Shown: positions 1 to 64,000 of the stretch, piece by piece
Position numbering within the stretch: position 1 is the stretch's first letter
Layout of the letters: each line of letters begins with the position of its first letter
Assembly (NCBI GenBank): GCA_020723345.1
Contig: DYJA01000011.1
Coordinates: forward strand, 43,349 to 107,348
DNA: 64,000 nt
From: Candidatus Aquidulcis sp.
GTDB taxonomy: Bacteria; Chloroflexota; Anaerolineae; UBA4142
Reading direction: 5' to 3'
Made by a program: the position numbers and the translations under genes
Notes under the pieces: model-generated
What the model was told of the DNA's origin: nothing
Seen by the model: the letters and a program-made list of their open reading frames with translations, nothing else
Databases searched by the model: none

Positions 1-1316
1 TTCAGCGCAAACGTATCGTACTGACTGCGATGCGCTTCATCTGCCATCACGATGATATTCGAGCGTGGGGAGATTTCGGGGTAGAGACGACCCGCCGGGT
101 CGTCTCTACGCGTGTGGAATTTCTGAATCAGCGTAAAGACATAGCGATGGTCTTCGCCCAACAATCGTTTGAGATGTTCGCCGCTATCGGCGCGCACATC
201 CTTGGGGTCTTCAATCACCGCAGCGGTGCGGACAAAGTTTTTGTAAATCTGATCGTCGAGGTCGTCGCGGTCGGTGACGACGACAAAGGTGTAATTCCCG
301 CCGAGTTTGCGGAGAATCTTTTGCGAGAACATCACCATCGAATAACTCTTGCCGCTGCCCTGGGTGTGCCAAAAGACGCCGAGTTTTCCACGATTCTTGC
401 CGATGCGTTCGACAGCGGCAATCGCGTTGTTCACGCCGAGGTATTGATGGTTCTTGGCGACGAGTTTACGTAAGCCGCCCGTGCTTTCTTCAAAGAGGAT
501 AAAGTTTTCGACGAGGTCGAGCAAGCGCGTGTGTTCGCACGTGCCGCGAATCAGCGTTTCCAGCGAGACGACGCCTCGCTCGCCTTCCGAGTTGATGCGC
601 TTCCATTCGGCAAAGTGGTCCCATTCGGCGGTGATGCTTCCGATGCGGCTGTCGCTTCCGTTCGAGAGAATGATGAACGCGTTGTACCAAAAGAGTTGGG
701 GGATTGTGTTCTTGTAATCGCGCAGATTGTCGTGGTAGGCGTCTTCGACATCTTTTTGCGGTGCTTTCAACTCGACAAAAACGAGCGGAATGCCATTGAC
801 AAAACCAATGAGGTCGGCGCGGCGTTTGTACATCTCGCCCGTGACCCAGAATTGCGACGCGAGGAAATAGTCGTTCTGGGCGGGATCGTCCCAGTCAATC
901 ACGCGAATCGTTTCGGCGATGTCTTGTTCATCGTCGTCGCTTCGCACCGTGACCTTGACGCCGTTCTTCAGCAAACGATACACATCGCGATTGGCGGCGG
1001 CAAGCGTCATCGCGCTGCGGTCGCGCGTCAGTTCTTCGACGGCAGCGTCAATCGCATCGCTGGGCGCGTTCGGATTGAGACGACGCAACGCATCGCGCAG
1101 ACGCGCCACCAGCACAACCTCGGCGGACGTTTCGCGACCAACGTAGAGACGTGTCGGTGACACGTCTCCGAGACGACCCGCGTAGAGACGTTCCGCCGGA
1201 ACGTCTCTACCGAATATTTCATCGTAACAATTTGCGGTCTCCCAACCCAATTGCGCAAACAGCGCAATCGCGGGTTGTTCCACCAAGGCGTCTTCGGTGT
1301 AATCGTTGGGGATCAT
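1..1316 (-). CDS. hsdR: Type I restriction endonuclease R subunit (HsdR), N-terminal part; 3' end lies beyond the left window edge
   Basis: Absent from the ORF track because it runs off the edge. My own minus-strand translation starts at ATG 1316-1314: MIPNDYTEDALVEQPAIALFAQLGWE... It has Walker A GVFWHTQGSGKSYSMVMF (GSGKS codons 359-345) and DEAH box IIVMADEAHRSQYD (DEAH 41-30). The plus-strand ORFs at 30-1160 are shadows of this gene. Confidence 0.9.
   Translation of the reverse strand, partial: MIPNDYTEDALVEQPAIALFAQLGWETANCYDEIFGRDVPAERLYAGRLGDVSPTRLYVGRETSAEVVLVARLRDALRRLNPNAPSDAIDAAVEELTRDRSAMTLAAANRDVYRLLKNGVKVTVRSDDDEQDIAETIRVIDWDDPAQNDYFLASQFWVTGEMYKRRADLIGFVNGIPLVFVELKAPQKDVEDAYHDNLRDYKNTIPQLFWYNAFIILSNGSDSRIGSITAEWDHFAEWKRINSEGERGVVSLETLIRGTCEHTRLLDLVENFILFEESTGGLRKLVAKNHQYLGVNNAIAAVERIGKNRGKLGVFWHTQGSGKSYSMVMFSQKILRKLGGNYTFVVVTDRDDLDDQIYKNFVRTAAVIEDPKDVRADSGEHLKRLLGEDHRYVFTLIQKFHTRRDDPAGRLYPEISPRSNIIVMADEAHRSQYDTFAL
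81..109. repeat. REP-like 29-nt perfect palindrome GTAGAGACGACCCG-C-CGGGTCGTCTCTAC, located inside the hsdR ORF
   Basis: 14-bp arms read directly from the sequence. The hsdR frame stays open across it (..FHTRRDDPAGRLYPEISPRSNIIVMADEAH..). Confidence 0.85.
1143..1210. repeat. Cluster of REP-like palindromes (GTAGAGACGTGTC-GGT-GACACGTCTC, a partial unit, then GTAGAGACGTTCCG-C-CGGAACGTCTCTAC) inside the 5' part of hsdR
   Basis: Read directly. Translated in the hsdR frame it gives ..FGRDVPAERLYAGRLGDVSPTRLYVGRETSAEVVL.. with no stop. Confidence 0.85.
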
Positions 1317-1321
1317 TGGCG

Positions 1322-1903
1322 TTACATCCGCAAACCAACGGGATTATCCTTGTCCTTGTCCCAATTGGTGGGGTTATTGATGATGTACGCGCGCACCGCA
1401 TCCAACGCGCGTTCGTTGCGAATAATTTCGTCGTGGAATCGTTCTTGCCAATCGAAATCTCCGTGTCCTTCCGCGCGGATGCGTTTGGTGCAAACCGATT
1501 TGATTTGCCCGATGATCGAGCCAAGGGAATTGGGTTGCAATCCCGTAGAGACGTTTCGGTGAAACGTCTCGGATCGGGTTGTCTCGGAGACGGGTCGCCG
1601 TGTAGAGACGGGTCGCCGACCCGTCTCTACGGTGTGCGTAATCCAAATAATTCCGTGCAAATGATTTGGCATCACAGCCCATTCGTCCAATTGGACATTG
1701 GCGCGCACCTGCGGCGTCTTTTGCCATTCATCCGCGACAATGTCACCGATGGGTGACAGGTTCATCTCGCCATTGACCACGTCGCCAAAATAACAAACGC
1801 GATTTTTAGCGCAGATGGTGACGAAATACAATCCAGGGGATGAATAATCCCAACCGCGTAACCGCGTGGATTCGATGCGATATTTGTTTTTGAACAGGGT
1901 CAT
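1322..1903 (-). CDS. REP-associated tyrosine transposase (RAYT, IS200/Y1-like HUH enzyme)
   Basis: ORF 1322-2020, trimmed to ATG 1903-1901 (MTLFKNKYRIESTRLRGWDY...). HUH motif MPNHLHGII. C-terminal RFHDEIIRNERALDAVRAYIINNP (YIxxNP Tyr motif). Flanked and interrupted by REP palindromes. The upstream 39 codons of the track ORF are REP sequence. Confidence 0.85.
   Translation of the reverse strand: MTLFKNKYRIESTRLRGWDYSSPGLYFVTICAKNRVCYFGDVVNGEMNLSPIGDIVADEWQKTPQVRANVQLDEWAVMPNHLHGIIWITHTVETGRRPVSTRRPVSETTRSETFHRNVSTGLQPNSLGSIIGQIKSVCTKRIRAEGHGDFDWQERFHDEIIRNERALDAVRAYIINNPTNWDKDKDNPVGLRM
1545..1630. repeat. REP-like palindrome cluster inside the RAYT ORF (GTAGAGACGTTTC-GGT-GAAACGTCTC ... GTAGAGACGGGTCG-C-CGACCCGTCTCTAC)
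   Basis: Read directly. It is translated in frame as ..ITHTVETGRRPVSTRRPVSETTRSETFHRNVSTGLQ.. between the HUH motif and the LGSIIGQIKS segment. Confidence 0.85.
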
Positions 1904-1919
1904 TGTTTCCGCCCCCTCC

Positions 1920-2028
1920 GTAGAGACGTTTCGGTGAAACGTCTCTATCACCAATATGACGCAACGTGTCGCCGCGTAGAGACGCGCCGTTGGTGCCTCT
2001 CGGAGACGTGTCACCGACACGTCTCTAC
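1920..2028. repeat. REP-like palindrome cluster filling the hsdS-RAYT intergenic space
   Basis: GTAGAGACGTTTC-GGT-GAAACGTCTCTA at 1920-1946 and GGAGACGTGTC-ACC-GACACGTCTCTAC ending at 2028. The terminal GTCTCTAC supplies the hsdS stop codon (CTA at 2025-2027 = TAG on the minus strand). Confidence 0.85.
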
Positions 2029-3200
2029 GACACCCGAATATCCAATCCTTCCACCTCCACCGCGCCCGAAATCAACTTGGGCAACAGCAGGTCGCGGGTG
2101 CGGCGGAGGTTGATATTCTTTTGACCCAGGATTTCTTTTTCAACAAAGAAGTCTTTGGCGATACTGTGGAATAAATCAAGCGTTCTTTTGGGAGGGATGA
2201 GAATGTCTGCTTTCTCAAAATCTGACGCGCTAACGGCTGGATAAGCCGCACCCGTAGCGTGATTTGTAAGATAACCTACAAAGTCGTCTGTGGTCATACT
2301 TTGATACAAATAGGTGTAGGGAACTTGTTTTGCGCCAATCACTGCAAATCCTGTAGATACAATCAAATTGGGGAGTGGCTTGAGAATCAGCGAAAAAGAT
2401 TTCCGATTGGGGCGAACCATTGACCAGATAATGTCGCCATCTTTTACGATGCGTCGCGCTCTACCTGGTGCATCTACAAAAGGCATTAGTTGTATCGTTT
2501 CGATTTGTCCTGTTGTCACAGATGCGATATCAACGTAGTTGATTTCTATTGGCTCTTCACCTTTTTTGACGCTTGATTTGTTGACTTCAGCAATCTCACC
2601 CAGTTCTACAATCTCCCACCCCTCTGGCACTTGCCCCAACCGCGAATTTACCATCCGTACTTTTGCGTGACCTGGGAAACGGAAATTCACAAACCACTCG
2701 CGGTAGAGCATCTGCGCCATCTCTTCCAGAATCTTGATGCGGCGCGTGTTGTTCTCGATGAGGTCGTCGTAGGCGGAGAGGATGGCAGCGATTTTGCGCT
2801 GGGTAGAAAGAGACGGAATCCGTACTGGCAACAGATGAAGAGCGTTTCTATTCAACCCTGGAACTGCGGCGGCAGCACTTTGAACACCAAGTCCGAGCGT
2901 GCCAAGAAAATACTTGACGAATAGAGGATCGTTGCCTTTGAAATCTTTGACAAACAAGGTTGTGTTATGGGGCCAAAAATCTTCTTTGACAAAGTAGACT
3001 TCGCCCAACGTACCGTATCTGCCTGTGACAACTCCTGGGCCATCGACTTTTGCCGTATCGTGGTATCCAGTAATTCCAGATGATGTTACTATCGGTACAT
3101 TTCCCTCGCGGCGATCTCGTTCAGGAAGATCATAACCTCTCTGCAATGTTAGCACATCACCAAGTTTGGTTTTTGTCCAAATCCTTGATTTCGTTTTCAT
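2025..3200 (-). CDS. hsdS: Type I R-M specificity subunit (HsdS)
   Basis: 391-aa ORF. Central conserved helix IPSLSTQRKIAAILSAYDDLIENNTRRIKILEEMAQMLYREWF and C-terminal RRTRDLLLPKLISG, with two variable target-recognition halves. Lies between hsdM and hsdR. Confidence 0.9.
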   Translation of the reverse strand: MKTKSRIWTKTKLGDVLTLQRGYDLPERDRREGNVPIVTSSGITGYHDTAKVDGPGVVTGRYGTLGEVYFVKEDFWPHNTTLFVKDFKGNDPLFVKYFLGTLGLGVQSAAAAVPGLNRNALHLLPVRIPSLSTQRKIAAILSAYDDLIENNTRRIKILEEMAQMLYREWFVNFRFPGHAKVRMVNSRLGQVPEGWEIVELGEIAEVNKSSVKKGEEPIEINYVDIASVTTGQIETIQLMPFVDAPGRARRIVKDGDIIWSMVRPNRKSFSLILKPLPNLIVSTGFAVIGAKQVPYTYLYQSMTTDDFVGYLTNHATGAAYPAVSASDFEKADILIPPKRTLDLFHSIAKDFFVEKEILGQKNINLRRTRDLLLPKLISGAVEVEGLDIRVS

Positions 3201-3260
3201 CGCGTTTGTTTCAATAGCCCTTGCACATTCTTATTTATTCGTTCTTCCAACTCGTGCGCT

Positions 3261-3941
3261 TCAACTTCTCTCCGAATCAGTCTGCGCGAACCATAGGTTG
3301 CTCAATCGCCGCGCCTCTGCCTCGCAGAATGCTTTGACCTGTCCCCAACTCACTGGCGCGAGCAGGATGGGGTCTTGCTGTTGGTCGGCAATCGAGAAAT
3401 CTACGAGCGCGGTCAGCAGGCGCATTCGCACACCGCGCGAATAGGAATACTTGTCCTCCCAACGCGCCACGAGTTCGTCCAGCGGAACGTGGGGCGCGAC
3501 GAAATAAACGTCGTAGAAATCCTTGCGCATACCGCGCCCCATGAGCGCATCCAGTTTCATCAGCCCAACGTCCATCAGCCCCGCGATCTCGACCCCACTG
3601 ACCGAATCGGTCGGCGCGAGCAGCGGATACCCGTAGGTAAAGTAACTCATCGCGAGTCCGTCCACTTCGATCACCAAACCCAGAGGCGAATCTTGCAAAA
3701 TCGTCACCGCATGGGCGCGGCGCAGTTCTGTCACAATGCTGCGGCGTAAATCATCCGTCAGATTCTCGATGTTGGCAAACAGGTCGAGGTCTTGGGAGAT
3801 CCGATGACCCAAACGGAGCGCGAGCGCGGTACCGCCGCCAAGATAGAACGGATGCAATAGTGGCATCGTACCCAGGATCGCCAATAACTCTCTTGTTTTA
3901 GGAACCACAGCTTGCCAATGCGGCGCGGCTAGTGTTGCCAT
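3261..3941 (-). CDS. Nucleotidyltransferase AbiEii/AbiGii-family toxin-like protein
   Basis: 226 aa. Motif FYLGGGTALALRLGHRISQDLDLF is typical of the AbiEii/DUF1814 NTase fold. Overlaps the upstream small gene by 13 nt. Confidence 0.8.
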   Translation of the reverse strand: MATLAAPHWQAVVPKTRELLAILGTMPLLHPFYLGGGTALALRLGHRISQDLDLFANIENLTDDLRRSIVTELRRAHAVTILQDSPLGLVIEVDGLAMSYFTYGYPLLAPTDSVSGVEIAGLMDVGLMKLDALMGRGMRKDFYDVYFVAPHVPLDELVARWEDKYSYSRGVRMRLLTALVDFSIADQQQDPILLAPVSWGQVKAFCEAEARRLSNLWFAQTDSERS

Positions 3942-4240
3942 ATTCGTTCACCTTGCGCGCAATCGCGCAGATCGAAGAACCACGTCCAAAATGTGAATCG
4001 TCGTTTGGGCAAACACCGCCAACCCGCTTGCCGCACCCACTCCGCCAGCCGCTGGGCGCCATAGCGCACAAAGAGCCAGCGCAACTCCAACCAGTCGCCC
4101 CACGCCAACGTTCGCTCGATCACCGTAAACGCGCTGCGCTCGGGGTCGAGGTCTTCCAAGTTGTATTCTTGGAAAAAAGGGCGCAGACTCAATGGGATGC
4201 CTGCTGGCGTCATTTCGAGTTGATCATCCTGACCTGCCAT
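3929..4240 (-). CDS. Small partner protein of the AbiEii-like gene (resembles the DUF6922 family from memory); putative antitoxin/regulator
   Basis: 103 aa. ..[51 protein letters not shown]. Overlaps both the hsdM stop and the AbiEii start, which suggests translational coupling. Confidence 0.45.
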
Positions 4241-5864
4241 CTGTTCTCGTCTCCCGATTCTCTGCGAGCATCGCCACGTTCTCAGCGATTTTCTCCTCCA
4301 AGCCGCGCGCCTCGATATTCAGCGTTTCCAATTCCTCGTTCAATTCTTCCAAGCGTTCCTTGAAATCAAAATCATCGGCGGCTTTTTCGGCAACGCCCAC
4401 GTATCGCCCAGGATTCAAACTCCAACCCTGCGCTTCAATCTCTTTCAGCGTTGCCACCTTGCACAAGCCTGCCACGTCGCGATATTTCCCTTTTGGAAAG
4501 TTCGCTTTCATCAACGCCGCGCTATCGTCGTCGGTTTCGATTTCCTCGCCGCGATACAAGCGCACAATGTTGCCCAGGAATTCGATCTGCGCGGGCGTGA
4601 ATTCGCGGTGGGCGCGGTCAATCTGTTGGTAAATGTTGCGCGCATCAATGAACAACACTTTGCCTTTTCTCCCCTCCCTTGTTACTGACGGGGGAGGGTT
4701 AGGGTGGGGGTGTGCTTTGCCCTTATCCAAGAACCACAACGTGCAAGGAAGCGTAACCGTGTAAAAGAAATTGGAACCGACCGCGACCATCACGTCCACC
4801 ACGTCGGCTTGGATCATCTGCTTGCGGATTTCCATTTCGGACGCGCGCGCGTCGCTCGCGGAATTCGCCATCACGAAACCCGCACGTCCTGTTTTGTTCA
4901 ACGAACTATGGAACAGTTGAATCCACAGGTAATTGGCATTGTCCACCTTTGGCATCCCAAATGGAAAGCGCGCCTTGTCATCCTTGATGCGATCCTTGTC
5001 CACTTTGTCCACATTGAACGGCGGATTCGCCATCACAAAATCGAATTTGCCGACCGCCTTGTGTACATCGTCATAGTACGAATTCGCCTCGCGGATTTGT
5101 CCCGATAGTCCGTGCACCGCCAGATTCATTCGACACAAGCGAACCGTCTCCGCCGTTTTCTCCTGACCGAAAATCGAAATCTCATCGTTCGGCTTGCGCT
5201 TGTGCCGTTCGACAAACGCCGCGCTCTGTACAAACATACCACCCGATCCCGAGGCGGGGTCAAAGATGCGCCCGTGAAACGGCTCGATGATCTCGACAAT
5301 CAATTTGACGATAGAGGTCGGCGTGAAAAACTCGCCGCCCTTTTGTCCCTCGCTCATCGCAAACTTGCCGAGAAAGTATTCGTAGATTTTGCCGAACGCG
5401 TCGCCCTCGATGTCCATCGGGATTTCGTTGAAATCGCGCAACAGTTCGACGAGCGTATTGTTTTCGAGCCGCTTGTACGTCTTGGGCAAAACGTCCTTGA
5501 GTTCTTCGTTCTCCGCTTCGATGGCTTTCATCGCATTGTTGATCGCGGTCGCCACGTCCGCGCCTTCGGGCAAATTGAGCAAGCGATCATAGCGCGCTTC
5601 GTCGGGCATAAACATCACGCCGCGCGCTTGATAATCGTACTTGCTGACCTTGCGGCGTCCCGATGCTTTGCTCTGCAATTCCTTTTGCGCCTGCGCGAAT
5701 TTGTGATCGGCATAGCGCAGAAAAATCAATCCCAGGACAGGGACCGAATACTCGGACGCTTTTAATTTGGAATTGGCACGCAGGCGATCCGCCGCGTCCC
5801 AAAGTCGTTTTTCGATTTCGGTGTTGTTGGCTACCAATCGAATGCTCCTGACCCACAAATACAA
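4224..5864 (-). CDS. hsdM: Type I R-M N6-adenine DNA methyltransferase subunit (HsdM)
   Basis: 546-aa ORF. Motif [12 protein letters not shown] and motif [10 protein letters not shown]. The N-terminus [19 protein letters not shown] is typical. The real start is probably TTG at 5837, preceded by AGGAG. Confidence 0.95.
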
Positions 5865-6075
5865 ACGCCCGCCCTGGCATCAAGACCTGAGCGGGCGACC
5901 ATACAAACTCTCATCCGCCTGAGGTGGTCGTTCAACCTGGGCACTACTTTGCGGCGTCCACAATAGCCAAACGAGGCATTTGTATTTGGCTGATTCAATT
6001 ATACCCCAGACTTTGGGGAATGGCAATAATCGATCCAGCCAACGCGCTGATCCTGATTTGGGTTCATGTTAATCG

Positions 6076-6140
6076 CTCGGCAATTCGTCATTTCGCGTCC
6101 CAAGTATTTGTCATTTTGCGTCCCGCTACTTTGTCATTTT
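6076..6140 (+). repeat. Three direct repeats of (T)TGTCATTTYRCRTCC spaced 22-23 nt apart
   Basis: tcgtcatttcgcgtccc (6076), ttgtcattttgcgtccc (6098), ttgtcattttacatccgccc (6121), read directly. Possible operator or iteron. Confidence 0.5.
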
Positions 6141-6310
6141 ACATCCGCCCACCTTCCTCGGAATCCAAAAATCTCCCAGAAAAACGGCACTTGTCTCGAA
6201 AAACTGCTGCGACTATCTTATATATTCCCTCCTACTTCTCCGCGACATTGTTACCGCTCCTCCTCGTACGCACTCTCACATTCCCTTTTCCCCGGTTCCT
6301 CGCAAATCTA

Positions 6311-6340
6311 TTGACTCGTCCCTCACTCATCCCGTATAAT
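6311..6340 (+). promoter_or_regulatory. Sigma70-like promoter: TTGACT, 18-nt spacer, TATAAT
   Basis: TTGACT at 6311-6316 and TATAAT at 6335-6340. No convincing ORF follows for about 600 nt. Confidence 0.4.
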
Positions 6341-6870
6341 ATGCTCAACTTCATTTCACATGGTCTCATTCGTCGCCTTGGACGATTGCTCTCGGGTCCT
6401 GTGCCTTCGTTGCTGGTTCTTCGCTCTACTCTTCGGCACATGCTTTCACTCGAGATGGATTCCATTGCAGGTGTCATGGTCTCTCTTTGGAATCGAACGG
6501 TGTATCTTCAGATACATCAGAGTTTCGACTCACGAAAGCGAACAACTCCATAGAGATTTTTCCCCACGAAGATCCAACTCCGTGTGGTTTGTCATACCCA
6601 GAAAAGCCTGCTGGTCGGAACAAATCCGCCAACGGACTTTTTGCATCTTTCCTCTATTCAGTTTAGGAACGACTGTTCCCAAATCCCCAGGTGTATCGAA
6701 AAAAGGCGCGCGGCGTCTCGACGAACAACACTGGACGCGCGCTGTGTGATCCAAGGTTGACACGCCTGCTGCGTCTGATCGCCAAATCCCAATAGCACAA
6801 TCGAAGACACCTGACCCGCGCGAGTGATTGCCGGCGCGGTCTGGTATCTCGCTGCCTTTTCTTTCCGCAT

Positions 6871-6914
6871 ACCCCCTCGTCGTGATTTTCACGACCTGGG
6901 GGTTTTCGCGTTTT
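6871..6914 (+). terminator. Intrinsic terminator-like hairpin followed by a T-tract
   Basis: ACCCCC-tc-GTCGTG-ATTTT-CACGAC-ct-GGGGGT followed by TTTCGCGTTTTC. Confidence 0.55.
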
Positions 6915-6988
6915 CGGATCGCATGTCTCGCGGACATATCGCGAAATACGTGGGACAAAAAACAAATTCAACAAAGGAGGTGATGGAA

Positions 6989-7105
6989 ATGAAAGAAGCG
7001 CTCGCTCTCATCGTAGCAGTGTGCGTGCTCGCGTACGTTTGCGCGCAAATGTTGCTCGCCGCGTTGCAGCCGCTACTCGTTACGCTCTCTGGTCACGCGC
7101 GCTGA
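6989..7105 (+). CDS. Small hydrophobic peptide (38 aa)
   Basis: AAGGAGG at 6974-6980, then ATG at 6989. [38 protein letters not shown]. One predicted TM helix. Confidence 0.45.
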
Positions 7106-7140
7106 GACCAGGAAGAAAAACCAAACAAGGAGAAATCGAA

Positions 7141-7464
7141 ATGAAGCACCAGCACAAACCAGGTTGTCATTGCGCCGAATGTCTCGGAACATTCGATCAG
7201 CGCGAGAACGCCGCGCAGCAGTTGTATCAACTGCTAGTAGTGATTGATCTCGCAGGACTCAACCCAGAACAACGAGCTGCGGTCGAAAAGGTTGATGATC
7301 CAATACTGGTGCTCGCAGGCGCGGGAAGCGGCAAGACGCGCACTCTGGCCAATCGCATCGCCAACGTACTTGATCAAGGTCGCGCCACGTTCGAGGGTCT
7401 ATTTGACGGACACATCACACCGCGATACAATGTCGCCAAGTTTCCGAAAGAAGGGAGGAATCGT
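7141..7464 (+). pseudogene. UvrD/Rep-type helicase N-terminal fragment (Q motif and Walker A only), fused in frame to the downstream membrane ORF
   Basis: SD AAGGAGA then ATG at 7141. ..[38 protein letters not shown].., after which helicase similarity stops. No stop codon before the 7465 start. Confidence 0.5.
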
Positions 7465-8049
7465 ATGCGCCGAATCTTGCTCTATTCTGCACTCTCAATT
7501 TTTGCGCTCATCCTCCTCTATTTTTGGATCACCCCGCCGAATCAGCGTGATGCACTTGTAGTTTGGATAGGGCTTGGAATCAGCGCCCTGTGCGCGATCA
7601 TGTTCACACTTGCGGCGTACGACGTGTTCAGTACGTGGCGCGGACTCTGTGCATTAGTTGTTGCGCACATTGCATCGCAAGCTTGGCTTCAGTGGCAATG
7701 GGACTTGTGGAACTCACCGGTGGTTTTGATTCGAAATCTCAATGTCATCTCAGGATTGGCGCTTGCTGCCACGTTCTTCGCGATGCTTATCAGCATCACG
7801 CTATTGCTGATTGTTCGCGATGCAAGTGTGATCGCACTCGGGATGGCATGGCTCGGCTGCCCCGCGGTGCTAATGGTTTCGGTGCTGCGTTACCGTGCCT
7901 TTGAGAACCTAGACGTAATGCCGCTCCGCGAGCAAATCGTTCTCATCGTTCCGATGTGTTTGCTTTTCCTCTTCGCTGGCGCGGGGGGAATGGCGTTCCT
8001 AATCCACTTGCTCGTCCTTGCGATCAAGGAAATTGGGAGAATAGAGTGA
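7465..8049 (+). CDS. Polytopic membrane protein (about 6 TM), unknown function
   Basis: Strong internal SD AAGGGAGG (7451-7458) followed by ATG at 7465. [22 protein letters not shown]... Same frame as the 7141 ORF. Confidence 0.55.
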
Positions 8050-9963
8050 CGCAGGCAGGCAGAGTCTAGGATGAAACAGCGTATTGCACGCAGGGCATTG
8101 CTTACCCAAACGATATATCCCCTCGACGATTGCGTTACAACTTGGACAGTGTTTGGAGTATCGCCCATTTCCGATGTAGAATAGAGTGACCCCAAGAATC
8201 AGTATTACAACCCCAAGAATCATTCCACTCATTGTGAGCGGATCGAATAGATCGTGCACTGTAGGATTCGTTAGCACATCCAGAACTGGCAAAACAATCA
8301 GACCGAGAATCGCCGCGAGAATTGCTGTAGTTCCCCACAACATTCGACTCGGGTGATGAATCATCCAAGGGCAACTATACCAGCGCAATAGTTGGCGTCG
8401 GATATGCGCGTCGAGTCGCAGCCAAAAAATGAGCGCGATTGGCATTCCAATCGTAAAGAGGATTGCCGGACGCACGACGAATGTTTCCAATACAAACCAC
8501 ACCGGAATTCCTAATGATTCAGGCACTGTGCCCGCGCCGCCAACAAGCGCCCAAGCTGCTTGATCCATGAGTTGCGGATCAAGCAACATGGCGATAGTCA
8601 GCCCTGTGCCGACGAGATATTGCGGAATGAGTTTGATCGCAGTAAACAGCGCGACGATGCGTGTGATTTGATGCGCCTGTTCGTGCGTGCGTTCAGGAAA
8701 CTGACACAACGTCGGCAGTAATGAAAGTGAAATGACGAGGAAGCCAACAATGAATGGAACTTGACTGTTGGGTCCTCGGATGTACCGCGATAGAAAGAGC
8801 GAGCCAAGTGTCAGGTTCAACAAAACGACAGTGATCCCCGCGGTCACCCCAATTGCCCAATCATCCCCGTAAATGGTGTGGGGTGCGTTCAGACATTTTC
8901 GCCGCGTCCTGAGCGAGGGATGCGTGCCGAGCCATCCAGCAAGTCCCCTTAATCTCAACGCGGTCGTTGTTCGCCACTGAACGATCCACGACGCCGCTTT
9001 CTCCCACCTTGTGACCGGCTGCCGTTGGATCCCCCGTATCGCCGACTGCGTCTGCAATTGATTCCACAGATATTCCTCAGTTCCTTGTCGCGCGACAACA
9101 CGCGCATCCGCATACAATTCACGCGTTCGCAAGAGCGCGCGCCAGTAGAAGACCAGCAAAATGATGCTGCCGAGAACAAGTGGCGCGTGCGCGGCGAGGA
9201 TCACGGCTTCGTAGTTTCCCCAAGTTGCTGGTTGTATCTGCGGCGGATGTAACATGATCTCAGTTGCCCGCGGGTCAACTCGGCGCATCATTTCGATCAT
9301 GTCGCGATCAAGCAATTGGCTGAAATCAAAGAAAGAGATGAGCGCGTTGTAGAGAAAAGGAGTCATGGCTGAAACGGCATAGTTCAACGCGATGAACACA
9401 ATGGTAACTCGCAAGAGACTCCGCGAGAACCCAGCCATCCACACATCGTGATGGAGAAAATGCGCGAGCTCATGAATCAGAACCGCGTCGCTGAGGTATT
9501 TTTTCTTTTCGTCTGATGACTCGATCCAACGTTCGAGATACCTGGCGAGTGTTTCAGAGATGACCGCATACCGACGCGTGAAAGAGCCAAACATCAAACC
9601 CCCGACATTTTTCTGCGTCAACATCAAACGTGGGGACTTGAAGCCAAGATGCGCCGCCAGGATGTTCCAGCGTTGAGTCAATGTGGGAAAGCGTTGGTGG
9701 GCATCGGTCATCGCGTACGCGCGTCGCATTTCATCAGGTCTGCGAAGAAAGTCACGTAGGGGCAGGATCAGCATTCCGACGAACACAAAAGGTACGCAAA
9801 TCGGCGTTTCGCCGAATAGGGCGGCCGCGATGGGGAGCGCGACAACGAGGATGATCAAGAGGAAAAGCAAAGTCGTTCGACTGGGTAGCCCAAAAACATT
9901 CAGACGAACCAAGGGCGGTTCAACTGTTGTCGGTTCAGGAAGAGGCGTATCATCGACATTCAT
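7999..9963 (-). CDS. Membrane zinc metalloprotease (M48/BlaR1-like HExxH) with C-terminal zinc ribbon
   Basis: 654 aa with many TM helices. [11 protein letters not shown] (HExxH). C-terminus HCPSCN...CPACN. Last gene of the sigma/anti-sigma operon. Confidence 0.75.
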
Positions 9964-10748
9964 TGTTGATATTGTCGGACTAATGCGCGCAACTCAGCAG
10001 GATCAGCGCAGATATGACGAGCGTATTCCTGCGCGAGGCACTTTGCCTGCGAGGTTCCGACCTGAATCTCGCGCGCCGCGGCGATTGCCATATCCTCAAT
10101 TTGGGCTTGCAACCGATTCTCTGCAAGCGATGCGTCAATCTGCTCTGGCGTCAATGATTTGACGATGCGTTGCGTTGCCGCGTAGGTCAGTGCGAGGGTG
10201 ACTGTCGCTTCACTCAATTCGCCGGAATCAAGCGCCAGCTGTCGTGCCAAACCGGGTTGCAAGACGAATTTTCCGCCGAGCGCATCGATCCGTTCAAAGA
10301 TGACCTCGGCGATGCTTGCTAGGTCAGGGAGTGGCGCTGATGAAATCGTCCGCAAAATCTGAATGGCTTGGCGTAAAACAAAGTCAGGCAACTTGATTGG
10401 TTGCAGCAAAAAATCAAGATTGGGTGATGGAATAGCGGAAGGGACAAGAATTGCTCCGGCTTGTTCGGCTAGCGTCACCTGGAGTAGTTCGGTGTACTGT
10501 GCGGAACATTCCTCGCATGTATCAAGATGCCGCTTGACCCGCGGAAACTTTTTGGCAATGTGTTCGCCGGCCATCTCAGCATTAACGTATGTCGGTATCG
10601 CGGCGAGACACTCCTCATGCGACAAATCGGCGTCTGACTCCCCCAAAACCGCGCGCGCGAGTTTTGCTACAGTGGGTGGCAATTCCTTGCCGCGCTCACG
10701 CATCTTGCGGCGCAGCACGTCAAGTTGGGCATCTGTGTGATCAGTCAT
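9960..10748 (-). CDS. zf-HC2-type putative anti-sigma factor (no TM seen)
   Basis: Trimmed to ATG 10748 (MTDHTDAQLDVL..), which overlaps the upstream stop (ATGACTGA). H-x3-C-x2-C motif HLDTCEECSAQY. Confidence 0.55.
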   Translation of the reverse strand: MTDHTDAQLDVLRRKMRERGKELPPTVAKLARAVLGESDADLSHEECLAAIPTYVNAEMAGEHIAKKFPRVKRHLDTCEECSAQYTELLQVTLAEQAGAILVPSAIPSPNLDFLLQPIKLPDFVLRQAIQILRTISSAPLPDLASIAEVIFERIDALGGKFVLQPGLARQLALDSGELSEATVTLALTYAATQRIVKSLTPEQIDASLAENRLQAQIEDMAIAAAREIQVGTSQAKCLAQEYARHICADPAELRALVRQYQQ

Positions 10749-11094
10749 GGGGCGTCTCCAGAAACGACAGATCCGGCGAAGGGAATGCGGATGGTCGCGG
10801 CAATCGTCCGAGCGAGTCGAGCAATGAGATTTCAAGCAACTCTGCGTACAGCAAAGCACAGTGATCGCAGATCAATAAATGCTCGCGAACGGACGCATCG
10901 AACATGGCTAGTTTTGCAATCATCTCCGAATCTACCAATGCTGGAAGCGCCGCGCGGCATCGAGCGTGTGCTTTTGGGTTGGTTCGGATATTCCATGCTG
11001 CGCTAGCGAGTCGACGGAGTGGAGTCGGCAACACGTCTAGCTCTGACGACTCGAGTTTTCGTCGAATTTGCCGATGAGAGATGACAGCCATCAT
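10741..11094 (-). CDS. zf-HC2-type putative anti-sigma factor, small
   Basis: 117 aa. HLLICDHCALLY (H-x3-C-x2-C). ATGA overlap with the sigma gene stop. Confidence 0.55.
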   Translation of the reverse strand: MMAVISHRQIRRKLESSELDVLPTPLRRLASAAWNIRTNPKAHARCRAALPALVDSEMIAKLAMFDASVREHLLICDHCALLYAELLEISLLDSLGRLPRPSAFPSPDLSFLETPHD

Positions 11095-11885
11095 TTGAAA
11101 TAGTCTCCCAGGGACTCAATGAATACCTGGCATTTGCGTAGTGTGTGCAAAGCGCGGTGACGCAGGACGTGGACGTTGCCGATTGTGATACCGAGCATTT
11201 CTGCGATTTCTTTGTATCCGCACTCGTTGAGAAACGACTCGATGATGATGGCGCGTTGTCGCGGATCTTTGAGACACTTTTGGATCACGTCAAGCAATTG
11301 CTGTCGCAAATGGGCGTTCATCGCCCAGTCGGTCGTTCCATTCTCATGTCTCGCAGAAAATTGATTCAGCTCTGATTTTGGAGGCTCGTCAGAACGGTTT
11401 ATTTCTTCTTCCGTGAGGACATCGAATGAATCTGAAATCAAATGCTTGTTCTTGCGAAACCAATCGTTCACTTCATTGATTAGGATCATACTTGCCCAGC
11501 CCAAGAAACTGGCGGGGTCTTTGCATTGTGATAGATGCTTCCAGGTTTTTTCGAGCGACTGTTGCGTCAAATCCTGTGCGAGTTCGGTATCGTGGGTTTT
11601 ATACAAAGCAATTGGGAACAGATAGTTCCACAGTTCCGTGAAGGCGCATTGCTGACGTGGCGTGTTTGACCCCGCACACTCCGCGTGCAAAATGACACAG
11701 TAATGTCGCACCACCGCGCGTTGAATGGCAGTTCGCTCTTGCGTAGTGTCAGCAATGCCACGTTGGCAGATTTCAGCGCAGATTTCAGCAGCGAATTGTC
11801 CCTGATCTTCGACCAACTGCCAGCCATGGTCAGCCAGCGTCTTGAGAACGACTTCGCGGCAGCGTTTTTCCGATGAATCTTCCAC
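11091..11885 (-). CDS. ECF-type sigma-70 family RNA polymerase sigma factor with N-terminal extension
   Basis: Region 2 DLTQQSLEKTWKHLSQCKDPASFLGWASMILINEVNDWFRK. Region 4 HTH CGYKEIAEMLGITIGNVHVLRHRALHTLRK. Confidence 0.8.
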   Translation of the reverse strand: MEDSSEKRCREVVLKTLADHGWQLVEDQGQFAAEICAEICQRGIADTTQERTAIQRAVVRHYCVILHAECAGSNTPRQQCAFTELWNYLFPIALYKTHDTELAQDLTQQSLEKTWKHLSQCKDPASFLGWASMILINEVNDWFRKNKHLISDSFDVLTEEEINRSDEPPKSELNQFSARHENGTTDWAMNAHLRQQLLDVIQKCLKDPRQRAIIIESFLNECGYKEIAEMLGITIGNVHVLRHRALHTLRKCQVFIESLGDYFK

Positions 11886-12119
11886 CGATTGTTCCCCTAT
11901 TGAGATGCCACCTTCAGTCTACGCTGACATTCTACTTGTAATGACGTGAAAATGCAAAAAGTCCTTGCGGTCTCTCCGCGCCGGTTGTAAGTGACCGGCG
12001 CGTTTTTGCGTCTTGGCAAGTGAGAGGGGAATGCCAAAAACAGGCAAGAAGGAGGAATCATGCAAGCAAAGGTATTTCGGCGAACCGAAACACACAACAG
12101 GGTATCAGGAGGAATAAAG

Positions 12120-14576
12120 ATGAACACTCAGTTCGTGCGTTTGACGGTTGTCTCGCTGGTTATGGGGATTGCGGTCTTGCTCGGCGGCGCACCTGACACC
12201 GCGTACGCCGGCAGCTGTACCTACGGCGCAAACCAGATCGTACTCTATGAGCACCCAAACTATCAGGGGATATGCAAGACCTTGAATGTCGGCGACTACA
12301 CCAACCCAGCCGCAATGGGTTTTCCAAACGATGCCGCGTCTTCGATCCGAGTCGGCGGTAATGTAAGAGCGCAATTGTGTGAGCACGACGGCTTCAATGG
12401 TACTTGTGAATGGTTCACTGGCGACGATTCTGACTTGGCCAACAATGCGATCGGACACGACCGCACATCATCGGTCAGAATGCAAATGAAGAGCGCCGCC
12501 AGCACCAACTGTGACGGAAGTGAAGGGGTATATGTTTACGAACATCCCAACTACCAGGGACGGTGCTCCAAGTTTACCGCCGACTCACCCAACCCTACGG
12601 GCTGGTATGTTGGCAACGACGCGGCATCCTCGATTCGGTTTGTCGGCAGTTGGATGGCAATGCTGTACGAGCACGACAACTACCAAGGCGCGTCGTCAAC
12701 GTTTCGGAGTGATGATCCAGACTTTGGGAATGACGCCATCGGACATGATCGCGCTTCCTCGATCCGAGTTCAGCGCGGCGGTGGAAATACCTGTACCAAC
12801 ATCCCAAGTGGCCAGTACTGCGTTGATTACTACAATAACCGCGATTTGAGTGGCACCCCTGTTTTCTCCCGAAACGAGGGAGGCATCAGCTACGATTGGG
12901 GCAACGCGAGTTCGGGCAATGGTGTCAACAGCGATAACTTTTCTGCGCGCTGGCGTGGACGGTTTGGGTTCGAAAGTGGCAACTACGTCTTCTCGGCAAC
13001 TGCCGACGACGGCATTCGCGTCTATGTTGATGGCAATCTCGTAATCGACGCTTGGCGCGATCAGGGCGCAACGACATACAGACAATCGCGTGCTATGAGC
13101 ACTGGCGAACACGAGGTCAAAGTCGAATACTACGAGAACGGAGGTGGCGCGGTCGCACGCGTCAGTTGGCAAAAGGAATCCGTACTCGACTGTTCCAATC
13201 AGTATCGTGTCGAGTACTTCAACAATCGCTCCCTCAGCGGAAGCCCCACCTATGTCGTCTGCGAAGGTTGGTCCATCAACCATGATTGGGCAAATGGCGG
13301 TCCTGGCAATGGGGTCGGCAGTGACAACTTCTCGGCTCGTTGGACGGGACGCGCCTATATCGCGGCTGGCACGTACAATTTCATTGCGCGCACCGATGAT
13401 GGCATCCGCGTCTGGTTGGACGACACACTCATCATCGACGGCTGGCGCGATCAACCTCCAGCGGAGTATCGCGTCACGCGTGCCGTCGCCGAAGGGAATC
13501 ACAACATCAAGGTCGAATATTACGAGAACGGTGGCGGCGCAGTGGCTCAATTCCGGTGGGAAAAGCAAACAGTGAATTCTTGCGGCAACATTCCCGCCGG
13601 ACAATATTGCGCCGAGTACTACAACTCGCGCGACCTGAGTGGCGCACCTGTGTTGGTGCGCAACGAAGGGAACATCAACTACGACTGGGGCAATGGCAGT
13701 CCAGGCAGTGGAGTCAACAACGACAACTTTTCTGCGCGCTGGCGCGGTTGCTTCACTTTTGACAACGCGAGCTATACGATCACTGCCCGTGCGGACGATG
13801 GCATTCGCGTGTCCATTGACGGTACCCTTGTGATTGATGCTTGGCGAGATCAGGCTGCAACGGAGTACCGCCAGACGCGCACGATCGGTGCGGGCGAACA
13901 TGAGATCAAGGTGGAGTATTATGAGAATGGCGGCGGCGCGGTAGCGCAGGTGCGTTGGGAGAAAAACGCGTCGTCGGACAATGGCTTGCGCGGCAAGCGA
14001 GTGACATTGGATCCTGGGCATGGTTGGCAAAGTGATCCGGGAGCAACCGGCAATGGCATGCAAGAGAAAACCATTGTGCTTGATATTGCCAACCGGGCGA
14101 AAGTGAACCTGGAGGCGTACGGCGTCCAGGTTTCGATGACGCGCACTGGGGATGAACCTTTGCTGGGTTTGTCGTACGCTGCAATTCGCGCGAATCAACT
14201 CGATGCGAATTTGGTTGTGGCGATTCATGCCAATGCTGGAGGTGGCACGGGAACAGAATCATGTTACGTGGTCAACAAATCAACCAGCGCGGCGAGCCAG
14301 CGCCTTGCCAGTCTCCTCACACAGCAAGTGTCAAACCAGTTAGGATTGTACAAGCGTGGGGACTTTCCTGAGAATGCTGGAGATCGCTGTGCGCGCAAGA
14401 ATGCCACCGGATGGAACCAGTTATACATTCACGAGATGAACCCAGTGACTGCATTGATCGAGACGGCGTTCATTGATGGCCCTTCGAACAATGATGTTGC
14501 AAAACTCCGCGACCGGCGTGGAGACTTCGCCAAAGCCATCAGTGACGCCATTGCGCAATATCTGAAATCACAGTGA
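12120..14576 (+). CDS. Secreted cell-wall hydrolase: 2 beta/gamma-crystallin domains, 3 PA14 domains and an N-acetylmuramoyl-L-alanine amidase (Amidase_3)
   Basis: SD CAGGAGG then ATG 12120. Signal peptide. VLYEHPNYQG..ASSIRV Greek-key repeats x4. YYNNRDLSG..DNFSARWRG..ADDGIRV..VEYYENGGGAVA x3. C-terminal VTLDPGHG..VVAIHANAGGGTGTE. Confidence 0.85.
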   Translation: MNTQFVRLTVVSLVMGIAVLLGGAPDTAYAGSCTYGANQIVLYEHPNYQGICKTLNVGDYTNPAAMGFPNDAASSIRVGGNVRAQLCEHDGFNGTCEWFTGDDSDLANNAIGHDRTSSVRMQMKSAASTNCDGSEGVYVYEHPNYQGRCSKFTADSPNPTGWYVGNDAASSIRFVGSWMAMLYEHDNYQGASSTFRSDDPDFGNDAIGHDRASSIRVQRGGGNTCTNIPSGQYCVDYYNNRDLSGTPVFSRNEGGISYDWGNASSGNGVNSDNFSARWRGRFGFESGNYVFSATADDGIRVYVDGNLVIDAWRDQGATTYRQSRAMSTGEHEVKVEYYENGGGAVARVSWQKESVLDCSNQYRVEYFNNRSLSGSPTYVVCEGWSINHDWANGGPGNGVGSDNFSARWTGRAYIAAGTYNFIARTDDGIRVWLDDTLIIDGWRDQPPAEYRVTRAVAEGNHNIKVEYYENGGGAVAQFRWEKQTVNSCGNIPAGQYCAEYYNSRDLSGAPVLVRNEGNINYDWGNGSPGSGVNNDNFSARWRGCFTFDNASYTITARADDGIRVSIDGTLVIDAWRDQAATEYRQTRTIGAGEHEIKVEYYENGGGAVAQVRWEKNASSDNGLRGKRVTLDPGHGWQSDPGATGNGMQEKTIVLDIANRAKVNLEAYGVQVSMTRTGDEPLLGLSYAAIRANQLDANLVVAIHANAGGGTGTESCYVVNKSTSAASQRLASLLTQQVSNQLGLYKRGDFPENAGDRCARKNATGWNQLYIHEMNPVTALIETAFIDGPSNNDVAKLRDRRGDFAKAISDAIAQYLKSQ

Positions 14577-14580
14577 CTGA

Positions 14581-14628
14581 CCAAAGAACAAACTGCCCTC
14601 GAACGAATGAGGGCAGTTTGTTCTTTGG
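14581..14628 (+). terminator. 20-bp perfect-stem hairpin immediately after the amidase stop (no T-tract)
   Basis: CCAAAGAACAAACTGCCCTC-gaacgaat-GAGGGCAGTTTGTTCTTTGG. Confidence 0.5.
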
Positions 14629-14746
14629 GGGAGCAAGAGTGCCGTGGGGTTTTGAATACCAAGCCCGCTAACGAGTCAGCGCCCCAAGTTGTAAGTCAAC
14701 CAGGCACTTTGTCGTCCTTTCTGGCAAGAAGGGAGGTGAAAGAGAA

Positions 14747-14941
14747 ATGAAGACGTTCATGGTGTTCCTGGTCATCGCGTTGCTGCTCATCGGTGTCGCG
14801 GCAGACGTAATGCCCTCGGTGATCGCATTGAACAGCCCAAGCGACCACGCTGTGCCGGTACTCTCGATCGATGGCGCAGCTCCATTGCTCCGAATTTCGT
14901 GTGCGAACGAGCCGTGCCAATGCCCTGGAGGGGATTGCTAG
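14747..14941 (+). CDS. Small secreted Cys-rich peptide (64 aa)
   Basis: SD GGGAGG. Signal-like MKTFMVFLVIALLLIGVAA. C-terminus CANEPCQCPGGDC. Has its own terminator. Confidence 0.5.
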   Translation: MKTFMVFLVIALLLIGVAADVMPSVIALNSPSDHAVPVLSIDGAAPLLRISCANEPCQCPGGDC

Positions 14942-14957
14942 CGCGCCGGACCTGATG

Positions 14958-14994
14958 GATGGGAGACAGTTCGGTGTCTCCCATCTTTTTGTTT
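14958..14994 (+). terminator. Rho-independent terminator
   Basis: GATGGGAGACA-gttcgg-TGTCTCCCATC followed by TTTTTGTTTC. Sits between convergent genes. Confidence 0.75.
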
Positions 14995-14995
14995 C

Positions 14996-17900
14996 TTATG
15001 CTCGTCCAATGAGAACGAAGGGTGCCCATTGGTACGCAGGGTAGCCGGCATGGATCATTTCCACTTGCGCTTGGCGCAATGCGACAGCCGCATTATTACT
15101 TTGAATCAGATGATGATAAAACCGTCCGGTTAATTCTGCCATCGGCTGATCTTCAACCTGCCACAACGTGGCAAGCAAGGCGCGCGCACCGGCGTAGAAA
15201 AACGCGCGCGCCAAATCAACCAGTTCATCTCCCTGCCCACCTTCGCCCAACGCGGTCTGACACGCGGATAGCGTGACCAGACGCGCATTCAACGTCAAAT
15301 CGAGAATATCCATCACGGTGAGCACGTCATCAGCCAGCAGTACACCTGACCGATGCGGAGCAACGCGGTCCAGGATGGCATGGGTCGCAAAGTGGAGCAC
15401 ATCGAATTTCTGCAACTCACCGGCAGCATCCAGTTCAAGCAGCTTGCGCCGGGTCGCTTGACCTTCCAGGAGAGACGCCCCAACCCCGTCAAATGCTTGG
15501 CGTACTAAGTCTACCTCGACGGTAGCAGATGGGAGCGAATGCATCTGATCGCCAAAATGGGAGACGCCCACGACGAATGGTCGCATCACACTGCCATCCC
15601 TAGACATATCGTTCAGCAATTGCAGTGCCTGTAGGCATGGCAAATAGAGCAACGTGTGTCGCTCGATCAGAAAGGTAGTATCGTCCATGAGCGCGTGAAA
15701 CGGCAGTCTGTGCAACGCGCTGTGCGGTGAGATAATCAAGGTCGTTCCCAGTTCTCGCGGAATCAGCAAAGAGTACAGGCGCTGCAAATAACTTGCGCCC
15801 GATGAAGGCACCTCCACGCCGCGTAGTGTACCGCGGAAAATCAGTTCCCGCAGATCCGGTTCGGACGCTGTACACTGTTCCAAGAGCGCGCGACTATATG
15901 CAGAGAGTTCTTTGCGCTCCACGTACGCTTCGGTCGGACTGACCACAACGATGGTCAGCATATCGTCGGTGAGGTAATAATCCAGTGCAGTCCAATCCGT
16001 ACCAAACGCCGCGTTTGCCGCGTCGCGAAATTTTGTGAGCGCGAAAGGCGCAGGAATCGAAGTACCTGCCAACCCCCGCGTCCCCAATTGCAATTGGACG
16101 ACGATTGATTCGTACGCCCGGCTCAGCGCTTGCAATTCTTCAAGCGCCGCGGCAGAAATGGAGTCCAGGGTCTTGTTTCCACGCAATGCCCCGCCCAATT
16201 CTGGCGCTGTCTGCATGACCATGCGCCCGCGCATTTTGGCGAGTTGATAGCGCAGTTCCTTTTCGCGTCCGATCAAATCGGCGATGTACGGATCGTCGCG
16301 GTCGGACCGCTGCCGCCAACCGCGATTCTGCAGCAAGGTCAGAAAGGTCCGCGCTTTGCTGGCTTCGATCACCTCGAGCGCGGATTCGGCGCCTGGTTGC
16401 TGTACGGGGACGGAGAGTGCATCGTCAAATACCGATTGGCGGCGCGCAAAGAAATCGTTGCTGATCTGTTCGGTCACGAGGGTTGAACGCGTGGTGGCAA
16501 CCGTGCGGACTGCACTCGCATAGTGACGGAGCGCTGCGGTGTGGTTGCCCGATAGCATCGCACAACGCGCCAGACCGTATTCTGCCCGCCACGCTTGGTC
16601 AGGAAACGCGGGTGAGAGCGTCGCGCACGCGCGCCGGAAGCAATCTTGCGCTAGAGCCAGTTCACTCCAGTGCAACCGCAATTCGCCTTCCGTGAGATCA
16701 CACAACGCAGCATCTACGACTTGGGTGTGGGTGCGGAAAAGCCGGCGAGCATTCTCGACGCGCGCGAGCGCATGCTCACGCGTAATCGTCGTCGGTGCCA
16801 GCAAGCGGTCGCAAACGGCGACGAGGGAATCCCAATGGTCTGTCGCCGCCATACCTCGCGCTTGCTCCAGACACTCGACCGATTCGGTAATTCTGCCGCA
16901 AGCCGAATGGATTTCCGCCAAGACGATGTTGCATTGAATCAGAGCTCTGCGTTGCTGATGCTGCGCGAAGATTTCCTTCGCGCTTTCCAAGTGGTTCAGG
17001 GCTTGGTCGTACTGTCCCAAACAACGATAGCAAGCCGCGAGACTGGTTTGGATGCCAGCGGCCGATTGGAAAATGTGTTTCGATGTGAAGATTTGCAGCG
17101 CACGATGATACAGATCAAGCGCTTTTGAAAAACGCCCTTGCCTTGCATAAACCAATCCCATGTTGTTGTAGAGTCGAGCCGCCTTTGTCTCACGACCATC
17201 CGCGAGGGAGAGATTGGCGGCTTCCTCGTACAGCGCCAGTGCTTCATCGTCTCGATTGAGCAGGTAGTATGTTCCACCCAGGTTGATATCGCAAGCAGAA
17301 ATTTCTTTGCGAATATCGTGCGAGAGGAAGTAATCACGCGCCTGGTGAGATGCCTTTAGTGAATCGTCAAAACAATTCAAGGATTGATGAAATAATCCCA
17401 ACAGCATATCACACCATGCCACGAAGAAATCGGCTTTCAAGTCTTCCAAGGCGCGGCGTGTCCGCAAAGCCAACTCCAATCCGTCGCGATAGCGATTTGC
17501 CGCCCAAAGTGCCAATGCAATGAAATAATCACACAGCCTGACATCCAAAACGCAACCTGCCGTCTCAAACTCTCGCCGCAGCAATTCCAAAGAAGTGATC
17601 CCCTCACCGCGTTCGCTGAGGACCTGCGTGTGCGCTAGTTCGCGTTTGCAGCGTGCGGCATCGAGGCGCGACTGCGCGGATTGGAATGTGTCGCGCGCTT
17701 TTTCAAAGAGTGCGATTGCTTCAGGGTAGTGGGATTGATCACGCAGCACGCGCGCGTGAATCCAGTCGCAGCGCGCATGGATGAGGGATGCTGATGTCGC
17801 CGCGCGCGCGCGTTCGATCGCGGTAAGGGTTTGGCTGAGATCGCCGATGAAGGTGTGCGCCCATGCGGCTTCACACAGGGCGCGCGCCGCGTCTTCCGCA

Positions 17901-18268
17901 TTCTCAGCCACGGCAAAACTCTCAGCGGCTTGGTGACACAGCGGCAAGGCAGTCCTAAATTCGCCCAGCCGGTTCAGCGCGCGGGCGAGTACGAGCCCGG
18001 TTTCAGCTTGCGCGCGCGCCATTGCTTTGGTGTGCGCCAGTTCATACGCGACGCGCGCGAGCGCGCACGCTTCGCGCGGGGTCTGATCAAGACACGCGCG
18101 CGACGATTCAATCAGTTCCGCGAGCGCGTGTTCAATTGGACTCGGTGGAGTTTTGGCGACGACAGCGAGAATTTCTGGGGGGAGAATGGATTGGTGGGTT
18201 GCAATCGAAACAGACAACTGACGCGCCACTTGGCGCGCCGTGTCTAAAATATCAGGGGCTGGCTCCAT
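14996..18268 (-). CDS. TPR-repeat protein with C-terminal CHAT (caspase-like) domain
   Basis: Trimmed to ATG 18268 (MEPAPDILD..), 1 nt after the upstream stop. CHAT signature FDVLHFATHAILD...LVTLSACQTALG...ARAFFYAGARALLATLWQVED. Confidence 0.85.
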   Translation of the reverse strand: MEPAPDILDTARQVARQLSVSIATHQSILPPEILAVVAKTPPSPIEHALAELIESSRACLDQTPREACALARVAYELAHTKAMARAQAETGLVLARALNRLGEFRTALPLCHQAAESFAVAENAEDAARALCEAAWAHTFIGDLSQTLTAIERARAATSASLIHARCDWIHARVLRDQSHYPEAIALFEKARDTFQSAQSRLDAARCKRELAHTQVLSERGEGITSLELLRREFETAGCVLDVRLCDYFIALALWAANRYRDGLELALRTRRALEDLKADFFVAWCDMLLGLFHQSLNCFDDSLKASHQARDYFLSHDIRKEISACDINLGGTYYLLNRDDEALALYEEAANLSLADGRETKAARLYNNMGLVYARQGRFSKALDLYHRALQIFTSKHIFQSAAGIQTSLAACYRCLGQYDQALNHLESAKEIFAQHQQRRALIQCNIVLAEIHSACGRITESVECLEQARGMAATDHWDSLVAVCDRLLAPTTITREHALARVENARRLFRTHTQVVDAALCDLTEGELRLHWSELALAQDCFRRACATLSPAFPDQAWRAEYGLARCAMLSGNHTAALRHYASAVRTVATTRSTLVTEQISNDFFARRQSVFDDALSVPVQQPGAESALEVIEASKARTFLTLLQNRGWRQRSDRDDPYIADLIGREKELRYQLAKMRGRMVMQTAPELGGALRGNKTLDSISAAALEELQALSRAYESIVVQLQLGTRGLAGTSIPAPFALTKFRDAANAAFGTDWTALDYYLTDDMLTIVVVSPTEAYVERKELSAYSRALLEQCTASEPDLRELIFRGTLRGVEVPSSGASYLQRLYSLLIPRELGTTLIISPHSALHRLPFHALMDDTTFLIERHTLLYLPCLQALQLLNDMSRDGSVMRPFVVGVSHFGDQMHSLPSATVEVDLVRQAFDGVGASLLEGQATRRKLLELDAAGELQKFDVLHFATHAILDRVAPHRSGVLLADDVLTVMDILDLTLNARLVTLSACQTALGEGGQGDELVDLARAFFYAGARALLATLWQVEDQPMAELTGRFYHHLIQSNNAAVALRQAQVEMIHAGYPAYQWAPFVLIGRA

Positions 18269-18269
18269 G

Positions 18270-19043
18270 CTATTCCTTGGGCGTGGTGCCTGGGGGGATC
18301 TCTTCAAATTCGACGCGCAGATCGCGCGCCCGCTCCAAGTCCGCAAGGGCGATTCGGTCTATCATACCGCGTCCCTGCCGAATCGGACTTGAATAGCGAT
18401 GTCCATTCCATTGGATAGATACGCGCAAGAGCTCGGACAACGAAGTTGAGGAGGCGAGGTGAATTTCGATTTGAACTTGGGTGGAGTCTTCAGTGCGACG
18501 CGTCCACAGTTCGACCATCACCTCGCGTTTGCCTAGCGTGAAGGTATCGGAAAGAAGGAGCGACCTGGCTCCGGGTTGGGATTGATCGCGCAGCGCAATC
18601 GCCGGCGCGGGGAATGCGACCAGCCGCTGCAAATGTCCAGCGTGAATAGTGAATCCGAAACCTAGCGGCGCGCCGCCAATGCGTGAACGAACGTGCCTGT
18701 TCCAGGCGGCATCTTCCCTTTGCGCCACCAGAAACGGTAATGGTTGCGCCGCCTTGATGGAAGGCAAGCCATCGCTTTCCGGCGTGGAACTATTCGACGT
18801 GGCTTCGATCAGCAAAATGTAGGAGGCACGACAGCGATCGCAAGACTGCAAATGTTCCCAAACGGCTGGATAGAGCGTTCGAACCTTCTCTCCGCGTTTT
18901 TCGCTGTCTACGTAGAACTCGATGAGTGATTCAACTTCGACGTGGGAGAGACGCCGAGCTTGGATTGCGTCAGGCACAGACGCAATCGCCTGCGCTAAAT
19001 GCTGGAAGCGCAGCGCCCGTGGATCCTTTTTTCGTCTATTCAT
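18270..19043 (-). CDS. zf-HC2-type putative anti-sigma factor (cytoplasmic)
   Basis: 257 aa. HLQSCDRCRASY (H-x3-C-x2-C). Lies between the sigma and CHAT genes. Confidence 0.5.
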   Translation of the reverse strand: MNRRKKDPRALRFQHLAQAIASVPDAIQARRLSHVEVESLIEFYVDSEKRGEKVRTLYPAVWEHLQSCDRCRASYILLIEATSNSSTPESDGLPSIKAAQPLPFLVAQREDAAWNRHVRSRIGGAPLGFGFTIHAGHLQRLVAFPAPAIALRDQSQPGARSLLLSDTFTLGKREVMVELWTRRTEDSTQVQIEIHLASSTSLSELLRVSIQWNGHRYSSPIRQGRGMIDRIALADLERARDLRVEFEEIPPGTTPKE

Positions 19044-19082
19044 TTCGATCCCTCCTTGCTTCTGTTCCCAATTGACTCATTC

Positions 19083-19928
19083 CTACTTCTTCTGATGCGT
19101 TTTCCGGTCTTTTTCTTGCGGTGAGATTTGACGCGTGAGAACCCTTTTCAGATGCACGAGCGCCCGATGGCGCAAGTTGTAAACCGCTTGCTTGCTCTTG
19201 CCTAGTCGTCGCGCGATTTGAGTATCGTCCAACCCGCGCAGCAATGTATCTTGAATCACCTGTCGCTGCGCCGGATGGAGTTGGGCAATCACATTCAGCA
19301 GGAGCGTTTGATTTTCGATTTTTTCGAAAGGTGCCGACGACTGCCCATCCGCGAGCATTTCACCCAGGGTATTACCGGCGTGTTCGTTGGCAATGTCAGG
19401 AGCATCCAGCGATTCAGGCGCATTCGCACGATCCATAACATCGGTGCTGCGCGAATAGCGAGTCAGAATGAGATTCTTGAGAATGGTAGTCGCCCACGCT
19501 TCAAACGCGACGTCGAACGGGTAACGTTCCTCGAAAATGATTAGGCACGTCTCATTTGCGAAATCAAGCGCCTCCGCCCACGCTTCCGTTCCATTCCTAA
19601 ACCGTTGAACGAGCCGGTACGCGCGGCGCGCCAGAAACTCGCGGAGCCGTTCCCATTCTGTGGCATCCGCTTTTTCGAGCGCGTCAATGCAGTCGTGTTC
19701 GCGGCTAAGATGCAGGAGGACGCTGTCAACATAGTCCGCAAACATGAGAGATTGACGTTGGGCACGATTGGCGGCAAAGCGCTGGAATCGCCCGTTGTTC
19801 AGATTGCCTTGGACAATCAGAGTCGCCCGGTCTTCAGAAGGAACAAAGCAATCGGGCGAAGTTCGGCGCAGGGCAGCGATCCGCCTGCGACAGAGCGTTC
19901 GGATGGAATTGCGATCGGACTTGGGCAT
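19083..19928 (-). CDS. ECF-type sigma-70 family sigma factor with N-terminal extension
   Basis: Region 2 ETCLIIFEERYPFDVAFEAWATTILKNLILTRY. Region 4 LHPAQRQVIQDTLLRGLDDTQIARRLGKSKQAVYNLRHRALVHLKR. Confidence 0.8.
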   Translation of the reverse strand: MPKSDRNSIRTLCRRRIAALRRTSPDCFVPSEDRATLIVQGNLNNGRFQRFAANRAQRQSLMFADYVDSVLLHLSREHDCIDALEKADATEWERLREFLARRAYRLVQRFRNGTEAWAEALDFANETCLIIFEERYPFDVAFEAWATTILKNLILTRYSRSTDVMDRANAPESLDAPDIANEHAGNTLGEMLADGQSSAPFEKIENQTLLLNVIAQLHPAQRQVIQDTLLRGLDDTQIARRLGKSKQAVYNLRHRALVHLKRVLTRQISPQEKDRKTHQKK

Positions 19929-20269
19929 AGATGAACTGCCAGGGACAAAGAAAAGTGGCGAACCGAGTGAAAGAAAAATGCGCTAGATTACATCATCTAT
20001 TGTGAGAAGTACGAATCTGAAGAGTTCAAACCTTGTCTGGACTGTAGCATACTTTACTTACACTGTCAATCAATTGGCATCATCCATCAGGGCGATTGCA
20101 TACGACCATTTTTCAATCAAAAGTGGGAGACGATTTTCACTGAACTGCCACATTTGAAGCCGTCATCCCTAAAAACTGTTGTAGAAACAACGCAAGTGGG
20201 AGAAAAAAGTTCAAATGCGATTGCCCTACATCATCCATTATCGGATCGTGTTTCATCTCGAGGCAGAAT

Positions 20270-20587
20270 GTGGCAATAGTGGAGATTTGGAAAGCCAAGC
20301 CATCTTGGTTTACCTTACCATTGAGCATTAGAAAGAAAATTGTCGAACGGCTAACGGATGTGATCGCTTCGCCGCACTTTTCTGGCAATGGATCCCAGGA
20401 TGCTGGGCCATTCCTCATTCAGAAGGAAGGAATCTGTCTTTTGGTCTGGATATCGCACACGGACGAAACCGCAGGCGCAGCAAGATATGCGGAGAGTGGC
20501 CTGACAGAGTATTGTGAGCCACTGGTTTATGCAACGGCTACAAATGTCCTTGCCGCAAAGGTATTGGCAGAAAAGCTATCGGGTTGA
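20270..20587 (+). CDS. Hypothetical small protein (GTG start)
   Basis: 105-aa ORF with no recognisable motif. The N-terminus IVEIWKAKPSWFTLPLSIRKKI is vaguely darcynin-like. Confidence 0.35.
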   Translation: MAIVEIWKAKPSWFTLPLSIRKKIVERLTDVIASPHFSGNGSQDAGPFLIQKEGICLLVWISHTDETAGAARYAESGLTEYCEPLVYATATNVLAAKVLAEKLSG

Positions 20588-20654
20588 AAGACCAAGGCGA
20601 ACTGCATGCCTTGGCTGAATGCCACAGAGGATCTCCGAAATAATCACTCGGATC

Positions 20655-20840
20655 TGGAACCTGGGTAGCACCCCACACAATCGTGGAGCATGTCTTGTAG
20701 CCCCAAAAGCATCGCTTTTCGTGGCGATTTTGCCCCATTTCTGGCGGTTTTCCGCTACCTTTGGGTGACTCCACGATATGATGTGGTGCTACCGGAACCT
20801 GGGTGTCCCAGAATTTAACCGGATGTTAACCCAGGTTCCG
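20655..20840. repeat. Nested inverted repeats / MITE-like remnant
   Basis: GGTAGCACCCCACACAATCGTGGAG (20664-20688) versus CTCCACGATATGATGTGGTGCTACC (20769-20793). A perfect 12-bp stem CGGAACCTGGGT (20793-20804) pairs with ACCCAGGTTCCG (20829-20840). A third GGAACCTGGGT copy lies at 20656. Confidence 0.5.
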
Positions 20841-20985
20841 TCTGTTTTCGAGTATAATATGATATGACCTATACGACTGATATGAATATAGCAGGTGTGT
20901 AGACTTGCGTCAGTTGGAGTGTAGAATCATGCGCTCCCAAAAGTAATCGTCTGTATGTTCAAATATTCCTTTGAGGAGACAGGCA

Positions 20986-21197
20986 ATGTCGCTGGCAGAT
21001 TTGAACACCCGCAAGTTTGAGGAACTTGTTGCCGATGGGTTTGAGCACCTCTGGGATTATTCGTATCTTGGTACGCACCCCCTTATTGAACTCCAGAGTG
21101 TTAAACAGCGTGTACTTGGGAACGCAAAACCGTGCCATGTCGATGTAGGGCGTGTGCTCAACGGCGTCCTGCAAGACGCAATTGAGAGCCTAAAACC
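20986..21197 (+). pseudogene. 5' part of an HTH (sigma-70 region-4/LuxR-like) regulator gene split by an IS
   Basis: SD GAGGAG then ATG 20986. MSLADLNTRKFEELVADGFEHLWDYSYLGTHPL...DAIESLKP, ending at the target duplication GAGCCTAAAACC. Confidence 0.7.
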
Positions 21198-22683
21198 AAT
21201 ACGGTTTATTTAAGGATCACCACAGACTCAACGAACGGTGTGGAGGGTCGAGCCGGGTGACGATGCTGTGGACGCTTCAAGCGAAACTTGGACATCTTCC
21301 GCTTGACCACCCGCGGATTGATGCGGTGATCACGTTCGGGCAAGCGTTGTTGAGCAATATCGCGCAACAGTCGCTGATACAGCTCCCGGTGCTGCGCCGT
21401 ATCTACCAACTGGAACTCGGGAATCGCTTGCTGAATGATCCGTAACGAGTTGGTGAAACTCAGCCGATCCGGATCCTGGTCCACGCTCAACGCCGCTTCG
21501 TGCATCAGGACCCGAATGGCAAAGTGCGCCAACAGCCCGCCATACAATTCCTGCCGCACTCCGACAGGTTTATGACTCCGCAGGGGGCGTCCCGGCAGAT
21601 GTTGGTGGGTGTCCAATTCGTCAATCGTGATCTCGATTTCCCAGCGTTCGTGATACCCCACGATCAGTTCCAACGCGGGATACTGCTCGGCATCCAGCAA
21701 TGAGGTAATGAGCCGATGGGTTTCGCCGTATCCCGGCTGCTGGGGATCATGGAACGTATACTCGATCACCCGCACCAAGATTCCGTCCCGGCGGTGGCGA
21801 CGGGCTTTGGGCGACGGATAGAGATATGCCAAGAACGAACCATCCGCCCGGTAGCGCACTGGGGTCAAAATCACGTTGGCGGGCACGCGTCCCAAGATGT
21901 GCGCCCCGGTAGCGAGTGCGGCGCGCAGCAATTCATAACCGAAAAAGCCGCGATCCCACGTCACCAGCATTCCTTTGCGGACGCTACGGAGTAGGCGTTG
22001 GGCGGCGGCGCGCTCGCTCATATGGCAGGCCCCGAAGATCGCATCACAAATGACGTGCGTGGCGCACTCGATCAGGTACACCGCTTTGACTTGCGGAAAA
22101 GCACTCTCGCCGCGATCACTGTGATGCCGCCCAAACGTTTCTGCATTGGCCGGGGTGTCGGGAACATCTTCGGAGGCACCGTCAATCGCCATGACGCGCA
22201 AACCGAAGAGAAAAGCGCCACGCGTCACCGTTGTGGCAATCGGCTGGCAGACCGAGTGAAAGAGTGCTTCCAGGGGCTTGTCGCCCAGCCGGGCGCGCGC
22301 CTGGGAAATCGCACTTTTCCCGGCCAGCGGATATTCCCCATCACCGAAGAGCAAGCGCACGCCTTGCACCATGCGCCGCAACACTTGGGGAAGGTCTTCG
22401 ACTGGGAAGAGGTTCATGGCGATGACCAGCAAGACGCACGCCGCGGCGGGCAACTTGCGAACGCGTTCCTCGGCAACACCACAGGTGCGGACGAGGCTCT
22501 GAATCTGTTGGAAAGGAACGGCTTTCTCGATAGCGGCGAGTTTCACGGCATCGGTGAACCTTTCGCCGGACTCGAACACGCGAAGGCGCACTTGCATTAG
22601 GCAGCTCCGACATGCAGAAGATGCCCAAGAATACCACAACTAGGTGCTTGGAGTCACTTCGTTCGTCTTAACTAAACCGTATT
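21198..22683 (-). mobile_element. IS4-family insertion sequence (1486 bp)
   Basis: IRs AATACGGTTTATTTAAG (21198-) and the reverse complement of CTTAACTAAACCGTATT (-22683), 16/17 identical. 12-bp direct target duplication GAGCCTAAAACC at 21186-21197 and 22684-22695. Confidence 0.85.
21206..22597 (-). CDS. IS4-family DDE transposase
   Basis: Trimmed to ATG 22597 (MQVRLRVFESGERFTD.., IS4 N-terminal domain). DRGFFGYELL and YHERWEIEITIDELD motifs. The stop codon lies inside the left IR. Confidence 0.9.
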   Translation of the reverse strand: MQVRLRVFESGERFTDAVKLAAIEKAVPFQQIQSLVRTCGVAEERVRKLPAAACVLLVIAMNLFPVEDLPQVLRRMVQGVRLLFGDGEYPLAGKSAISQARARLGDKPLEALFHSVCQPIATTVTRGAFLFGLRVMAIDGASEDVPDTPANAETFGRHHSDRGESAFPQVKAVYLIECATHVICDAIFGACHMSERAAAQRLLRSVRKGMLVTWDRGFFGYELLRAALATGAHILGRVPANVILTPVRYRADGSFLAYLYPSPKARRHRRDGILVRVIEYTFHDPQQPGYGETHRLITSLLDAEQYPALELIVGYHERWEIEITIDELDTHQHLPGRPLRSHKPVGVRQELYGGLLAHFAIRVLMHEAALSVDQDPDRLSFTNSLRIIQQAIPEFQLVDTAQHRELYQRLLRDIAQQRLPERDHRINPRVVKRKMSKFRLKRPQHRHPARPSTPFVESVVILK

Positions 22684-22879
22684 GAGCCTAAAACCGGCTG
22701 GTCCCCGCTCGGATCTTTCAAGGGAAAAACATTACCACACCATTTTGTACAAGGCGTATGTTGAAGGAGTTCAGAACAAAGCGATTTCAACTTCTCTAAA
22801 CATCGGCGAACGGACGTTGTATCGCTATAGCACCAAGGCAATACAGATCGCCGCGCGGATCCTACGCGATTGGGAATAA
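22684..22879 (+). pseudogene. 3' part of the IS-split HTH regulator gene
   Basis: SLKPAGPRSDLSREKHYHTILYKAYVEGVQNKAISTSLNIGERTLYRYSTKAIQIAARILRDWE. Joining 21197 to 22696 restores one 131-codon ORF in frame. Confidence 0.7.
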
Positions 22880-23072
22880 CCTCCACCCATATCCGGTTGC
22901 AGCACACAATTGGTGGCATAGAAGTGGCAGATATGTGGCAGAAAATCCATTGTGTAATGAGACGTAAGAGATTATATTGTTGTACGACTATCTCCACTTC
23001 ATAGACATTGTGCTACCTCATAGGGACGCTTCTTGTCTGGTGCGTTGCATGGCGCGAGGAGGAGGATAATCC

Positions 23073-23339
23073 ATGGAACCAAGGGAACCGATCACGATCA
23101 ATACGACTGATTTGCGCATCAAGACACGAGATCTTATGGAACGTGTCAAATTCAACGGCGAGCGATTCATTGTGGAGACTTTTGGACGCCCAATGGTAGT
23201 GATAATTAGTCTCGATGATTTTATGCGCGTGAAAGAGATATTGTGCAACCAAGCGCATCAGGTCCCTGACTCGCATTCAAATGATAACTTGACCATGGCT
23301 TGTCGGAATAACGAGCCTCGGAAGATAGTTCGGAAATGA
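23073..23339 (+). CDS. Phd/YefM-family type II antitoxin (no cognate toxin gene seen)
   Basis: SD GAGGAGGAGG. ..INTTDLRIKTRDLMERVKFNGERFIVETFGRPMVVIISLDDF.. Confidence 0.75.
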   Translation: MEPREPITINTTDLRIKTRDLMERVKFNGERFIVETFGRPMVVIISLDDFMRVKEILCNQAHQVPDSHSNDNLTMACRNNEPRKIVRK

Positions 23340-23374
23340 GATCGATCTGATCTTTAGCGTAACAGTTGCGCAAC

Positions 23375-25235
23375 CAGAGCCAGAATCAAAGAAATAGCTC
23401 TGGTTTTGACATGCTGAAAGTGCTCTAATCGGCTAAACTGAGCGTCGGAGGTGGTTGATGAACCTATCCGGCGTTGAGTTCACTGAGTGCCAAACTGAGC
23501 ACGGGTTGTTGATCGCTTTCGGTGAGTTTGCACGACACACTGGATTGATCTCTGGGATGATGCAGGTTCGCATTCCCCAGAAAGTCCAACGCCAAGTTGG
23601 AGCCGTGCCCCCACAGACCAAGCTGATCGAGTTGAGTGCGGGTCTCCTGGCGGGCATGGAGTATCTGCAAGACTTGAGCCTGGGACATCACCCGCTCGCC
23701 AAAGATCAAGCGGTGGCAGAAGCATGGGCGCAAGCCCGCTTCGTGCATTACTCAAACGTTAGTCGGACCTTGGAAGCATGTGACGCGATCACGGTCCAAG
23801 ATCTACGCACCGTGATTGCACGGTTCAACCAACCGTTCATTGCCGAAGCGATCCACGATGAACTCCGGGCGGGGCGTGAGATCATTTTTGATTTGGACTT
23901 GACGGGGCAACCCGTCAGTTCGACCAGTCAGACCTATCCCGACGTCGCCTTTGGCTGGATGAATAACCAAATCCGCTTGGGCTATCAATTAGCGCGCGTG
24001 TGCGTGCAGACGGAACGCTATGGTCGGATCTGGCTGGATGGGTTTCATCATCCCGGTGATACCGTCTCCATGAACTGCGTCAAAGAATTAATCTGGGCGG
24101 CCGAACAACAAGCTGACGTGCGACCGCGTCGCCGCCCCGAGTTAGTCACGCAGCGCATTGAAAAGTTACAATCACGTATTCGGCGACTCGAAGGTCTGTG
24201 TGCTCGTCAAGAGACCACGCTGACCGCCTTGAAAACCAAAGTGGGCGAACGCCTCGGGCGATATTATCAGCTCGCTCAAGCATCCAAGAAAAGGATGCCG
24301 CCCGCTCAAACTGAGCGTATTTCCAGCCGTATTTCAACGGTTTGCGCACAGTTGGACAAGCTCCACTCCCAACTCGCACACCGGCAAGCTGTATTGAGCA
24401 GACAGCGCGAGCGCCTGCAAAAGATTCTCGCCGAACAGAAACGTTTGCAGGCATGGCGTGCGCAACTGGAAGCAGACAACCGCCTGAACCCCAATGCGCC
24501 GGTTTGTGTCTGTCGCAATGATGCGGGCTTTTGTTCAGGTGAAAACTTGACCTGGCAGATTGAGATGGGTTATCAGGTCGAAACGAAATCGCCCAGCGGC
24601 AAAATCACGGTCGCTTTGCAGCAGCGTTGCACATCGCAGACACCCTGGACGCGCGTAGGACAGAATGCCGAGATGATCGACTGGGCAGACTATCGCATGA
24701 AAGAGTGTCCGTATCCCTTGCGGGTGGGGTTGGAACGTTTCGCCTTGGGTCAACAGCTCAAGCACAGTGTCTTGATCATGTACCGGGACACACCGCAACG
24801 ACCCAGTCTACCGCAATGGTTCAAGCACTACAACAGTCGGCAGATCATTGAAGCCGGCAACAAACAAATGAAAACAGTTCATCACGTTCAACACTTGATG
24901 AGTCATGCCAAGTATGGCATTCAGATCCAAGTCTTGCTAACGGGACTGGCCTGCAACCAGACGCAGTTCATCCAACCGTGGTTGCACTCGGCCAGTGAGA
25001 AGCTCACACCCCAGATTCAAGCGGACTTGGGCAGTCCCAAAACCATGGTTCGGATCATGGCGAACTCGACGGCCAGTGTGCAGCGCACTGCCAAGAGTAC
25101 CGTGTTGGTGTTCGCTCAAGCCAGTTCCATGCCGGATTTCAAATTGTGCATGCATGGCTTGCCGCTCCATCAGTTGAATTTGGGGCTGTTCCAGCCGTTG
25201 CAAAATGTGGGAGCAAAACCTTGATTGCGCCTCTG
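23375..25235 (+). mobile_element. IS4-like insertion sequence (about 1.86 kb)
   Basis: IRL CAGAGCCAGAATCAAAG versus the reverse complement of the right end, CAGAGGCGCAATCAAGG (13/17). 9-bp direct repeat TTGCGCAAC at 23366-23374 and 25237-25245. The right boundary is uncertain by 1 nt. Confidence 0.7.
23458..25224 (+). CDS. DDE transposase, IS4-like, with coiled-coil insert
   Basis: SD GGAGGTGG then ATG 23458. Candidate catalytic D residues in DLDLTG and RNDAGF. YNSRQIIEAGNKQMK fits the Y-2-R-3-E-6-K signature. The stop lies inside the right IR. Confidence 0.85.
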   Translation: MNLSGVEFTECQTEHGLLIAFGEFARHTGLISGMMQVRIPQKVQRQVGAVPPQTKLIELSAGLLAGMEYLQDLSLGHHPLAKDQAVAEAWAQARFVHYSNVSRTLEACDAITVQDLRTVIARFNQPFIAEAIHDELRAGREIIFDLDLTGQPVSSTSQTYPDVAFGWMNNQIRLGYQLARVCVQTERYGRIWLDGFHHPGDTVSMNCVKELIWAAEQQADVRPRRRPELVTQRIEKLQSRIRRLEGLCARQETTLTALKTKVGERLGRYYQLAQASKKRMPPAQTERISSRISTVCAQLDKLHSQLAHRQAVLSRQRERLQKILAEQKRLQAWRAQLEADNRLNPNAPVCVCRNDAGFCSGENLTWQIEMGYQVETKSPSGKITVALQQRCTSQTPWTRVGQNAEMIDWADYRMKECPYPLRVGLERFALGQQLKHSVLIMYRDTPQRPSLPQWFKHYNSRQIIEAGNKQMKTVHHVQHLMSHAKYGIQIQVLLTGLACNQTQFIQPWLHSASEKLTPQIQADLGSPKTMVRIMANSTASVQRTAKSTVLVFAQASSMPDFKLCMHGLPLHQLNLGLFQPLQNVGAKP

Positions 25236-25428
25236 ATTGCGCAACCGCTACGTTAGGGTTAGATTTTTTGTTCAAGGGCGAACGACTTTCAAACCCAACC
25301 AAACAGCTGATTCAATGTTGGTGTTCATGCCACGATTCTATGGGGTGCCGTCGAAACCCTGAGATGTTCCTGATTTTCAGCCGGCATAGGCAAGTCCTAA
25401 ATAGCCGGTTAGGTGAGGAGATTGTCAA

Positions 25429-26088
25429 ATGAACTTATGGAAAATTGGCTCGTTGATGGCTCTTGCTATGCTGGTAGCGTGCTCATTGCCGTTTATCAAT
25501 GCAGATGCGCCTACGCCCACCGCGTCGGCACCTGAAAGGAAGCCGGTAGCGCCAGTAGGTCAACCGACACAAGTATCTATTCCGACTTCGGTTTCTACTC
25601 GGCAAACTCTCGTACCTGGAGGAACGGCGACTTCTGCGGCTATCACACCAACGCCGCCAGCGACTGTTGCTTCAACTCCCTCATCCAATTCAGCCATACC
25701 CACGAATGCATTGCCCAGTGTAGTAGGACCTGTTTCTTGCGGAACGCGGGCGCAGACATCCGGCATGCTTATCATAGAAATCAAGAATTGGTTTGATGCT
25801 CCTCTCTCTTTCACTGTGGACTTGATGAGTTCGGTTAGTATTCCAGCGAAACCCTTTAACACTACGAACATACCCTATTGCTTTGAAATTCGCCCCGGCA
25901 GCCACAAATGGAAAGTATCTATTCGCCACCAAACACTAGAGGGCAACGCCGAAGTTCCCACGAGTGGGAAATTTGGACTAAGCTTCTGTCCAACCAAAGA
26001 GGACCAACCGGGCTATATCACAACGGAAGGTTGTGGATCGCGTTGTCTGGGCTGTCCTCCTGGGGATGACAATGGCGGTGGACATTGA
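25429..26088 (+). CDS. Lipoprotein with Pro/Thr-rich linker; first gene of the large same-strand array
   Basis: SD GGTGAGGAG. Lipobox MLVAC. Cys-rich C-terminus GCGSRCLGCPPGDD. Confidence 0.6.
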   Translation: MNLWKIGSLMALAMLVACSLPFINADAPTPTASAPERKPVAPVGQPTQVSIPTSVSTRQTLVPGGTATSAAITPTPPATVASTPSSNSAIPTNALPSVVGPVSCGTRAQTSGMLIIEIKNWFDAPLSFTVDLMSSVSIPAKPFNTTNIPYCFEIRPGSHKWKVSIRHQTLEGNAEVPTSGKFGLSFCPTKEDQPGYITTEGCGSRCLGCPPGDDNGGGH

Positions 26089-26145
26089 TCTGAAAACAGG
26101 ATTGCAGGCGCACAACGTTCATCAAATCCTCTGTGAGGGTGATTT

Positions 26146-28620
26146 ATGGTGCAACCCGAAAAATTAACTGTCGAAGAACTTGCAAAAGAGATCGGCAAGC
26201 AATTGCGAGGACCGTCCAAAGAAAAGGAACTCGTTGCAATCTCCGGTAAACTAAAAGAACTTCGCCGCCGCAAACCACGCGGCGCATTGGCAATCGAACG
26301 CGACCGCCTGGAGAGCGTGTTTCGCAAATTGGTCGAGGCGCGCAGTTCCAAATTGCAAGACCAGGTTCGCGCGACTTTGGATAAATTCAAAAAAGCGTTG
26401 ACTGCAGGCGAACCATCCCAAGAAGATTTGACGGGTAATACTCGGGCTGCCCTGAAAGAGTTGGAAGAGCTTGATCTCGCGCGCGAGGACGTTCGTGGAT
26501 GGCGTGACACGCTGAACCGGTTGGAACGCGAGCGCGAAGACCTATCCAAAGTGCTTGACATTGAGCGGGAAGTCAAAGAGCTTTGGGCTCGCGCCAAATC
26601 AACCGAAGAGCAAGGCGGCTTTGGCGATTCGATCGTCCAAGATTACAAAGATGCGTCAACCAAAATCCAGGGACACTTGAAAAGTAGCAAGATTGTTTCG
26701 CCGGCTCCAAAACGCCGACTCGGAAATCTTGCCGATCAAGCGGAACAGTTGGTCACTGAATCCGCGAACAAGCATACTTTGACTTTGACGCGTGCTGCAG
26801 GAAATGAAGTTGTCACGCAATTTAGAGCATTCCTTAAATCGAGCGCGGTGAATCCTGAAGAGCGCGTCACTTATTTTTTGACTCCGGACAAGAATGCCGG
26901 ATATGGTCTCCTGCCTGTCAAATCAGCCGTCGAAGTGGCGCGCGAGCACGTCCGACAGTTTTGGAGTGGCAAAGTCACCGAATACGTTGACCTTGCGCGC
27001 CACAAATTGCTAGACGAGCACGATCCATACGGCGCGCAAGGTCAACTGGACAAGTGGCAAGACTTGGAGGGCTTGCACGATCCGGAAATCATTGAGGCAG
27101 GATTAACTCTATCCGGCGATCCACAAGTTAGAATCAAAAGACTGCAAACCGAGATTGACGACAAGCGCAAAACTCGCCAAGATGCTGAAAAGTTCTGCCA
27201 CGACGCGATGAATGAAAGCGCTTTGTCCAAAGCGTATATAGCACTGCATTCGGCGGAACAGACAGATAAGTATACTCCGACGATCCAATCTACCAAAATC
27301 ATTTTGCAAGAGCGATTGGTTGAAGCGTTACGAGCATGTGCGGAATCCGCTGAGGTATCCTTGAACGAAGGCAGATGGGATGAGGTGGACGACGCACTTG
27401 AAACTGCTGACCAACTCAGTGCGCTTGATCCCGCAGTGAACTTTGGCGATTTGTCGAAACGGTTACAAAGAGTCCGTCGCATGCTGGATGATGTGCGCCA
27501 GGTGATCAACGATGTTCAAGCGCAAACGAGTCCAGCCAAAGCCAAGGGAAAATTGGAGACGTTCAAAGAGGCGTTCGAAAAAGGCTACGCCCAAAAACTG
27601 GAGCAATGGGAAGAAATCCGCCAAATCGAAATCGATCTGGAGGCACAGCTGGGCGATAGAAACTTCATAGATGGGATTCGCGCCCAGATCAACGCCAGCG
27701 CCACTTTGGACCAACTAAATAACGCGTTGGAAGATTGGAAACGCACGCGCCCCAAAATTCAAAAGGAGGATTTGCAAAAAGAATTCGATGCGCTCCGTAC
27801 GGAATTAGATGCTTATATTGGCTTTCGCACCGCCAATGATAAAAAATCAACTGATCTGGCAACCGCGCTTGACGCGCTGACACCCACCGTATTGAAGCAT
27901 CCTGTGCTTGGCGCCGATGCCAAGCATTTGTGGAATGACCTCAATACGCGCAAGGAAAAACAGCAAGATGCGGTGCAGGCAATGGCGGACATCAATAAAC
28001 TTATCACGACGGATCCGCGTCTGGCGTATGAAAAAGCGGGCGAATGGAAAGCGAAAGCCACCTTCCGCACGAGCGATTTTGTGCATCTGGAGCAACAAGC
28101 CCTGACTGAATTGGAGAAGCAGATCACCAGTGTCCTGAACCGTGAACTTGCAAAGGGATCATACTCGAGTGCAGTGCGCGCCAGAATTAAGGAACTGCTT
28201 GCAGAACTCAAAGAAATCGCTTCGGAGAAGGAACTGGAATACCGTAACAAATCCGAATTGCCTTGCGCCATCGCTGCGGCAGAGGAATTAGAAAATAAGG
28301 CGAAAACCCAAAAATCGGGTTGGGAGGGTGTTGTTCACGCCTGGGATGCGGCGCACGATCTGGCGGTTGGTTATCGCGACCACCGCGCTGATAATTTTTG
28401 GGAACATCGGCTGGAGGCGTACAAGAAGCAGATTCGGGAACAAGCCGCGCGCGCTGATTTCACGCAACAGATTGATCTATACAGCCAGTTGAACAGCGAG
28501 GTCAATGAGGCGGACGCCGAAGTGTGGATGTGGCTTGGTCAGACGCATCTTGAAGCGGCGAGCCAACTGATTACGCGTGATCAGAGCCAACCCTCGCCAC
28601 GGGAGACCCATGATGAGTGA
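26146..28620 (+). CDS. Large all-helical/coiled-coil protein (824 aa), unknown function; paralogue of 55672-57585
   Basis: Long ORF 57 nt after the lipoprotein gene. Residues from about 50 to 450 align with the DUF4062-headed protein. Confidence 0.7.
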   Translation: MVQPEKLTVEELAKEIGKQLRGPSKEKELVAISGKLKELRRRKPRGALAIERDRLESVFRKLVEARSSKLQDQVRATLDKFKKALTAGEPSQEDLTGNTRAALKELEELDLAREDVRGWRDTLNRLEREREDLSKVLDIEREVKELWARAKSTEEQGGFGDSIVQDYKDASTKIQGHLKSSKIVSPAPKRRLGNLADQAEQLVTESANKHTLTLTRAAGNEVVTQFRAFLKSSAVNPEERVTYFLTPDKNAGYGLLPVKSAVEVAREHVRQFWSGKVTEYVDLARHKLLDEHDPYGAQGQLDKWQDLEGLHDPEIIEAGLTLSGDPQVRIKRLQTEIDDKRKTRQDAEKFCHDAMNESALSKAYIALHSAEQTDKYTPTIQSTKIILQERLVEALRACAESAEVSLNEGRWDEVDDALETADQLSALDPAVNFGDLSKRLQRVRRMLDDVRQVINDVQAQTSPAKAKGKLETFKEAFEKGYAQKLEQWEEIRQIEIDLEAQLGDRNFIDGIRAQINASATLDQLNNALEDWKRTRPKIQKEDLQKEFDALRTELDAYIGFRTANDKKSTDLATALDALTPTVLKHPVLGADAKHLWNDLNTRKEKQQDAVQAMADINKLITTDPRLAYEKAGEWKAKATFRTSDFVHLEQQALTELEKQITSVLNRELAKGSYSSAVRARIKELLAELKEIASEKELEYRNKSELPCAIAAAEELENKAKTQKSGWEGVVHAWDAAHDLAVGYRDHRADNFWEHRLEAYKKQIREQAARADFTQQIDLYSQLNSEVNEADAEVWMWLGQTHLEAASQLITRDQSQPSPRETHDE
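26299..27500 (+). repeat. Left copy of a dispersed ~1.2-kb paralogous segment (partner 56364-57560)
   Basis: In two stretches I aligned by eye (26854-27003 versus 56921-57070, and 26584-26655 versus 56649-56720), about 9 bases in 10 are identical. Confidence 0.8.
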
Positions 28621-30538
28621 TTTCGAGTCCTTGACTTCTTTGACCCATTGCGAACGCGCCGTTGATTATGGTCAGCGCGGTCTAAAATGTAGCAATGCCC
28701 GCAAATGCCAATCTCAATTGAATGATCTAATTACTCAAGCCCAACGATACAAAAAGTTCGAGTCCAAGAAATTCGAAATCAGTCGCTTGCTCCGTGGTGA
28801 GGTTCACATTCACGAAGCCCAGACCGCCAAGAACACCTACCTCCAAGCGCGCGATGGCAACGATCCACTCATCGAGTTGCTTGACAAGTGGTGGCAAGCC
28901 GAACTCGAACGCGCCATCAGACAATTGCGCCAACAAAGCGCCAAGTTGCCGGAACACAGTTCGCCATTCACGCGGCTCGAACCGTGGATCTGTATCGTGA
29001 TCTTGACAGGACAATGGTCGGGGCAGACGCAAGATGAGATTGATCGCCTGATCAGATTGGCAGGTGCTCTCACCCGCCAAGTCCAAGCCGAAGTGGCTGA
29101 CAGCGCGGCAGCACTTCATTCCGAGTATGCGACCATTGATCCGAAACGGGATGTGCTTGCCAAGCAGATTGAGTTTTGTGAGCAATTGCGCCAAGACCTC
29201 GTCGCGCCACTGAGCGCGTTGCAATTTTGTCATGAAGCGATCAGCGAACGCGCGGTAGCCAGCAATAGTGTTCTAGAAAAACTTGCCACCCGGCTCAAGA
29301 GCAACAGCGAGGCGCTGGGGAACAGCGTAAGCGAACTTGACCGGTGGATGGAAGGCAAACTCAAGCCATTTCAAAGTGAATTGGGGCAAACGATTGATTT
29401 GATCCGGAATGCGCTGCGGCGCGGCAGTTTTGAGTTGGTGGATAATGTCTTCACCCGCGCCACCGCAAGTCCGACAGCGCCGCAACCTCCTGGCTTGCCG
29501 GAACCCGGAACCGCCTTTCAAGGTTTTACTGCGCATCTTTCCTATTTGTGGCTACGTGAATATGTCGAGGAGCAAAAAGGACGCTTACAGAAACAAAAAG
29601 AGCATAAGCAATATATTGATTGGGGATTCAAACTAGAAGTAGAAAGCGCGGTCCACCCTGCTGACCTTGACAAGCGGGTTGAGCAGTGGCAGCAAGACAA
29701 CAAGACCGCCAGCACGCCTGTGCAAACGCAATTCGATGGCTTTGTTTCTGATCTGCGCGTTTCATTGGCGCACGGGCACTATCCACTAGAGCGCATATTC
29801 CACCGACTCGAAGAGATGCGGACTCAAGAAGACAAGGATGAATGTCGTCTGCAAGCGCAGCTCGTTTATCAAGATCCGGAAACCCGTATGCGCTATGAAG
29901 GGCTAACCCAAATTGCGCCGATCATACAGAAAAAAACTCGACAGATCGAGCAAATTCGCAATTGGTTGGCGGAACATGGAATTCCTGAGCAAGGTGCCAC
30001 GATCCAGCATCGTTGCCCTGGCATCGCCGATTGGGATAGCGCCGAGAAAAGTATTAAGGCTGATCGCAAGATTGGCAAATTCTCTAGGGCGAGCCAACGA
30101 TGTTATGACCTCCGCGAGGGGTTAGACAATCCCCAAAGCGATAATCGTTTCACGGCTGAAGGGTTGTGGCCCCTTGAACGCGCGCGCCGCGAACTGGGAC
30201 GGTTGCCAACAGAAATCGGCAATCCGACCAGTGCGGTTATTCGCGCCTTAGATGCTAAACGGATTCAGCGGCTTGCCGAACTGGAACGGCAGATCGAAGA
30301 ATGTAGAAACCTGGAAAAAGATCTCGCGACGCGAAAGAAGCGCCAAGAGACTGCGCAAAAAGAAATCGAAGAATTGTACGCCGACCTTAGTAGCGCACAA
30401 AACAGTTTGCCATTTGGACGCGACAAGCGAGTCCGAATAGTGATAGACGAAATCCAAATCGCTATTGCAAAATATAGAGAGCAGGTTTGCGACGAGGATG
30501 ATTACATCACAAAGGCGCAAAGGGATTTGGGCCTGTAG
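28610..30538 (+). CDS. Large helical protein (about 640 aa), unknown function
   Basis: ATG 28610 overlaps the upstream stop (ATGATGAGTGA). No recognisable motif. Confidence 0.7.
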   Translation: MMSDFESLTSLTHCERAVDYGQRGLKCSNARKCQSQLNDLITQAQRYKKFESKKFEISRLLRGEVHIHEAQTAKNTYLQARDGNDPLIELLDKWWQAELERAIRQLRQQSAKLPEHSSPFTRLEPWICIVILTGQWSGQTQDEIDRLIRLAGALTRQVQAEVADSAAALHSEYATIDPKRDVLAKQIEFCEQLRQDLVAPLSALQFCHEAISERAVASNSVLEKLATRLKSNSEALGNSVSELDRWMEGKLKPFQSELGQTIDLIRNALRRGSFELVDNVFTRATASPTAPQPPGLPEPGTAFQGFTAHLSYLWLREYVEEQKGRLQKQKEHKQYIDWGFKLEVESAVHPADLDKRVEQWQQDNKTASTPVQTQFDGFVSDLRVSLAHGHYPLERIFHRLEEMRTQEDKDECRLQAQLVYQDPETRMRYEGLTQIAPIIQKKTRQIEQIRNWLAEHGIPEQGATIQHRCPGIADWDSAEKSIKADRKIGKFSRASQRCYDLREGLDNPQSDNRFTAEGLWPLERARRELGRLPTEIGNPTSAVIRALDAKRIQRLAELERQIEECRNLEKDLATRKKRQETAQKEIEELYADLSSAQNSLPFGRDKRVRIVIDEIQIAIAKYREQVCDEDDYITKAQRDLGL

Positions 30539-30548
30539 GAATTACACA

Positions 30549-31568
30549 ATGTACATCGCATTGATTTCAGACATTCACGCCAACTTGCAGGCATTGGAAG
30601 CGGTCGAGCAAGATGCGCGTCAACTGACGCAAGAAAACAGTCGCTTGGATCATAGAACCCCTGAATTGCGTTTTTGGTGTCTGGGTGACATTTTTGGACG
30701 CGGACCTAGCCCGGACCTTGTTTGGGAGCAGGTCACAGAAACCATCAGACCAGATTGCTGGGTAGTCGGGAACCACGATCAAGACCTCGTGCGTTTGATT
30801 GATGACCCCTCCATCGTCAGCGATGTGGCAAAGCGCAAGCAATGGGAAAAGGAGTTTAGGAGCGAGAGCGATGCGTGGACGATTGTTCAGCATTGGGTGT
30901 ATCTGCAAGACATCGGGTGGGCGGGCGAGATCAAGCGACGAATTGGCAACTTGCCGTCGATGGCTTCCCCTCTGCCGGGCGTTTATCTCGCGCATGGTAG
31001 TTTTGGCTTGAACAAACGCCCCCCGGCAGAGCGACCGAGAGAATGTGTGGAAGAACCAATCACACAGCATTACCAGGTCGCTACCACTTGGGAAACGCTA
31101 TGCGATTTTGTAAAGCATCCTAGCGCGATTCAAGGGTTTCAACGCATGCATCAAGAGCGGTGGGAAAAGCCCAGTGTGATGATTGTGGGGCATTCGCATG
31201 TGCGAAGCTTTTACAAATTTGAAAAAGACAAGTGGCATCCGTCCCTCGTCATCAATGATAGCAAGATCGGGGTGTGGCTTGATTTGCCCAATACCCCCAC
31301 CCAACCGGTTCTGATCAACCCGGGGAGCGTGGGTTCGCCGCGTCTGCCCAAAGATCATATCGCGCCGAAAGATCTCTGCGCCAGTTACGCCGTGCTAGAC
31401 TGGAACGCGCGTAATCCCCGAATTATGTTTCGCCGCGCACAGTATAATCGCAAGGAAACGATCAGATTATTGATAGAGGGGCAATATCCCTCCAAGGTGT
31501 ACGCAAAATTGAAAGACAATTGCACTCACTCTCATAGCCATCAGTGTCCATGGTGTAAGGAGTCATAA
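30549..31568 (+). CDS. Calcineurin-like metallophosphoesterase
   Basis: MYIALISDIHAN (DxH), GDIFGRGP (GDxxDRG-like), VVGNHD (GNHD), VGHSH. Starts 10 nt after the upstream stop. Confidence 0.85.
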   Translation: MYIALISDIHANLQALEAVEQDARQLTQENSRLDHRTPELRFWCLGDIFGRGPSPDLVWEQVTETIRPDCWVVGNHDQDLVRLIDDPSIVSDVAKRKQWEKEFRSESDAWTIVQHWVYLQDIGWAGEIKRRIGNLPSMASPLPGVYLAHGSFGLNKRPPAERPRECVEEPITQHYQVATTWETLCDFVKHPSAIQGFQRMHQERWEKPSVMIVGHSHVRSFYKFEKDKWHPSLVINDSKIGVWLDLPNTPTQPVLINPGSVGSPRLPKDHIAPKDLCASYAVLDWNARNPRIMFRRAQYNRKETIRLLIEGQYPSKVYAKLKDNCTHSHSHQCPWCKES

Positions 31569-31569
31569 C

Positions 31570-34197
31570 ATGTTCAAATTGAATCGAATGATTGTCTGGG
31601 TAGTTTGTTTGGTAGCCAGCGTCAGCGCATTATTCCTAACGATGCAATTTGCGACGCTAGGCGCGTTTGCCGCGCCTTCAACCTGCAACGAATTGCAGCT
31701 GATCTTTCTGGTTGACCAAAGCGGCTCGATGCGTGGTAATTCTGCTCATCCCGTCGTGAACGATCCGTTGAAATTGCGTTTCGAGGGTCCCAAGCACGCC
31801 GTCGAACGAATTGGTATCTTGCGTTATACCCAGTATCCGACGATGACGGTGCGCTTTGCATTGGTCAATTTCGGTACCGCTGCCGAGGTCGGAATTGATT
31901 GGACCAGCATCGCAGCCGCCAATGATGCCCAATGGACGCAACAATGGGGCATGCTTAGCCAAGCATTGGCGCCGGGCAAATGGGACACAGCGGATATGGG
32001 TAACACTAATTTTGTCGGCGCGTTTGAAAAGGCAGGCGAATTATTCAACCGGCTGCCCCAGCAAATTGGAAATTGCCCAACCCGCGCGGTGATTGTCCTG
32101 ACGGATGGACGGCCGCAGCTCCCTGATCTCGGGTTCTCGATGCCGGATCATTTTGCCAAACTGCAGAAATTTGTAGATACGTCCATGCCCCTCTCCGCCT
32201 ACAATATTTATGTGATTGCAATGAGCCAGGATGCTTTTTGGAATGAAACGGAATCTTATTGGCTTAAGGTCACCGGCAATCAAAAGAAGGATAACATCAA
32301 GACCGGTCTCGTCAATGACGATAAGGAGATTGGGGACCGGTTTGCCAAAATTATCCAAGAGTGGCTGCCCAGACCGCTTCAATGCTTTGATCCGGCGCGT
32401 GGAACGATTATCGTACCGCCATTTCTTCAACAAGTGTCCTTCACGCTGTACAAAGCGACGAGTCAACCTAATCATTTACGGATCGAAGATGAGCGAGGCA
32501 TCATTGAACCATCTCGCACCGATATCAAGACAACCATAGAAGGGTTTAATGGTCCAATCGAAACGGTACGTGTGGTTGGTCCCTTGCCTGGCGTATGGCG
32601 GATCAAGACTAACCTCCCGGTAGAAAAATGCGATATCCAGATGTTACCTATTCCAGCAAATGGTAACCTCTTGACCCCCGCCGTCAACAGGGGCTCGTTG
32701 CGCCAATTCAGCCAGTTTGATGTTTCATTTCAAATTACCGATTCAGCAGGTAATCCCTTGCCGGAATATGGGCCTGCCTACCCACTTCAGATCAAGGCAA
32801 GCGTGAACGACGTCTCTGGCATCGATGTTCTCAATGCGTTGCCGGATGGCAAAAATAAATTTACGGCGCCTTATATTCCAATTGAACCGGGGGCGCATAC
32901 CATTGACCTGTTGGCTACTTCGCGGGATGCTGAAGGCAAGACGATCGAGATTGTGAAAAGGCAAATTGGCGCATTTACTATTGAACCAGTCAAGTTGACA
33001 GTATCCGCAGGACCTACTGCGGGCAGTCGCATTCAGCAATATGCGCCAATTTCAACTACGCTGGCGTTGGTGGCAGGGGCAGACAATAAATCTGTCACGA
33101 TCACCTTGCCGGTGAATATCACCGCTAATCTCTTCGTCGCAGATAAATCGCAATCCCTGCCACTGGTTGCCGGAACCGATGGTGCCTGGACAGGTACCGT
33201 GACTCCTCAGCAAACTGGCTTGCATCGAATCCAATACGCCGGTTCGGTCACTTTGTCCGATGGTACCAAAAAGGAACTAGGCAAAAGTGACATTTCGTTC
33301 AATGTTTCTGCCGCAACATTACTCAAACCGCAAGTCCTGAAGCCGGCTCAACCGGTTTTCGAAGGCACGAACTTTTTGGGTCAACCCAATGGCTTGGTCT
33401 TTGAAGTCCAGATTGTGGATGCCACCGGCAAGATGGTTGAGCCATCCCAAGTAGTTGAAGGTAGCAACGATCAGGTCTTCAAGTTAGGCGTCACCGATTC
33501 AAGCCGCAGAGATCGGAGTGCGGAGTTGGTCTTGCAGCGCACCGCACAACCCGGTGTCTATCGCGCCGAAGCCAAGAATTTTGGAGCGGATGATTACACG
33601 ATCCGGATCTTGCCTGCCGCCAATCTCAAGCCGGACTTTGTGTGGGGCGATAAAGCGTGGACCTATAATTACAAGGGCACGCTCAATATGGGCGTATTTG
33701 GCTTGTTGGCAATCGCCGGTCTGATCTTGTTGGATATTGGGCAGTGGGTCGGCCACACCATTGCGGCACGCCCGAATCCGTTCCGGCGCGGTACGCTTGT
33801 GATCGCGCGCCGCGAGGTTTCCGATCCTGACGCGCCTGCGTCTGAAAGAGACGTAGACGAGTCACTCAAAGTAATGTGGCAACGCGCCTTGCCGTCATCT
33901 TCCAATTTCGCGCGATTCCTGAACGGTTGGGCGTGGCGAGGTGTGATTCCCTGGCACCATCAAGAGTTTGAAAAACGTTTGAACATTCGCAAGATCGAAG
34001 TGCGGAATCTCGAAACGCAACAGTCACGCGGCAATCGCATCAGTGGCAAAGTTCAAGCGAAGGTGGTTTATTCGACCAAGGCAGGCACCGCCTCCAAAGA
34101 GTATAAATTATCGCGGGGCGGAGTTGAAAGTGCAGCTGAGCTGCCGCTGTTTGGCTACATTATGTACTTGCGCGATCCAAGGGCAAATCAAGAATAA
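31570..34197 (+). CDS. Secreted vWA-domain protein with Ig-like repeats, one C-terminal TM helix and a ~150-aa cytoplasmic tail
   Basis: Signal peptide. MIDAS LVDQSGSM (31714-31728). VIVLTDGRP. TM helix GVFGLLAIAGLILLDIG. Starts 1 nt after the upstream stop. Confidence 0.85.
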   Translation: MFKLNRMIVWVVCLVASVSALFLTMQFATLGAFAAPSTCNELQLIFLVDQSGSMRGNSAHPVVNDPLKLRFEGPKHAVERIGILRYTQYPTMTVRFALVNFGTAAEVGIDWTSIAAANDAQWTQQWGMLSQALAPGKWDTADMGNTNFVGAFEKAGELFNRLPQQIGNCPTRAVIVLTDGRPQLPDLGFSMPDHFAKLQKFVDTSMPLSAYNIYVIAMSQDAFWNETESYWLKVTGNQKKDNIKTGLVNDDKEIGDRFAKIIQEWLPRPLQCFDPARGTIIVPPFLQQVSFTLYKATSQPNHLRIEDERGIIEPSRTDIKTTIEGFNGPIETVRVVGPLPGVWRIKTNLPVEKCDIQMLPIPANGNLLTPAVNRGSLRQFSQFDVSFQITDSAGNPLPEYGPAYPLQIKASVNDVSGIDVLNALPDGKNKFTAPYIPIEPGAHTIDLLATSRDAEGKTIEIVKRQIGAFTIEPVKLTVSAGPTAGSRIQQYAPISTTLALVAGADNKSVTITLPVNITANLFVADKSQSLPLVAGTDGAWTGTVTPQQTGLHRIQYAGSVTLSDGTKKELGKSDISFNVSAATLLKPQVLKPAQPVFEGTNFLGQPNGLVFEVQIVDATGKMVEPSQVVEGSNDQVFKLGVTDSSRRDRSAELVLQRTAQPGVYRAEAKNFGADDYTIRILPAANLKPDFVWGDKAWTYNYKGTLNMGVFGLLAIAGLILLDIGQWVGHTIAARPNPFRRGTLVIARREVSDPDAPASERDVDESLKVMWQRALPSSSNFARFLNGWAWRGVIPWHHQEFEKRLNIRKIEVRNLETQQSRGNRISGKVQAKVVYSTKAGTASKEYKLSRGGVESAAELPLFGYIMYLRDPRANQE

Positions 34198-34234
34198 GGT
34201 TCTCACATCACCAGTCTTACAAAGGAGGTAGACT

Positions 34235-37200
34235 ATGGCGATCAAACCTGTACCCTCATTGATCATTGGGCTGGGTGGCACCGGCGTAACGGTGGCGACC
34301 TATGTCAAAAAGGACCTGCTCGAAATCAGCGAGACGGACGGCGTGCCAGCGGGTGTTCAGATTCTTGCCTTTGACACCGAAGCCACGAACCGTGTGCACG
34401 TAGGTGGCTGGGGCAGACCGCGCCGAACCGGCGAACGGCGCACCGGACCGGTGGAACTGGGACACGGCGAATATGTCCACATTGGCGGCAATGTCCTCGA
34501 TCTGGCGAAAGAAGTCGCCGAAGGACAGCATTACTATCTGGGAACTTGGTGGAACGCCAGCCAATATCTTGCCGAAAATTTACCGGCGGATTTGTGGCAC
34601 CTGAACAAAGGCGCGGGACAATTCCGACAATTTGGCAGAATGGCGCTCTTTCAAAACCGAGTGACCGTGACGAATATGCTGACTGCCGCAATGAATAGCA
34701 TTCGGCGGGGCGCGCCCGGCGCGACTGATTTGTACGTGCATATCACGGGCTCCTTCGTCGGCGGTACCGGCGCAGGGCTTTTTGTGGACATTGCGCACTT
34801 GGCGTCTGTCGTTGCCAAACAACAGAATCTGGACAAGGTGTCTGTGCGTGGGTATTTTGTGCTTGTAGACGCCTTTCTTGGCACACCCCAAGTGAAACTC
34901 GAAGACCCGCGCTTGAAAAGCACCTACCAAGCGCAAGCATACGCCTGCCTGCGCGAATGTAGCCGCTTGGTCTCGGCGACGGATTACGCGACCGGTTACC
35001 CAATGAATTATGCAGATGAAGGCGATCCCGAACTTTTGCGCGGTAGGATCACGAAACGCCCGTACGACGCGGTATATCTTTTCGATGGACATCGCATCTA
35101 TAATCCCCTCACGACTTCTCGGATTGAAGATGGGATTGCGCCCACGATTGCAGATGCCATCGTCGCGCACGTAGACGCCAAGTCCGGTGCCAAGTTTACC
35201 TCACACACGGTCAATTCGGATAAGCAACGCACGGCGCTCAAGATCCCAGCAGATATTCCCACTTTTGGCGCGTTGGGTACTTTTACATTCGTTCTGCCCA
35301 TCTTTCACATCGTCGAAGAATGGACGCACCGCCTCGCCAAAGAAGCATTGGACGAATTGCTCGTGCCAACCGATTGGTCGAAAGATACCGGCTTGCCGAA
35401 TTCGCCGTTAGCCACAAACAAACGCGGCGGGATGAAAGCAGAACCGCTTAACGATGGCGCGGACAAGGGACGCGAATGGTTGAGACGAAGTTCCCCAACC
35501 GCTTTCACCCAGGATTTGGGCGAACAGGGCGCGAGATACAGCAGATCAGCCACGCGCTCCGAGGTTGAGGGGGAAATCCGGAATCGCACCACCGAAGACT
35601 GGATCAAGTTGCTCAAGCCCGAAGATCAGTCCGTAATGACAAGCGACAACATCGAACGCGCGACGATTGTGCTGGAAAGCGATATTACAAAGGAAAAAGT
35701 CAAGCGCGGCGGGCAAATGGAAGGCAACGAATACTATGTCCATCCCAGCCCCGGCGGGAGCGATCGTGATCAAGCGGATCAGGTAGCAAATGAGGTGCGT
35801 CGGATCTTTAAAATTTTGATCGGCGAGGAAGATGACGACACCGGGCGTCGAAGCGGGGGACGCGTCAAGGTGACGCTCGATGAATTAAAAGCCACGCACA
35901 TCAAGAAATTCCGCACGCAACTGCGCGTACTAATCGAGGAAACCTTGAATGGTTTGAAGGGCGCGGACGCGTTCGAAGCCAAAGCAGGCAAACTCGGTTA
36001 TATGATCGCTTTTCTCCGCCAGGTGCGGGATGATTTGCAACAAGCGCAATTGGCAATCGAAAAGACCGAAGGCGCGCAGCGGTCTACGGGAACGAGCCGC
36101 CAACGGCAGACTGGAAGCCGACGGGAAGAATCCGAAACTCTGCTTAAGGAACTGATCGAGAAAATGCAAAAGGGCGGCGGGCTTTTCGGCGCAAATCGCA
36201 AAGAGTACATAGCCAAAGCCCAGCAGTACCTCCAAATCCTCAAAAGCGAAATTGCCGAGCGCGTCGCGTTTGAAACCGTGCGCGATCTGGTTCTAACGGC
36301 GGACAACACGCTCGCCGAAGTGAATGGCTGGGCGGAAGCGTTAGGACATCGGAATGTGAAAGAAGGCGGTGTTTATGCGCTGGTGCTTGAGGGGCGCGCG
36401 AATAACCAGCATGACCGGGAGCGCAACGCGGAAGCCCGAGTTCGCGAACAGGTCAGCGATTTGACCTATGAAAATGGTAAATACAGTGACTATGTCTCGC
36501 GGGGCGGGGTAGCGAATTCCCGAACGCAACTCAAGCAAATCCTAGGCGAATTGGCGTGGACCGCGCACATTGACGAAAATACGGGGCGGATCCGATTAGG
36601 GCTCAATTTGGGGGAAAAGGGAGAACAAGAATTCAGTTCGGAAAAGGGACAGAACATTGGCGCGGTGAATGGAAAAATATTTCTTGAGCGTTGCCGAGCG
36701 GTTTTCAAGCCGGCGTGGGACGATCTTTCCATTCTGCGTTACCTAATGGACAATTACGGTCCGGCGCGCCAGAAAACGATGGAGGATCTGGCAAAACTGA
36801 TTCATCAAAAAACCGGACCTCTGCTAGAGGTCCGCGGCGATCAACCCTTGCCCGCCAACTTTTTGCGCGTGAATTTGGAAAGTGTCGGCGAAGCCCAAGC
36901 GGGCTCCGATCAACAACAGCAAGCCCAAGCGCGCAGCGTGTTCATGCAACAACTTGCCGATGAGTTGGGGAGACTCAACCATGTTCAAGTTGAGCGAACG
37001 GTCATCGAAGATGGCAAACCCGAAACTTCCAAGTTTGTGGATTACGCCGACTCGATGGATCGCTTCAAGTTGGGGTTTGTCTACTTTAGCGAACTCAACC
37101 AACCCAAGAACATCGCGACTTTTAGCGGGGGCGTGAGCGACTATCGCGCGTATCCGGTAAAACAACGGACCTATTTACATATCTTTCCGGCGGAAGAGCA

Positions 37201-38239
37201 TACGGTTCGTTACGAAAGCCAACTGGCGCAGATGGCAATGGGTGACCAACGCCGTCCACAACGCCCGCGTGAGATCGAAGATCGCGTGGTCGTGCAATTG
37301 GAAGACCTGGCTCGTTTTCGCCTGATCGCGCATTGCTTGGCTTATGGCAACCCCAATTTTGATTGGGGGCAAGGTGTTAGGGAAACCGGCGCGTTACTCT
37401 ACGAGGATGTGCCGTCCAACAATCCACCGGGCGCAAACCCGGACAGCAAGGCAGTCTACCGTTTGATGGTTGAACCGACCGGTGTATCGCGGAATGGAAT
37501 ATTGGTCAACCCAATGACGAACAAGCCCGCCAGTCCCAAATATTGGGATTTGACCCAATTGGCTGAAATCCCCAGTCTCTTGGACGCGATCAACCAGTTC
37601 AACTACAAAAAACACGCAGTCGGCAATGTAGAGGATACGCTGGATGACTATCGCATCCAAACGACATTGGATAAAGCGATTGATGCCGATTGCGTGCGTC
37701 GGATTGCCAAGGGATTCCCGTGGCTGCCTCCTGCTGGGATGAGCAAGGATCAAGTACAGGAGGCGCAAAAGCGCGTGGCGCAGTATCTGCGGTACCAAGC
37801 CGAGGTCAAAGTATGGGAGACTCGATTGTTGTCACAAGACTATCGAGATGCGGTGATGCCAAGCACGCCGCCCAAAGCAGTCGCGCCTGAAATTCAACGC
37901 GAGGCGGATTTGCTCACGATGTTGATCCTCGTGCTGAACGAAGAAATCCGCACCCTGAATGGACAGATTGAACGATACGGAGGCGAGTGGGATTGGGCGT
38001 TTGCTGAACCGGAGGAAATTCAGCCGGAGCAAGTGCTCCCTCCGATGCCAGAGACGACTGTGCCTCAGGGCGTTACCTGTCCAAACTGCGGCACTAGCAA
38101 TTCGGAGGATGCGAACTTTTGCAAGAAATGCGGCGCGCAGTTAGGTGCAAAACTCGCCAAGTGTCCGAAATGCGGCAGAGAGTACGACTTGGCGGACACA
38201 AGTTTCTGCCCGAAGGATGGGAGTAAGTTGACGCCATGA
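34235..38239 (+). CDS. Giant tubulin/FtsZ-like (Pfam Tubulin_2-type) protein with helical body and C-terminal double zinc ribbon
   Basis: SD AAAGGAGG. T1-like SLIIGLGGTGVTV, ILAFDTE, T4/tubulin-signature-like ITGSFVGGTGAGLFVDIAHL. C-terminus CPNCG..CKKCG..CPKCG..CPKDG. Confidence 0.8.
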   Translation: MAIKPVPSLIIGLGGTGVTVATYVKKDLLEISETDGVPAGVQILAFDTEATNRVHVGGWGRPRRTGERRTGPVELGHGEYVHIGGNVLDLAKEVAEGQHYYLGTWWNASQYLAENLPADLWHLNKGAGQFRQFGRMALFQNRVTVTNMLTAAMNSIRRGAPGATDLYVHITGSFVGGTGAGLFVDIAHLASVVAKQQNLDKVSVRGYFVLVDAFLGTPQVKLEDPRLKSTYQAQAYACLRECSRLVSATDYATGYPMNYADEGDPELLRGRITKRPYDAVYLFDGHRIYNPLTTSRIEDGIAPTIADAIVAHVDAKSGAKFTSHTVNSDKQRTALKIPADIPTFGALGTFTFVLPIFHIVEEWTHRLAKEALDELLVPTDWSKDTGLPNSPLATNKRGGMKAEPLNDGADKGREWLRRSSPTAFTQDLGEQGARYSRSATRSEVEGEIRNRTTEDWIKLLKPEDQSVMTSDNIERATIVLESDITKEKVKRGGQMEGNEYYVHPSPGGSDRDQADQVANEVRRIFKILIGEEDDDTGRRSGGRVKVTLDELKATHIKKFRTQLRVLIEETLNGLKGADAFEAKAGKLGYMIAFLRQVRDDLQQAQLAIEKTEGAQRSTGTSRQRQTGSRREESETLLKELIEKMQKGGGLFGANRKEYIAKAQQYLQILKSEIAERVAFETVRDLVLTADNTLAEVNGWAEALGHRNVKEGGVYALVLEGRANNQHDRERNAEARVREQVSDLTYENGKYSDYVSRGGVANSRTQLKQILGELAWTAHIDENTGRIRLGLNLGEKGEQEFSSEKGQNIGAVNGKIFLERCRAVFKPAWDDLSILRYLMDNYGPARQKTMEDLAKLIHQKTGPLLEVRGDQPLPANFLRVNLESVGEAQAGSDQQQQAQARSVFMQQLADELGRLNHVQVERTVIEDGKPETSKFVDYADSMDRFKLGFVYFSELNQPKNIATFSGGVSDYRAYPVKQRTYLHIFPAEEHTVRYESQLAQMAMGDQRRPQRPREIEDRVVVQLEDLARFRLIAHCLAYGNPNFDWGQGVRETGALLYEDVPSNNPPGANPDSKAVYRLMVEPTGVSRNGILVNPMTNKPASPKYWDLTQLAEIPSLLDAINQFNYKKHAVGNVEDTLDDYRIQTTLDKAIDADCVRRIAKGFPWLPPAGMSKDQVQEAQKRVAQYLRYQAEVKVWETRLLSQDYRDAVMPSTPPKAVAPEIQREADLLTMLILVLNEEIRTLNGQIERYGGEWDWAFAEPEEIQPEQVLPPMPETTVPQGVTCPNCGTSNSEDANFCKKCGAQLGAKLAKCPKCGREYDLADTSFCPKDGSKLTP

Positions 38240-38383
38240 GTTGGAGGATGCGTTCCACTATAAGCCAACTGCCATCAGCATTGTCAGAATAGCAAGAATC
38301 CGTTACTCACAAGAGGATTGGCATGTGGGAAAATAGAATTGAATGATCACATGCCAGTCCGATTGGAACACTGCGAGGTGTCC

Positions 38384-40690
38384 ATGTCTGCCGGGCTGCC
38401 ACAATTTCTTAACGATCGCGAAGCAGATAGAGATTTGCTCGATTTTACCCCATATACTGAGACACTGGTGGATATCGTTCGGGATGAGAATAACCACGGT
38501 CCCTTGGTGATTGGACTTTTCGGGACTTGGGGTAGCGGCAAAACATCATTGATGCATTTTGTCGAACACGCATTGCAACACCCTTCATCCGAGAATGTGC
38601 AACAGTTTCGGATTGTCTGGTTTGACGCTTGGAAATACGAAAAGGAAGAATCGCTATGGCGTGCGTTGTTGCTTCGCGTTGTTGATGCTCTGCGGGATCG
38701 CAACGAGGAAGGTGAGGATACCACTTCATTCAATCGTCGTCAACGAATTGAGAATCTTGAGCAACGCTTGTACCGTGACGTTGAATGGGAAGAAAAAGCC
38801 GGAATTACGATAGACTGGGCAAAGTTGGGACGGTTTGGTTTAGGTGGCGCAATCAAGCTATCCTTTGCTTTTGTGCCAGGTCTATCGCATCTGGTCGAAA
38901 CCGTAAAGTCAGCGCAGGGCGCGCTGGGCAAAGCTGAAGGCATAAACGATCTGTTCGATACTTTTCGGCGGAATGTGGTCACGCATCACCAAGCGCAGCT
39001 AAACTCAATCGAACAGTTTCAAAATGAATTTGGAAAACTCGTTCAGCAGTATGTTATATCCCAAAATCAGCGTCTAGTTGTGTTTATTGATGATCTTGAC
39101 CGTTGTCTACCCGAAAAGGCAATTGAAGTCCTTGAGGCAATCAAACTCTTTCTCGACGTCAAAGGATGTATTTTCTTGCTGGGACTTGACCAAGACGTAA
39201 TTGCGCGGGGCATCAAAGTCAAGTACCGAGGGTTTGCTAGTGCATCGGCAAATGATGAATCCGCGATACCTATTGATGGCGTGCAGTATCTTGAAAAGAT
39301 TATTCAACTGCCCTTTCGTTTGCCCAAGATTGAGCCGCAGGAGATGAAACCATTTATCAAGAATCTGTTGGAATTTTCCGATGTCCGCTGCGCGGATGTT
39401 TTTGCTGAAGGGTTGGAAACTAATCCACGCAAGGTCAAACGCGCAATCAATATTTTCCTATTTGTCTCTCGTCTGGCTGAGCGTCGCAAACTCCGAATTT
39501 CCCAGGTTCGCCTCGCCAAGGTGATTGTCATCTATCACAATCACCCGATCTTGTATGATCGCTTACGCAAAAACCCCGCACTGTTGCGGGATGTAGAAAA
39601 ATATTTTGAGGAGCAACTCCCCAAGTCTTCCAAAGATCAAACGCACAATCTCGAAGCTCCAACGAACCAAACTATTACTCCACCAGTTGGAGAGCATTTG
39701 CTTGCCGACGATGCTTTAAGGCGCGTGATGACTCTCTATTTGCGAGACTACGATGCTTGTTTTCAAACAGCAGACTATACCGAACTCGACTCGTATTTCA
39801 CATTGACTCGCGGAACTGTTATTGATCCTCTGGTACAATCCGCTAAAAATGTTACGACTATGTCAACGGCACTCGGTTTTCCGATTCCGATTTTCGTGCG
39901 GATTCCCGAAGGCGAATTTCGGATGGGCACTTCGGATGAAGATATTTCACGCTTGGCGCAAATGCCAGGAACGCAAACCTGGGCGAGAGAATCGCAAGAG
40001 AAAGAATACTTTAAAGAAGAGAAACCGGATCGTTGCGTATATCTGAATGAATTCGAAATCGCGAAATACCCTGTGACCTATGAACAATATCAGGCGTTCA
40101 TTAAGGCGACGCGACATCCTGCTCCAAGAGATTGGTCAGGTGATTTGTTTCGGGATGGGTTTGAATCGCATCCTGTGGCCAATGTGAGTTGGATTGATGC
40201 TATAGCATACTGTCGTTGGTTGACCGAACAATTACGCAACATCAATAATCTACAGAACAACGAAATAGTTCGGTTGCCGATCGAAGCAGAATGGGAAAAA
40301 GCCGCTTCATGGGATGCTTTGGGACAAAAGAAACGCATTTGGCCATGGGGCGACACTTGGCAAAGTGAAAACTGCAATACAAGAGAAAAAGGAATCGGCA
40401 CCACAACTCCTGTTGGAAAATTCTCGCCCAAGGGAGATAGCCCTTATGGCATTGCCGACATGGCAGGCAACGTGTGGGAATGGTGTGCCGATTGGTACCA
40501 ATCTGATTATTATGAAAATGCTTCCAACAGGAATCCCTATAACGCATCTGCTGGACAATATCGTGTCGCACGAGGGAGTTCGTGGTATGGCGATCAGGCA
40601 GATGCAAGATGCGCTTTTCGGTTTTCGTATGCTCTCAATGTAAGTGGTTTTGATTTGGGTTTTCGTTGCGTCAAAGGTCAACCAGTGTAA
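38384..40690 (+). CDS. KAP-family P-loop NTPase fused to a C-terminal formylglycine-generating-enzyme (FGE/SUMF1, C-lectin-like) domain
   Basis: Walker A GLFGTWGSGKTS. Walker B/KAP box VVFIDDLDRCLPEKAIEVLEAIKLF. FGE motifs HPVANVSWIDAIAYCRWL, GNVWEWCADWY, VARGSSW. Start uncertain: 38384 has a GAGG SD, and the track gives TTG at 38318. Confidence 0.85.
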   Translation: MSAGLPQFLNDREADRDLLDFTPYTETLVDIVRDENNHGPLVIGLFGTWGSGKTSLMHFVEHALQHPSSENVQQFRIVWFDAWKYEKEESLWRALLLRVVDALRDRNEEGEDTTSFNRRQRIENLEQRLYRDVEWEEKAGITIDWAKLGRFGLGGAIKLSFAFVPGLSHLVETVKSAQGALGKAEGINDLFDTFRRNVVTHHQAQLNSIEQFQNEFGKLVQQYVISQNQRLVVFIDDLDRCLPEKAIEVLEAIKLFLDVKGCIFLLGLDQDVIARGIKVKYRGFASASANDESAIPIDGVQYLEKIIQLPFRLPKIEPQEMKPFIKNLLEFSDVRCADVFAEGLETNPRKVKRAINIFLFVSRLAERRKLRISQVRLAKVIVIYHNHPILYDRLRKNPALLRDVEKYFEEQLPKSSKDQTHNLEAPTNQTITPPVGEHLLADDALRRVMTLYLRDYDACFQTADYTELDSYFTLTRGTVIDPLVQSAKNVTTMSTALGFPIPIFVRIPEGEFRMGTSDEDISRLAQMPGTQTWARESQEKEYFKEEKPDRCVYLNEFEIAKYPVTYEQYQAFIKATRHPAPRDWSGDLFRDGFESHPVANVSWIDAIAYCRWLTEQLRNINNLQNNEIVRLPIEAEWEKAASWDALGQKKRIWPWGDTWQSENCNTREKGIGTTTPVGKFSPKGDSPYGIADMAGNVWEWCADWYQSDYYENASNRNPYNASAGQYRVARGSSWYGDQADARCAFRFSYALNVSGFDLGFRCVKGQPV

Positions 40691-40726
40691 ATAAACGAAT
40701 CAAGAATAACTTGATAGGAGCCTTTT

Positions 40727-41686
40727 GTGCCTACTGGTATTCCCGATATTTCTCAAATGGTACTTCGTGAAATCTTGGCAGGTAAGTTAGTACCCTTTTT
40801 AGGAGCAGGTGCTAGTCTGTGTTCACGCTCCAGAACTTCAAGTTCTTCTAAACCAGGTACGTATCCTCCCAGTTCACAGGATCTATGTAATTCCTTGGCG
40901 CACAGGTTTGCTTACCCAAGTGGATCTGAAACACCTAATTTGATGCATGTATCACAATATGCCGAAGTCTTTAACGGACGGGTAGCACTATATGACGAAT
41001 TGCACAAGCATTTCGAACCCAATTATCAACCGACTGTACTACATTACTTTCTTGCTAATCTTCGCCGAACACTAATTAGGAAACATTTGCCTTTTCATCC
41101 AATGCTTATCGTTACAACAAACTATGACACGATGCTTGAGAGTGCATTCGATAAAGCGAACGAACCCTACGACCTAGTGTATTACACGGCAGATGGAAAA
41201 GACAAAGGGTTGTTCAAACATATTCCATACGGTGGCAAGGAGGAAACCATTTATAAATTGAACGAATATGATAAATTTCCTGTAAAATACGGCGAGATCC
41301 AACGCACAATTATCCTAAAGATGCATGGGCACGTGAATAGAGCCGAAAGCGCAAAGGATAGCTATGTTATAACAGAGGATCATTACATCGATTATTTGGC
41401 CTATAATGACAAAGTAAGTCCCCTGCCAGCAATACTATGTCAGCAATTAAAGCTTAAACATATTCTTTTTTTGGGGCATAGTTTAAATGATTGGAACCTT
41501 CGCGTTATTTTACGCCGTGTCTGGGCAGATGTTGAATTTGACTCTCGGTCATGGGCGATTCAACTTGATCCTACAGCCATTGATCAAGAATTGTGGAGGA
41601 GACGCAACGTGATTGTTTTTCCAAGCGATCTAGTTTCATTTGTTGCCAATCTCAGAGCTTCTTTCAGCGGATACAAACCCGGGTGA
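40727..41686 (+). CDS. SIR2-like (SIR2_2) domain protein, predicted NAD-consuming effector
   Basis: SD TAGGAG then GTG 40727. LVPFLGAGAS, IVTTNYDTMLE, ILKMHGHV (catalytic His), ILFLGHSLNDWN. Confidence 0.85.
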   Translation: MPTGIPDISQMVLREILAGKLVPFLGAGASLCSRSRTSSSSKPGTYPPSSQDLCNSLAHRFAYPSGSETPNLMHVSQYAEVFNGRVALYDELHKHFEPNYQPTVLHYFLANLRRTLIRKHLPFHPMLIVTTNYDTMLESAFDKANEPYDLVYYTADGKDKGLFKHIPYGGKEETIYKLNEYDKFPVKYGEIQRTIILKMHGHVNRAESAKDSYVITEDHYIDYLAYNDKVSPLPAILCQQLKLKHILFLGHSLNDWNLRVILRRVWADVEFDSRSWAIQLDPTAIDQELWRRRNVIVFPSDLVSFVANLRASFSGYKPG

Positions 41687-41691
41687 AAATT

Positions 41692-44600
41692 ATGTCCATT
41701 GCACATACCATAGCGAAACCATATAAAGGGCTAGCGCCTTTCTCTGAATCTGACGCGAATATTTTTTTTGGTCGCGAGCAAGAATGTGAGGTGGTTGCTG
41801 CCAACCTACTAACTTCGCGTTTCACTGTTGTTTATGGTGCAAGTGGTGTTGGTAAAAGTTCGCTTTTACGTGCTGGCGTTGTCCATTATCTAAGTACGCT
41901 TGCACAAAAGCGTTTGCAGAGTAGCACTGAAGAACGTAATACTCCGGAATTCATTGTTATTGTTTTTGATAGGTGGTCGGGAAATCTAGTTGGTGGTCTA
42001 TCAGAGCAAATTAGACAAGTACTATCGCCTTTTGTACAGTCCTATGATCTTGGATTCCAGCCAAACGATTCTATTCCAGATTTGGTAGACAAGTGGAAAC
42101 AAGCAACGCGGTCTACACTTCTTGTAATTCTAGATCAATTTGAAAGCTACTTGGCTTATCATCCTGAGGTAGATGAGTTTACCACTCAGTTATCTGACGC
42201 CATACGAACAGAAGGGCTCGGGATAAACTTCTTGATTTCGATCCGTGAGGACTCACTGGCAAAATTGGATCGATTTGAGGGTTATATTCCCAATCTCTTT
42301 GATAATAATATACGCATCAATCGGCTCGGTCGTACACCCGCGAAAGAAGCAATTGAAAACCCAATTCGCAAATTCAATGAAATAAACAAAACTGAAATTC
42401 GAATTGAGCCGGAACTTGTTGAAACCGTGTTAAATGAAGTGACCGCTGGTAAGATTATGGGGGTAGTTGAAGGTTCCAGATTCTCTATTTCCAGCAAGGA
42501 TGAGGTGGATGCCCCTTATTTGCAACTGGTAATGGAACGACTGTGGAAAACAGAAATAGAGGCTGGCTCCGATGTATTGCGTTTGAAAACGCTTCACGAA
42601 GTAGGTTATGCCGAGTCTATTGTCAGAAAACACCTTGACGATAAGATGGAGGAATTAGATACGCCAGAGCAAAATATTGCCGCGCAAATCTTTCGCTATC
42701 TCGTAACACCATCAAGAGCGAAGGTTGCCTATTCAGCGAGTGATCTTGCTGCTTACACCAACTTGAAAAAAAATGAAATTACTCTAGTGCTCGAAAAACT
42801 GTCGAGTACTGATTCAAGAATTGTCCGTTTGCTTTCTCCTCTATCTAATCAACATCCTGCGATCCGATATGAGATTTTTCACGATGCTCTTTCGGCTGCG
42901 GTTCTAGATTGGCGAGCAAGATTCGTTCAGAAACAAAACGCGTATATTCAAAAACAGAGAAGTATTGCTTTTGCGCGTGAGCTAGCGGCAAATTCAATTT
43001 CCCAGATGCAACAAGATCAGGATCTATCAGTTCTTTTAGCTCTTGAGGCACTCCGTATAGAGGAAATTCCCCAAGCCTACAGTGCTCTCAGACTGGCAGT
43101 AGTGCGTTCCTATATGCGATATATTATTCGTGATCACCTCAGACCCGTGAAATGTGTAGCCTACAGTCCTGATGGACAATATTTGCTGACGGCTAGCGAT
43201 GATTGCACCGCGCGGATCTGGACAGCTCGGTATCGCCCAGTAAATTTGATGCAACATGAAAGCCCTGTGCTCGGCGCAGTGTATAGTCCTGATAGCAAGT
43301 TTATCTTGACTTTTTCAAGCAAGCGCGCATTCGTATGGACTAATAAAGGAAACCTATCACACGAATTGAAAGGACATTCTGAAGATATTACCTGTGCTAC
43401 GTTTAGTGCTGATGGTCAATTTGTCGCTACGTCCAGCAAGGACATGACTGCAAGGGTTTGGACTACTAAAGTAGGAACACCGATCGCTCAAATGGTAGGT
43501 CACTCGCGCTCAGTTAATTGTATTACCTTCAACCCTGACGATGAATTTGTTGCAACCGGTAGCGATGATGGTATGGTCAAAATATGGGAAGCTAGTAGCG
43601 GTAAGCTTCGAACAGAATTACGTGGACACGAAGGGCCTGTTGACCACATTTCGTACTACCCGAAGGGCATTGCAGACAACGAACTTCTTCTTACTTCAGG
43701 ACAGGATAATATTGCGCGAGTATGGAATACCAGGTCAGGTCTGTGCCTTCAAGCATTACGTGGCCATACCGGTATTATTACTAGTTCACTATTTAACAAC
43801 GATGGCACTCGTATTTTGACAGCCAGCGAAGATGGCACCGTGAGAATTTGGGATACCCATATGGGAATGCTCCTGGCTGTTTTGCGTGGGCATACAGATC
43901 CCGTGCTTGACGTTCTTTTCACTCCCGATGGTAAATTCATAATTACAACCAGCGGCGACGAAACAAGCCGGGTGTGGGATGCCATAATTGGTGATTGCAT
44001 ATTGGTATTGAGGGGGCATCGCGGGGCAGTAAGAACGGCAACTGTTAGTGGAAAGGGCAACATCATCGTAACTGGCGGTGAAGACGCAAAGGTGAGGATT
44101 TGGCAGTCACACCTAATGCGTGCCCCTCTCGAGCTTAGGGGATATGAAGATCAATTGCTCGGTATTTCTTTCGGCCACGACAATAATTGTGTTGTTGCTT
44201 TTGGCACAAATGCAATTGCTCGAACATGGGAGGTCACCTCAGGCAAGTCGCGTTTAGTACTTGATGGACATGAATCGCGATTACGTTCTGTGTCCTTCAG
44301 CTACCATAACAACCAGATTTTGACGTCTAGCGATGATGGGACAGCGAGATTGTGGAGTGCTACTACAGGGCAGTCCTTGGGAACTTTGCGTGGACATCTT
44401 GGATCAGTGTACAACGCGCTTTTTAGCCCAGATGATAGATTGATAGTAACTAGTGGAGTCGACAAAACTGTACGAATTTGGGATTTGGACAAGAAGGACT
44501 TGAATTCCCAGATATTGGTGCAAGGGGATAATATCAGTTGCCTTTCCATTAGTCATAATGGTAAATTTCTGGCTGTTGCTCGTGGCAACCAAAGTGCCGT

Positions 44601-45234
44601 TGTGGAGATCTGGAATCTGGTTGGGCGGCGATGTACAGCAAAGTTGTCAGGTCACAATTTAACAATTTATGGTGTCAATTTTAGTTACAATGACGAGTAT
44701 CTAGTAACTGCGAGTGATGATAGCAAAGTGTGTGTTTGGGATGTGTCTACTGGGAAATGCCTGAAAAATTTATCTACTCACAAGAGTTGGGTCAGACAAG
44801 CCATATTTAGTCCAGACAACAAATATATTGCAACAGCCGGTGGGGACAATACGGCCAAAATCTGGGACGCGGAAACTGGCCAAGTTACTGTCGATGTGCT
44901 ACACGCAGCTCCGGTGAATACTGTAGCATTTAGCCCCAATGGACAACTTGTTGTTTCGGCAAGTTTGGACAATACTGTGAAATTATGGGATGTTTTGTAT
45001 GGTTGGCTACTTGAAGAGTTTCACGGACATACTAAACCTGTGCAGTGTGTTGCATTTAGTCCAGATGGAAACTATGTCGCCACAGCAAGTCTGGATGGGA
45101 TAGGACGATTATACTCAATCAAAGAATATCAGCCCGAACAGATTCGAACATTGGCTCGTGAGAAAATATCTAGAAACAAAAAAGAGCTCACTCCTGCTGA
45201 AAGAAGAAGATATTTGCACGACTGGGTAACTTGA
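41692..45234 (+). CDS. STAND-class NTPase (NACHT/nSTAND-like) with about 16 WD40 repeats
   Basis: ATG lies 5 nt after the SIR2 stop. YKGLAPFSESDANIFFGRE. Walker A VVYGASGVGKSS. Walker B LLVILDQFE. Repeated GH..V..v.FSPDG..laTaS.D.T.r.W units. Confidence 0.9.
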   Translation: MSIAHTIAKPYKGLAPFSESDANIFFGREQECEVVAANLLTSRFTVVYGASGVGKSSLLRAGVVHYLSTLAQKRLQSSTEERNTPEFIVIVFDRWSGNLVGGLSEQIRQVLSPFVQSYDLGFQPNDSIPDLVDKWKQATRSTLLVILDQFESYLAYHPEVDEFTTQLSDAIRTEGLGINFLISIREDSLAKLDRFEGYIPNLFDNNIRINRLGRTPAKEAIENPIRKFNEINKTEIRIEPELVETVLNEVTAGKIMGVVEGSRFSISSKDEVDAPYLQLVMERLWKTEIEAGSDVLRLKTLHEVGYAESIVRKHLDDKMEELDTPEQNIAAQIFRYLVTPSRAKVAYSASDLAAYTNLKKNEITLVLEKLSSTDSRIVRLLSPLSNQHPAIRYEIFHDALSAAVLDWRARFVQKQNAYIQKQRSIAFARELAANSISQMQQDQDLSVLLALEALRIEEIPQAYSALRLAVVRSYMRYIIRDHLRPVKCVAYSPDGQYLLTASDDCTARIWTARYRPVNLMQHESPVLGAVYSPDSKFILTFSSKRAFVWTNKGNLSHELKGHSEDITCATFSADGQFVATSSKDMTARVWTTKVGTPIAQMVGHSRSVNCITFNPDDEFVATGSDDGMVKIWEASSGKLRTELRGHEGPVDHISYYPKGIADNELLLTSGQDNIARVWNTRSGLCLQALRGHTGIITSSLFNNDGTRILTASEDGTVRIWDTHMGMLLAVLRGHTDPVLDVLFTPDGKFIITTSGDETSRVWDAIIGDCILVLRGHRGAVRTATVSGKGNIIVTGGEDAKVRIWQSHLMRAPLELRGYEDQLLGISFGHDNNCVVAFGTNAIARTWEVTSGKSRLVLDGHESRLRSVSFSYHNNQILTSSDDGTARLWSATTGQSLGTLRGHLGSVYNALFSPDDRLIVTSGVDKTVRIWDLDKKDLNSQILVQGDNISCLSISHNGKFLAVARGNQSAVVEIWNLVGRRCTAKLSGHNLTIYGVNFSYNDEYLVTASDDSKVCVWDVSTGKCLKNLSTHKSWVRQAIFSPDNKYIATAGGDNTAKIWDAETGQVTVDVLHAAPVNTVAFSPNGQLVVSASLDNTVKLWDVLYGWLLEEFHGHTKPVQCVAFSPDGNYVATASLDGIGRLYSIKEYQPEQIRTLAREKISRNKKELTPAERRRYLHDWVT

Positions 45235-45280
45235 CTCCAAAATCCTATCAAGCAATTTCCGACCGAACCGGAGGATCACC

Positions 45281-48200
45281 ATGTCCCGTAACCTATCTCA
45301 CTTGAGCAAATTCATCGCATTGTTGTTCGTTGGCGCGCTGTTGCTGGTGTCTGCCAGCACGGCGTTTGGGCAAACCAATTCCGCTGTCACCTTTCAGCGC
45401 GTAGTCGCGCCTAATGTGCTTCCGTACGGGCAGGGCGAATTTACCGTAACCCTCACGGTGAGCGGCAACAGCGCCGGGTGCGGCACCCAAGTCGCGCGTA
45501 AACCACTAGACATTGTATTGGTGATTGATCGCTCCAGCAGTATGGGGAACTTGTTAGGTTTTCTTGGCGGCAAATCCAAGCTGGACAGCGCCAAAGAAGC
45601 CGCCAAAGTCTTTCTCTCCAAAGTCAATCTGGGGAACGACAAGGTCGCGCTGGTTCAATTCAACGAAGCGGCTAATTTGGCTCAACCATTGGATACCAAT
45701 CGTCAGACATTGGACAAGGCGATTGATGGCTTGGTCTCGTCCGGTAACACCAGTCTTGATCGTGGGGTTGACGTGGCGCGCCAGGAACTTAAAAGCGCGC
45801 GCCGTCGTTCAAACACCAATGGTGTGATCATCCTGCTTTCCGACGGCGAAAGCGATGAGACGAGCGCGCGGAATGCGGCTGATGCGGCGAAGAGGGATGG
45901 CTTGCGCGTGATTACAATTGGTTTGGGGAGTGGCGCGAATCAAAATTTGTTGCGTTCACTGGCTTCTCAATCCAGCGACTATTACTATTCGCCGGACACG
46001 AATAATTTGACTTCGATTTATGAAAAGATCGCCGAGAGTGTCAAGCAATTCGTCGCGGCAACTGATCTGACGCTCAAGCATACGATTGAAGTCAGCGCAT
46101 TTCAGATTGTCCCCAACTCAATCTCGCCAGCCCCCGCGACGATTTCCGTGGACACCATCACTTGGAAACTCGATTCGCTCGGCGATACCCAGCAGACTTT
46201 TACGTACAAACTCAAACCTATCGCGCAGGGGAATTTATTGATTGATCGAGGTGACACACTCACTTTTACGCAGTGTGAAAAGGCGCCTAGTACTATCTCC
46301 GAAAAGCCGGGTTTGCCCGTGCAAGTGCTCGCGCCGACGGCGACTGCCACGCGTCCTCCAACGTCCACGCGGACGGCGACCCCCTTGCCTACTCCAACAC
46401 CCACTTTCAATGAAATGGTTCAACAAACAACCTGTGATTATGGCACGAGTTTGCCGCCGTGGTTGCTCTGTCTCGTGCCGTTGCTGATGTTGTTCTTCAT
46501 CGTGTACTTCTTGCGAATTGTAAGGGAATTGCAAGAAAAGCGCAAACCGTGTCCGCTGATTTGGTGGCTTTTGCTCCCGCTCGCGTTCATTTTGCTTTGC
46601 TTGATCCTAAACCAACTCTTGAACGCGGCATGTGTCGGCGGCGAATCAGTTTATTTCTGGAAAATTGATTCGTTTGGAGGTTCGGGTATTTACGTCAGTA
46701 GTCGTGACGGTGTGCGTCCTGCCCTGCCCTTCCGCGAAGTGAATTCGAGCAGCGGGTGCGTGGCGTGCCACGCCGTCTCCTCGACAACGCATCGGATCGC
46801 GGCGATTAGCGGCGGCGGCGTTGGCCCCGTCGTCGTCTATGGCTTGGACGGCAAACGGATTGATATACCCGGCGTGACAGGATCGTTCTTGAATTGGTCG
46901 CCGGATGGAACCAAACTTGCTATTTCAACAGATCGCCGGCAAATCGTGATTATGGATGCGGATGGCGGCACGATCACTCCACTCGCCGGCGCAAGTGAAA
47001 GTAATGTGGCGCAGTTGATGCCGGCGTGGTCACCCGACGGAACTACGATTGCCTTTGTGCGCTCGAACGATCCTTCTGGAACCTATCGCGCGGATTCGGC
47101 TTCGGATATCTATACTGTGCCCGCTACTGGTGGGGTTGCCAAGCCGCTGCCCGGCGCAAGCGGCAGAGGATTCAACTACTATCCTGCCTATTCGCCGGAT
47201 GGCAGATGGATCGCTTTTACGCATCATATTAGCGGCACGACGACGTACTCGGATCCCTACGCCGAGATCTATATGATTCCGGCGGAAGGCGGCACACCGA
47301 TTCGGCTTGCCGCGAATGATACCCAAGACGGCAGACGCTTGACCGGCATCAGCAACTCGTGGCCCACCTGGTCGCGCGACGGTCAAACGCTGGCGTTTAA
47401 CAGCAAGCGCAACGGCAACCAGTACGATATTTTCACCACGCGCATCAACCCGGACGGAACTTCGGGTCCGGCAATGTTGTTGTCCAGCGCGGCAGATGGA
47501 CGCGCGTTCGAGCATTTGCCATTCTGGGGCGAGCCCCCAAAAATGGATCCATGGGCGGGAGTGTTGGGGCTTTGGCCGTGCCTCATTCCATTCCTGCTGA
47601 TTCCGATCCTGTACTTGCTTTGCTGGTACTTCACGCGTCGTCGGATCGACATTATTGAGGTAGATGCAACCCCTGTTCGTCCAAGACCGGGACCTTTGCC
47701 ACCACTTGTGCTTAATCCTACTTGGCAAGTTGCGCCCGCGCTCATCATCGGTGTAGGCGGAACCGGACGCTGGGTGTTGACGCATCTGAAAAAGTCTTTG
47801 CTTGATGGCGGAATCGGCAAACTGCCGCCGGGTGTGCGCTTTGTTCTGCTTGATACTTCGGAAGAAGAAACGAACACGCTGATGGACGCTAACGGTAAAC
47901 CGCAAGCGGTCGAATTTGCCGGCGTGCGGTTGGAACCGAGCGAAATGTTGCTCCTGCAGGATAGTCTCGAAAATGTCGTGCGAACAATGCGCGCCAACCC
48001 AAATGTCGAGCCGGCATTGCAAGGTTGGCTTCCGACCGAACGCTACGCTCAACTACCCGCCGGACAGGTCAACCTTGCGGAAGGTACGCGCGGACGCCGC
48101 CCGATGGCGCGCGCCGGTCTGATAAAGAAAATGCTCGGCGAAGCCGAACGGCAGACTGGTTCGACGACGGACGCTAAACAGATTTGGAATCTGCTTGCCA

Positions 48201-50629
48201 ATGGCGCGCGCGATGCGCTTGACGGTCGCCAAACGCGCGTGATTGTGATCGGTTCGCTCGCGGGTGGGATGAGCGGCACGCTATTCGATCTAGCGCACTT
48301 GGCGCGTTTAGCGGGACAGCAAACTATTCCCGCCGGTGGCACTGTCACAGTGGAAGGATACTTGGCGACTGCCGGCGTATTCAATCAAACACCCGGCAAT
48401 TCCAGCCAGCGTCAGATCAACACGTTTGCGGCAATGCGCGAATTGCAGCGCTTCCAACTCGCGCAAGGCAGAGCGTATCCGATGGCATATCGCGCCAATG
48501 CCAAGTTGCCGCTGGATAGCGTATGCGACCGGCAATTGTTCGACGATCTCTTTTTCTTTGGCACGGGGGGACTAGCAGAGAGCGGACAGGACAAAGATAC
48601 CCAACCTTGGGCAACGACGTTTGCCGCGATGGCAGATATCATTGCATTTCGCTTGGATCGCGGGACTGGCGCGGGAGGCGAAGGTGACTATCGTCGGCAG
48701 ATCCAAGCCCAGGGCGCGATCTATCAACAACAACGCAATGCGGCGTTCATCGGCGGCGCGGGAAGTTTCGTCTATCGCTTGCCGATGAAAGATATTGTGG
48801 ATCAAATCAAACTGCGCTGGGCGCGCCAATTGTTGCACGAGTTTATCCAAGGCACGAATGTGCCCAAGCAACCCGGCACACCTGCGCCGAACGCCGCCGA
48901 AGACGCCGCACGCTTTTTGCAAGGCGATTATGGTTGCGGCACACTCCCCGGTGGAATGAATGTGATCGAATCGCTTTGTCTTGGTTCGCGTCCCAGCGTG
49001 GACCGCGCGGATTTGAATCGCTTGCCCGAACCAGATAGCGTAGCCAATAGTTTCCGCACATATTTGCAACATGCGCTCAAGTTGATTTTGAATGGCGCGA
49101 AAGCGAGCAAGACAGTGCCGGTAGGACGTGTCCGGTTTGCTTTGCAATTCCTCGATCAAGTGGCGCACTATCTTGCGCAAGCGGAGAAGGTGGCCGGCGA
49201 AGCGCAAGAATCGGCGAGGTCACAAGAGAGTGCCGCCGCGTATGAACGCGCGCGCAAGATGGCGGCGCAGTGGCATGCTGAAACGCAACTAGCCAGCAAT
49301 AGCTTGCGTAAACAACGTGAGTTGCTCGAAGGCGCGGCAGGCGCGCCCGGCAAGCCGCCCCTCATTGGCGTCTATCAGCGTGTCGCCGATTTGGAAACCC
49401 AAGCCCGCCATCGCCGCGCGCAAATGGATCGCGTGGCAGTGCGCGAGTACTTGTGGTGGCGCGTCCGCGATGTCACACAATCACTGGATGATCCAAACAA
49501 TCGGATTGATCTGGCGGATGAATGGTACCATCTTGCGGCGGACAAGCACATCCAGGAATATCACGAACGCTTTTATTGGGAATTCTCGCCCGAAGGCGCA
49601 CCGTGTCTGTCACTCGTTACTTTCGAGGGAAATGCAATGACGCTAGTTCCCGAAACATCGGAAAAGTTTGTCCAAGAGGTATTGCGACTGGGCAATCACG
49701 TTGTGCGTGAAATGTGGGAAACGGTGACCCTGGCGGATATAATGTCCGGTCGTCAAATGATCGCCGATCAAGAACAATCGGCGCACACGACCGCGCGAAT
49801 GTGGGTGACGGCGATGCCTCACCTCTTGTCGCGGCAAAAGACAAATATCTGGAATGCCGCGTTTGGCATTCCACAAATTGCACGCGCGCGAGCACAAGAA
49901 CTGGTCAATGTGTTTGCCAATCTCGGCGGTGTGCAACAACAGATCCCCGGCAGTCTCAATCCGTGCCCAACCAGCATAGTGCCTTTGACCGATCAGTACG
50001 CCACTGTGTTGATCCGCACGCTTGATCTCGTCGCGGTTGCGGATGTGCCGGAAATGGACGACGCGCGTCGGGTATACGAACAATCTATGCGGACGACCGT
50101 TGCCGGTGCAGAGGGCGCAGAAATGCAAACTGTCTTTGCGGCGGAACGCAACGCGCTGACATTCGAAAGACGCCTGCCCGATCCCAATATTTTCCGTCTG
50201 CCGATCCGCCAGTTCCACCCGCTCGTGGTGATGGCGTTGGAAAATCAGCCGCGTGTGCGCTTGTTCGGCTTGGCGTTTGCGGCGGGCTGGGTGCGCGTGC
50301 CTGCGCAAGACGGCGCGATCACGCTCCACGTGCCCGTCGGCGCGACGTACACCTTGGCGGAAAAGAAAGCCGAAGTCACACTCGCGCCTGAAGTAGCCAC
50401 GCTCTACAATTTCTGTCAACACGGCGAATCCGCCGCGATTGACGCCATTCGCGCCGCAACCGATCAGCCCGACGAAGCGACGATTCAGGCATGGCAAGAG
50501 TACTACGCGCAATGGCACGATTGGCAAGGCGCGCCACCACTGGCGAACCAACCGCGCGAATTGCAAGACCTGGGCGCGTTGGCGGGCTTGGTCGTGTTCG
50601 ACAAACTCAAAGCGTATTTTGGACAATAG
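45281..50629 (+). CDS. 1782-aa fusion protein: signal peptide, vWA, 2 TM helices, PD40/TolB-like propeller (with a CxxCH motif), 1 TM helix, tubulin-like domain and helical body
   Basis: MIDAS LVIDRSSSMG and ILLSDGES. TM pairs at about 46450-46620 and 47555-47640. WSPDGTKLA, AWSPDGTTIAF and YSPDGRWIAF repeats. ALIIGVGGTGRWV, FVLLDTSEE, VIGSLAGGMSGTLFDLAHLA. The body is collinear with 34235-38239. Confidence 0.8.
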   Translation: MSRNLSHLSKFIALLFVGALLLVSASTAFGQTNSAVTFQRVVAPNVLPYGQGEFTVTLTVSGNSAGCGTQVARKPLDIVLVIDRSSSMGNLLGFLGGKSKLDSAKEAAKVFLSKVNLGNDKVALVQFNEAANLAQPLDTNRQTLDKAIDGLVSSGNTSLDRGVDVARQELKSARRRSNTNGVIILLSDGESDETSARNAADAAKRDGLRVITIGLGSGANQNLLRSLASQSSDYYYSPDTNNLTSIYEKIAESVKQFVAATDLTLKHTIEVSAFQIVPNSISPAPATISVDTITWKLDSLGDTQQTFTYKLKPIAQGNLLIDRGDTLTFTQCEKAPSTISEKPGLPVQVLAPTATATRPPTSTRTATPLPTPTPTFNEMVQQTTCDYGTSLPPWLLCLVPLLMLFFIVYFLRIVRELQEKRKPCPLIWWLLLPLAFILLCLILNQLLNAACVGGESVYFWKIDSFGGSGIYVSSRDGVRPALPFREVNSSSGCVACHAVSSTTHRIAAISGGGVGPVVVYGLDGKRIDIPGVTGSFLNWSPDGTKLAISTDRRQIVIMDADGGTITPLAGASESNVAQLMPAWSPDGTTIAFVRSNDPSGTYRADSASDIYTVPATGGVAKPLPGASGRGFNYYPAYSPDGRWIAFTHHISGTTTYSDPYAEIYMIPAEGGTPIRLAANDTQDGRRLTGISNSWPTWSRDGQTLAFNSKRNGNQYDIFTTRINPDGTSGPAMLLSSAADGRAFEHLPFWGEPPKMDPWAGVLGLWPCLIPFLLIPILYLLCWYFTRRRIDIIEVDATPVRPRPGPLPPLVLNPTWQVAPALIIGVGGTGRWVLTHLKKSLLDGGIGKLPPGVRFVLLDTSEEETNTLMDANGKPQAVEFAGVRLEPSEMLLLQDSLENVVRTMRANPNVEPALQGWLPTERYAQLPAGQVNLAEGTRGRRPMARAGLIKKMLGEAERQTGSTTDAKQIWNLLANGARDALDGRQTRVIVIGSLAGGMSGTLFDLAHLARLAGQQTIPAGGTVTVEGYLATAGVFNQTPGNSSQRQINTFAAMRELQRFQLAQGRAYPMAYRANAKLPLDSVCDRQLFDDLFFFGTGGLAESGQDKDTQPWATTFAAMADIIAFRLDRGTGAGGEGDYRRQIQAQGAIYQQQRNAAFIGGAGSFVYRLPMKDIVDQIKLRWARQLLHEFIQGTNVPKQPGTPAPNAAEDAARFLQGDYGCGTLPGGMNVIESLCLGSRPSVDRADLNRLPEPDSVANSFRTYLQHALKLILNGAKASKTVPVGRVRFALQFLDQVAHYLAQAEKVAGEAQESARSQESAAAYERARKMAAQWHAETQLASNSLRKQRELLEGAAGAPGKPPLIGVYQRVADLETQARHRRAQMDRVAVREYLWWRVRDVTQSLDDPNNRIDLADEWYHLAADKHIQEYHERFYWEFSPEGAPCLSLVTFEGNAMTLVPETSEKFVQEVLRLGNHVVREMWETVTLADIMSGRQMIADQEQSAHTTARMWVTAMPHLLSRQKTNIWNAAFGIPQIARARAQELVNVFANLGGVQQQIPGSLNPCPTSIVPLTDQYATVLIRTLDLVAVADVPEMDDARRVYEQSMRTTVAGAEGAEMQTVFAAERNALTFERRLPDPNIFRLPIRQFHPLVVMALENQPRVRLFGLAFAAGWVRVPAQDGAITLHVPVGATYTLAEKKAEVTLAPEVATLYNFCQHGESAAIDAIRAATDQPDEATIQAWQEYYAQWHDWQGAPPLANQPRELQDLGALAGLVVFDKLKAYFGQ

Positions 50630-50707
50630 AGATGCGGGATTCCCCGTCGTACAGGTGCTCGACTGGGAGACCTTGCCTGATCGCATCACCATGTTTATGG
50701 AGCAACA

Positions 50708-53700
50708 ATGATTATTCCTGATAGAGTTGTCGATCTAAAAACGCAAAAGACGTATGAAATTGACCGCGGACATGAACCCTTGGGAAAAGGTGCAATCGGG
50801 GTTGTGTATCCGGTCAAGGGCCCAGAGCGCGATGCTGTCGTTGTCAAAATCGCCTTTCCTGATCTATCTGCCGAGACGTTGGCGGATTTTGTCGCCGAGC
50901 GAAAAATCCTAGCGGAACTGGAAGCGACCCAACGTACACCGTGGGCACACGAGGGTCAAGCCCCAGAGTACAAGGATTGCAAAATCATTTTGCTCGAGCG
51001 CGTCAAACCAGATCAACAACTCGTTCAAATCGCGAAACGTTTACCAGGCGGGGTGTTGGCAGAGGAAACCATTCTGCAAGTCGGCTGGCAATACGCCGAA
51101 CTGCTGGAGACCCTGCACGGTAAACTCCAGCGCACGACGCGCGGGGATCGCAAAGTGGGTGATCTGTACTGGGATAAGACCAAACAACGCTTGATTGTGC
51201 TAGATTGGAACCGCGCTTTGCCAATGCCGAAAGACGAACAAGAACGCGACCCGCTTATTCGCCAAGACCTGCGAGTCTTTGGGCAACTCTGGGCGCAGTT
51301 GGCAATGGGGCAAGCCGTTTCGACTTTTGCTGATCCATTTGACGACACGAACCCGGCGTGGCAACGTCTGAGCATCGGCGCGCGCATTTTGATTTTCAAA
51401 GCGCTCAATAGCCATACCGCGCAAGGTTTTCAAGACGCGACCACGCTCAAAGATGCCACCGTGAAACAATGGCAAGATTTTCAGCGAGCGCAAAGCCAGA
51501 CAAAGGAACTCTTGGCGGACGCGCTCAATCTGAAAAAACACGCGGACAAGGAATCCTCGCTTTCAAGGCATGCCGAACTTGCACGCCAAGTCCGCGTGCT
51601 AGCGGATTTGGTGAGGCGGCATACCACCCGTTTGCCGGACAAGCAAGCGAAAGAATTGAGCGAGTTGGAAATTTGGGCGAAGGAGTCGGAGCAAAAGGAA
51701 ATTGAACAACTCCGCGCGATTACGAAACAGTTGTATCAGAGAGTTCAAAGCGGCAGTTTCAAAGAAGCGGCGACGCTTGCTTTGACCGAGATACGCAAAA
51801 TTGATGCTGCGGGTGACGCCGAAGCGTTAGCGTTGATGGCTTTGCGCCGCTGGTCTTATCTGGCGAATTGGGCATGGCAAGGTAACCGCAATGACTTGGT
51901 CATTGGTGAGACCGCGCGCAAGATTGCCGATGCGCTTGACGCATTCGAGCAAAAAGTTGGAGTGGCTCGTCTGCTCACTATTCAGGAAGCGCTCGCCAAA
52001 CTCAAAGCAATCACCGACTTGCGCGCCGCGATCCAAGACGCGCAGCGCGCGCTCGCCGAGAGTAATGGGTTGCGCGAACTGCCCGAACCGATGGCGGGCG
52101 AAATAAAACCCTTGGAACTGGAATTGCAAATTCGGGAAGACTGGCTCGCGGATAGACATACGGACGCCGTGGCACAATGGGAGGAATTGAAGAGGATTGC
52201 GGAGGATCAAGCCAGCGACCTCCGCCGGGGTGTGCTTTCGTTGCTCGGTTTCGACGATTACGTTCGACAACGTGAACAAGAACACTACCTGGAACGGCAC
52301 GCCGCAGAATTCAAGCGGCAAGCGGATGCTATTTTCGACTTGCTTGCCCAGTCGGATGGATGGATCAATGTATCCAGCCGGTTGGAGGAGACGATTCAGT
52401 ATTATCGTACCAATCTCAAAGACAGACCTGGTGTTGCCCAAGAACGCAGGGAAGACGATGAATTGCTAAATGCGATTCAAGAGCTAGATCGCGATTTCGC
52501 TGGAACGCTCGAATCGCGCGACGAAGCCAACGCGCTGGCGCGGATCCAATCAATCGTCTTTCCACTGCATCGCTCCACACTGAAAGAGACATTGCATCGG
52601 CAAATCACCGAATCCGCCATCGCGCATCTGGAGCGTCTGGCGCAGGGCGAATGGCTGGACGAATTGGAAGAGGGCAGGCGATTGCTTGTAGCGATTCGGG
52701 AATATGGCGATTTGACTGTGAAAGAGAAAAACACAGAGTCGCTTGAGAAAACCGCAACGCGCTTTGCCGAATGGAAACAAGCATACGATGAGTTGAGTCA
52801 ATACGGAACGGCGCAAATTATTATTGATCCCGATCCAAAGTACGACAAGATTCTTCAGCAAGCCGAAAAGGCGCGGGTTCAACTTTTCGATCGCCGCGCG
52901 CTGGCGACAGATAAAGTTGAACAGCACCGCGTTTCGGTGATTCGTTCGGTGCGGGAGGCAGAACGGATGGAACAGCAAATCAGTGAACTGATCAAGGCGA
53001 TGGAAAAACTGGTACGCGAGTTGGAAAACCAAAGCACACAATTCGAGCAGGAAAACGTACAACTCGGTCAGTTTATAGGTATTGTTGACCGAACACGCGC
53101 TGACTTGGAAGATAAATTGCAAGAATATCAGCGTTCCCTTGAGGTAAAACAATCTGCAACACAAAGTGCAGTGGACACGTTTCTTGAGAATTTGAAAGAG
53201 GCGAAGAAACAACAAAAGAGTTTCCCCGAAGCAGATGCTGTGATTAGTAGATATAATCAATTGGCGCAGGATCTTGCCTGTGTGCAAAAGGATACCTTGC
53301 CCAAAATTAGGGCGACTGAAAGAGAAATTCTCAAGTGGCAAAACATTGCGGCGGAAACGCAAAAGGCAGTACAGGCAGTTCAGGATGCTGTGAAGAAACT
53401 AGCCGATCCTCAAGTTGAAACCGCAAGCCAAATCAGTCAGATGGCTATGCCGACACTGGATCAATTGTCGTTGGCGAGTTATCTGTCTGGCGGCTTGAGT
53501 GCAGCACGAATGTTTAACAAGGATGAGACAAGAAAATATTATGAACTTGCTCAGGGACAGCTTGCCAACGCAACACAGCTTGAGCAGGAGCGTTTTCGTC
53601 AATTGGAAGAAGCCGCCAAGTGGCTTGAGAAATTCCATCAAGCTGACTTGCGCCTTATTGAGGCATGGAAGATTGCGCTCAATCAATGGAGACTTTCTGC

Positions 53701-54406
53701 GCTAGACAAATTCTCGGAAGTGGAAGGTACCGCGAGCGTGGCCCGCAATGCTTTATCAAAGGTGTTCAAAGAAAAGCGGGATTGGAATTTTTGGCTGATT
53801 GCAGAGCTCGACGAACAGAGATTGTTTCTTGAACGTGAAAGTCAGCACCGATATGCTGAGGGGTTAAGAGACACCTTTGACGAACGCCAAAGGTTCTTCA
53901 ACGGGATCCAAGTCATTTTGGAGGGTATTCAGAATAAGGTCTCTAGATATCCGGGCGAAGATGTGCAGCCAGACCTGGCCGCGTTAAAAAGACATATCGC
54001 TCAACGAGCAGAGACCCCCAACTTGACAGTTATCGATCTAGAAACGATCAGCAATTGGGCAAAGCGCGCTGACGAGGTGCAGCTGGCATATGATACATTG
54101 TTATACGCTCAAGAACAAAATGATATGGTCGCGGAAAATCTCCGCGAAATGAAAGCGGGAGAAATACCGACACCTGATCAGGTCAAAAAAGCTAGTCAAA
54201 GCATTGGTTTTCCAAGAGATATACTCGGAGACCTGTATGCTCGCTTGAGTAGCGAAGTGTTCTATATTTTCTACCGTCTTTGGCAAGACGAGCTAGAAAG
54301 GACAGCAATATTTGGTGATCTAGATGGATTGCGAAAGATAAAAGACGATGGATTGGAGAAATCCACTCTCGGCAAAAATCTCATAACCGCCCAAGTCAAG
54401 TCTTGA
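50708..54406 (+). CDS. 1232-aa protein: protein-kinase-like N-terminal domain plus a long coiled-coil/helical region
   Basis: G-loop LGKGAIGVVY. Lys in VVVKI. alphaC-like FVAERKILAEL. Catalytic-loop-like GDRKVGDLYWD. DFG-like VLDWN. Confidence 0.65.
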   Translation: MIIPDRVVDLKTQKTYEIDRGHEPLGKGAIGVVYPVKGPERDAVVVKIAFPDLSAETLADFVAERKILAELEATQRTPWAHEGQAPEYKDCKIILLERVKPDQQLVQIAKRLPGGVLAEETILQVGWQYAELLETLHGKLQRTTRGDRKVGDLYWDKTKQRLIVLDWNRALPMPKDEQERDPLIRQDLRVFGQLWAQLAMGQAVSTFADPFDDTNPAWQRLSIGARILIFKALNSHTAQGFQDATTLKDATVKQWQDFQRAQSQTKELLADALNLKKHADKESSLSRHAELARQVRVLADLVRRHTTRLPDKQAKELSELEIWAKESEQKEIEQLRAITKQLYQRVQSGSFKEAATLALTEIRKIDAAGDAEALALMALRRWSYLANWAWQGNRNDLVIGETARKIADALDAFEQKVGVARLLTIQEALAKLKAITDLRAAIQDAQRALAESNGLRELPEPMAGEIKPLELELQIREDWLADRHTDAVAQWEELKRIAEDQASDLRRGVLSLLGFDDYVRQREQEHYLERHAAEFKRQADAIFDLLAQSDGWINVSSRLEETIQYYRTNLKDRPGVAQERREDDELLNAIQELDRDFAGTLESRDEANALARIQSIVFPLHRSTLKETLHRQITESAIAHLERLAQGEWLDELEEGRRLLVAIREYGDLTVKEKNTESLEKTATRFAEWKQAYDELSQYGTAQIIIDPDPKYDKILQQAEKARVQLFDRRALATDKVEQHRVSVIRSVREAERMEQQISELIKAMEKLVRELENQSTQFEQENVQLGQFIGIVDRTRADLEDKLQEYQRSLEVKQSATQSAVDTFLENLKEAKKQQKSFPEADAVISRYNQLAQDLACVQKDTLPKIRATEREILKWQNIAAETQKAVQAVQDAVKKLADPQVETASQISQMAMPTLDQLSLASYLSGGLSAARMFNKDETRKYYELAQGQLANATQLEQERFRQLEEAAKWLEKFHQADLRLIEAWKIALNQWRLSALDKFSEVEGTASVARNALSKVFKEKRDWNFWLIAELDEQRLFLERESQHRYAEGLRDTFDERQRFFNGIQVILEGIQNKVSRYPGEDVQPDLAALKRHIAQRAETPNLTVIDLETISNWAKRADEVQLAYDTLLYAQEQNDMVAENLREMKAGEIPTPDQVKKASQSIGFPRDILGDLYARLSSEVFYIFYRLWQDELERTAIFGDLDGLRKIKDDGLEKSTLGKNLITAQVKS

Positions 54407-54468
54407 TTCTGTTGTATTATGGCAGAACGCAATCCGATTGTTATGGCTAGCCGTAGGAGACCAATCAA

Positions 54469-55479
54469 ATGTCAGATCAAGAAAATGAACAAACCCAGAA
54501 TGGGACTCCAACTCCAGATAACCCTTTGCATTCCGCCAGACCTTCAGCCAGGCGGAGGGATGGGTTTCTGCAGTACACCGCCAATCGTTTGAATGGTTTG
54601 GAAAAAGAGTTGGAAGAGAAATTGCGTCAACTGGATGAGTCAGAGAGCGATCTCTACAAATACGCACAACGACGCTTCCGTTTCATGTTGTTATTATGGA
54701 CATTCCTGTTCCTCCTCCTCGCCGGTTTGGCTCTCCTGGGTTGGACCCTCATCGGACCTTCAATGCTGGAAGTAGTAGCATTGCGCGCTACGGTGGCTGA
54801 TTTGCAGGCTAAAATGGAGGCGGTGCCAATCAGTAGGAACACACCGATGGCAGAGCCAACGCGGATGCCTACGCTGACTATTGCGCCAATATCAGCGCCA
54901 ACTCGGACGCCGGTGCTAACTATTACACCAACGCCAACGGCAACGACTATCCCTACAAATACTCCGACCCCCTCACCAACAACTGTAGCGGTAATTGCTG
55001 GGAAAAAGTACAAGTTGACCAAGCCCGACAACTTGATGGTTTCGGCAAGTGAGGATCCCAAACAGATCATCATCTTCCAAATTCCCATAACGGCGACACT
55101 ACAAACCGTTGAGGGGTCCAAAGGCAATTATGCCCAAGTGACATTAGAGGTATGGGTAGTCAAGGCAATTATTGGTCCTGGTGCTAAGACACCTGACGAT
55201 CCAGAGGCTAAACACAGTTGCAAACTTGTCATGGCGAAGCCTGACTATATTTCTGTAGAAGCAAGATTCGACGTAGATTCACCGTCATCCGTGCCCAATT
55301 GGTTACCTGGCGATCCGAAAGAACGCGAAGAGGCGAAAAACAAAGTGTCGCCTCGACTTGAGCCGGGCGCATTTTCGCTTGATTATCCTTGCACGAAGGG
55401 GGACTACCCCCAAGGCGATTGGGCAAAGATCCGAATCACTGGTTGGGTAAAGATCAGGAATCTTGAGGAGATTAAATGA
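54469..55479 (+). CDS. Single-pass membrane protein: cytoplasmic coiled coil, TM helix, Pro/Thr-rich linker, extracytoplasmic domain
   Basis: SD GTAGGAGA. TM helix FMLLLWTFLFLLLAGLALLGW. PT-rich ..PTLTIAPISAPTRTPVLTITPTPTATTIPTNTPTPSPT.. Confidence 0.6.
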   Translation: MSDQENEQTQNGTPTPDNPLHSARPSARRRDGFLQYTANRLNGLEKELEEKLRQLDESESDLYKYAQRRFRFMLLLWTFLFLLLAGLALLGWTLIGPSMLEVVALRATVADLQAKMEAVPISRNTPMAEPTRMPTLTIAPISAPTRTPVLTITPTPTATTIPTNTPTPSPTTVAVIAGKKYKLTKPDNLMVSASEDPKQIIIFQIPITATLQTVEGSKGNYAQVTLEVWVVKAIIGPGAKTPDDPEAKHSCKLVMAKPDYISVEARFDVDSPSSVPNWLPGDPKEREEAKNKVSPRLEPGAFSLDYPCTKGDYPQGDWAKIRITGWVKIRNLEEIK

Positions 55480-55671
55480 CTGCCGAGTCCTTGAAAATTG
55501 ATCGCACTTTACTCAGGGCGTGGAATGAATGAAACGCTGCGTTCTGCACCCTTTGCCGTAACTCCACAATACTTTTCCCCGCTATCTCACACGCGCTACG
55601 CCAGATCGGGGTGAATACTCCAACGAATCATCACAATTTGCAAGGTGTCATCATGGTCAAAGGATTTCGTA

Positions 55672-57585
55672 ATGAAGATCTTCGTCAGCTCTACCTTCGA
55701 TGATCTAGAACCGTATCGCCGAAGCGTGCTTTCGGTTATTGATACGCTACGCGCCAATGGCCACAATATCCAATGGCTGGGTATGGAATCTCTTAGCGCG
55801 GCTGATAGGCCATCCCTTGACGAATGTCTTGCAAAGGTTGGTGAAGCAGATCTCTATTTGGGTTTCCTTGGTATGCGCTATGGTTCAAAACCTTCTGGCT
55901 CGGCGATCTCATATACTGAAGCCGAGTTCAGGCGTGCAACCAAACGCAGAATGCCTCGTCTACTATTTTTGATTGACGAGAGGAATGCCAATATCAAACC
56001 GATTCACTGCGAACATGATCCTGATTCACTGAGACAACTGAATGAGTTGAAGGAGGAGTTCAAGAGGATTCGCCAAATCTCTTTCTTTAGATCACCTGAG
56101 CATCTTGCCGAGCAAGTTCTGACTGCGCTTGACCGCTACTTGCCACGCAAATCATCCGCGCGCTCAAAATCAACTCGGCGAAGTAGGTTCACGACGGCGA
56201 AAAAGAAACAGATGCTGCAACAAGCAAGGGAGCGCGCCCAAATTGAAGAATTGACGAAGAATATCCGGCGTGAGCTGAAAAGTCCCAAAAGGGACTTGCG
56301 CGCAATCGTGGCTGACTTCCGCAGGTTAGATAAACTCAGTCCCGTAGGCGAATTGGCGGACGAGCGAGATCGCCTGGAGAAAATTTATCGCAAGCAACTT
56401 ACTGAACGCGGCGCTAAACTACAAAAGCAAATCCAAGATGCACTAGCCAATCTCAAGAAATCCGTTGACAACAGTGTATTGCCCAAAGAGGATTGGTCCG
56501 GTCAAACGAATACGGCGATCAACGAATTGCGCGCTTTGGGGCTTGCCGCCGCGGATCTGCCTGCTTGGAAAGAAACCTTGCGTCGCCTGGAACGCGAGGG
56601 GGAGGATCTCGCCAAGTATCTTGAAATCGCCCGCGAAATCCAGGAGTTTTGGGATCGCGCCAAGTCAACCGAAGAGCAAGGTGGCTTTGGCGAGTCGATT
56701 GTCCGAGATTATAAGGAAGCGTTCACCAAGATTCAAGGGCACTGCAAGGGCAGTATGATTGTTTCGCCAGCGCCAAAACGCCGGCTCGAAATTCTTGCTG
56801 TCCAAGCGGAACGTTTGCTCAACGAATCCGCAGACAAACACACTTTGACCTTGACCCGCGCGGCAGGGAATGAAGTCGTCACACAATTCAAAATGTTTCT
56901 CAAGTCGAACGAGAGCAATCCTGAAGAGCGGGTCACCTATTTTTTGACGCCAGACAAGAATGCCGGGTATGGTCTCCTGCCTTTCAAGTCAGCCGTTGAA
57001 GTGGCGCGCGAGCACGTCCGCCAATTTTGGAGCGACAAAGTCACCGAATACGTTGACCTTGCGCGTCACGTATTGTTAGACAATCACGATCCATACGGTG
57101 CGCAAGCTCAACTGGACAAGTGGCAAGATCTGGAGGGCCTGAACGATCCAGAGCTCGTTGCCGTAGGGTTAACGCTTTCGGGTGAACCACAAATCAAGAT
57201 CAAAAGACTGCAAGTCGAGATTGACGACAAGCGCAAAATTCGCCAAGATGCTGAGGGGTTCTACCAAAACGCGGTGATGGAAGGAGATTTGGAAAAGGCA
57301 TATTCCCTTGTGCGATTGGCGATCGAGACCGATCCTTACACACTCAGTATCGTATACACTCGAAGGACAATCCAAGATCGAATTCTAGTGCAAGCCGAGA
57401 AACTCAACGGGCGCGCAGAGAATTGGTTGCAGGAGAAGGATTGGGCAAACGCTCAGGAAGCAATAACCCAAGCCGCGCGCTTGATCGCGCTTGATCCCGA
57501 ACTGCATGCCGATCTGCTGGCTGACCGTATTGCGGAAACACAGCGGAGCATTCGTACATATCAGAGACATAATCAAGCGATTTGA
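55672..57585 (+). CDS. DUF4062-type N-terminal domain fused to a helical body paralogous to 26146-28620
   Basis: MKIFVSSTFDDLEPYRRSVLSVIDTLRANGHNIQWLGMESLSA..CL..VGEADLYLGFLGMRYGS matches the DUF4062 pattern as I recall it. The remainder aligns with the 26146 protein. Confidence 0.75.
   Translation: MKIFVSSTFDDLEPYRRSVLSVIDTLRANGHNIQWLGMESLSAADRPSLDECLAKVGEADLYLGFLGMRYGSKPSGSAISYTEAEFRRATKRRMPRLLFLIDERNANIKPIHCEHDPDSLRQLNELKEEFKRIRQISFFRSPEHLAEQVLTALDRYLPRKSSARSKSTRRSRFTTAKKKQMLQQARERAQIEELTKNIRRELKSPKRDLRAIVADFRRLDKLSPVGELADERDRLEKIYRKQLTERGAKLQKQIQDALANLKKSVDNSVLPKEDWSGQTNTAINELRALGLAAADLPAWKETLRRLEREGEDLAKYLEIAREIQEFWDRAKSTEEQGGFGESIVRDYKEAFTKIQGHCKGSMIVSPAPKRRLEILAVQAERLLNESADKHTLTLTRAAGNEVVTQFKMFLKSNESNPEERVTYFLTPDKNAGYGLLPFKSAVEVAREHVRQFWSDKVTEYVDLARHVLLDNHDPYGAQAQLDKWQDLEGLNDPELVAVGLTLSGEPQIKIKRLQVEIDDKRKIRQDAEGFYQNAVMEGDLEKAYSLVRLAIETDPYTLSIVYTRRTIQDRILVQAEKLNGRAENWLQEKDWANAQEAITQAARLIALDPELHADLLADRIAETQRSIRTYQRHNQAI
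56364..57560 (+). repeat. Right copy of the dispersed ~1.2-kb paralogous segment (partner 26299-27500)
   Basis: See the left copy. The two copies are about 30.06 kb apart in the same orientation. Confidence 0.8.
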
Positions 57586-57729
57586 TGTTGCGGAAGTTGA
57601 ACTTGCTGCGTGTTATGCAGGAAATTGTAATCACAGGTTGGCACTTTCTATTGCTTTTGTATCATCATAGACAAGCGTGAACTAAAATCCCGGTCTCGTG
57701 ACAGTCTGGTGTACGAATTGGGGAAAGCT

Positions 57730-58377
57730 ATGACATCTATTCGTTCTTGGACCTTGTTTCTCCTGGCGATTTGCATCACTGCGCTGGTGTCCGGATGTAG
57801 CGCTAATGCAACCCCACCCTATCTTGCAGCAGATTTGACGCGCGCTGCCGCAACGCGCGTCGTTACTCCGTTATCCACGCGCACACTGCAAGTGCCTACG
57901 TCCGATGTTACCTCCTCACCTCCATCTACCGCCTCTCCTGTATCAAGCCGGGTACCTTCACCGACTGTAGCCACACCCAATACATCCCCAACGCCGGAAC
58001 TGCTCAAATTGCCTCCTCCACTCGCGACTGTTCCCTTTCCTTCCGAAGCGATTGCCTACTCTTCAGACTGGCATCCTGATCTGCGTTATCCAAATCAGTT
58101 TATCCTTGTTGGGGCAACTTCGGGAGTGTCACCGCAGGGTACCAAGGGTTTTGCAGCCAAACTCCTGTACCAGGGTGATCCGAGGAGCGCCGCTGATCTG
58201 CTTTCTACCTTTTTTACCTCGAAAGGATGGCAGATGGTCGAGCGGACTGAACTGGATTCCAAAGGATTTCTCCTTCTGTTCCAAAAGGACGGTAAACAAG
58301 GCACTGGCGCAATCGTCATTGACCCAGATACCCAGCGTCGTGGTTACGTCAAGATCGTCGCGACGGTCTTCCCGTAG
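57730..58377 (+). CDS. Lipoprotein, unknown function
   Basis: Lipobox LVSGC, then SANATPPYLAADLTRAAATRV and a Ser/Pro/Thr linker. Confidence 0.6.
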   Translation: MTSIRSWTLFLLAICITALVSGCSANATPPYLAADLTRAAATRVVTPLSTRTLQVPTSDVTSSPPSTASPVSSRVPSPTVATPNTSPTPELLKLPPPLATVPFPSEAIAYSSDWHPDLRYPNQFILVGATSGVSPQGTKGFAAKLLYQGDPRSAADLLSTFFTSKGWQMVERTELDSKGFLLLFQKDGKQGTGAIVIDPDTQRRGYVKIVATVFP

Positions 58378-58401
58378 AGTTTTGTGACACGCGAGGTAAC
58401 A

Positions 58402-60024
58402 ATGATCTCTTTTCATCTGCTCAAACTCTATCGCATGGTCTTCTTCGCCATCGGCATCTTTCTGGTGTCGAGTTCACCCCTCCCCACTCGCGCCCAATCC
58501 CCTTGTTTGACCTGGCAAATTGCCGTCAATCCGCAGGATTCCAGAGTCAACGCGACTCTTGTTAATACAGGCTCGGGTATGAATTGTCTTGGGTCTGCGC
58601 GCTTTTCGAACGGCACTGGATTACCGCTAATTGGCGGTGGCTATTCTCTTGAATTGCAGGCCCACAATATCCAGAACGCAAACCTGCAATGGATTCCCCT
58701 GGCTGATCTTATACCCTCTCTTGATATCCAACTCCACGTTTCACCTATTGTAGTATCCGCCCCCGCTCAAGTCCTCATACAGGGAAAGATGACACTTCGA
58801 TCATGGATATGGGATGGTAGTCTCTTCTTGCTGAGAACTGCACTTGCGCTTGAGCCAATCGGAATGTCTTGTTGGATTCCAGAGGAACAACTTGTATACA
58901 CTGCGGTTAGAGTCTCCAGTATCGTGGGGGCAACTACTAGTCTCGCCGCCAACGGAGACTGGATTGGCGCAAGACGAGAGTTCTCCCAGGTTGCAGATGA
59001 GTTCTACACTAGAGCTGGAGAAGTTCTGAGAGATGCCGGGGTAGGATGCGCCTTCGATGTTCTCGCAAAGAAAGCCAAAACACCTGTCAAAATCGCAAAA
59101 ATTTCACTTGCATTCCTAACCTGGATGCCTGTCGCCATCTTTGATTATTTTTATTATCAAGGGCGTCCTGTTGAAATTGAGCTCGAGTACTACAGCCCAA
59201 TTCCCCCACCTCCGCAAACATCTGTCGAATTTGCTTTCACAGCCGCGATGGGTAACGATATGTATAAAATTTATGGACTGCGACGAGCGAATAAGGGTGA
59301 GATTCCGTTTATGGTGACACCGATGAACGCGTGGCACCCGGCTTTATCGAAAGACGGCAAATGGGTTGCCTTTGAATCTTCCGTCAACAATGAAACTCAA
59401 ATCTTCTTGATGGATGCCGACGGCAACAACATTCGACAATTGACCTCTGGGAGCACTCCCTCATTCCAACCCGCATTTTCCCCAGATGGACAACGGATCG
59501 TCTTTGCGTCAGAGCGCGATGGTGGCACTCAGATTTTCGTGATGAATATCAATGGATCCAAACAACGTAAACTCGCCGCGATGCCCAGCGCAAATTTTGC
59601 GCCCGAGTATTCACTTTCCGCTAATTATATCACCTTCGCGTCGTACCGCGATGGCGGCGAAGCAGAAATCTATATCATGAATGCGGATGGCGCAAATCAG
59701 CGACGCTTGACCAACAACTCGGTAGAAGATGAAAAACCGTGCTTTATGCCGGGCGACCAGATCATCTATCATTCCAAACGGAGTGGTCATTACGAGGTCT
59801 ATTCAATGAATCGCGACGGCAGTACTGTGCAACAATTGACGCGTCATCCCGATAGTAAAGATAATTTCCAACCTGCCTGTTCCACCAGTCGCCTGATTGC
59901 TTATGGGCACATCGAAGGAACGATGCCGCACATTGTGATCCGCGATCTCGGCACCGGTGCTGAGTGGACTGTTCCAGCGATTGTTGGCGCGCAGGGCGAG
60001 CTCGGTCCGGCGTGGCGACGATGA
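58402..60024 (+). CDS. Secreted protein with C-terminal TolB-like PD40 beta-propeller
   Basis: SD GAGGT then ATG 58402. Signal/TM. SKDGKWVAFES, FSPDGQRIVFASERDGGTQIF, YITFASYRDGGEAEIY repeats. Confidence 0.7.
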   Translation: MISFHLLKLYRMVFFAIGIFLVSSSPLPTRAQSPCLTWQIAVNPQDSRVNATLVNTGSGMNCLGSARFSNGTGLPLIGGGYSLELQAHNIQNANLQWIPLADLIPSLDIQLHVSPIVVSAPAQVLIQGKMTLRSWIWDGSLFLLRTALALEPIGMSCWIPEEQLVYTAVRVSSIVGATTSLAANGDWIGARREFSQVADEFYTRAGEVLRDAGVGCAFDVLAKKAKTPVKIAKISLAFLTWMPVAIFDYFYYQGRPVEIELEYYSPIPPPPQTSVEFAFTAAMGNDMYKIYGLRRANKGEIPFMVTPMNAWHPALSKDGKWVAFESSVNNETQIFLMDADGNNIRQLTSGSTPSFQPAFSPDGQRIVFASERDGGTQIFVMNINGSKQRKLAAMPSANFAPEYSLSANYITFASYRDGGEAEIYIMNADGANQRRLTNNSVEDEKPCFMPGDQIIYHSKRSGHYEVYSMNRDGSTVQQLTRHPDSKDNFQPACSTSRLIAYGHIEGTMPHIVIRDLGTGAEWTVPAIVGAQGELGPAWRR

Positions 60025-60153
60025 AATTGGAATGTCAGTTGTCTGTCAGAGCGTTTTGAGCTGGGCGAGCAAGGCGGAGTGACACCCCGCGCGACGCTGG
60101 GGGGACAAACCCTGTCTTGCCAATAGCGCAATCCCGTAGGGGTTGGGAGAGCC

Positions 60154-60918
60154 ATGAGTCACGTCTACCGATTGAGTTTGTTTGTTCTTATAACCTGCAT
60201 CGTCGCGCTCGTGATGGGTTGCAATGCCAACGCAACGCCGATGCGCTCTTCTGCGCCTTTCGCCATTACGCCTCCCTATCTTGCCGCTGACTTGACGCGG
60301 ATAGCCATAACGCGCGCTACTGCCCCGATAGCGACGAGTACTCCGCAGGTATTCGTGGCTGGTGTTACTTCGCTACCCATGCCGCCGATCACTCCAATCT
60401 TATCAGGCACTGTGACACCCGTGTTGCCTATCCGTTGGCTCACGCCCCAAACGACACCTGCCCCAAGCATCACGAGCATTCCACTTAACACGATTGAGTG
60501 GGCGAATTATACCAATGTGTCCGGCAATTACACTTTGCGCTATCCGGCAACATGGTCGGGTGTGGACATTGGCGCGGATGCCGGCTTTGAAACGCCGGAA
60601 GATTTCTCAATCGAAATTACAGTCGATCGCGCCACACCGGGCATGTCTGCCATTGACTATGCGCGCGATCCCGACTGGTTGGGATCGTCCCAAGTACTGT
60701 CTTCCACATCAACGCAGATCGGCGGGGAGAAGGCGATACGCCTCCAGATCGCAGAGCGGGGCAACAAACAAATGTCTGCGGTTCTTTACCTGGCCGTTCA
60801 CAACAACCAAGTATATCTATTTGCTCTGCGCGGCGTAACCGCGCGTTCGACCGAGGAACTCGCTACGATAGTGCGGTTGTTTGATGAACTGGTCAAATCA
60901 TTTCGATTTACACGGTGA
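60154..60918 (+). CDS. Lipoprotein sharing an N-terminal module with 57730-58377
   Basis: Lipobox LVMGC, then NANATP...PPYLAADLTRIAITRA. Confidence 0.6.
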   Translation: MSHVYRLSLFVLITCIVALVMGCNANATPMRSSAPFAITPPYLAADLTRIAITRATAPIATSTPQVFVAGVTSLPMPPITPILSGTVTPVLPIRWLTPQTTPAPSITSIPLNTIEWANYTNVSGNYTLRYPATWSGVDIGADAGFETPEDFSIEITVDRATPGMSAIDYARDPDWLGSSQVLSSTSTQIGGEKAIRLQIAERGNKQMSAVLYLAVHNNQVYLFALRGVTARSTEELATIVRLFDELVKSFRFTR

Positions 60919-60939
60919 GAAAACGTGGTGAGAAAACGT
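60914..60939 (+). repeat. 13-bp tandem duplication GGTGAGAAAACGT x2
   Basis: Read directly. It spans the stop of the lipoprotein gene and the leader of the M23 gene. Confidence 0.8.
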
Positions 60940-60942
60940 GTG

Positions 60943-63453
60943 ATGAAAATACGCAATGCAATTTTCGGATTGTTCGTCCTTGCCAGCGTTTTGTCATTTC
61001 ACCCGGCGCGCGTTCCGGCAGCAATTGATTTGACTGGTTGGCGGTTCCCTTTGCCGCGCGGCAGTTGGTGGATCTATCAAGGACCCAAGGAATCGCTCCA
61101 CGATTGCAGTCATCCAGGGGATAGAACACATTGTGGAACTTGGTGGGAAGATGTTTGCGCCGTGGATATTTGGTCACCCGAAGAGACCCAAACCCCAATT
61201 CTGGCTCCAGCAGATGGCAAGGTGATTTTTGCTCAGATGCGTTCGGATACTGCAGGACGCACCGTCAAGATTAGGCATGATAACGACGTCATTTCAACCT
61301 ATTTCCACATGGATCAAATTGCGGTTGCAAAAGATGATGAGGTCAAAGCCGGCGACAAACTGGGGTATATGGGCAAGAGCGGTAACCCCGCGTTCAGCGT
61401 GCATTTGCATTTTGTTTTATTGAAAGGGGATGGTAGTTCCAGTTGTGAAAGTATACGCGGCTTGGATGGGTATTATCCACCTGCACCCGACGCAAAAAAT
61501 CCCAGCGCGTGGAGTTATGCAACTTCGACGAACAAACCTATCGAAGCGGTAGATCGCAGTGATGCGCGGACAGTCGAACGGATTGTCAATCCGCCAGCCT
61601 ACCGCTGGCCTGGTGATGGTGAGCGTTTTCGCGATGTATCGGAAGTCTTGCTCAAGTGGACTCCTTCCGCCTATGCCTCGCAATATCAAGTGGAATATCA
61701 ATCAGATGCGGGCGGGACAAAGACTAGCGCGTGGATCAATGACTTGCAATACACGGTCAATCCAGTGTCGCTAGCCCGGTTCACCTGGCGTGTGTGCGCG
61801 CGCAATGCGAGCGGGCGGGAAAGCGACTGGAGCCCCCAGATGTCATTCTTTGTTGAGGGCACGCCGCCGGCACCGGCTCAACCAGCCAAACCCACGTTAC
61901 GCGATCCGCGCGACGGTAGTACTGCCTCGTCGAGCGATGACGTGACCATTTCATGGAATCCGGCGCAGAACGCGATGGAATACAAAGTCGAAACTTGGGG
62001 CAACACAGTGCGCGGCTGCGATTGGCAGAATGGTACGTCTTGCCGCATCGGGCAACTGCCGGCAGGTATCGTGCGCTGGCACGTTAAAGCGCGCAACGCG
62101 AGCGGCGAAAGCGATTGGAGCGATGGATGGTCTCTCACGATTCAAGACACGCCGCGTATCATCACAATCACGCCAACATGGACGCGCGCTCCGACCGCGA
62201 CGTCAACATTAACGCCGGCCGCGTCTTCAGATCGCGATCTGCAAATCGTTGGCGGGCTCTCTCTCTCAAATATCTCTCCGCGCGTGGGGGATAGCGTGAC
62301 GGCATCGTTTCGCATTCGTAACGCGAGCAGTCGCACGATCATCATTCGCCAGTTGGACGCCGGCGCGCGGGGACCGAACGCGCGTAATTTGAACTGGAAC
62401 GCGCCCGAGGTGGATTTCCCGGCGGTGTTCGCGCTCACTTTGCAACCCGGTCAGGAACTCGATTATCGCCAGAGCCGGACTTTTGACGCACCGGGCGATT
62501 ATTTTGCCGAGCCGGTGTGGATGGATATCTTTGGCGCGTGGGCAGGCGCGTGGCCCTATCCGCGCGTCTGGTTCAACGTCGCGCCGCGTCAAATCACGCT
62601 GACGCCTACGCCGACGCGTACACCGACGATCCCGTCTTCACCGGGACGCTTGGTAATCATTGGGGGATTGAGCGTGTCGAACACGAATCCGCAAGCGAAT
62701 CAGGACGTCAACGCGCGGTATCGTGTCCGCAACGATGGCGGTTCGCCAATCACCGCGCGTTATCTCGGCGTGAAGGGGCGCCATGCCAGCACCAACTCGA
62801 CATATGACTTTTTCTGGCTTGAGAATTTGACGTTGCAACCTGGGCAAGAATACACCTACGACGCGAATCGCGGGTTTGATCGCATCGGCAGTTACTCCCT
62901 CACGCCCAATTATTCTGATGGAGCGAATTGGTACGACATCAAGTTCGCCAACGGCAGCAGCAACTATGTGACGATCAATGTCAGCGCATCCCAACCGCCC
63001 ACTCTCACGCCAACGCGTCCGGGACCCACTGGCAACCTTGCCCCGCGCGCACGGCGCGAGCCGGATGGCATCAATTCGGGCAACGCATTCGATGGCAATT
63101 TGTCTACCTTCTGGACGAACGGACTGGGGCATCGTTTCAATCTGCGATTGACTTTGCAAGACGCAGCGACAATCAATCGTATCATCGTTTGGGATCGCCC
63201 GCAGAACTCGCCGGACAACAATCAAATCAACCAACTCATTGTTACGCTGAGCAATGGGATGAATAGACGATTTGATATGAACAGCGGAGGACCGCGCTGT
63301 ATTGATGTAACCCTCTCATCACCGCAAACAATTAGCTGGGTCAACCTCAAGGCGGACGATGCCTCTGGAAATAATGGCTTAAGTGAAGTTGAGATTTGGG
63401 CGGGCAGCAAAACGAGTGGGCCGAATTGTTCTAATAGGGGCAACCTGCCATGA
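60943..63453 (+). CDS. Secreted M23 peptidase with FN3-like and two CARDB-like repeats and a C-terminal F5/8 type C (discoidin) domain
   Basis: M23 motifs HPGD..., GKSGNPAFSVHLHF. Repeated LSxSNxxP...RxRN modules. C-terminus NAFDGNLSTFW...GLSEVEIWA. ATG 60943 is preferred over the track GTG at 60925. Confidence 0.85.
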   Translation: MKIRNAIFGLFVLASVLSFHPARVPAAIDLTGWRFPLPRGSWWIYQGPKESLHDCSHPGDRTHCGTWWEDVCAVDIWSPEETQTPILAPADGKVIFAQMRSDTAGRTVKIRHDNDVISTYFHMDQIAVAKDDEVKAGDKLGYMGKSGNPAFSVHLHFVLLKGDGSSSCESIRGLDGYYPPAPDAKNPSAWSYATSTNKPIEAVDRSDARTVERIVNPPAYRWPGDGERFRDVSEVLLKWTPSAYASQYQVEYQSDAGGTKTSAWINDLQYTVNPVSLARFTWRVCARNASGRESDWSPQMSFFVEGTPPAPAQPAKPTLRDPRDGSTASSSDDVTISWNPAQNAMEYKVETWGNTVRGCDWQNGTSCRIGQLPAGIVRWHVKARNASGESDWSDGWSLTIQDTPRIITITPTWTRAPTATSTLTPAASSDRDLQIVGGLSLSNISPRVGDSVTASFRIRNASSRTIIIRQLDAGARGPNARNLNWNAPEVDFPAVFALTLQPGQELDYRQSRTFDAPGDYFAEPVWMDIFGAWAGAWPYPRVWFNVAPRQITLTPTPTRTPTIPSSPGRLVIIGGLSVSNTNPQANQDVNARYRVRNDGGSPITARYLGVKGRHASTNSTYDFFWLENLTLQPGQEYTYDANRGFDRIGSYSLTPNYSDGANWYDIKFANGSSNYVTINVSASQPPTLTPTRPGPTGNLAPRARREPDGINSGNAFDGNLSTFWTNGLGHRFNLRLTLQDAATINRIIVWDRPQNSPDNNQINQLIVTLSNGMNRRFDMNSGGPRCIDVTLSSPQTISWVNLKADDASGNNGLSEVEIWAGSKTSGPNCSNRGNLP

Positions 63454-63810
63454 TTCATCGGCAATAGTGGCGGATGGAAAATGAACGGTTGTACTCTCCA
63501 ACCATTTGCCATATCTGTCCTTTGGGAGAATAGGCTTGGTCTGGTCGAGTCAAATCAGCCATTCAGTATTGGCACGTTTGGGATCGAACGCGTGGTTTTG
63601 CAGTGATCGTCGCCACAGCCGTTTTTCCAAGTGTCTTCCCGAAGATATTCGGGAAAGAATCTGTTTCACAAACTGCTACCATACCATTCCAACGTCGCTT
63701 TCTGCAGTTCTGCGTCGCGTTTCAGAATGAGTTCTTCTGGCAAGCACTACTCAAGCTCTTGAATCCCGGTTACACCGGCGCGTAGAGGTCAATCTCGAAA
63801 GGAGACGAGC

Positions 63811-63963
63811 ATGAGACTCGACAGAAATCTTGGCACCGTGATACTCGCGATTTGGCTCATCTTGATTGGGCTAACGGCATTTGTGCCCGCCCTGGGTGCA
63901 CTTGGCGCTTTTTCCCAAGTTCTTGCAATCATTGCGGGTATACTGCTTCTGCTTGGCAAGTAA
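63811..63963 (+). CDS. Small membrane protein (50 aa); below the ORF-track size cutoff
   Basis: SD AAAGGAGA then ATG 63811. MRLDRNLGTVILAIWLILIGLTAFVPALGALGAFSQVLAIIAGILLLLGK, then TAA at 63961-63963. Confidence 0.45.
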   Translation: MRLDRNLGTVILAIWLILIGLTAFVPALGALGAFSQVLAIIAGILLLLGK

Positions 63964-64000
63964 CCGATAAAACCGCGATACTTGACGCATTCATTTCCAT

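Follow-up and report, generated by a model that had tools for sequence, protein, structure and literature searches.

Results

Genes at the locus

The window analysed here, a stretch of 64,000 nucleotides from Candidatus Aquidulcis sp., carries on its plus strand a run of genes that includes two members of the FtsZl1 family (Pfam Tubulin_2), and all positions given below are counted from its first nucleotide. Three of these genes had been proposed in an earlier note on this DNA, and all three open reading frames were confirmed: a vWA membrane protein of 875 aa (vWA-A; 31570..34197), a soluble FtsZl1/Tubulin_2 protein of 1334 aa (Tub-A; 34235..38239), and a fused protein of 1782 aa that ends in a second tubulin-like part, Tub-B (fused B; 45281..50629). 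They form part of an operon in the order two helical proteins, metallophosphatase, vWA-A, Tub-A, vWA/PD40/Tub-B and Ser/Thr kinase. This operon was found mostly in Chloroflexota, its conservation extends across loci L002-L045 and L080-L082, and it looks vertically conserved within one phylum. A vWA gene lies upstream of or adjacent to Tub-A in 25/26 loci, and a second Tub gene lies downstream of Tub-A in 23/27.

The first conserved gene (26146..28620) encodes a helical protein of 824 aa, for which no Pfam family was found and which has homologues at the same position in L004, L005, L011 and L080. A second helical protein of about 650 aa follows (28577..30538, start codon uncertain), with homologues 5' of the phosphatase gene in L004, L005, L007 and L011; proteins of the two types form a single open reading frame of 1470-1790 aa in some loci. 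The gene at 30465..31568 encodes a calcineurin-like metallophosphoesterase (Pfam Metallophos, E 6e-10), whose true start is probably near 30549 because the domain begins at residue 29, and such a gene stands directly upstream of vWA-A in about 15 loci. The last conserved gene (50708..54406), which about 20 loci carry downstream of B, encodes a divergent Hanks-type Ser/Thr kinase with a kinase domain at residues about 1-260 and a helical extension of about 970 aa. A 14-sequence profile of this kinase matched PknB at 1e-18, and residues K47, E64, D147 and D166 were invariant.

The vWA-A membrane protein

vWA-A, whose orthologues were recognised beside Tub-A, contains a VWA_2 domain at residues 44-180 (E 1e-7) with an intact MIDAS motif, DQSGS, at residue 49. 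Membrane segments and signal peptides were called here from hydropathy and charge counts rather than by a trained predictor, and gave an N-terminal hydrophobic segment at residues 7-25 and a single TM at residues 705-723 (33682..33738; Kyte-Doolittle peak 2.14), directly followed by the R-rich flank AARPNPFRRGTLVIARRE. Pfam search found nothing in residues 266-700, and a 14-sequence profile of this beta region matched filamin repeats weakly (E 3e-4 to 1e-3). The protein is thus predicted to carry an outward vWA domain, then a filamin-like beta region, and to end, after its one TM, in a cytoplasmic tail; the vWA domain, TM and tail of the earlier description held, and its Ig-like repeats are weakly supported by the filamin matches. 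The predicted tail of 152 aa (33739..34194) belongs to no Pfam family that we could find, and its length and several positions (P737, G741, L774) are kept in 14 orthologues. We infer that it may serve Tub-A as a docking site, for which it is a candidate.

Tub-A

The tubulin-like domain of Tub-A (residues 9-372; 34259..35350) matched PF13809 at E 5e-35 with 121.8 bits against a cut-off of 27, as expected from the tubulin-like nature first proposed for this gene, and a double zinc ribbon lies at the C-terminus (residues 1279-1327). The full-length AF2 model (pLDDT 90.2, pTM 0.81) shows an FtsZ-like core at about residues 8-400, long helices at 542-731 and an alpha/beta region up to residue 1200. 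FtsZ, tubulins and TubZ were the best PDB matches of the N-terminal domain (Foldseek probability 0.99-1.00), the match to FtsZ being moderate (TM-score 0.42-0.45 relative to the target, Foldseek E about 1e-2). At the sequence level, Pfam search of the Tub proteins gave no match to PF00091, FtsZ_C or Tubulin_C, and a 20-sequence profile run against the PDB retrieved no FtsZ or tubulin chain at E<=1. By its motifs, Tub-A keeps the canonical nucleotide-binding signatures: T1 GLGGTG, T3 GAG and T4 GGTGAG do not vary among 71 A-type homologues.

Architecture and predicted topology of the fused protein

The order of parts proposed earlier for the fused protein was reproduced by Pfam (VWA, PD40, Tubulin_2), by TM peaks and by an AF2 model of residues 1-800 (pLDDT 79.7): a signal-like segment (residues 11-29 by hydropathy), a vWA domain, a beta-sandwich, TM1, TM2, a PD40 propeller, TM3 and Tub-B. 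The vWA domain (residues 77-248; 45509..46024) matched PF00092 at E 9e-26 and carries the MIDAS motif DRSSS; its model resembled the vWA domains of ANTXR2/TEM8 (Foldseek TM-score 0.84-0.88) and also matched integrin I domains and pilus tip adhesins. TM1 (396-414) and TM2 (425-443) form a hairpin (46466..46609; Kyte-Doolittle peaks 2.62 each) around the loop RELQEKRKPC, which has 4 K/R; each outer flank of this hairpin has a conserved Cys. The propeller (residues about 456-750; 46646..47530) was recognised from PF07676 (E 4e-19) and the AF2 strands, and its model matched TolB 4pwz with a TM-score of 0.55 relative to the target. After TM3 (residues 761-779; 47561..47617; peak 2.22) come RRR and a Pro-rich linker, about 35 aa long.

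Charge counts in 20 homologues gave K+R means of 4.15 for the TM1-TM2 loop and 3.30 for the flank after TM3, against 0.9-1.2 for the predicted outer flanks (p 8e-5 and 7e-4 for loop and post-TM3 flank, respectively). With three TM segments, this supports a predicted topology in which the vWA domain and the TolB-like propeller face outward and the tubulin-like part lies in the cytoplasm, in agreement with the coherent membrane topology that had been suggested. Among the best 150 representative proteins, taken from 674 matches in 1.84 billion, 59 carried vWA, PD40 and Tub in one chain, and in 50 of these 59 the stretch from vWA to Tub contained exactly three hydrophobic segments. Shorter fused forms with one TM also occur. 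The fused gene was present at no fewer than 14 genome loci (at least 14 in GTDB genomes), and in close relatives it encodes 1782, 1789 and 1789 aa. The vWA-PD40-Tub fusion is therefore genuine and conserved.

Tub-B and the relation between the two pairs

The tubulin-like domain of Tub-B (residues 821-1185; 47741..48835) matched PF13809 at E 1.5e-27, with 97.3 bits for the gene product against the cut-off of 27. Its T4 is degenerate (GGMSG), and this position reads [S/D]LA[G/D][G/D][M/V/F]S[G/A] in 103 B-type sequences, with the GAG motif lost, so that Tub-B, as judged from these alignments, has lost the nucleotide signatures across the whole family. The Tub-B body (48836..50626) is collinear with that of Tub-A, as had been claimed. 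BLASTP gave 27% identity over 415 aa (E 1e-17), including the FTFVLPIFHIVEEW / SFVYRLPMKDIVDQ pair, and hhalign gave a probability of 100% and E 6e-82 over 920 columns (A 4-1187 vs B 40-998), a sequence similarity far beyond chance. In contrast, pairwise comparison of the membrane and ectodomain halves detected no sequence similarity (best E 1.5), and their make-up differs: a filamin-like region and one TM in vWA-A versus a beta-sandwich, a propeller and three TMs in fused B.

Each pair consists of a membrane-crossing, adhesin- or receptor-like protein with a MIDAS vWA domain and a cytoplasmic tubulin-superfamily protein with a body of roughly 800 aa, the two forming a single polypeptide in pair B. 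The earlier note had taken genes 31570 and 34235 as the split version of the fused gene. This did not hold, since both pairs sit side by side in the operon elsewhere (23/27 loci), which makes A and B old paralogous pairs of one operon rather than split and fused states. Pair B itself is usually fused, and a split B occurs in other genomes (L002/L003, L019, L049) as a vWA-PD40 gene of 835-950 aa followed by a Tub-B gene of ~1200 aa, whose tubulin-like domain contains an inserted TM-less vWA domain. Thus, both forms of B exist, as the proposed survey of split and fused homologues anticipated. No fusion of Tub-A with vWA-A turned up in the material surveyed. The TM-less insertion means that vWA and tubulin-like domains can share one membrane side. 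In L002, L019, L049, L016, L045, L053 and L057 a cytoplasmic vWA domain is linked to the tubulin-like domain by fusion or insertion, so an outward vWA is not a universal rule of the family.

Insertion and neighbouring genes

A three-gene block (38318..45234), recognised from Pfam and PADLOC matches, GC3 and the variability of the slot, splits the operon between Tub-A and the B gene. It encodes a KAP NTPase with an FGE-sulfatase domain, a SIR2_2 protein and an nSTAND1 NTPase with WD40 repeats, and its GC3 is 0.36-0.45 versus 0.52-0.62 for the operon genes. In relatives the slot holds other genes or none, and the low-GC block is an acquired insertion. Its PADLOC matches were QatA-, PifA- and ThsA-like, with the clear ones confined to the KAP and SIR2 genes and those of the STAND-WD40 gene lying in the repeat region or being marginal. 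Searches of PADLOC-DB 2.0 found no match for vWA-A, Tub-A, fused B, the kinase, the phosphatase or the 26146 protein, and a marginal one for the 28577 protein (LmuB, E 0.0026). No defence annotation was found for the cargo genes at this slot in relatives.

Downstream of the operon, the gene at 55645..57585 joins a DUF4062 domain (PF13271, E 2e-21) to a region paralogous to the first helical protein, and its C-terminal part is 58% identical to residues 5-447 of the 26146 protein. DUF4062 domains form a TIR-like NADase family, for which a role against phage has been reported (bioRxiv 10.64898/2026.05.01.722283). The link of this gene to the operon is uncertain, and no DUF4062 gene was seen in the flanks of other loci. 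Genes for HsdM, TPR-CHAT and a transposase are also found nearby.

Discussion

We consider it probable, at roughly 0.6, that this region of the window represents one conserved multi-gene FtsZl1 system of a Chloroflexota type and not a duplicated module. Within the tubulin/FtsZ superfamily, FtsZl1 is the branch that has diverged most. The family was listed in Chloroflexi already in 2010, when vWA proteins, protein kinases and FtsZl1 were found to share predicted operons (Makarova & Koonin 2010, PMC2875224). The system described here agrees with that family: both Tub proteins match PF13809 well above threshold, an FtsZ-like N-terminus is followed by a long helical region and a C-terminal part (Tub-B having a collinear body), the adjoining vWA gene has an intact MIDAS, a predicted signal peptide and a TM, and the operon includes a Ser/Thr kinase. 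Tub-A carries the nucleotide signature of the family and Tub-B lacks it. The 2010 paper also describes GTPase and OmpA genes, and none of that kind was seen here. The only fusions reported there join FtsZl1 to a kinase or, in one archaeal protein, to a TM, and its authors could not find T6-H7 elements in FtsZl1 (PMC2875224). Its description is without vWA-FtsZl1 fusions, a three-TM topology, paired paralogous FtsZl1 genes per operon, a signature-degenerate B type, a PD40 propeller or a metallophosphatase partner. The operon link between vWA and FtsZl1 thus dates from 2010; added to it here are a fusion that crosses the membrane, two distinct pairs A and B, and a B type with a degenerate signature. 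In the literature that we searched, neither an experiment on nor a function for any FtsZl1 protein was found, sixteen years after the family was described.

With canonical FtsZ, tubulin and TubZ, Tub-A shares the predicted N-terminal fold and the motifs T1 GGTG, T3 GAG and T4 GGTGAG. The likeness is in fold only, and the Tub proteins differ in having large T1-T3 inserts and an extra body of about 800 aa. FtsZ is tethered to the membrane by separate proteins (FtsA, ZipA, SepF), whereas one Tub paralogue here is itself an integral membrane protein. Integrins and the receptors ANTXR1/TEM8 and ANTXR2/CMG2 also combine an outward MIDAS vWA domain, Ig-like or propeller domains, a TM and a cytoplasmic link to a cytoskeletal protein; in the present system this link is shown only by the fusion, and the outward vWA is supported by charge statistics. 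The partner here belongs to the tubulin superfamily, not to actin, and in pair B it is covalently attached. The resemblance is a functional analogy with common descent shown for nothing beyond the vWA fold, and because of this limit we do not file the system as an integrin or ANTXR member.

Modules of vWA protein, kinase and phosphatase, namely the TerY-P triad and those of the ArnA/ArnB type, have reportedly been described by Anantharaman et al. 2012 and in the Sulfolobus Arn literature. As in those modules, a Hanks kinase is encoded in the operon along with a vWA protein and a protein phosphatase, and the ectodomain model of fused B resembles the ArnAB vWA chains 8s05_A/B. Unlike them, the operon is centred on tubulin-like proteins and has no FHA domain that we could find; its phosphatase belongs to Metallophos (PF00149) rather than PP2C, and its vWA domains are predicted to be extracytoplasmic instead of cytoplasmic as in TerY. 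Membership in the TerY-P triad was rejected on the lack of a PP2C phosphatase and the predicted signal peptides of the vWA proteins. The envelope-facing PD40 beta-propeller recalls TolB of Tol-Pal, from which it differs in lying within a far larger protein, between TM segments, with no TolB N-terminal domain present and no Tol-Pal genes nearby.

Among other explanations, membrane remodelling or vesicle formation, as proposed in 2010 (PMC2875224), would have the Tub proteins deform the cytoplasmic membrane with the vWA proteins as mere membrane-associated accessory factors. The three-TM tethering of Tub-B suits membrane shaping, and the helical body of Tub-A resembles BDLP and ClyA/XaxA-type helical bundles weakly (Foldseek probability 0.1-0.3, not significant). 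However, receptor-like ectodomains with intact MIDAS, together with a kinase and a phosphatase, point to ligand binding and signalling more than to mechanics alone, and no vesicle or compartment phenotype is known. We regard this reading as unlikely; it overlaps with the single-system reading and does not exclude it.

Quite unlikely, in our estimate, is an envelope-surveillance or anti-phage conflict system in which the ectodomains sense phage attachment or damage, the Tub proteins form a signalling platform and effectors, such as a TIR-like NADase on a 26146-type adaptor, are recruited. The DUF4062 gene with its copy of the first operon protein, the KAP, SIR2 and STAND genes in a slot that holds other variable cargo in relatives, and the HsdM, TPR-CHAT and transposase neighbours would all fit such a system. 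Against it, the core proteins match no PADLOC model (the LmuB hit being marginal), DUF4062 was not seen in the flanks of other loci, the cargo of relatives is without defence annotation, and the operon looks vertically inherited. Defence genes, moreover, often insert at random in permissive sites.

Redundancy, in which genes 31570 and 34235 on one side and gene 45281 on the other are one module in a split and a fused state, duplicated and each working alone, is decidedly improbable, even though the vWA, TM and Tubulin_2 parts are common to both and the homology of the Tub bodies runs from end to end. Most loci carry the two pairs together in one operon and in a fixed order, no sequence similarity was detected between their ectodomain halves, which differ in architecture, and an orthologous split form of B exists in other genomes. 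Furthermore, signatures kept in A and lost in all 103 B sequences examined suggest a division of labour rather than redundancy. That the fused gene is an assembly or sequencing artefact, a stop codon lost or a frameshift between adjacent genes, can be dismissed almost entirely, as adjacent split forms do exist but the fused frame recurs at near-equal length in independent assemblies at 80%, 60% and 38% identity, in the GTDB genomes and in dozens of 50%-identity clusters, with a conserved junction of TM3 and Pro-rich linker.

Within a single conserved system, the fusion argues for a functional and physical link between vWA and tubulin-like proteins, in line with their operon association (PMC2875224). 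As no fusion joins Tub-A to vWA-A in the material surveyed, the Rosetta-stone argument extends to pair A through paralogy, and a physical link there is suggested by analogy. The vWA membrane proteins may anchor the tubulin-like proteins and serve them as sensors through their ectodomains. Tub-B would be a membrane-integral, probably non-catalytic anchor or nucleator, to which Tub-A, soluble and GTP-competent by signature, could be recruited; the 150-aa tail of vWA-A could recruit it as well or instead. The binding of a ligand on the outside, whether external or of the envelope, might thereby be coupled, in either direction, to tubulin-like assembly inside, with kinase and phosphatase setting the state of the system, much as integrins or anthrax-toxin receptors are linked to the cytoskeleton. 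Candidate outputs are envelope or membrane remodelling, adhesion or surveillance. A more far-reaching proposal, which we offer as speculative and rather doubtful, is a bacterial outside-in receptor-cytoskeleton machine, in which the two Tub paralogues would build a hetero-assembly at the membrane. Its integrin-like MIDAS vWA, Ig-like and propeller ectodomains would be the trigger, signature-dead Tub-B would template the assembly of Tub-A, loosely as in gamma-tubulin or alpha/beta pairing, and Ser/Thr phosphorylation would gate the process. Effectors such as the TIR-like NADase, borne on the paralogue of the first helical protein, might be recruited to it in the service of envelope surveillance or of immunity.

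When the 2010 paper was openly reviewed, the main objection was that a periplasmic vWA protein and a cytoplasmic FtsZ-like protein cannot form one complex (PMC2875224). The predicted three-TM fusion answers it, as the vWA proteins would span the membrane and one pair is covalently joined to its tubulin-like part. The fusion, the A/B duality, the confident full-length model of Tub-A and a defined set of kinase, phosphatase and helical partners provide testable hypotheses and natural constructs. If the coupling of receptor to tubulin-like protein is true, the system would be a prokaryotic analogue of the links between adhesion receptors and the cytoskeleton.

Domain organisation of vWA-A, Tub-A and the fused B protein

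The three ORFs described in the earlier note, 31570-34197, 34235-38239 and 45281-50629, were all found at exactly those coordinates. The first encodes vWA-A (875 aa), with a VWA_2 domain at residues 44-180, an intact MIDAS motif (DQSGS), an N-terminal hydrophobic segment (residues 7-25) and a single transmembrane segment (TM, residues 705-723) followed by an R-rich flank and a C-terminal tail of 152 aa. Tub-A, encoded by the second (1334 aa), matched Pfam Tubulin_2 (PF13809), the family described as FtsZl1, with an E-value of 5e-35, and carries a double zinc ribbon at its C-terminal end. The weakest of the claims was that of Ig-like repeats in vWA-A: Pfam at E ≤ 5 gave no match for vWA-A residues 266-700, and a 14-sequence profile yielded only weak filamin-repeat matches (E 3e-4 to 1e-3). 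Pfam was equally blank for the vWA-A tail and, in the fused protein, for the beta-sandwich. An FHA-like fold for the tail, considered on account of the kinase and phosphatase encoded nearby, was unsupported by any profile match and was dropped.

The fused B gene 45281-50629 encodes 1782 aa, in which Pfam and the hydrophobic segments recovered the claimed order of parts: a signal-like segment, a VWA domain (E 9e-26, MIDAS DRSSS), TM1 (396-414), the charged loop RELQEKRKPC, TM2 (425-443), PD40 repeats, TM3 (761-779) followed by RRR, and Tubulin_2 (residues 821-1185, E 1.5e-27). An AlphaFold2 model of residues 1-800 (pLDDT 79.7) agreed with these calls: a signal helix is followed by an alpha/beta vWA domain and a beta-sandwich and then, past a disordered Pro/Thr linker, by a helical hairpin, a propeller and one last helix. 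The modelled vWA domain superposed on integrin I domains and, with a TM-score of 0.84-0.88, on the vWA domains of anthrax-toxin receptors; the propeller matched TolB (TM-score 0.55), and the modelled N-terminus resembled the vWA-plus-Ig pilus tip adhesins SpaC, PitA, Mfa5 and GBS104, with matches to ArnAB vWA chains as well. As modelled, the ectodomain folds are of the ligand-binding receptor or adhesin type.

Tub-A and Tub-B are collinear and differ in their nucleotide signatures

The claim that the bodies of the two tubulin-like proteins are collinear holds, because the proposed pairwise alignment by BLASTP gave 27% identity over 415 residues (E 1e-17), covering the peptide pair quoted in the earlier note, and a profile-profile alignment of 20 A-type with 11 B-type sequences extended over 920 columns (A 4-1187 versus B 40-998, probability 100%, E 6e-82). 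For Tub-A residues 1-1200, an AlphaFold2 model built from 71 sequences reached a pLDDT of 90.2 and a pTM of 0.81. Its N-terminal domain, compared with the PDB by Foldseek, matched FtsZ (4u39, 5mn5 and 4m8i, TM-score 0.42-0.45 relative to target), and tubulins and TubZ likewise (probability 0.99-1.0). No FtsZ or tubulin was matched when the PDB was searched with the 20-sequence Tub-A profile, and the predicted kinship is visible only by fold comparison. Resemblance of the Tub-A body to the helical bundles of BDLP, ClyA and XaxA was insignificant (Foldseek probability 0.1-0.3) and was not used as evidence.

Among 71 A-type sequences the FtsZ/tubulin loops T1 (GxGG[TS]G), T3 (GAG) and T4 (SxxGGTGAG) are essentially invariant, whereas the 103 B-type sequences have lost the GAG motif and read [S/D]-L-A-[G/D]-[G/D]-[M/V/F]-S-[G/A] at the T4 position (GGMSG in the Tub-B of the window). 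Since the signatures are kept in A-type and lost in B-type proteins, Tub-A looks like a competent GTPase and Tub-B like a degenerate paralogue built into the membrane.

Both pairs belong to one conserved operon

When the A-type alignment was used to scan genomes, one for each species, 76 loci emerged, mostly from Anaerolineae and other Chloroflexota, the best match having 32% identity. Comparison of the ORFs of related loci with the domain pieces of the window proteins revealed a consistent gene order: helical proteins of the 26146/28577 type, metallophosphatase, vWA-A, Tub-A, vWA/PD40/Tub-B and a protein of the 50708 type. An adjoining vWA gene was present in 25 of the 26 long-type Tub-A loci with upstream sequence, and a second Tub gene in 23 of the 27 whose downstream sequence reaches 5 kb or more. 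The operon is uninterrupted on the metagenome contig L002 (also L003), where a vWA-Ig gene like 31570 and a Tubulin_2 gene like 34235 (30% identity, 1330 aa) are followed by an 837-aa vWA-PD40 protein that aligns with residues 26-780 of fused B (34% identity, E 2e-119), a 1187-aa Tubulin_2 protein that aligns with residues 948-1738 of fused B, and a gene like the 50708 N-terminus.

The earlier note had read the two pairs as the split and the fused state of one module, a reading that is not supported as worded: both pairs share one operon elsewhere, and pairwise similarity between vWA-A and the membrane/ectodomain half of fused B was undetectable (best E 1.5). Because related loci show a conserved order and co-occurrence, pair A (31570/34235) and B (45281) are paralogous parts of a single system rather than two states of a module.

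The 50708 protein has at its N-terminus a divergent Hanks-type Ser/Thr kinase, whose 14-sequence profile matches PknB at 1e-18 with the Lys, the Glu and two Asp residues invariant. The metallophosphatase ORF 30465-31568 is listed with a TTG start that overlaps the preceding gene; its Pfam domain and the orthologue lengths of about 310-340 aa suggest that translation really begins at the ATG near 30549 (MYIALISDIH). Gene 54469 had no Pfam match. A promoter and terminator scan of 25000-44900 gave counts inside the shuffle range, with no informative plus-strand terminator between operon genes.

The fused form of B dominates

The earlier note proposed to survey the frequency of split and fused forms. 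One ORF of 1800-2355 aa encodes B in loci L005, L008, L010-L013, L016, L017, L023, L024, L027, L032, L033 and L045 (the last from Longilinea arvoryzae), and the three closest relatives (80%, 60% and 38% Tub-A identity) carry fused B proteins of 1782, 1789 and 1789 aa. An exhaustive phmmer search with the cytoplasmic part of B against 1.84 billion representative proteins gave 674 matches, and the best 150 of these were classified. They included 59 vWA-PD40-Tub fusions, 50 of them with vWA and Tub separated by exactly three hydrophobic segments, together with 21 PD40-Tub, 8 vWA-Tub and 5 Tub proteins with an inserted vWA; 14 were unfused or fragmentary B, and the 28 A-type proteins were unfused without exception. 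Fused B therefore dominates and split B is a minority (L002/L003, L019 and L049). An assembly artefact was rejected as the source of the fusion, which recurs in the three closest relatives and among representative proteins.

In the split-B genomes, the separate Tub-B (L002:9041-12631, L019:5577-9254 and L049:5227-8850) has a TM-less vWA domain with intact MIDAS, inserted in the tubulin-like domain just ahead of the T4 strand. The partner vWA-PD40 protein ends past TM3 in a short acidic tail, TLxVEVxDG, which may serve as a MIDAS ligand and so stand in for the covalent link. Other arrangements were a second vWA domain downstream of TM3 (L016 and L045) and vWA plus Tub without an intervening TM (two proteobacterial relatives). 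Some Aggregatilineales/Anaerolineaceae carry a third tubulin-like gene (TM, PD40, TM, Tub; no vWA detected) directly 3' of fused B (L017:19205-23128, L023:19230-23048).

Fusion of pair A to its own vWA-A was not found among the loci and the best 150 of the 674 representatives surveyed. The sole ORF with a fused Tub-A joins it to the B protein, not to vWA-A: in Ca. Chloroploca mongolica, an ORF that runs for 3518 aa without a stop (L004:9962-20515, NZ_SIJK02000002.1) encodes Tub-A, TM, vWA, two TMs, PD40, TM and Tub-B in that order. If real, this single polypeptide would hold both tubulin-like paralogues and its topology would remain coherent, the alternative being a sequencing error.

Predicted membrane topology of the B proteins

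Charge statistics from 20 B-type proteins, both fused and split, support the claimed topology by the positive-inside rule. The TM1-TM2 loop (about 18 residues) holds a mean of 4.15 K/R and the 15 residues past TM3 hold 3.30, against only 0.9-1.2 in the flanks predicted to lie outside (Wilcoxon p 8e-5 and 7e-4). Judged from hydrophobic segments and charge counts, fused B is thus predicted to expose the vWA domain and the propeller outside and to keep the tubulin-like part inside. In short fused forms one TM separates vWA from Tub. Most of the 20 homologues also have a conserved Cys immediately before TM1 and another immediately after TM2 (window 46421-46465 and 46610-46654), compatible with an outer-face disulfide that would clamp the outer ends of the TM hairpin.

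Genes that interrupt the operon, and surroundings

Between Tub-A and fused B, the block 38318-45234 encodes a QatA/PifA-like KAP NTPase with a C-terminal FGE-sulfatase domain, a ThsA-like SIR2_2 protein and an nSTAND1 NTPase with about 12 WD40 repeats, and we interpret it as acquired DNA that was inserted at a variable slot. GC3 of these genes is 0.36-0.45, versus 0.52-0.62 for the operon genes, and the equivalent slot holds four unrelated unknown genes in the close relative L080, two in L081 and almost nothing in L082, with no PADLOC match for this cargo. No direct repeats of at least 8 nt flanking 38240-45280 and no adjoining integrase were found.

Downstream, gene 55645 (55645-57585) carries DUF4062 at its N-terminus and, fused to it, a region that shares 58% identity with residues 5-447 of the helical protein 26146 (see window 26417-26716 versus 56483-56782). 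This in-genome paralogue was the sole match in a homologue search with 26146 residues 1-450, and the gene looks like a recent in-genome duplication by which a helical module of the operon type gained an effector domain. DUF4062 is a TIR-like NADase family reported as the antiphage system 'Swarozyc' (bioRxiv 10.64898/2026.05.01.722283).

Conflict, mobile and envelope genes abound in window regions 1-23500 and 58384-63453, among them an HsdM methylase (4224-5864, minus strand), a PA14-crystallin-amidase_3 protein (12060-14576), a TPR-CHAT protein (14996-18346, minus strand), an IS4 transposase (21206-22639, minus strand), a separate PD40 protein (58384-60024) and an M23 peptidase (60925-63453).

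Discussion

The analysis shows a conserved operon with paralogous pairs, their pattern of fusion and fission, charge statistics that fit the proposed topology, genes for a kinase and a phosphatase as partners, an FtsZ-like fold in Tub-A and lost nucleotide signatures in Tub-B. The mechanism is inferred. The vWA membrane proteins would anchor the tubulin-like proteins and lend them an outward-facing ligand-binding surface, membrane-integral Tub-B may anchor or nucleate a putatively GTP-competent Tub-A, and phosphorylation may gate the system. Outside events would then be coupled to tubulin-like assembly inside, much as in the links of integrin or ANTXR to the cytoskeleton.

Membrane remodelling, proposed for FtsZl1 in 2010, may be a rival or a refinement of this coupling, and so may envelope surveillance or defence. 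The latter is suggested by the DUF4062 domain that gene 55645 couples to its copy of 26146. PADLOC found no match between any core protein of the operon and a known defence model.

The core vWA-FtsZl1 association is already known, since Makarova and Koonin, who defined FtsZl1 in 2010, reported a vWA gene in most predicted FtsZl1 operons, its product often bearing signal peptides or TM segments, and protein kinases as well (PMC2875224). Their fusions comprised kinase-FtsZl1 proteins and one TM-fused archaeal protein and no vWA fusion. In the published review of that paper, G. Jekely objected that no complex could form between periplasmic vWA proteins and an FtsZ-like protein in the cytoplasm, and suggested signalling or transport instead; the conserved three-TM fusion answers this topology objection directly. 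Experimental work on FtsZl1 was not found in the literature searched, where later papers only cite the family. Nor did we find a description of an operon organised around both A and B, of the degenerate signature of B-type proteins, of a transmembrane fusion as the form in which B predominates, or of the PD40 and metallophosphatase partners, and fused vWA/PD40/Tub proteins already sit unremarked in public databases. The headline link between vWA and FtsZl1 is not new; the finding sharpens the old FtsZl1 prediction and makes it approachable by experiment.

Follow-up and report, generated by a model that had tools for sequence, protein, structure and literature searches.

Two predicted anti-invader modules in a probable laterally acquired segment between the tubulin-like genes of a vWA/FtsZl1 operon

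Why do three AT-rich genes of families typical of defence islands lie between two tubulin-like genes of one operon? The original prediction read them as a horizontally acquired defence cassette, or as a sign that the locus recruits such modules. Our analysis of the window, that is the whole 64-kb stretch of DNA, indicates that positions 38240-45280 are probably a lineage-specific, laterally acquired insertion at a place where two FtsZl1 (Pfam Tubulin_2) genes are normally neighbours with only a short spacer. Within it are two predicted anti-invader modules, independent of each other, which follow one another head to tail in the same direction as the operon. The defence function of all the inserted genes is predicted from homology.

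Composition of the segment

The G + C content was 0.446 across 38240-45280, compared with 0.545 in the upstream tubulin-like gene (Tub1, 34235-38239) and 0.563 in the downstream one (Tub2, 45281-50629). Third codon positions carry most of the drop: GC3 was 0.445, 0.359 and 0.381 in the inserted KAP-FGE, SIR2 and STAND genes, 0.607 in Tub1, 0.616 in Tub2 and 0.45-0.68 in the remaining genes of the window. Maximum-likelihood segmentation of the range 31-52 kb with two breakpoints placed these at 38280 and 45330, near the gene borders, with a GC of 0.446 inside versus 0.544 outside. In tetranucleotide usage, 3-kb windows within the segment were removed from the remainder of the window by z = 5.4-7.5 and those elsewhere by at most 3.4, the composition being atypical relative to the 64-kb window only. 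The hand-counted GC values behind the original prediction were reproduced (0.433 for 39301-39360, 0.417 for 42241-42300, and 0.567 for both 35401-35460 and 47401-47460), and the GC and k-mer profile, set beforehand as its refutation test, showed a sharp discontinuity at both borders. The window is otherwise not uniform, a second and weaker AT-rich stretch being present at about 52.6-54.7 kb.

AT-richness is no family trait of either module. In 41 other genomes the mean GC difference between the SIR2-STAND module and its flanks was -0.003, and solo KAP-FGE genes elsewhere have the GC of their hosts. Since both modules show host-like GC elsewhere, the AT-richness at this locus points to import.

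The SIR2 and STAND-WD40 genes

Pfam confirmed all the domains expected between the tubulin-like genes (KAP-FGE, SIR2 and STAND-WD40), and Tubulin_2 in both flanks. Two of the gene starts needed correction: Logan gene calls and homologue alignments placed the likely start of KAP-FGE at ATG 38384, not TTG 38318, and that of STAND at ATG 41692, not GTG 41593. Nor do the genes make up a single cassette, as had been proposed; they form two autonomous modules, KAP-FGE alone and SIR2 with STAND-WD40.

The SIR2_2-family protein of 319 aa (40727-41686, + strand; gene GC 0.416) matched Pfam SIR2_2 at 5e-22 (78.9 bits, cut-off 24.5) and the ThsA SIR2 model of PADLOC at 2e-16. Its GAG, TNYD (N132) and H200 motifs are kept, and residues G26, A27, T131, N132, Y133, D134, H200 and G201 were invariant among 23 homologues. 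In alignment, H200 corresponds to DSR2 H171, which is the residue altered in PDB entries titled DSR2 H171A. The protein has the Rossmann GAG motif, the asparagine of (T)TNYD and the catalytic histidine that characterise defence-type SIR2 sequences (ThsA, DSR2 and the Avs5 effector), and is predicted to be an NAD+-consuming effector.

Five nucleotides separate the SIR2 stop from the STAND start. The STAND protein (1180 aa, 41692-45234, + strand; whole-gene GC 0.443) comprises an nSTAND1 NTPase (PF20703, 3e-44, 152.8 bits, cut-off 27.1) and about 15 WD40 repeats in two propellers (Pfam WD40 8e-137). Walker A (GASGVGKSS) and Walker B (LLVILDQFE) are intact and 15 xW[DENTQS] motifs recur at a spacing of about 42 aa, matching the definition of nSTAND1 NTPases by a P-loop with both Walker motifs followed by superstructure-forming repeats. 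PADLOC run on the 1213-aa STAND ORF returned only a weak AbiLi match and, owing to the repeats, HEAT-ARM_XIII. The protein falls outside Avs types 1-5, as it matched no PADLOC Avs model and the effector is encoded by a separate gene instead of being fused to its N terminus.

Elsewhere, 79 of 80 loci with a SIR2 homologue have a STAND NTPase gene directly after it, the lone exception ending at a contig edge; here too the two genes are immediately adjacent and co-oriented. The 80 loci span Actinomycetota, Chloroflexota, Acidobacteriota, Verrucomicrobiota and other phyla, and none of them had a KAP, FGE or tubulin-like domain nearby.

The arrangement resembles Avs5 (EfAvs5), a SIR2-STAND antiviral NLR-like protein (PMC11897194), in uniting three parts: a SIR2 NADase-type effector, whose catalytic motifs are conserved here, a STAND NTPase and a sensor of C-terminal repeats. 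Both are also expected to work alike, ligand binding leading to oligomerisation, NAD+ depletion and abortive infection. Unlike Avs5, effector and NTPase are two genes of a predicted system known from sequence, the NTPase is of the nSTAND1 clade, without a PADLOC Avs match, and the sensor is an Apaf-1-like double WD40 propeller, not a set of helical repeats. The STAND-WD40 protein is predicted to be an NLR/Apaf-1-like sensor controlling the SIR2 protein. NLR- or Avs-type action seems most likely, in which the WD40 propellers would bind an invader protein, the STAND NTPase would oligomerise in an ATP-dependent manner and switch on the separately encoded SIR2 enzyme, and NAD+ would be destroyed and the infection aborted.

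The KAP-FGE gene

The first module is a single gene (38384-40690, + strand; whole-gene GC 0.465) encoding a 768-aa protein of the KAP NTPase-FGS class, with an N-terminal KAP-family P-loop NTPase (Pfam KAP_NTPase 3e-40, 138.7 bits) and a C-terminal FGE-sulfatase-fold domain (FGS, C-type-lectin-like; Pfam FGE-sulfatase 4e-53, 181.3 bits) in one polypeptide, both scoring above their cut-offs. Walker A (GTWGSGKTS) and Walker B (VVFIDDLDRC) are intact. Both domains were present in all 120 full-length relatives among the matches listed (2941 in all). Solved FGEs matched at just 1e-18 to 1e-21, behind CalU17 and ToxD. Homologues at 58-59% identity are solo genes in unrelated contexts, their neighbours being DUF559, a Y1 transposase or a PIN toxin-antitoxin pair, and no tubulin-like domain was found at the nearest of these loci that were examined.

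Kaur, Iyer, Burroughs and Aravind 2021 (PMC8195603) described NTPase-FGS conflict systems, KAP variants and nSTAND1 among them, and named the KAP ATPase as one NTPase able to replace STAND in FGS proteins. The KAP variant has the same P-loop NTPase with a C-terminal FGS lectin-like domain, and we count the wide spread of the family in filamentous or multicellular bacterial groups as a further likeness. Unlike those systems, KAP-FGE has no N-terminal effector or effector-associated domain before Walker A; this motif starts near residue 46, too close to the N terminus for a further domain to fit ahead of it, and no recognisable effector domain was found in the protein. The window also differs in having no diversity-generating retroelement or FGS template repeat: no second copy of the FGS coding region was found within the 64 kb, and no reverse transcriptase among the ORFs scanned there.

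PADLOC matched KAP-FGE to QatA (7e-49) and PifA (9e-33) over about 300 residues, and also to PDC-S20. PifA and QatA, of known anti-phage systems, share the KAP NTPase domain but lack the FGS domain, which forms the C-terminal half of KAP-FGE. It is not part of a QatABCD system, as its NCBIfam QatA score was 202.7 bits against a cut-off of 600 bits and its neighbours are SIR2 and Tub1, with no QatBCD genes beside it. Most likely KAP-FGE would be a stand-alone invader sensor and switch, one protein acting in a PifA- or QatA-like manner, in which binding of an invader molecule by the lectin-fold FGS domain would control the KAP NTPase.

The Tub1-Tub2 junction in related operons

Tub1 (34235-38239, + strand) is an FtsZl1/Tubulin_2 GTPase of 1334 aa whose C terminus carries a double zinc ribbon (Pfam Tubulin_2 5e-35, DZR and Zn_Ribbon), and Tub2 (45281-50629, + strand) is a 1782-aa fusion of vWA, PD40 propeller and FtsZl1/Tubulin_2 (Pfam VWA 9e-26, PD40 4e-19, Tubulin_2 1.5e-27). 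Both are members of a conserved vWA/FtsZl1 operon of Chloroflexota-type bacteria, with the order 219-aa gene, 824, 653, metallophosphoesterase, vWA-875, Tub1, Tub2 (vWA-PD40-tubulin) and 1232. Tub1 orthologues were found in loci L083, L085 and L086 (80%, 60% and 55% identity), and Tub2 orthologues in L083, L085, L245-L247 and about 15 GTDB loci. The last gene of the locus encodes a DUF4062 (TIR-like NADase family) protein, the body of which is paralogous to an operon gene. In P0113, a Tubulin_2 homologue, the domain is fused to a PF01637 ATPase domain.

Makarova and Koonin 2010 (PMC2875224) described vWA/FtsZl1 operons, and Kaur et al. 2020 (PMC7159879) predicted tubulin and vWA gene sets to be conflict systems. 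These systems pair Tubulin_2 (FtsZl1) with membrane vWA proteins as the host locus does, a likeness of the host operon and not of the inserted genes, and cargo between tubulin-like genes is not reported in the passages covered.

Blastn comparison of the window with its closest relative, L083, found 72-76% nucleotide identity over 25714-37993 and 45270-51708, with nothing aligned between. Synteny therefore ends at 37993, within Tub1, and leaves unaligned the 3' tail of the gene (37994-38239, + strand), a zinc-ribbon region with a host-like GC of 0.557; the protein identity of Tub1 drops from about 0.8 to 0.37 past residue 1260. Tails of the type CPNCG..FCxxCG occur in the window and L244, and three CPHCGEMHP..WKACP repeats in L083, L085 and L086.

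Tub1 and Tub2 are adjacent in 19 of 19 more distant operon versions (16 GTDB-species loci and L245-L247; Tub1 identity 36-38% and <=32%), the distance from the Tub1 stop to the Tub2 start being -20 to 274 nt, and this adjacency is ancestral. The 16 GTDB-species loci have no + strand ORF of at least 50 aa between the two genes; small spacer ORFs are one of 54 aa on the opposite strand in L171 and one of 75 aa in L245. The two closest relatives whose junction is readable, L083 and L085, carry other genes there, four in 3.6 kb (GC 0.43-0.45 versus 0.545) and two in 1.4 kb (0.49 versus 0.56-0.57), respectively. This cargo encodes membrane or secreted proteins, one of them an exported membrane protein with a vWA fold in L083, and includes no recognisable defence genes; the cargo types of the three lineages are mutually unrelated. 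Among these compared loci no difference was found at any other operon junction, and the relatives' spacers held no traces of the KAP-FGE, SIR2 or STAND genes.

The empty junction in the 19 distant loci and the different AT-rich cargo in L083 and L085 indicate a lineage-specific hotspot, and the junction behaves as a recurrent insertion site within this clade. The idea that the locus recruits such modules thus holds for repeated insertion, but not for the kind of cargo in the relatives. The other check proposed at the outset, whether the three genes accompany the tubulin-like genes elsewhere, gave no such case. Being atypical in composition relative to the 64-kb window and absent from the orthologous position in relatives, 38240-45280 fits the operational definition of a laterally acquired segment, which supports the horizontal acquisition originally suggested.

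It is conceivable that the junction instead serves the vWA/FtsZl1 machine as a functional docking site, so that KAP-FGS and SIR2/STAND would be co-expressed and act through or with tubulin-like filaments, not as independent passengers. Cargo is found in three related lineages at exactly this junction and no other, always in the operon's orientation and with short spacers, and Tub2 has no promoter-like site in its 46-nt spacer. The vWA-fold protein in the L083 cargo suits the theme of the host system, and the conflict role predicted for tubulin and vWA sets in PMC7159879, the DUF4062 protein and the P0113 fusion are on the same side. However, both modules are autonomous (tubulin-like domains being near none of the 80 SIR2-STAND loci and none of the examined KAP-FGE loci), 19 operon versions have no cargo at all, the cargo of the three lineages is unrelated, and selection against polar disruption of Tub2 would equally yield co-orientation. 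We consider a docking site unlikely and prefer the insertion of two independent modules.

Junction spacers and route of insertion

The left spacer (144 nt, 38240-38383, + strand; GC 0.465) contains a hairpin with a 14-bp stem at about 38313-38362 and a weak promoter-like match at 38318-38347, and no sequence conserved with relatives was found in it. The right spacer (46 nt, 45235-45280, + strand) includes position 45270, from which blastn again aligns the window with L083. Relatives share no more of this spacer than its final 11 nt, GGAGGATCACC; these are the Tub2 ribosome-binding site, and the junction sequences of the three lineages have nothing else in common. A promoter and terminator scan found no terminator or promoter-like site on the + strand of the right spacer, which suggests that Tub2 is transcribed through the inserted genes and that these are probably co-transcribed with the operon.

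The junction spacers were searched for the insertion scars envisaged in the original prediction, and no scar, target-site duplication, or terminal or flanking repeat was found at the borders. No integrase, transposase or recombinase gene was found in 38240-45280, and no tRNA in the 64-kb window. The sole 7-mer present at both borders, GGAGGAT (38243 and 45270), is Shine-Dalgarno-like. The segment thus has neither the recombinase nor the repeats or tRNA target by which a genomic island or a mobile element with distinct ends is recognised. A discrete element, be it a transposon, an integron-like cassette or a small integrative island, whose own recombinase directs it to the site would agree with the same site being struck repeatedly in related lineages, and transposases do lie nearby (in the window, IS4 at 21206-22639; in L083, DDE genes upstream; in L086, IS110 beyond the locus). 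However, the insert is wholly filled by its three genes, and the lack of these hallmarks and of shared junction sequence makes a discrete element quite improbable. Given the lack of both recombinase and repeats, the likeliest route would be recombination at a tolerated punctuation point of the operon. No candidate donor emerged; the top SIR2 relative is 49% identical, and nothing close occurred on plasmids or viral contigs.

The three genes might also be original to the locus and deleted elsewhere, their AT-richness reflecting low expression or relaxed codon selection. The GC3 of KAP-FGE (0.445) does touch the lower edge of the native range (0.45 in the 219-aa gene), and its nearest relatives among the matches listed are from Chloroflexota, like the presumed host. 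However, on this account more than 19 lineages must each have lost the genes cleanly and independently, and two must have replaced them by unrelated genes, with no trace left in the relatives' spacers; the GC3 of SIR2 and STAND (0.36-0.38) is far outside the range of the window, and homologous modules elsewhere have host-like GC. Such an origin is hardly credible, and lateral acquisition remains the preferred reading.

The locus is present in one sequencing run only, a metagenome with about 9x depth. Logan contigs, from an independent assembler and the same reads, cross both junctions (32177-38920 and 43279-45497) with no mismatches, and word depth is flat at 8.8-9.7 (9.2-9.7 inside the segment, 8.8-9.4 outside). 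Although the low-depth metagenome source and the abrupt composition break might suggest a lower-GC fragment of another organism joined into the contig, the chance of such a chimera is negligible, since both junctions are spanned at even depth by the second assembly and the genes keep the operon orientation, with reading frames intact up to both borders.

Comparison with other nested defence genes

The segment is a clean but fairly ordinary example of imported (predicted) defence genes. Defence genes nested in other operons are exemplified by PrrC or Abi genes inside type I restriction-modification loci. As in such nested genes, and in the core defence hotspots of Pseudomonas (bioRxiv 10.1101/2022.11.11.516204), variable cargo of foreign composition lies between conserved flanks and differs among relatives. 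Unlike the core hotspots, the flanks here are not housekeeping genes but a pair of paralogues, both FtsZl1 tubulin-like genes from a single operon, and the cargo of relatives is not recognisable as defence. The window also holds a type I restriction-modification locus with a nested AbiEii gene.

Composition and borders of the AT-rich segment

The GC content in sliding windows falls from about 0.54 to 0.39–0.48 over approximately 38.2–45.3 kb of the window and then rises to 0.55–0.59. A likelihood search for two GC breaks within 31–52 kb placed them at 38280 and 45330, at most 50 nt from the gene borders, with a GC content of 0.446 inside and 0.544 outside. The segment (38240–45280) carries three genes on the plus strand, KAP-FGE (38384–40690), SIR2 (40727–41686) and STAND-WD40 (41692–45234), with GC contents of 0.465, 0.416 and 0.443 and GC3 values of 0.445, 0.359 and 0.381, respectively; ATG 38384 and ATG 41692 are probably the true starts of the first and the third, rather than the longest-ORF starts. 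The flanking tubulin-like genes Tub1 (34235–38239, plus strand) and Tub2 (45281–50629, plus strand) have GC contents of 0.545 and 0.563 and GC3 values of 0.607 and 0.616, and GC3 was 0.45–0.68 in all other genes measured in the window.

The original prediction of an AT-rich three-gene defence cassette dropped between two tubulin-like genes was based on hand counts, which were reproduced on recounting: the two inner 60-nt samples have a GC content of 0.433 and 0.417 and both outer samples 0.567. The k-mer discontinuity that it anticipated was also found: 3-kb windows within the segment reach a tetranucleotide z of 5.4–7.5 relative to the remainder of the window, against at most 3.4 elsewhere. 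Pfam returned the domains that it had named, namely KAP_NTPase and FGE-sulfatase, SIR2_2, nSTAND1 and WD40, and Tubulin_2 in both flanks. A weaker second AT-rich stretch (52600–54700; GC 0.44–0.49, tetranucleotide z up to 3.4) covers the 3′ half of the 1232-aa gene and extends into the beginning of the gene that follows it.

The sequence is contained in a single public run, a subsurface metagenome. In Logan, an independent assembly of that run, contigs corresponding to 32177–38920 and 43279–45497 span both borders with zero mismatches, and the assembler depth is flat (8.8–9.7) over 31–51 kb. The cassette is thus not an assembly artefact; since the Logan assembly was built from the same reads as the window assembly, this comparison tests the assembler, not the sample.

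The host operon and the ancestral Tub1-Tub2 junction

Homologues of Tub1 were found at 80, 60, 57, 55, 38, 37 and 36% identity, with many others at 34% or less. The contigs of these homologues share a conserved co-directional operon, which starts with a 219-aa gene and two larger ones (about 820 and 650 aa) and continues with a metallophosphoesterase, a roughly 875-aa vWA protein, Tub1, Tub2 (with vWA, PD40 and Tubulin_2 domains) and a protein of about 1200 aa. A single-protein search of one-genome-per-species contigs gave no match, and a search of metagenome contigs gave a lone, irrelevant match of 49 residues. An alignment-based search, with one genome per species, succeeded and revealed the same gene order in many Anaerolineae, other Chloroflexota and a few other phyla. 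Because this arrangement recurs in Anaerolineae and other Chloroflexota, we refer to the host as Chloroflexota-type. The locus fits the vWA/FtsZl1 operons that Makarova and Koonin described (2010, PMC2875224) and is similar to the tubulin and vWA sets that Kaur et al. (2020, PMC7159879) count among predicted conflict systems.

In 16 species-representative loci the distance from the Tub1 stop to the Tub2 start is −20 to 274 nt, and none has a plus-strand ORF of 50 aa or more between the two genes; the sole ORF of that size in these gaps (54 aa, locus L171) is on the opposite strand. Tub1 and Tub2 are also adjacent in the three relatives at 36–38% Tub1 identity, save for one 75-aa ORF, and in Candidatus Chloroploca mongolica (locus L167, 9977–20518) Tub1 and the vWA-PD40-Tub2 gene apparently form one open frame of about 3500 codons. 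Adjacency of Tub1 and Tub2 is therefore the ancestral state. The apparent fusion, if not a sequencing error, would link both tubulin-like proteins functionally. In a 1644-aa Tub1 homologue (P0113), Tubulin_2 and a PF01637 ATPase domain share one polypeptide; such direct fusions of tubulin-like domains with an AAA/STAND-like ATPase are rare.

Unrelated cargo at the same junction in close relatives

The 80% relative (L083/L084) aligns with the window at 72–76% nucleotide identity over 25714–37993 and in a second stretch that begins at 45270 and lasts until the relative's contig ends; no nucleotide alignment was obtained for the interval between the two. At this junction L083 has four other genes of 206, 304, 366 and 203 aa (3.6 kb), and the 60% relative (L085) has two genes of 127 and 233 aa (1.4 kb). 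In L086, the relative at 55%, there is no cargo, but a second Tub1-type gene comes next. All cargo is co-oriented with the operon and of lower GC content than its flanks (0.43–0.45 versus 0.545 in L083, 0.49 versus 0.56–0.57 in L085). The cargos of L083, L085 and the window are mutually unrelated, those of the relatives have no kin elsewhere in the window, and the other operon junctions showed no variation among these loci. As the closest relatives hold unrelated AT-rich cargo, and solely at this junction, we conclude that the Tub1-Tub2 junction is a recurrent insertion site confined to one clade. The original prediction that the genes were dropped into an older locus agrees with the relatives, in which Tub1 and Tub2 are adjacent in distant loci and separated by different cargo in the closest ones. 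Its suggestion that the locus recruits such modules holds for the site but not for the content, since the relatives' cargo is not recognisable as defence. As the site is documented in its ancestral form, empty and with alternative cargo, this is a well-delimited case of imported immune genes. The operon that received them belongs to a poorly known group of phylum level, the uncultured Chloroflexota-type bacteria of a subsurface metagenome.

The cargo of the relatives had no match at meaningful E-values in Pfam, PADLOC or NCBIfam, and by sequence appears to consist of membrane, signal-peptide and Pro/Thr-rich proteins. The 366-aa protein of L083 has ten relatives in 1.8 billion representative proteins. 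Its model (eight-sequence alignment, pLDDT 73) has a signal peptide, a vWA fold, visible only by structure prediction, and a C-terminal membrane helix; Foldseek matched it to vWF A domains (E 1e-6 to 2e-8, target TM about 0.6). An hhalign comparison with the profile of the operon's own vWA protein (about 875 aa) showed no relation. The four-gene module (L083, 14275–17676) was found in the same order in L252 (1417–4656), downstream of a zinc-ribbon membrane protein and apparently outside a tubulin context.

Two separate modules

The three genes were confirmed as predicted, but not as a single unit: KAP-FGE alone and SIR2 with STAND are separate modules. We surveyed 80 loci with full-length SIR2 relatives (38–46% identity), spanning Actinomycetota, Chloroflexota, Acidobacteriota, Verrucomicrobiota, Gemmatimonadota, Proteobacteria and Firmicutes. 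An nSTAND1 NTPase homologue lies directly downstream of SIR2 in 79 of them, the exception ending at a contig edge, and the NTPase carries WD40 repeats in 48. None of the 80 has a KAP, FGE or tubulin-like domain near SIR2. The SIR2 family is large (at least 2306 protein clusters at E ≤ 1e-40; nearest relative 49% identical), and with this synteny the split pair of SIR2 and nSTAND1 is a module of two genes that is very common. The pair is not in PADLOC v2 and we found no experimental study of it, which makes so common a module a cheap candidate for a phage-defence test.

The KAP-FGE fusion likewise forms a large family. All 120 full-length homologues listed (of 2941 matches in all) contain both domains, and those listed with a taxon name all come from Chloroflexota or Anaerolineae. 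A partial sequence reaches 88% identity. The two nearest placeable full-length homologues (58–59%) are solitary genes with no SIR2 or STAND nearby, one flanked by a DUF559 gene and a Y1 transposase, the other adjoining a PIN toxin pair. Since each module stands apart elsewhere, their pairing is particular to the window, and the GC3 of 0.445 versus 0.36–0.38 is compatible with separate origins.

Origin of the insert

AT-richness intrinsic to these gene families was ruled out by their host-like composition elsewhere. In 41 genomes with long flanks, the mean difference in GC content between the SIR2-STAND module and its surroundings was −0.003, with the module lower by more than 0.03 in only 10%, and both solitary KAP-FGE genes match their host. 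As the modules are host-like elsewhere, the deficit of 0.10 in the window points to import, fairly recent and from a donor of lower GC content. Tblastn searches of plasmids with SIR2 and KAP-FGE, and of viral contigs with the SIR2 family, gave distant matches only. Horizontal acquisition, as originally proposed, is thus supported by the composition break, the junction comparison and the host-like GC content elsewhere. The insert is an instance of known phenomena, defence-type genes imported at a hotspot, and no new kind of system; its predicted NLR-like and KAP-FGS (KAP NTPase with an FGE-sulfatase-fold domain) systems are already known types.

Junction spacers and the Tub1 tail

Insertion scars, expected in the original prediction, were not found: there are no flanking direct or inverted repeats, and no recombinase or tRNA at the borders. 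GGAGGAT, present at both borders, was dropped as a 7-bp duplication since it is probably a Shine-Dalgarno motif. Scanning the window for Rfam families and tRNA genes gave no match.

At about 38313–38362, within the left spacer (144 nt), there is a hairpin whose stem measures 14 bp. A strong hairpin follows the Tub1 stop in most operon versions (L083, L085, L086, L171, L173, L176, L179, L180, L188, L189, L209, L247 and the window), with stems of 12–17 bp, often perfect, and z to −9.7; its sequence varies by locus and its structure recurs. It may be a terminator or attenuator, or an RNA-processing site, at a sub-operon boundary. This recurrence suggests that the Tub1-Tub2 spacer punctuates the operon at a place where insertions are largely harmless. 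The insert itself marks one junction of the vWA/FtsZl1 operons as insertion-tolerant, which is useful for dissecting or engineering such operons.

Only the last 11 nt of the right spacer (46 nt), with the Tub2 ribosome-binding site, are common to relatives. It contains no promoter-like match and no plus-strand terminator-like match, and Tub2 therefore presumably depends on transcription through the cassette. These scans discriminate poorly: promoter-like matches (26) were modestly more numerous than the shuffled mean (16.5, sd 3.5), and terminator-like matches were near the shuffled mean; the sole promoter-like match at a junction is weak (38318–38347).

Nucleotide similarity to the closest relative stops 246 nt before the Tub1 stop. 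The Tub1 tail (37994–38239) is a double zinc ribbon (CPNCG..FCxxCG) in the window and in L244, and consists of three CPHCGEMHP..WKACP repeats in L083, L085 and L086. With its different type and host-like GC content (0.557), the tail looks to have been swapped independently, outside the AT-rich import.

Proposed function of the modules

SIR2 has a GAG loop, a TNYD motif and H200, invariant in 23 homologues; in alignments H200 corresponds to DSR2 H171, which is mutated in the inactive form that has been deposited. By analogy with Avs5 (PMC11897194) and other SIR2 defence proteins, a ligand would bind the WD40 propellers of STAND, which would oligomerise in an NTP-dependent manner and should then activate SIR2, leading to NAD+ consumption. 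That the gene order is strict and the spacer 5 nt long speaks for a physical SIR2-STAND partnership, and as neither protein has an adaptor domain, the contact would probably be direct.

The functional reading of KAP-FGE is of lower confidence. Its architecture is one of the NTPase-FGS counter-invader types of Kaur et al. (2021, PMC8195603), who propose that an invader molecule is sensed by the lectin-fold FGS domain. Its KAP domain resembles PifA and QatA, but the protein falls below the QatA family cut-off. No effector domain was found in it, no diversity-generating element is linked to it within the window, and a search for a DGR template repeat matching the FGS domain found none.

A probable immune neighbourhood

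Taken as a whole, the window gives the impression of an immune neighbourhood. Its type I restriction-modification locus (3–5864, minus strand) comprises hsdR (3–1316), hsdS (2025–3200) and hsdM (4224–5864). Nested in it are an AbiEii toxin gene (3261–3941) and a Y1_Tnp-like ORF (1322–2020). Just upstream of the tubulin-like operon are a CHAT (caspase-like) protease with TPR repeats (14996–18346) and an IS4-family transposase (21206–22639), both on the minus strand, and at the distal end of the locus is a DUF4062-headed protein (55645–57585). According to a 2026 preprint, DUF4062 is a TIR-like NADase family ('Swarozyc').

The insert gives slight circumstantial support to the idea that these tubulin-like loci reside in immune neighbourhoods. 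The setting lends some colour to a bolder idea, in which the operon is a cytoskeleton-based envelope immune machine and the FtsZl1 spacer its dedicated expansion slot, where foreign sensor and effector modules would be captured, co-transcribed and wired to the tubulin-like filaments. The operon would be a chassis swapping recognition and killing parts, KAP-FGS and SIR2/nSTAND1-WD40 here and the vWA-fold membrane module elsewhere. We regard this, taken as a whole, as very improbable. Because the modules are autonomous elsewhere and many operons are cargo-free, it is far more likely that they are passengers in the operon.

The AbiEii gene inside the type I restriction-modification locus is a second case of nested defence in the window. 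The body of the DUF4062 protein is paralogous to the 824-aa gene of the operon (26146–28620), and as a query this protein matched orthologues of that gene in the loci L083, L086, L167 and L168.

Follow-up and report, generated by a model that had tools for sequence, protein, structure and literature searches.

A paired SIR2 gene and nSTAND1-WD40 gene in Candidatus Aquidulcis sp., a probable two-gene immune module

The window analysed here, 64,000 nucleotides of Candidatus Aquidulcis sp. (GCA_020723345.1 DYJA01000011.1:43349-107348), carries two adjoining genes on its plus strand. The first (40727..41686) codes for a 319 amino acid protein with a stand-alone defence-type SIR2_2 domain, a predicted NADase effector; its start codon is GTG, with AGGAG located 8 nt 5' of it. 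The second (41692-45234) starts with ATG and codes for an nSTAND1 NTPase of 1180 amino acids with 16 WD40 blades. As originally predicted, the SIR2 gene ends 5 nt before the STAND start: its TGA is followed by the spacer AAATT (41687..41691, plus strand) and the ATG at 41692. The genes are two ORFs in different frames, and this arrangement of a stop and 5 nt suggests a junction of the translational-coupling type. In relatives the two genes most often overlap by 4 nt (approximately 40 of 78 loci), and the other junctions are mostly 80 nt or less. A longer GTG start for the STAND ORF at 41593 is not supported, since homologues start 6–9 residues ahead of the conserved PYxGLxPF. Both gene junctions are supported by a second assembly, because window positions 38898-43307 are matched without any difference by a Logan contig from run SRR13164373. 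Neither a promoter nor a terminator was assignable at the locus. A perfect 10-bp inverted repeat was located, with its left arm (CTTGATAGGA; 40710..40719) in the 36-nt spacer between the stop of the upstream KAP-FGE gene and the SIR2 start, where it overlaps the AGGAG ribosome-binding site, and its right arm (TCCTATCAAG; 45243..45252) in the 46 nt that separate the STAND stop from the gene after it. This 10-mer occurs only four times in the 6.3-Mb genome, two of these bracketing the SIR2-STAND module, a bracketing which was spotted post hoc.

Pfam analysis of the SIR2 protein revealed SIR2_2 (PF13289; E-value=5e-22, 78.9 bits against a cut-off of 24.5). It possesses the motifs GAGAS (residues 26–30), TTNYD (129–133), which includes the catalytic N132, and MHGH (199–202), which includes the catalytic H200, as well as a family signature, DSYVITEDHYIDY, at residues 211–223. 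The original prediction presupposed that the catalytic Asn and His would be conserved on proper alignment; among 78 homologues G26, N132, D134, H200 and G201 are invariant. N132 and H200 line up with N133 and H171 of DSR2, within the TTNYD and KVHG motifs of DSR2 and ThsA. A Cys4 zinc module is absent from the sequence. DSR2, ThsA and KomC were the matches to PDB sequences, and with the AF2 model (pLDDT 91.5) the top 50 Foldseek matches were again KomC, ThsA and DSR2 (TM 0.57–0.65). With N132 and H200 invariant and a modelled fold nearest to these NADases, the SIR2 protein looks active, and it is probably an NAD-destroying enzyme. In some relatives it carries HTH, cyclase or TIR additions, with which a signalling or regulatory role would fit too.

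The NTPase module of the STAND protein (residues 1-402; 41692..42897, plus strand) belongs to the nSTAND1 clade, Pfam giving nSTAND1 (PF20703) at residues 10-402 with 152.8 bits against a cut-off of 27.1. Since the NTPase begins at residue 10, the protein is without an N-terminal effector or adaptor domain, and no Death-like or EAD domain was found on it either. Its motifs are Walker A GASGVGKS (49–56), Walker B ILDQFE (146–151) and SIRED (183–187); the first two, like the three SIR2 motifs above, had been read as intact at the outset, and all five are present. Among 55 homologues G52, G54, K55, S57, D148, Q149, E151, R185 and D187 are invariant. Using the AF2 model of the NTPase (pLDDT 91.2), Foldseek returned Orc1/Cdc6, CED-4, Apaf-1, NLRP2, MalT, NRC3 and NOD2 with probability 1.00; global TM-scores were low (0.3–0.45), as expected because of the multi-domain hinges. 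Model and matches both display the STAND/Orc-Cdc6 arrangement of nucleotide-binding, helical and winged-helix domains. With its Walker A, Walker B and Arg residues invariant and a predicted STAND/Orc-like fold, the NTPase also looks active. A helical linker containing ARELAANSISQMQQDQDLSVLLALEALR (residues 403-477; 42898..43122, plus strand) leads to the predicted ligand sensor, the WD40 blades at residues ~478-1142 (43123..45117, plus strand). The original estimate of about 16 blades agrees with our count of 16, which was segmented by hand, and these probably form two propellers; the Pfam WD40 match is strong (E-value=6e-137), with many other beta-propeller families matching too. By sequence and segmentation the protein closes with a basic tail of 38 residues (1143-1180; 45118..45234 including the stop codon, plus strand).

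The original prediction would have failed had this SIR2 family not accompanied this STAND family in other genomes. An nSTAND1 gene lies directly downstream on the same strand in 79 of 80 homologous SIR2 loci, the contig of the 80th ending at that point, and a SIR2 gene lies directly upstream in 75 of 77 nSTAND1 homologue loci. The window pair, with SIR2 directly upstream on the same strand and a 5-nt gap, follows the same rule. The two genes are separate in all 78 analysable relatives, and the pair is found in at least 10 bacterial phyla. The SIR2 and STAND proteins co-vary, with a Mantel r of 0.85 that none of 999 permutations reached. The pairing is thus not due to chance, and represents a near-obligatory two-gene unit. 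Clustering of flanking ORFs in the first 80 loci gave no third conserved gene beside it, the largest neighbour family occurring in at most 13. Fusions are very rare: only one SIR2-nSTAND1 fusion was found among 10 extended proteins scanned from the top 150 representatives; P0152 is a single TIR-SIR2-nSTAND1 ORF, and nSTAND1-SIR2 fusions are present inside tandem arrays.

The C-terminal region of the partner STANDs appears, from its domains, to vary in a receptor-like manner, being WD40 in 36 of 54 and TPR, CHASE2, LytR_C, FGE-sulfatase or unassigned in the rest. The genome itself contains five SIR2-nSTAND1 modules with differing sensors. Of 31 related genomes, only 16 contain homologues, and none of these exceeds 46% identity; accessory genes of the immune type are typically distributed in this way. 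Viral contigs gave only one weak match, an IMG/VR contig that retains the pair at approximately 30% identity. Neither PADLOC, NCBIfam nor the literature searched provided a name or defence-system model for the pair; NCBIfam gave no match to it, and PADLOC gave none to the NTPase and only partial ones to the SIR2 protein (ThsA, PDC-S25, SIR2 and Dsr2 models). We propose that the SIR2-nSTAND1 pair is probably an immune module.

A transmembrane helix separates NTPase and sensor in 121 of 130 relatives (93%), as it does in all four other paralogous STANDs of the same genome. It is part of a coiled-coil and transmembrane segment of approximately 50 amino acids which precedes the linker in 93% of relatives and, in an alignment of the linker region, is absent from the window STAND. 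The maximum 19-residue Kyte-Doolittle value over the whole window protein is 1.07, against 2.1–3.2 in relatives. The window STAND, which lacks this segment, is predicted to be a rare soluble form with a cytoplasmic sensor. That a membrane-spanning STAND is the family norm could not have been inferred from the window sequence on which the original prediction was based. In most relatives the sensor lies beyond the membrane helix, unlike known cytoplasmic phage-protein sensors.

Perhaps the pair serves signalling or regulation: the STAND would sense an environmental or cell-envelope cue, and the SIR2 protein, instead of depleting NAD+, would change physiology or gene expression, either by modifying proteins in an NAD-dependent way (as a deacylase or ADP-ribosyltransferase) or by producing a signal derived from NAD. 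In 93% of partner STANDs the transmembrane helix precedes domains of sensor type, for example CHASE2, that are typical of signal transduction, some SIR2 partners bear HTH or guanylate-cyclase domains, and one paralogous pair of the same genome adjoins polA, outside any island. However, the Cys4 zinc module found in protein-deacylating sirtuins is absent from the SIR2 protein, its closest folds are all defence NADases, and other additions to SIR2 partners are death effectors, TIR and CHAT. The patchy distribution, foreign composition and sensor-diverse paralogues fit conflict genes, and no membrane anchor is present in the window copy. We regard a signalling role as possible, though rather unlikely.

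The GC content is 41.6% in the SIR2 gene and 44.3% in the STAND gene, against 57.7% for this Anaerolineae genome; at 42–44% GC, horizontal acquisition is the best reading of the module's composition. The upstream KAP-FGE gene is similarly low (46.5%), and the other genes in the window include type I R-M, AbiEii and CHAT-TPR. Since KAP-FGE, SIR2 and STAND share a foreign GC content and lie close together in the same orientation, they might constitute a single AT-rich cassette in which one SIR2 effector is common to two effector-less sensor NTPases. Pfam assigns no effector domain to KAP-FGE itself, and KAP NTPases can stand in for STAND NTPases before FGE-type (FGS) sensors (Kaur et al. 2021, PMC8195603). 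Yet not one of 159 SIR2-nSTAND1 loci has an upstream KAP homologue on the same strand, the only KAP-like match (L122) lying on the opposite strand, and neither a SIR2 nor an nSTAND1 gene lies within 5–7 kb of the four closest full-length KAP-FGE homologues (43–47% identity). In addition, the inverted repeat brackets SIR2 and STAND only. A three-gene cassette is accordingly improbable, and KAP-FGE lies outside the module.

A reading of the window copy as a decaying relic, a normally membrane-spanning receptor inactivated by loss of the segment that its relatives retain, is more improbable still. The NTPase does have a long branch in the tree, but both ORFs are intact, all invariant catalytic and NTP-binding residues are kept and each of the 16 WD40 blades can be recognised. 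The deletion preserves the reading frame and joins the NTPase cleanly to the linker, and eight further members from several lineages also lack the helix, among them L039 and L114, both with WD40. Least credible of all is that the pair is an integrated part of the surrounding tubulin-like/vWA/phosphoesterase locus (~23–58 kb): it does lie between two same-strand Tubulin_2 genes with short spacers and no terminator found, but the GC falls by 12–15 points exactly across the insert, relatives of the pair sit in quite different contexts, and no neighbour family exceeded 13 of the first 80 loci in the flanking-ORF clustering, which was general and not specific to Tubulin_2 or vWA.

The putative horizontally acquired two-gene module has a parallel in design in Avs5 (e.g. 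EfAvs5), which bears out the initial statement that SIR2 is fused to STAND NTPases among Avs proteins (PMC11897194, PMC12931631). In Avs5 a STAND whose sensor is C-terminal governs a SIR2 NADase of the defence type through oligomerisation; here too the effector comes before the NTPase, in the upstream gene where Avs5 has it at the N-terminus, and activation by oligomerisation would be expected. Of the Avs-type relation first suggested, the likeness in design stands, whereas family membership does not. Avs5 is one polypeptide, but the pair consists of two ORFs whose separation is conserved; its NTPase is of the nSTAND1 clade, its sensor is a WD40 double propeller instead of the SAMD9-like helical sensor of Avs5, most members of its family are membrane-spanning, and no Avs model was among the PADLOC matches to either protein at E ≤ 0.01. 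By analogy, the pair would work like Avs5 but is not a member of it. The NTPase clade is shared with the predicted nSTAND1 conflict systems of Kaur, Iyer, Burroughs and Aravind (2021, eLife 10:e70394, PMC8195603; PF20703). In their supplement, nSTAND1+BetaPropeller and nSTAND1+TM+BetaPropeller architectures are recorded, many with an effector gene directly upstream, the partners being TIR+DrHyd, TIR, caspase or EAD-coupled effectors where ours is SIR2; "SIR2" occurs there only seven times, and among the passages inspected never adjacent to nSTAND1. The main text does not name a SIR2-nSTAND1 pair, and the Death-like/EAD adaptor of those systems is missing here.

The closest solved folds, DSR2, ThsA (Thoeris) and KomC (KomBC), have the catalytic Asn/His arrangement in common with the window SIR2. 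DSR2 differs in having its own sensor, ThsA in its SLOG domain, which binds gcADPR from ThsB, and KomC in its partner, KomB; unlike the window SIR2, none is paired with a STAND NTPase. Thoeris itself was rejected, the 319 amino acid protein being a SIR2 domain only, without SLOG/STALD. The PADLOC ThsA match extends over only some of the SIR2 region, with residues 193–273 as its best stretch, and Pfam gave no TIR domain in the adjacent genes (KAP-FGE and nSTAND1-WD40). In SPARSA (short pAgo with SIR2-APAZ) a separate SIR2 NADase gene likewise adjoins a sensor gene, fused versions also existing, and the PADLOC "SIR2" model matches here. The SPARSA sensor is a nucleic-acid-guided Argonaute and its SIR2 protein bears APAZ; here the sensor is an NTP-driven STAND, and the SIR2 protein has no APAZ. 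Apaf-1 and bacterial Apaf-1-like STAND-WD40 proteins (PMC13581612) share a soluble STAND NTPase followed by two WD40 propellers as sensor, and their effector enzyme is a separate polypeptide recruited upon oligomerisation, as we propose for the window pair. They differ in employing an AP-ATPase clade NTPase and a caspase recruited via CARD, in place of nSTAND1, no adaptor and a SIR2 partner.

We infer that the SIR2 and STAND proteins contact one another physically, that the SIR2 protein has NADase activity which depends on oligomerisation, that the effector acts in trans and that the role is immune. The nSTAND1 protein would be both receptor and switch, its two cytoplasmic WD40 propellers binding a trigger, which would most likely be a phage protein or one from another invader, and the small stand-alone SIR2 partner would be produced in step with it via translational coupling. 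Binding of the trigger would release autoinhibition; the NTPase would then exchange or bind NTP and oligomerise, and the assembly would recruit or rearrange the SIR2 protein, which, once activated, would hydrolyse NAD+ and so arrest or kill the infected cell. Overall, we put at roughly 0.6 the probability that Candidatus Aquidulcis sp. possesses here a self-contained, horizontally acquired, two-gene NLR-like module, in which a SIR2 NADase would be switched in trans by STAND oligomerisation.

The SIR2 gene (40727–41686, + strand) has a GTG start codon with an AGGAG motif 8 nt upstream and a TGA stop, and encodes 319 amino acids; the STAND gene (41692–45234, + strand) begins with ATG and encodes 1180 amino acids. 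The original prediction that the former ends 5 nt before the latter is correct, TGA being followed by AAATT and then by the ATG at 41692, and every motif which it quoted for the two proteins was located. The reading frames of the two ORFs differ. Run SRR13164373 yields a Logan contig that is identical to window positions 38898–43307, so an assembly artefact confined to this genome cannot account for the junctions.

The SIR2 protein matches Pfam SIR2_2 (PF13289, E 5e-22). In an alignment of 78 homologues, which takes in four paralogues from the same genome, the invariant positions include G26, N132, D134, H200, G201, T216, E217, Y220 and D222. N132 (TTNYD) and H200 (MHGH), both unchanged throughout as anticipated from the intact NAD-pocket motifs, correspond in alignment to the catalytic Asn and His residues in DSR2 (H171) and ThsA. 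The SIR2 protein contains three cysteines and lacks a Cys4 zinc module; the best PDB matches of its AlphaFold2 model (pLDDT 91.5, pTM 0.92) are all defence NADases, namely KomC, ThsA and DSR2. From the invariant residues, the missing zinc module and the modelled fold, this is a stand-alone SIR2 domain of the defence type, without additional domains and apparently active.

The STAND protein contains an nSTAND1 domain (PF20703, 152.8 bits, residues 10–402) followed by WD40 repeats (E 6e-137), in which 16 blades were counted at about residues 478–1142, in agreement with the number first proposed. Because the NTPase begins at residue 10, there is no fused effector or adaptor domain. Walker A (G52, G54, K55, S57), Walker B (D148, Q149, E151) and R185/D187 are invariant in 55 homologues, and a model of residues 1–440 (pLDDT 91.2) matches Orc1/Cdc6 as well as the STAND proteins CED-4, Apaf-1, NLRP2, MalT, NRC3 and NOD2. 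The C-terminal regions of the partner STANDs vary in the fashion of receptors: 36 of 54 carry WD40, and the rest TPR, CHASE2, LytR_C, FGE-sulfatase or unassigned sequence.

The co-occurrence of the two families was tested from both sides and found to be near-obligatory. A scan with the SIR2 protein, limited to one genome per species, gave 80 loci with homologues of 38–46% identity; directly downstream on the same strand lies an nSTAND1 homologue (35–46% identity) in 79 of these, and at the remaining locus the contig stops 13 nt past the SIR2 match. With an alignment of the NTPase module (A3) as query, 79 further loci were recovered; 77 of them extend upstream by 1 kb or more, and in 75 of these a SIR2 homologue is directly upstream. 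Among the SIR2-side loci, about half have a 4-nt overlap between the genes and the others a short junction, and at none are the two genes joined in one frame without an intervening stop. Judged from record titles, the pair occurs in at least 10 phyla and is spread widely across soil and aquatic groups: Actinomycetota, Chloroflexota, Acidobacteriota, Verrucomicrobiota, Gemmatimonadota, Myxococcota, Cyanobacteriota, Bacillota (Heliomicrobium), Pseudomonadota (Gammaproteobacteria) and 'Rokubacteria'. Across loci, pairwise identity among the SIR2 proteins tracks that among the NTPase modules (Mantel r = 0.85, 0 of 999 permutations), a figure to which shared host phylogeny contributes; for distant pairs r is 0.48. 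Grouping of the flanking ORFs into families revealed no conserved third gene, the commonest family being present at 13 of 80 loci, in related actinobacteria. A phage-borne origin was considered and rejected, a search of IMG/VR having given a single distant match of about 30% identity, though the pair is kept there.

A HMMER pass over 1.84 billion representatives returned 3003 SIR2 relatives, 629 of them at E <= 1e-30 and the closest at 48% identity. Of the 150 best matches, about a third are longer proteins, and in nearly all of these the SIR2 domain is C-terminal and adjoins the expected start of the STAND gene. The N-terminal additions on those checked are TIR, CHAT-TPR, guanylate cyclase and HTH; proteins P0009, P0028 and P0065, of the same SIR2 subfamily as the window protein, bear N-terminal guanylate-cyclase, HTH or CHAT-TPR domains. 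Two loci (L090 and L091) have the order TIR, TIR-SIR2 (817 aa), a 105-aa ORF and nSTAND1-WD40 (1426 aa). One 1684-aa ORF, P0152, unites WD40, TIR, SIR2 and nSTAND1 in a single chain and is a rare Rosetta-stone fusion. The tight translational coupling of the genes, together with the abutment of the SIR2 C-terminus on the STAND start, suggests that the two products may form a stoichiometric complex, possibly a pre-formed one. Proteins of the type nSTAND1-...-SIR2 could be taken as a sign that SIR2 belongs with an upstream STAND; this was rejected because a tandem array (L089, JGI 3300082035), ordered SIR2, nSTAND1-x-SIR2 (a 994-aa fusion) and nSTAND1, shows that such fusions arise across neighbouring modules.

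Transmembrane (TM) segments were called by hydropathy only. Among 130 partner STANDs 620 aa or longer, 121 have a single strong hydrophobic helix, with a maximum 19-residue Kyte-Doolittle score of 2.1–3.2, usually after a basic stretch and just past the NTPase module. The window STAND has no such helix (maximum score 1.07). On alignment, it and the homologue at locus L039 skip about 50 residues of coiled-coil plus TM segment, so that the end of the NTPase (YEIFHDxL...LDWR) runs straight into a conserved helical linker (RELAAxxI...DxxLSxLLAxEA) which precedes the WD40 array. From this direct join and the missing helix, we predict that the window STAND is soluble and Apaf-1-like. In the NTPase tree, the nine TM-less members are interspersed with TM-bearing neighbours, a pattern suggesting repeated loss of the helix; the branch of the window NTPase itself is long.

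The genome (6.34 Mb, 57.7% GC) contains five SIR2-nSTAND1 modules with differing C-terminal regions, and the helix is present in all four of the others. These (loci L086–L088) lie at C81:45–3626, C70:179330–182421 (- strand), C66:164004–167020 (- strand) and C70:186701–191523 (+ strand); in the first three, the membrane-bearing paralogues span C81:1137–3626, C70:179330–181543 and C66:164004–166157. Their sensors comprise one FGE-sulfatase, one WD40 and two unassigned regions, WD40 being the sensor of the window copy. The + strand module on C70 is exceptional in having its SIR2 gene downstream, the order being nSTAND1-TM-WD40, a WD40 ORF and SIR2. On C81 the pair and polA overlap by 4 nt at the start of polA. 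By polA similarity, with identity to Chloroflexota MAGs reaching 85%, the host falls among uncultured Anaerolineae.

The GC content is 41.6% for the SIR2 gene, 44.3% for the STAND gene and 46.5% for the KAP-NTPase/FGE-sulfatase gene directly upstream, with GC3 values of 0.36 and 0.38 for the pair. Only 0.05% of the genome's 3-kb windows are equally AT-rich (<=44% GC); the stretch from 38318 to 45234 ranks among its most AT-rich. Homologues are found in 16 of 31 related genomes, none above 46% identity. With its low GC, patchy presence and best match of only 48%, the pair appears, from sequence comparison, to have been acquired rather recently from an unsampled donor of low GC. The spacers before SIR2 and after STAND contain the two arms of a perfect 10-bp inverted repeat, CTTGATAGGA (40710–40719) and TCCTATCAAG (45243–45252), which brackets exactly these two genes; the 10-mer, noticed after the fact, has only four copies in the genome, and the repeat may mark the ends of the imported unit. 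A scan for promoters and terminators gave counts near the shuffled expectation, from which no transcription unit could be assigned.

The upstream KAP-NTPase/FGE-sulfatase fusion (38318–40690) is QatA-like in PADLOC and NCBIfam, below the equivalog cut-off, and has no effector domain. We rejected it as a member of the module: a KAP homologue is upstream on the same strand at none of 159 pair loci, the sole KAP-like match (L122) being on the opposite strand. Around its four closest full-length homologues (43–47% identity), which come from three genomes of the same class, neither a SIR2 nor an nSTAND1 gene occurs within 5–7 kb, and it therefore looks like an independent single-gene unit.

The insert is flanked by two Tubulin_2 genes of a larger + strand locus. 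Upstream are genes for a calcineurin-like phosphoesterase (30465–31568), a vWA protein (31570–34197) and a Tubulin_2 (PF13809) protein ending in double zinc ribbons (34235–38239); downstream is a 1782-aa protein (45281–50629) with vWA, hydrophobic segments, PD40 and Tubulin_2. The setting is defence-island-like, defence-related genes and a transposase lying at 1–5864, 3261–3941, 14996–18346 and 21206–22639. The window encodes type I restriction-modification components (the N-terminal part of HsdR, HsdS and HsdM), an AbiEii-like nucleotidyltransferase, a 1116-aa TPR-CHAT protein and an IS4-family transposase. It also has a DUF4062-headed protein (55645–57585); a 2026 preprint reports DUF4062 to be a TIR-like NADase family in the anti-phage system Swarozyc (10.64898/2026.05.01.722283). 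For three large ORFs, at 50708–54406, 23455–25224 and 26146–28620 (1232, 589 and 824 aa), Pfam gave no match at E <= 0.001.

By analogy with known systems, the best-supported reading is that the pair is an NLR-like two-component module. The WD40 propellers would bind a trigger, upon which the NTPase would oligomerise; the STAND assembly would then switch on the separately encoded SIR2 NADase, and the resulting drop in NAD+ would lead to cell arrest or death. This scheme follows the logic of Avs5, a single-chain SIR2-STAND-sensor antiviral protein in which SIR2 activation requires STAND assembly (PMC11897194, PMC12931631), and that of the oligomerisation-activated SIR2 NADases in the ThsA, DSR2 and KomBC structures. 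An adaptor domain is absent from both the SIR2 and the STAND protein. The chief alternative is that the pair serves signalling, for which the membrane topology, CHASE2-type sensors and HTH or cyclase add-ons of relatives offer some support; the NADase-type fold, the death-effector add-ons TIR and CHAT, and the accessory, multi-paralogue distribution all speak against it.

To our knowledge, STAND/NLR-type receptors with SIR2 effectors are known only in single-chain form (Avs5), and the concept of a STAND combined with a SIR2 NADase is already established. The NLR-like module would resemble Avs5 in its way of working and differs from it in consisting of two polypeptides and in having a WD40 sensor. 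Its NTPase is also of another clade: no Avs model in PADLOC matched, and the window STAND is a member of the nSTAND1 clade as defined by Kaur et al. 2021 (PMC8195603). PADLOC v2 and NCBIfam r20 hold no model for the pair and gave no system or family name for either protein. In the Kaur 2021 supplement, the architectures nSTAND1+BetaPropeller and nSTAND1+TM+BetaPropeller are entered with TIR+DrHyd, TIR or caspase partners upstream; reading 'DrHyd' there as SIR2 was rejected, the label denoting DUF4062, and 'SIR2' appears just seven times in the supplement, in the accessible passages not next to nSTAND1 (PMC8195603). The main text names no SIR2-nSTAND1 pair (PMC8195603), Kaur 2020 does not mention SIR2, and our literature search found no description of a SIR2 gene paired with nSTAND1. 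A 2026 survey of prokaryotic STANDs scored defence association by fused effector domain or genomic context, and so would overlook an effector encoded by an adjacent gene (PMC13581612). The split, near-obligatory nSTAND1 two-gene form and its soluble derivative are undescribed in the literature and databases searched.

We tentatively propose, at odds of roughly three in ten, that SIR2-nSTAND1 pairs constitute a large unnamed branch of bacterial NLR-like immunity in at least 10 phyla, in which the effector is in all cases a SIR2 NADase made as a separate, translationally coupled protein, and sensing by the receptor normally takes place beyond the cytoplasmic membrane. The window copy would be an 'internalised' derivative, the same linker and WD40 scaffold having been made cytoplasmic by in-frame loss of the membrane segment. 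If this is true, a single receptor design would be able to watch either compartment, and the four membrane-spanning copies and single soluble copy of this genome would lend themselves directly to comparison. The clade combines near-obligatory pairing, invariant catalytic residues and highly variable sensors with an effector that is always the neighbouring gene. Confirmation would establish a further common module of immunity (or death signalling), would make it possible to test directly how a STAND activates a non-fused enzyme, and would permit NLR-like sensing outside the cytoplasm to be tested with soluble versus membrane-spanning paralogues.
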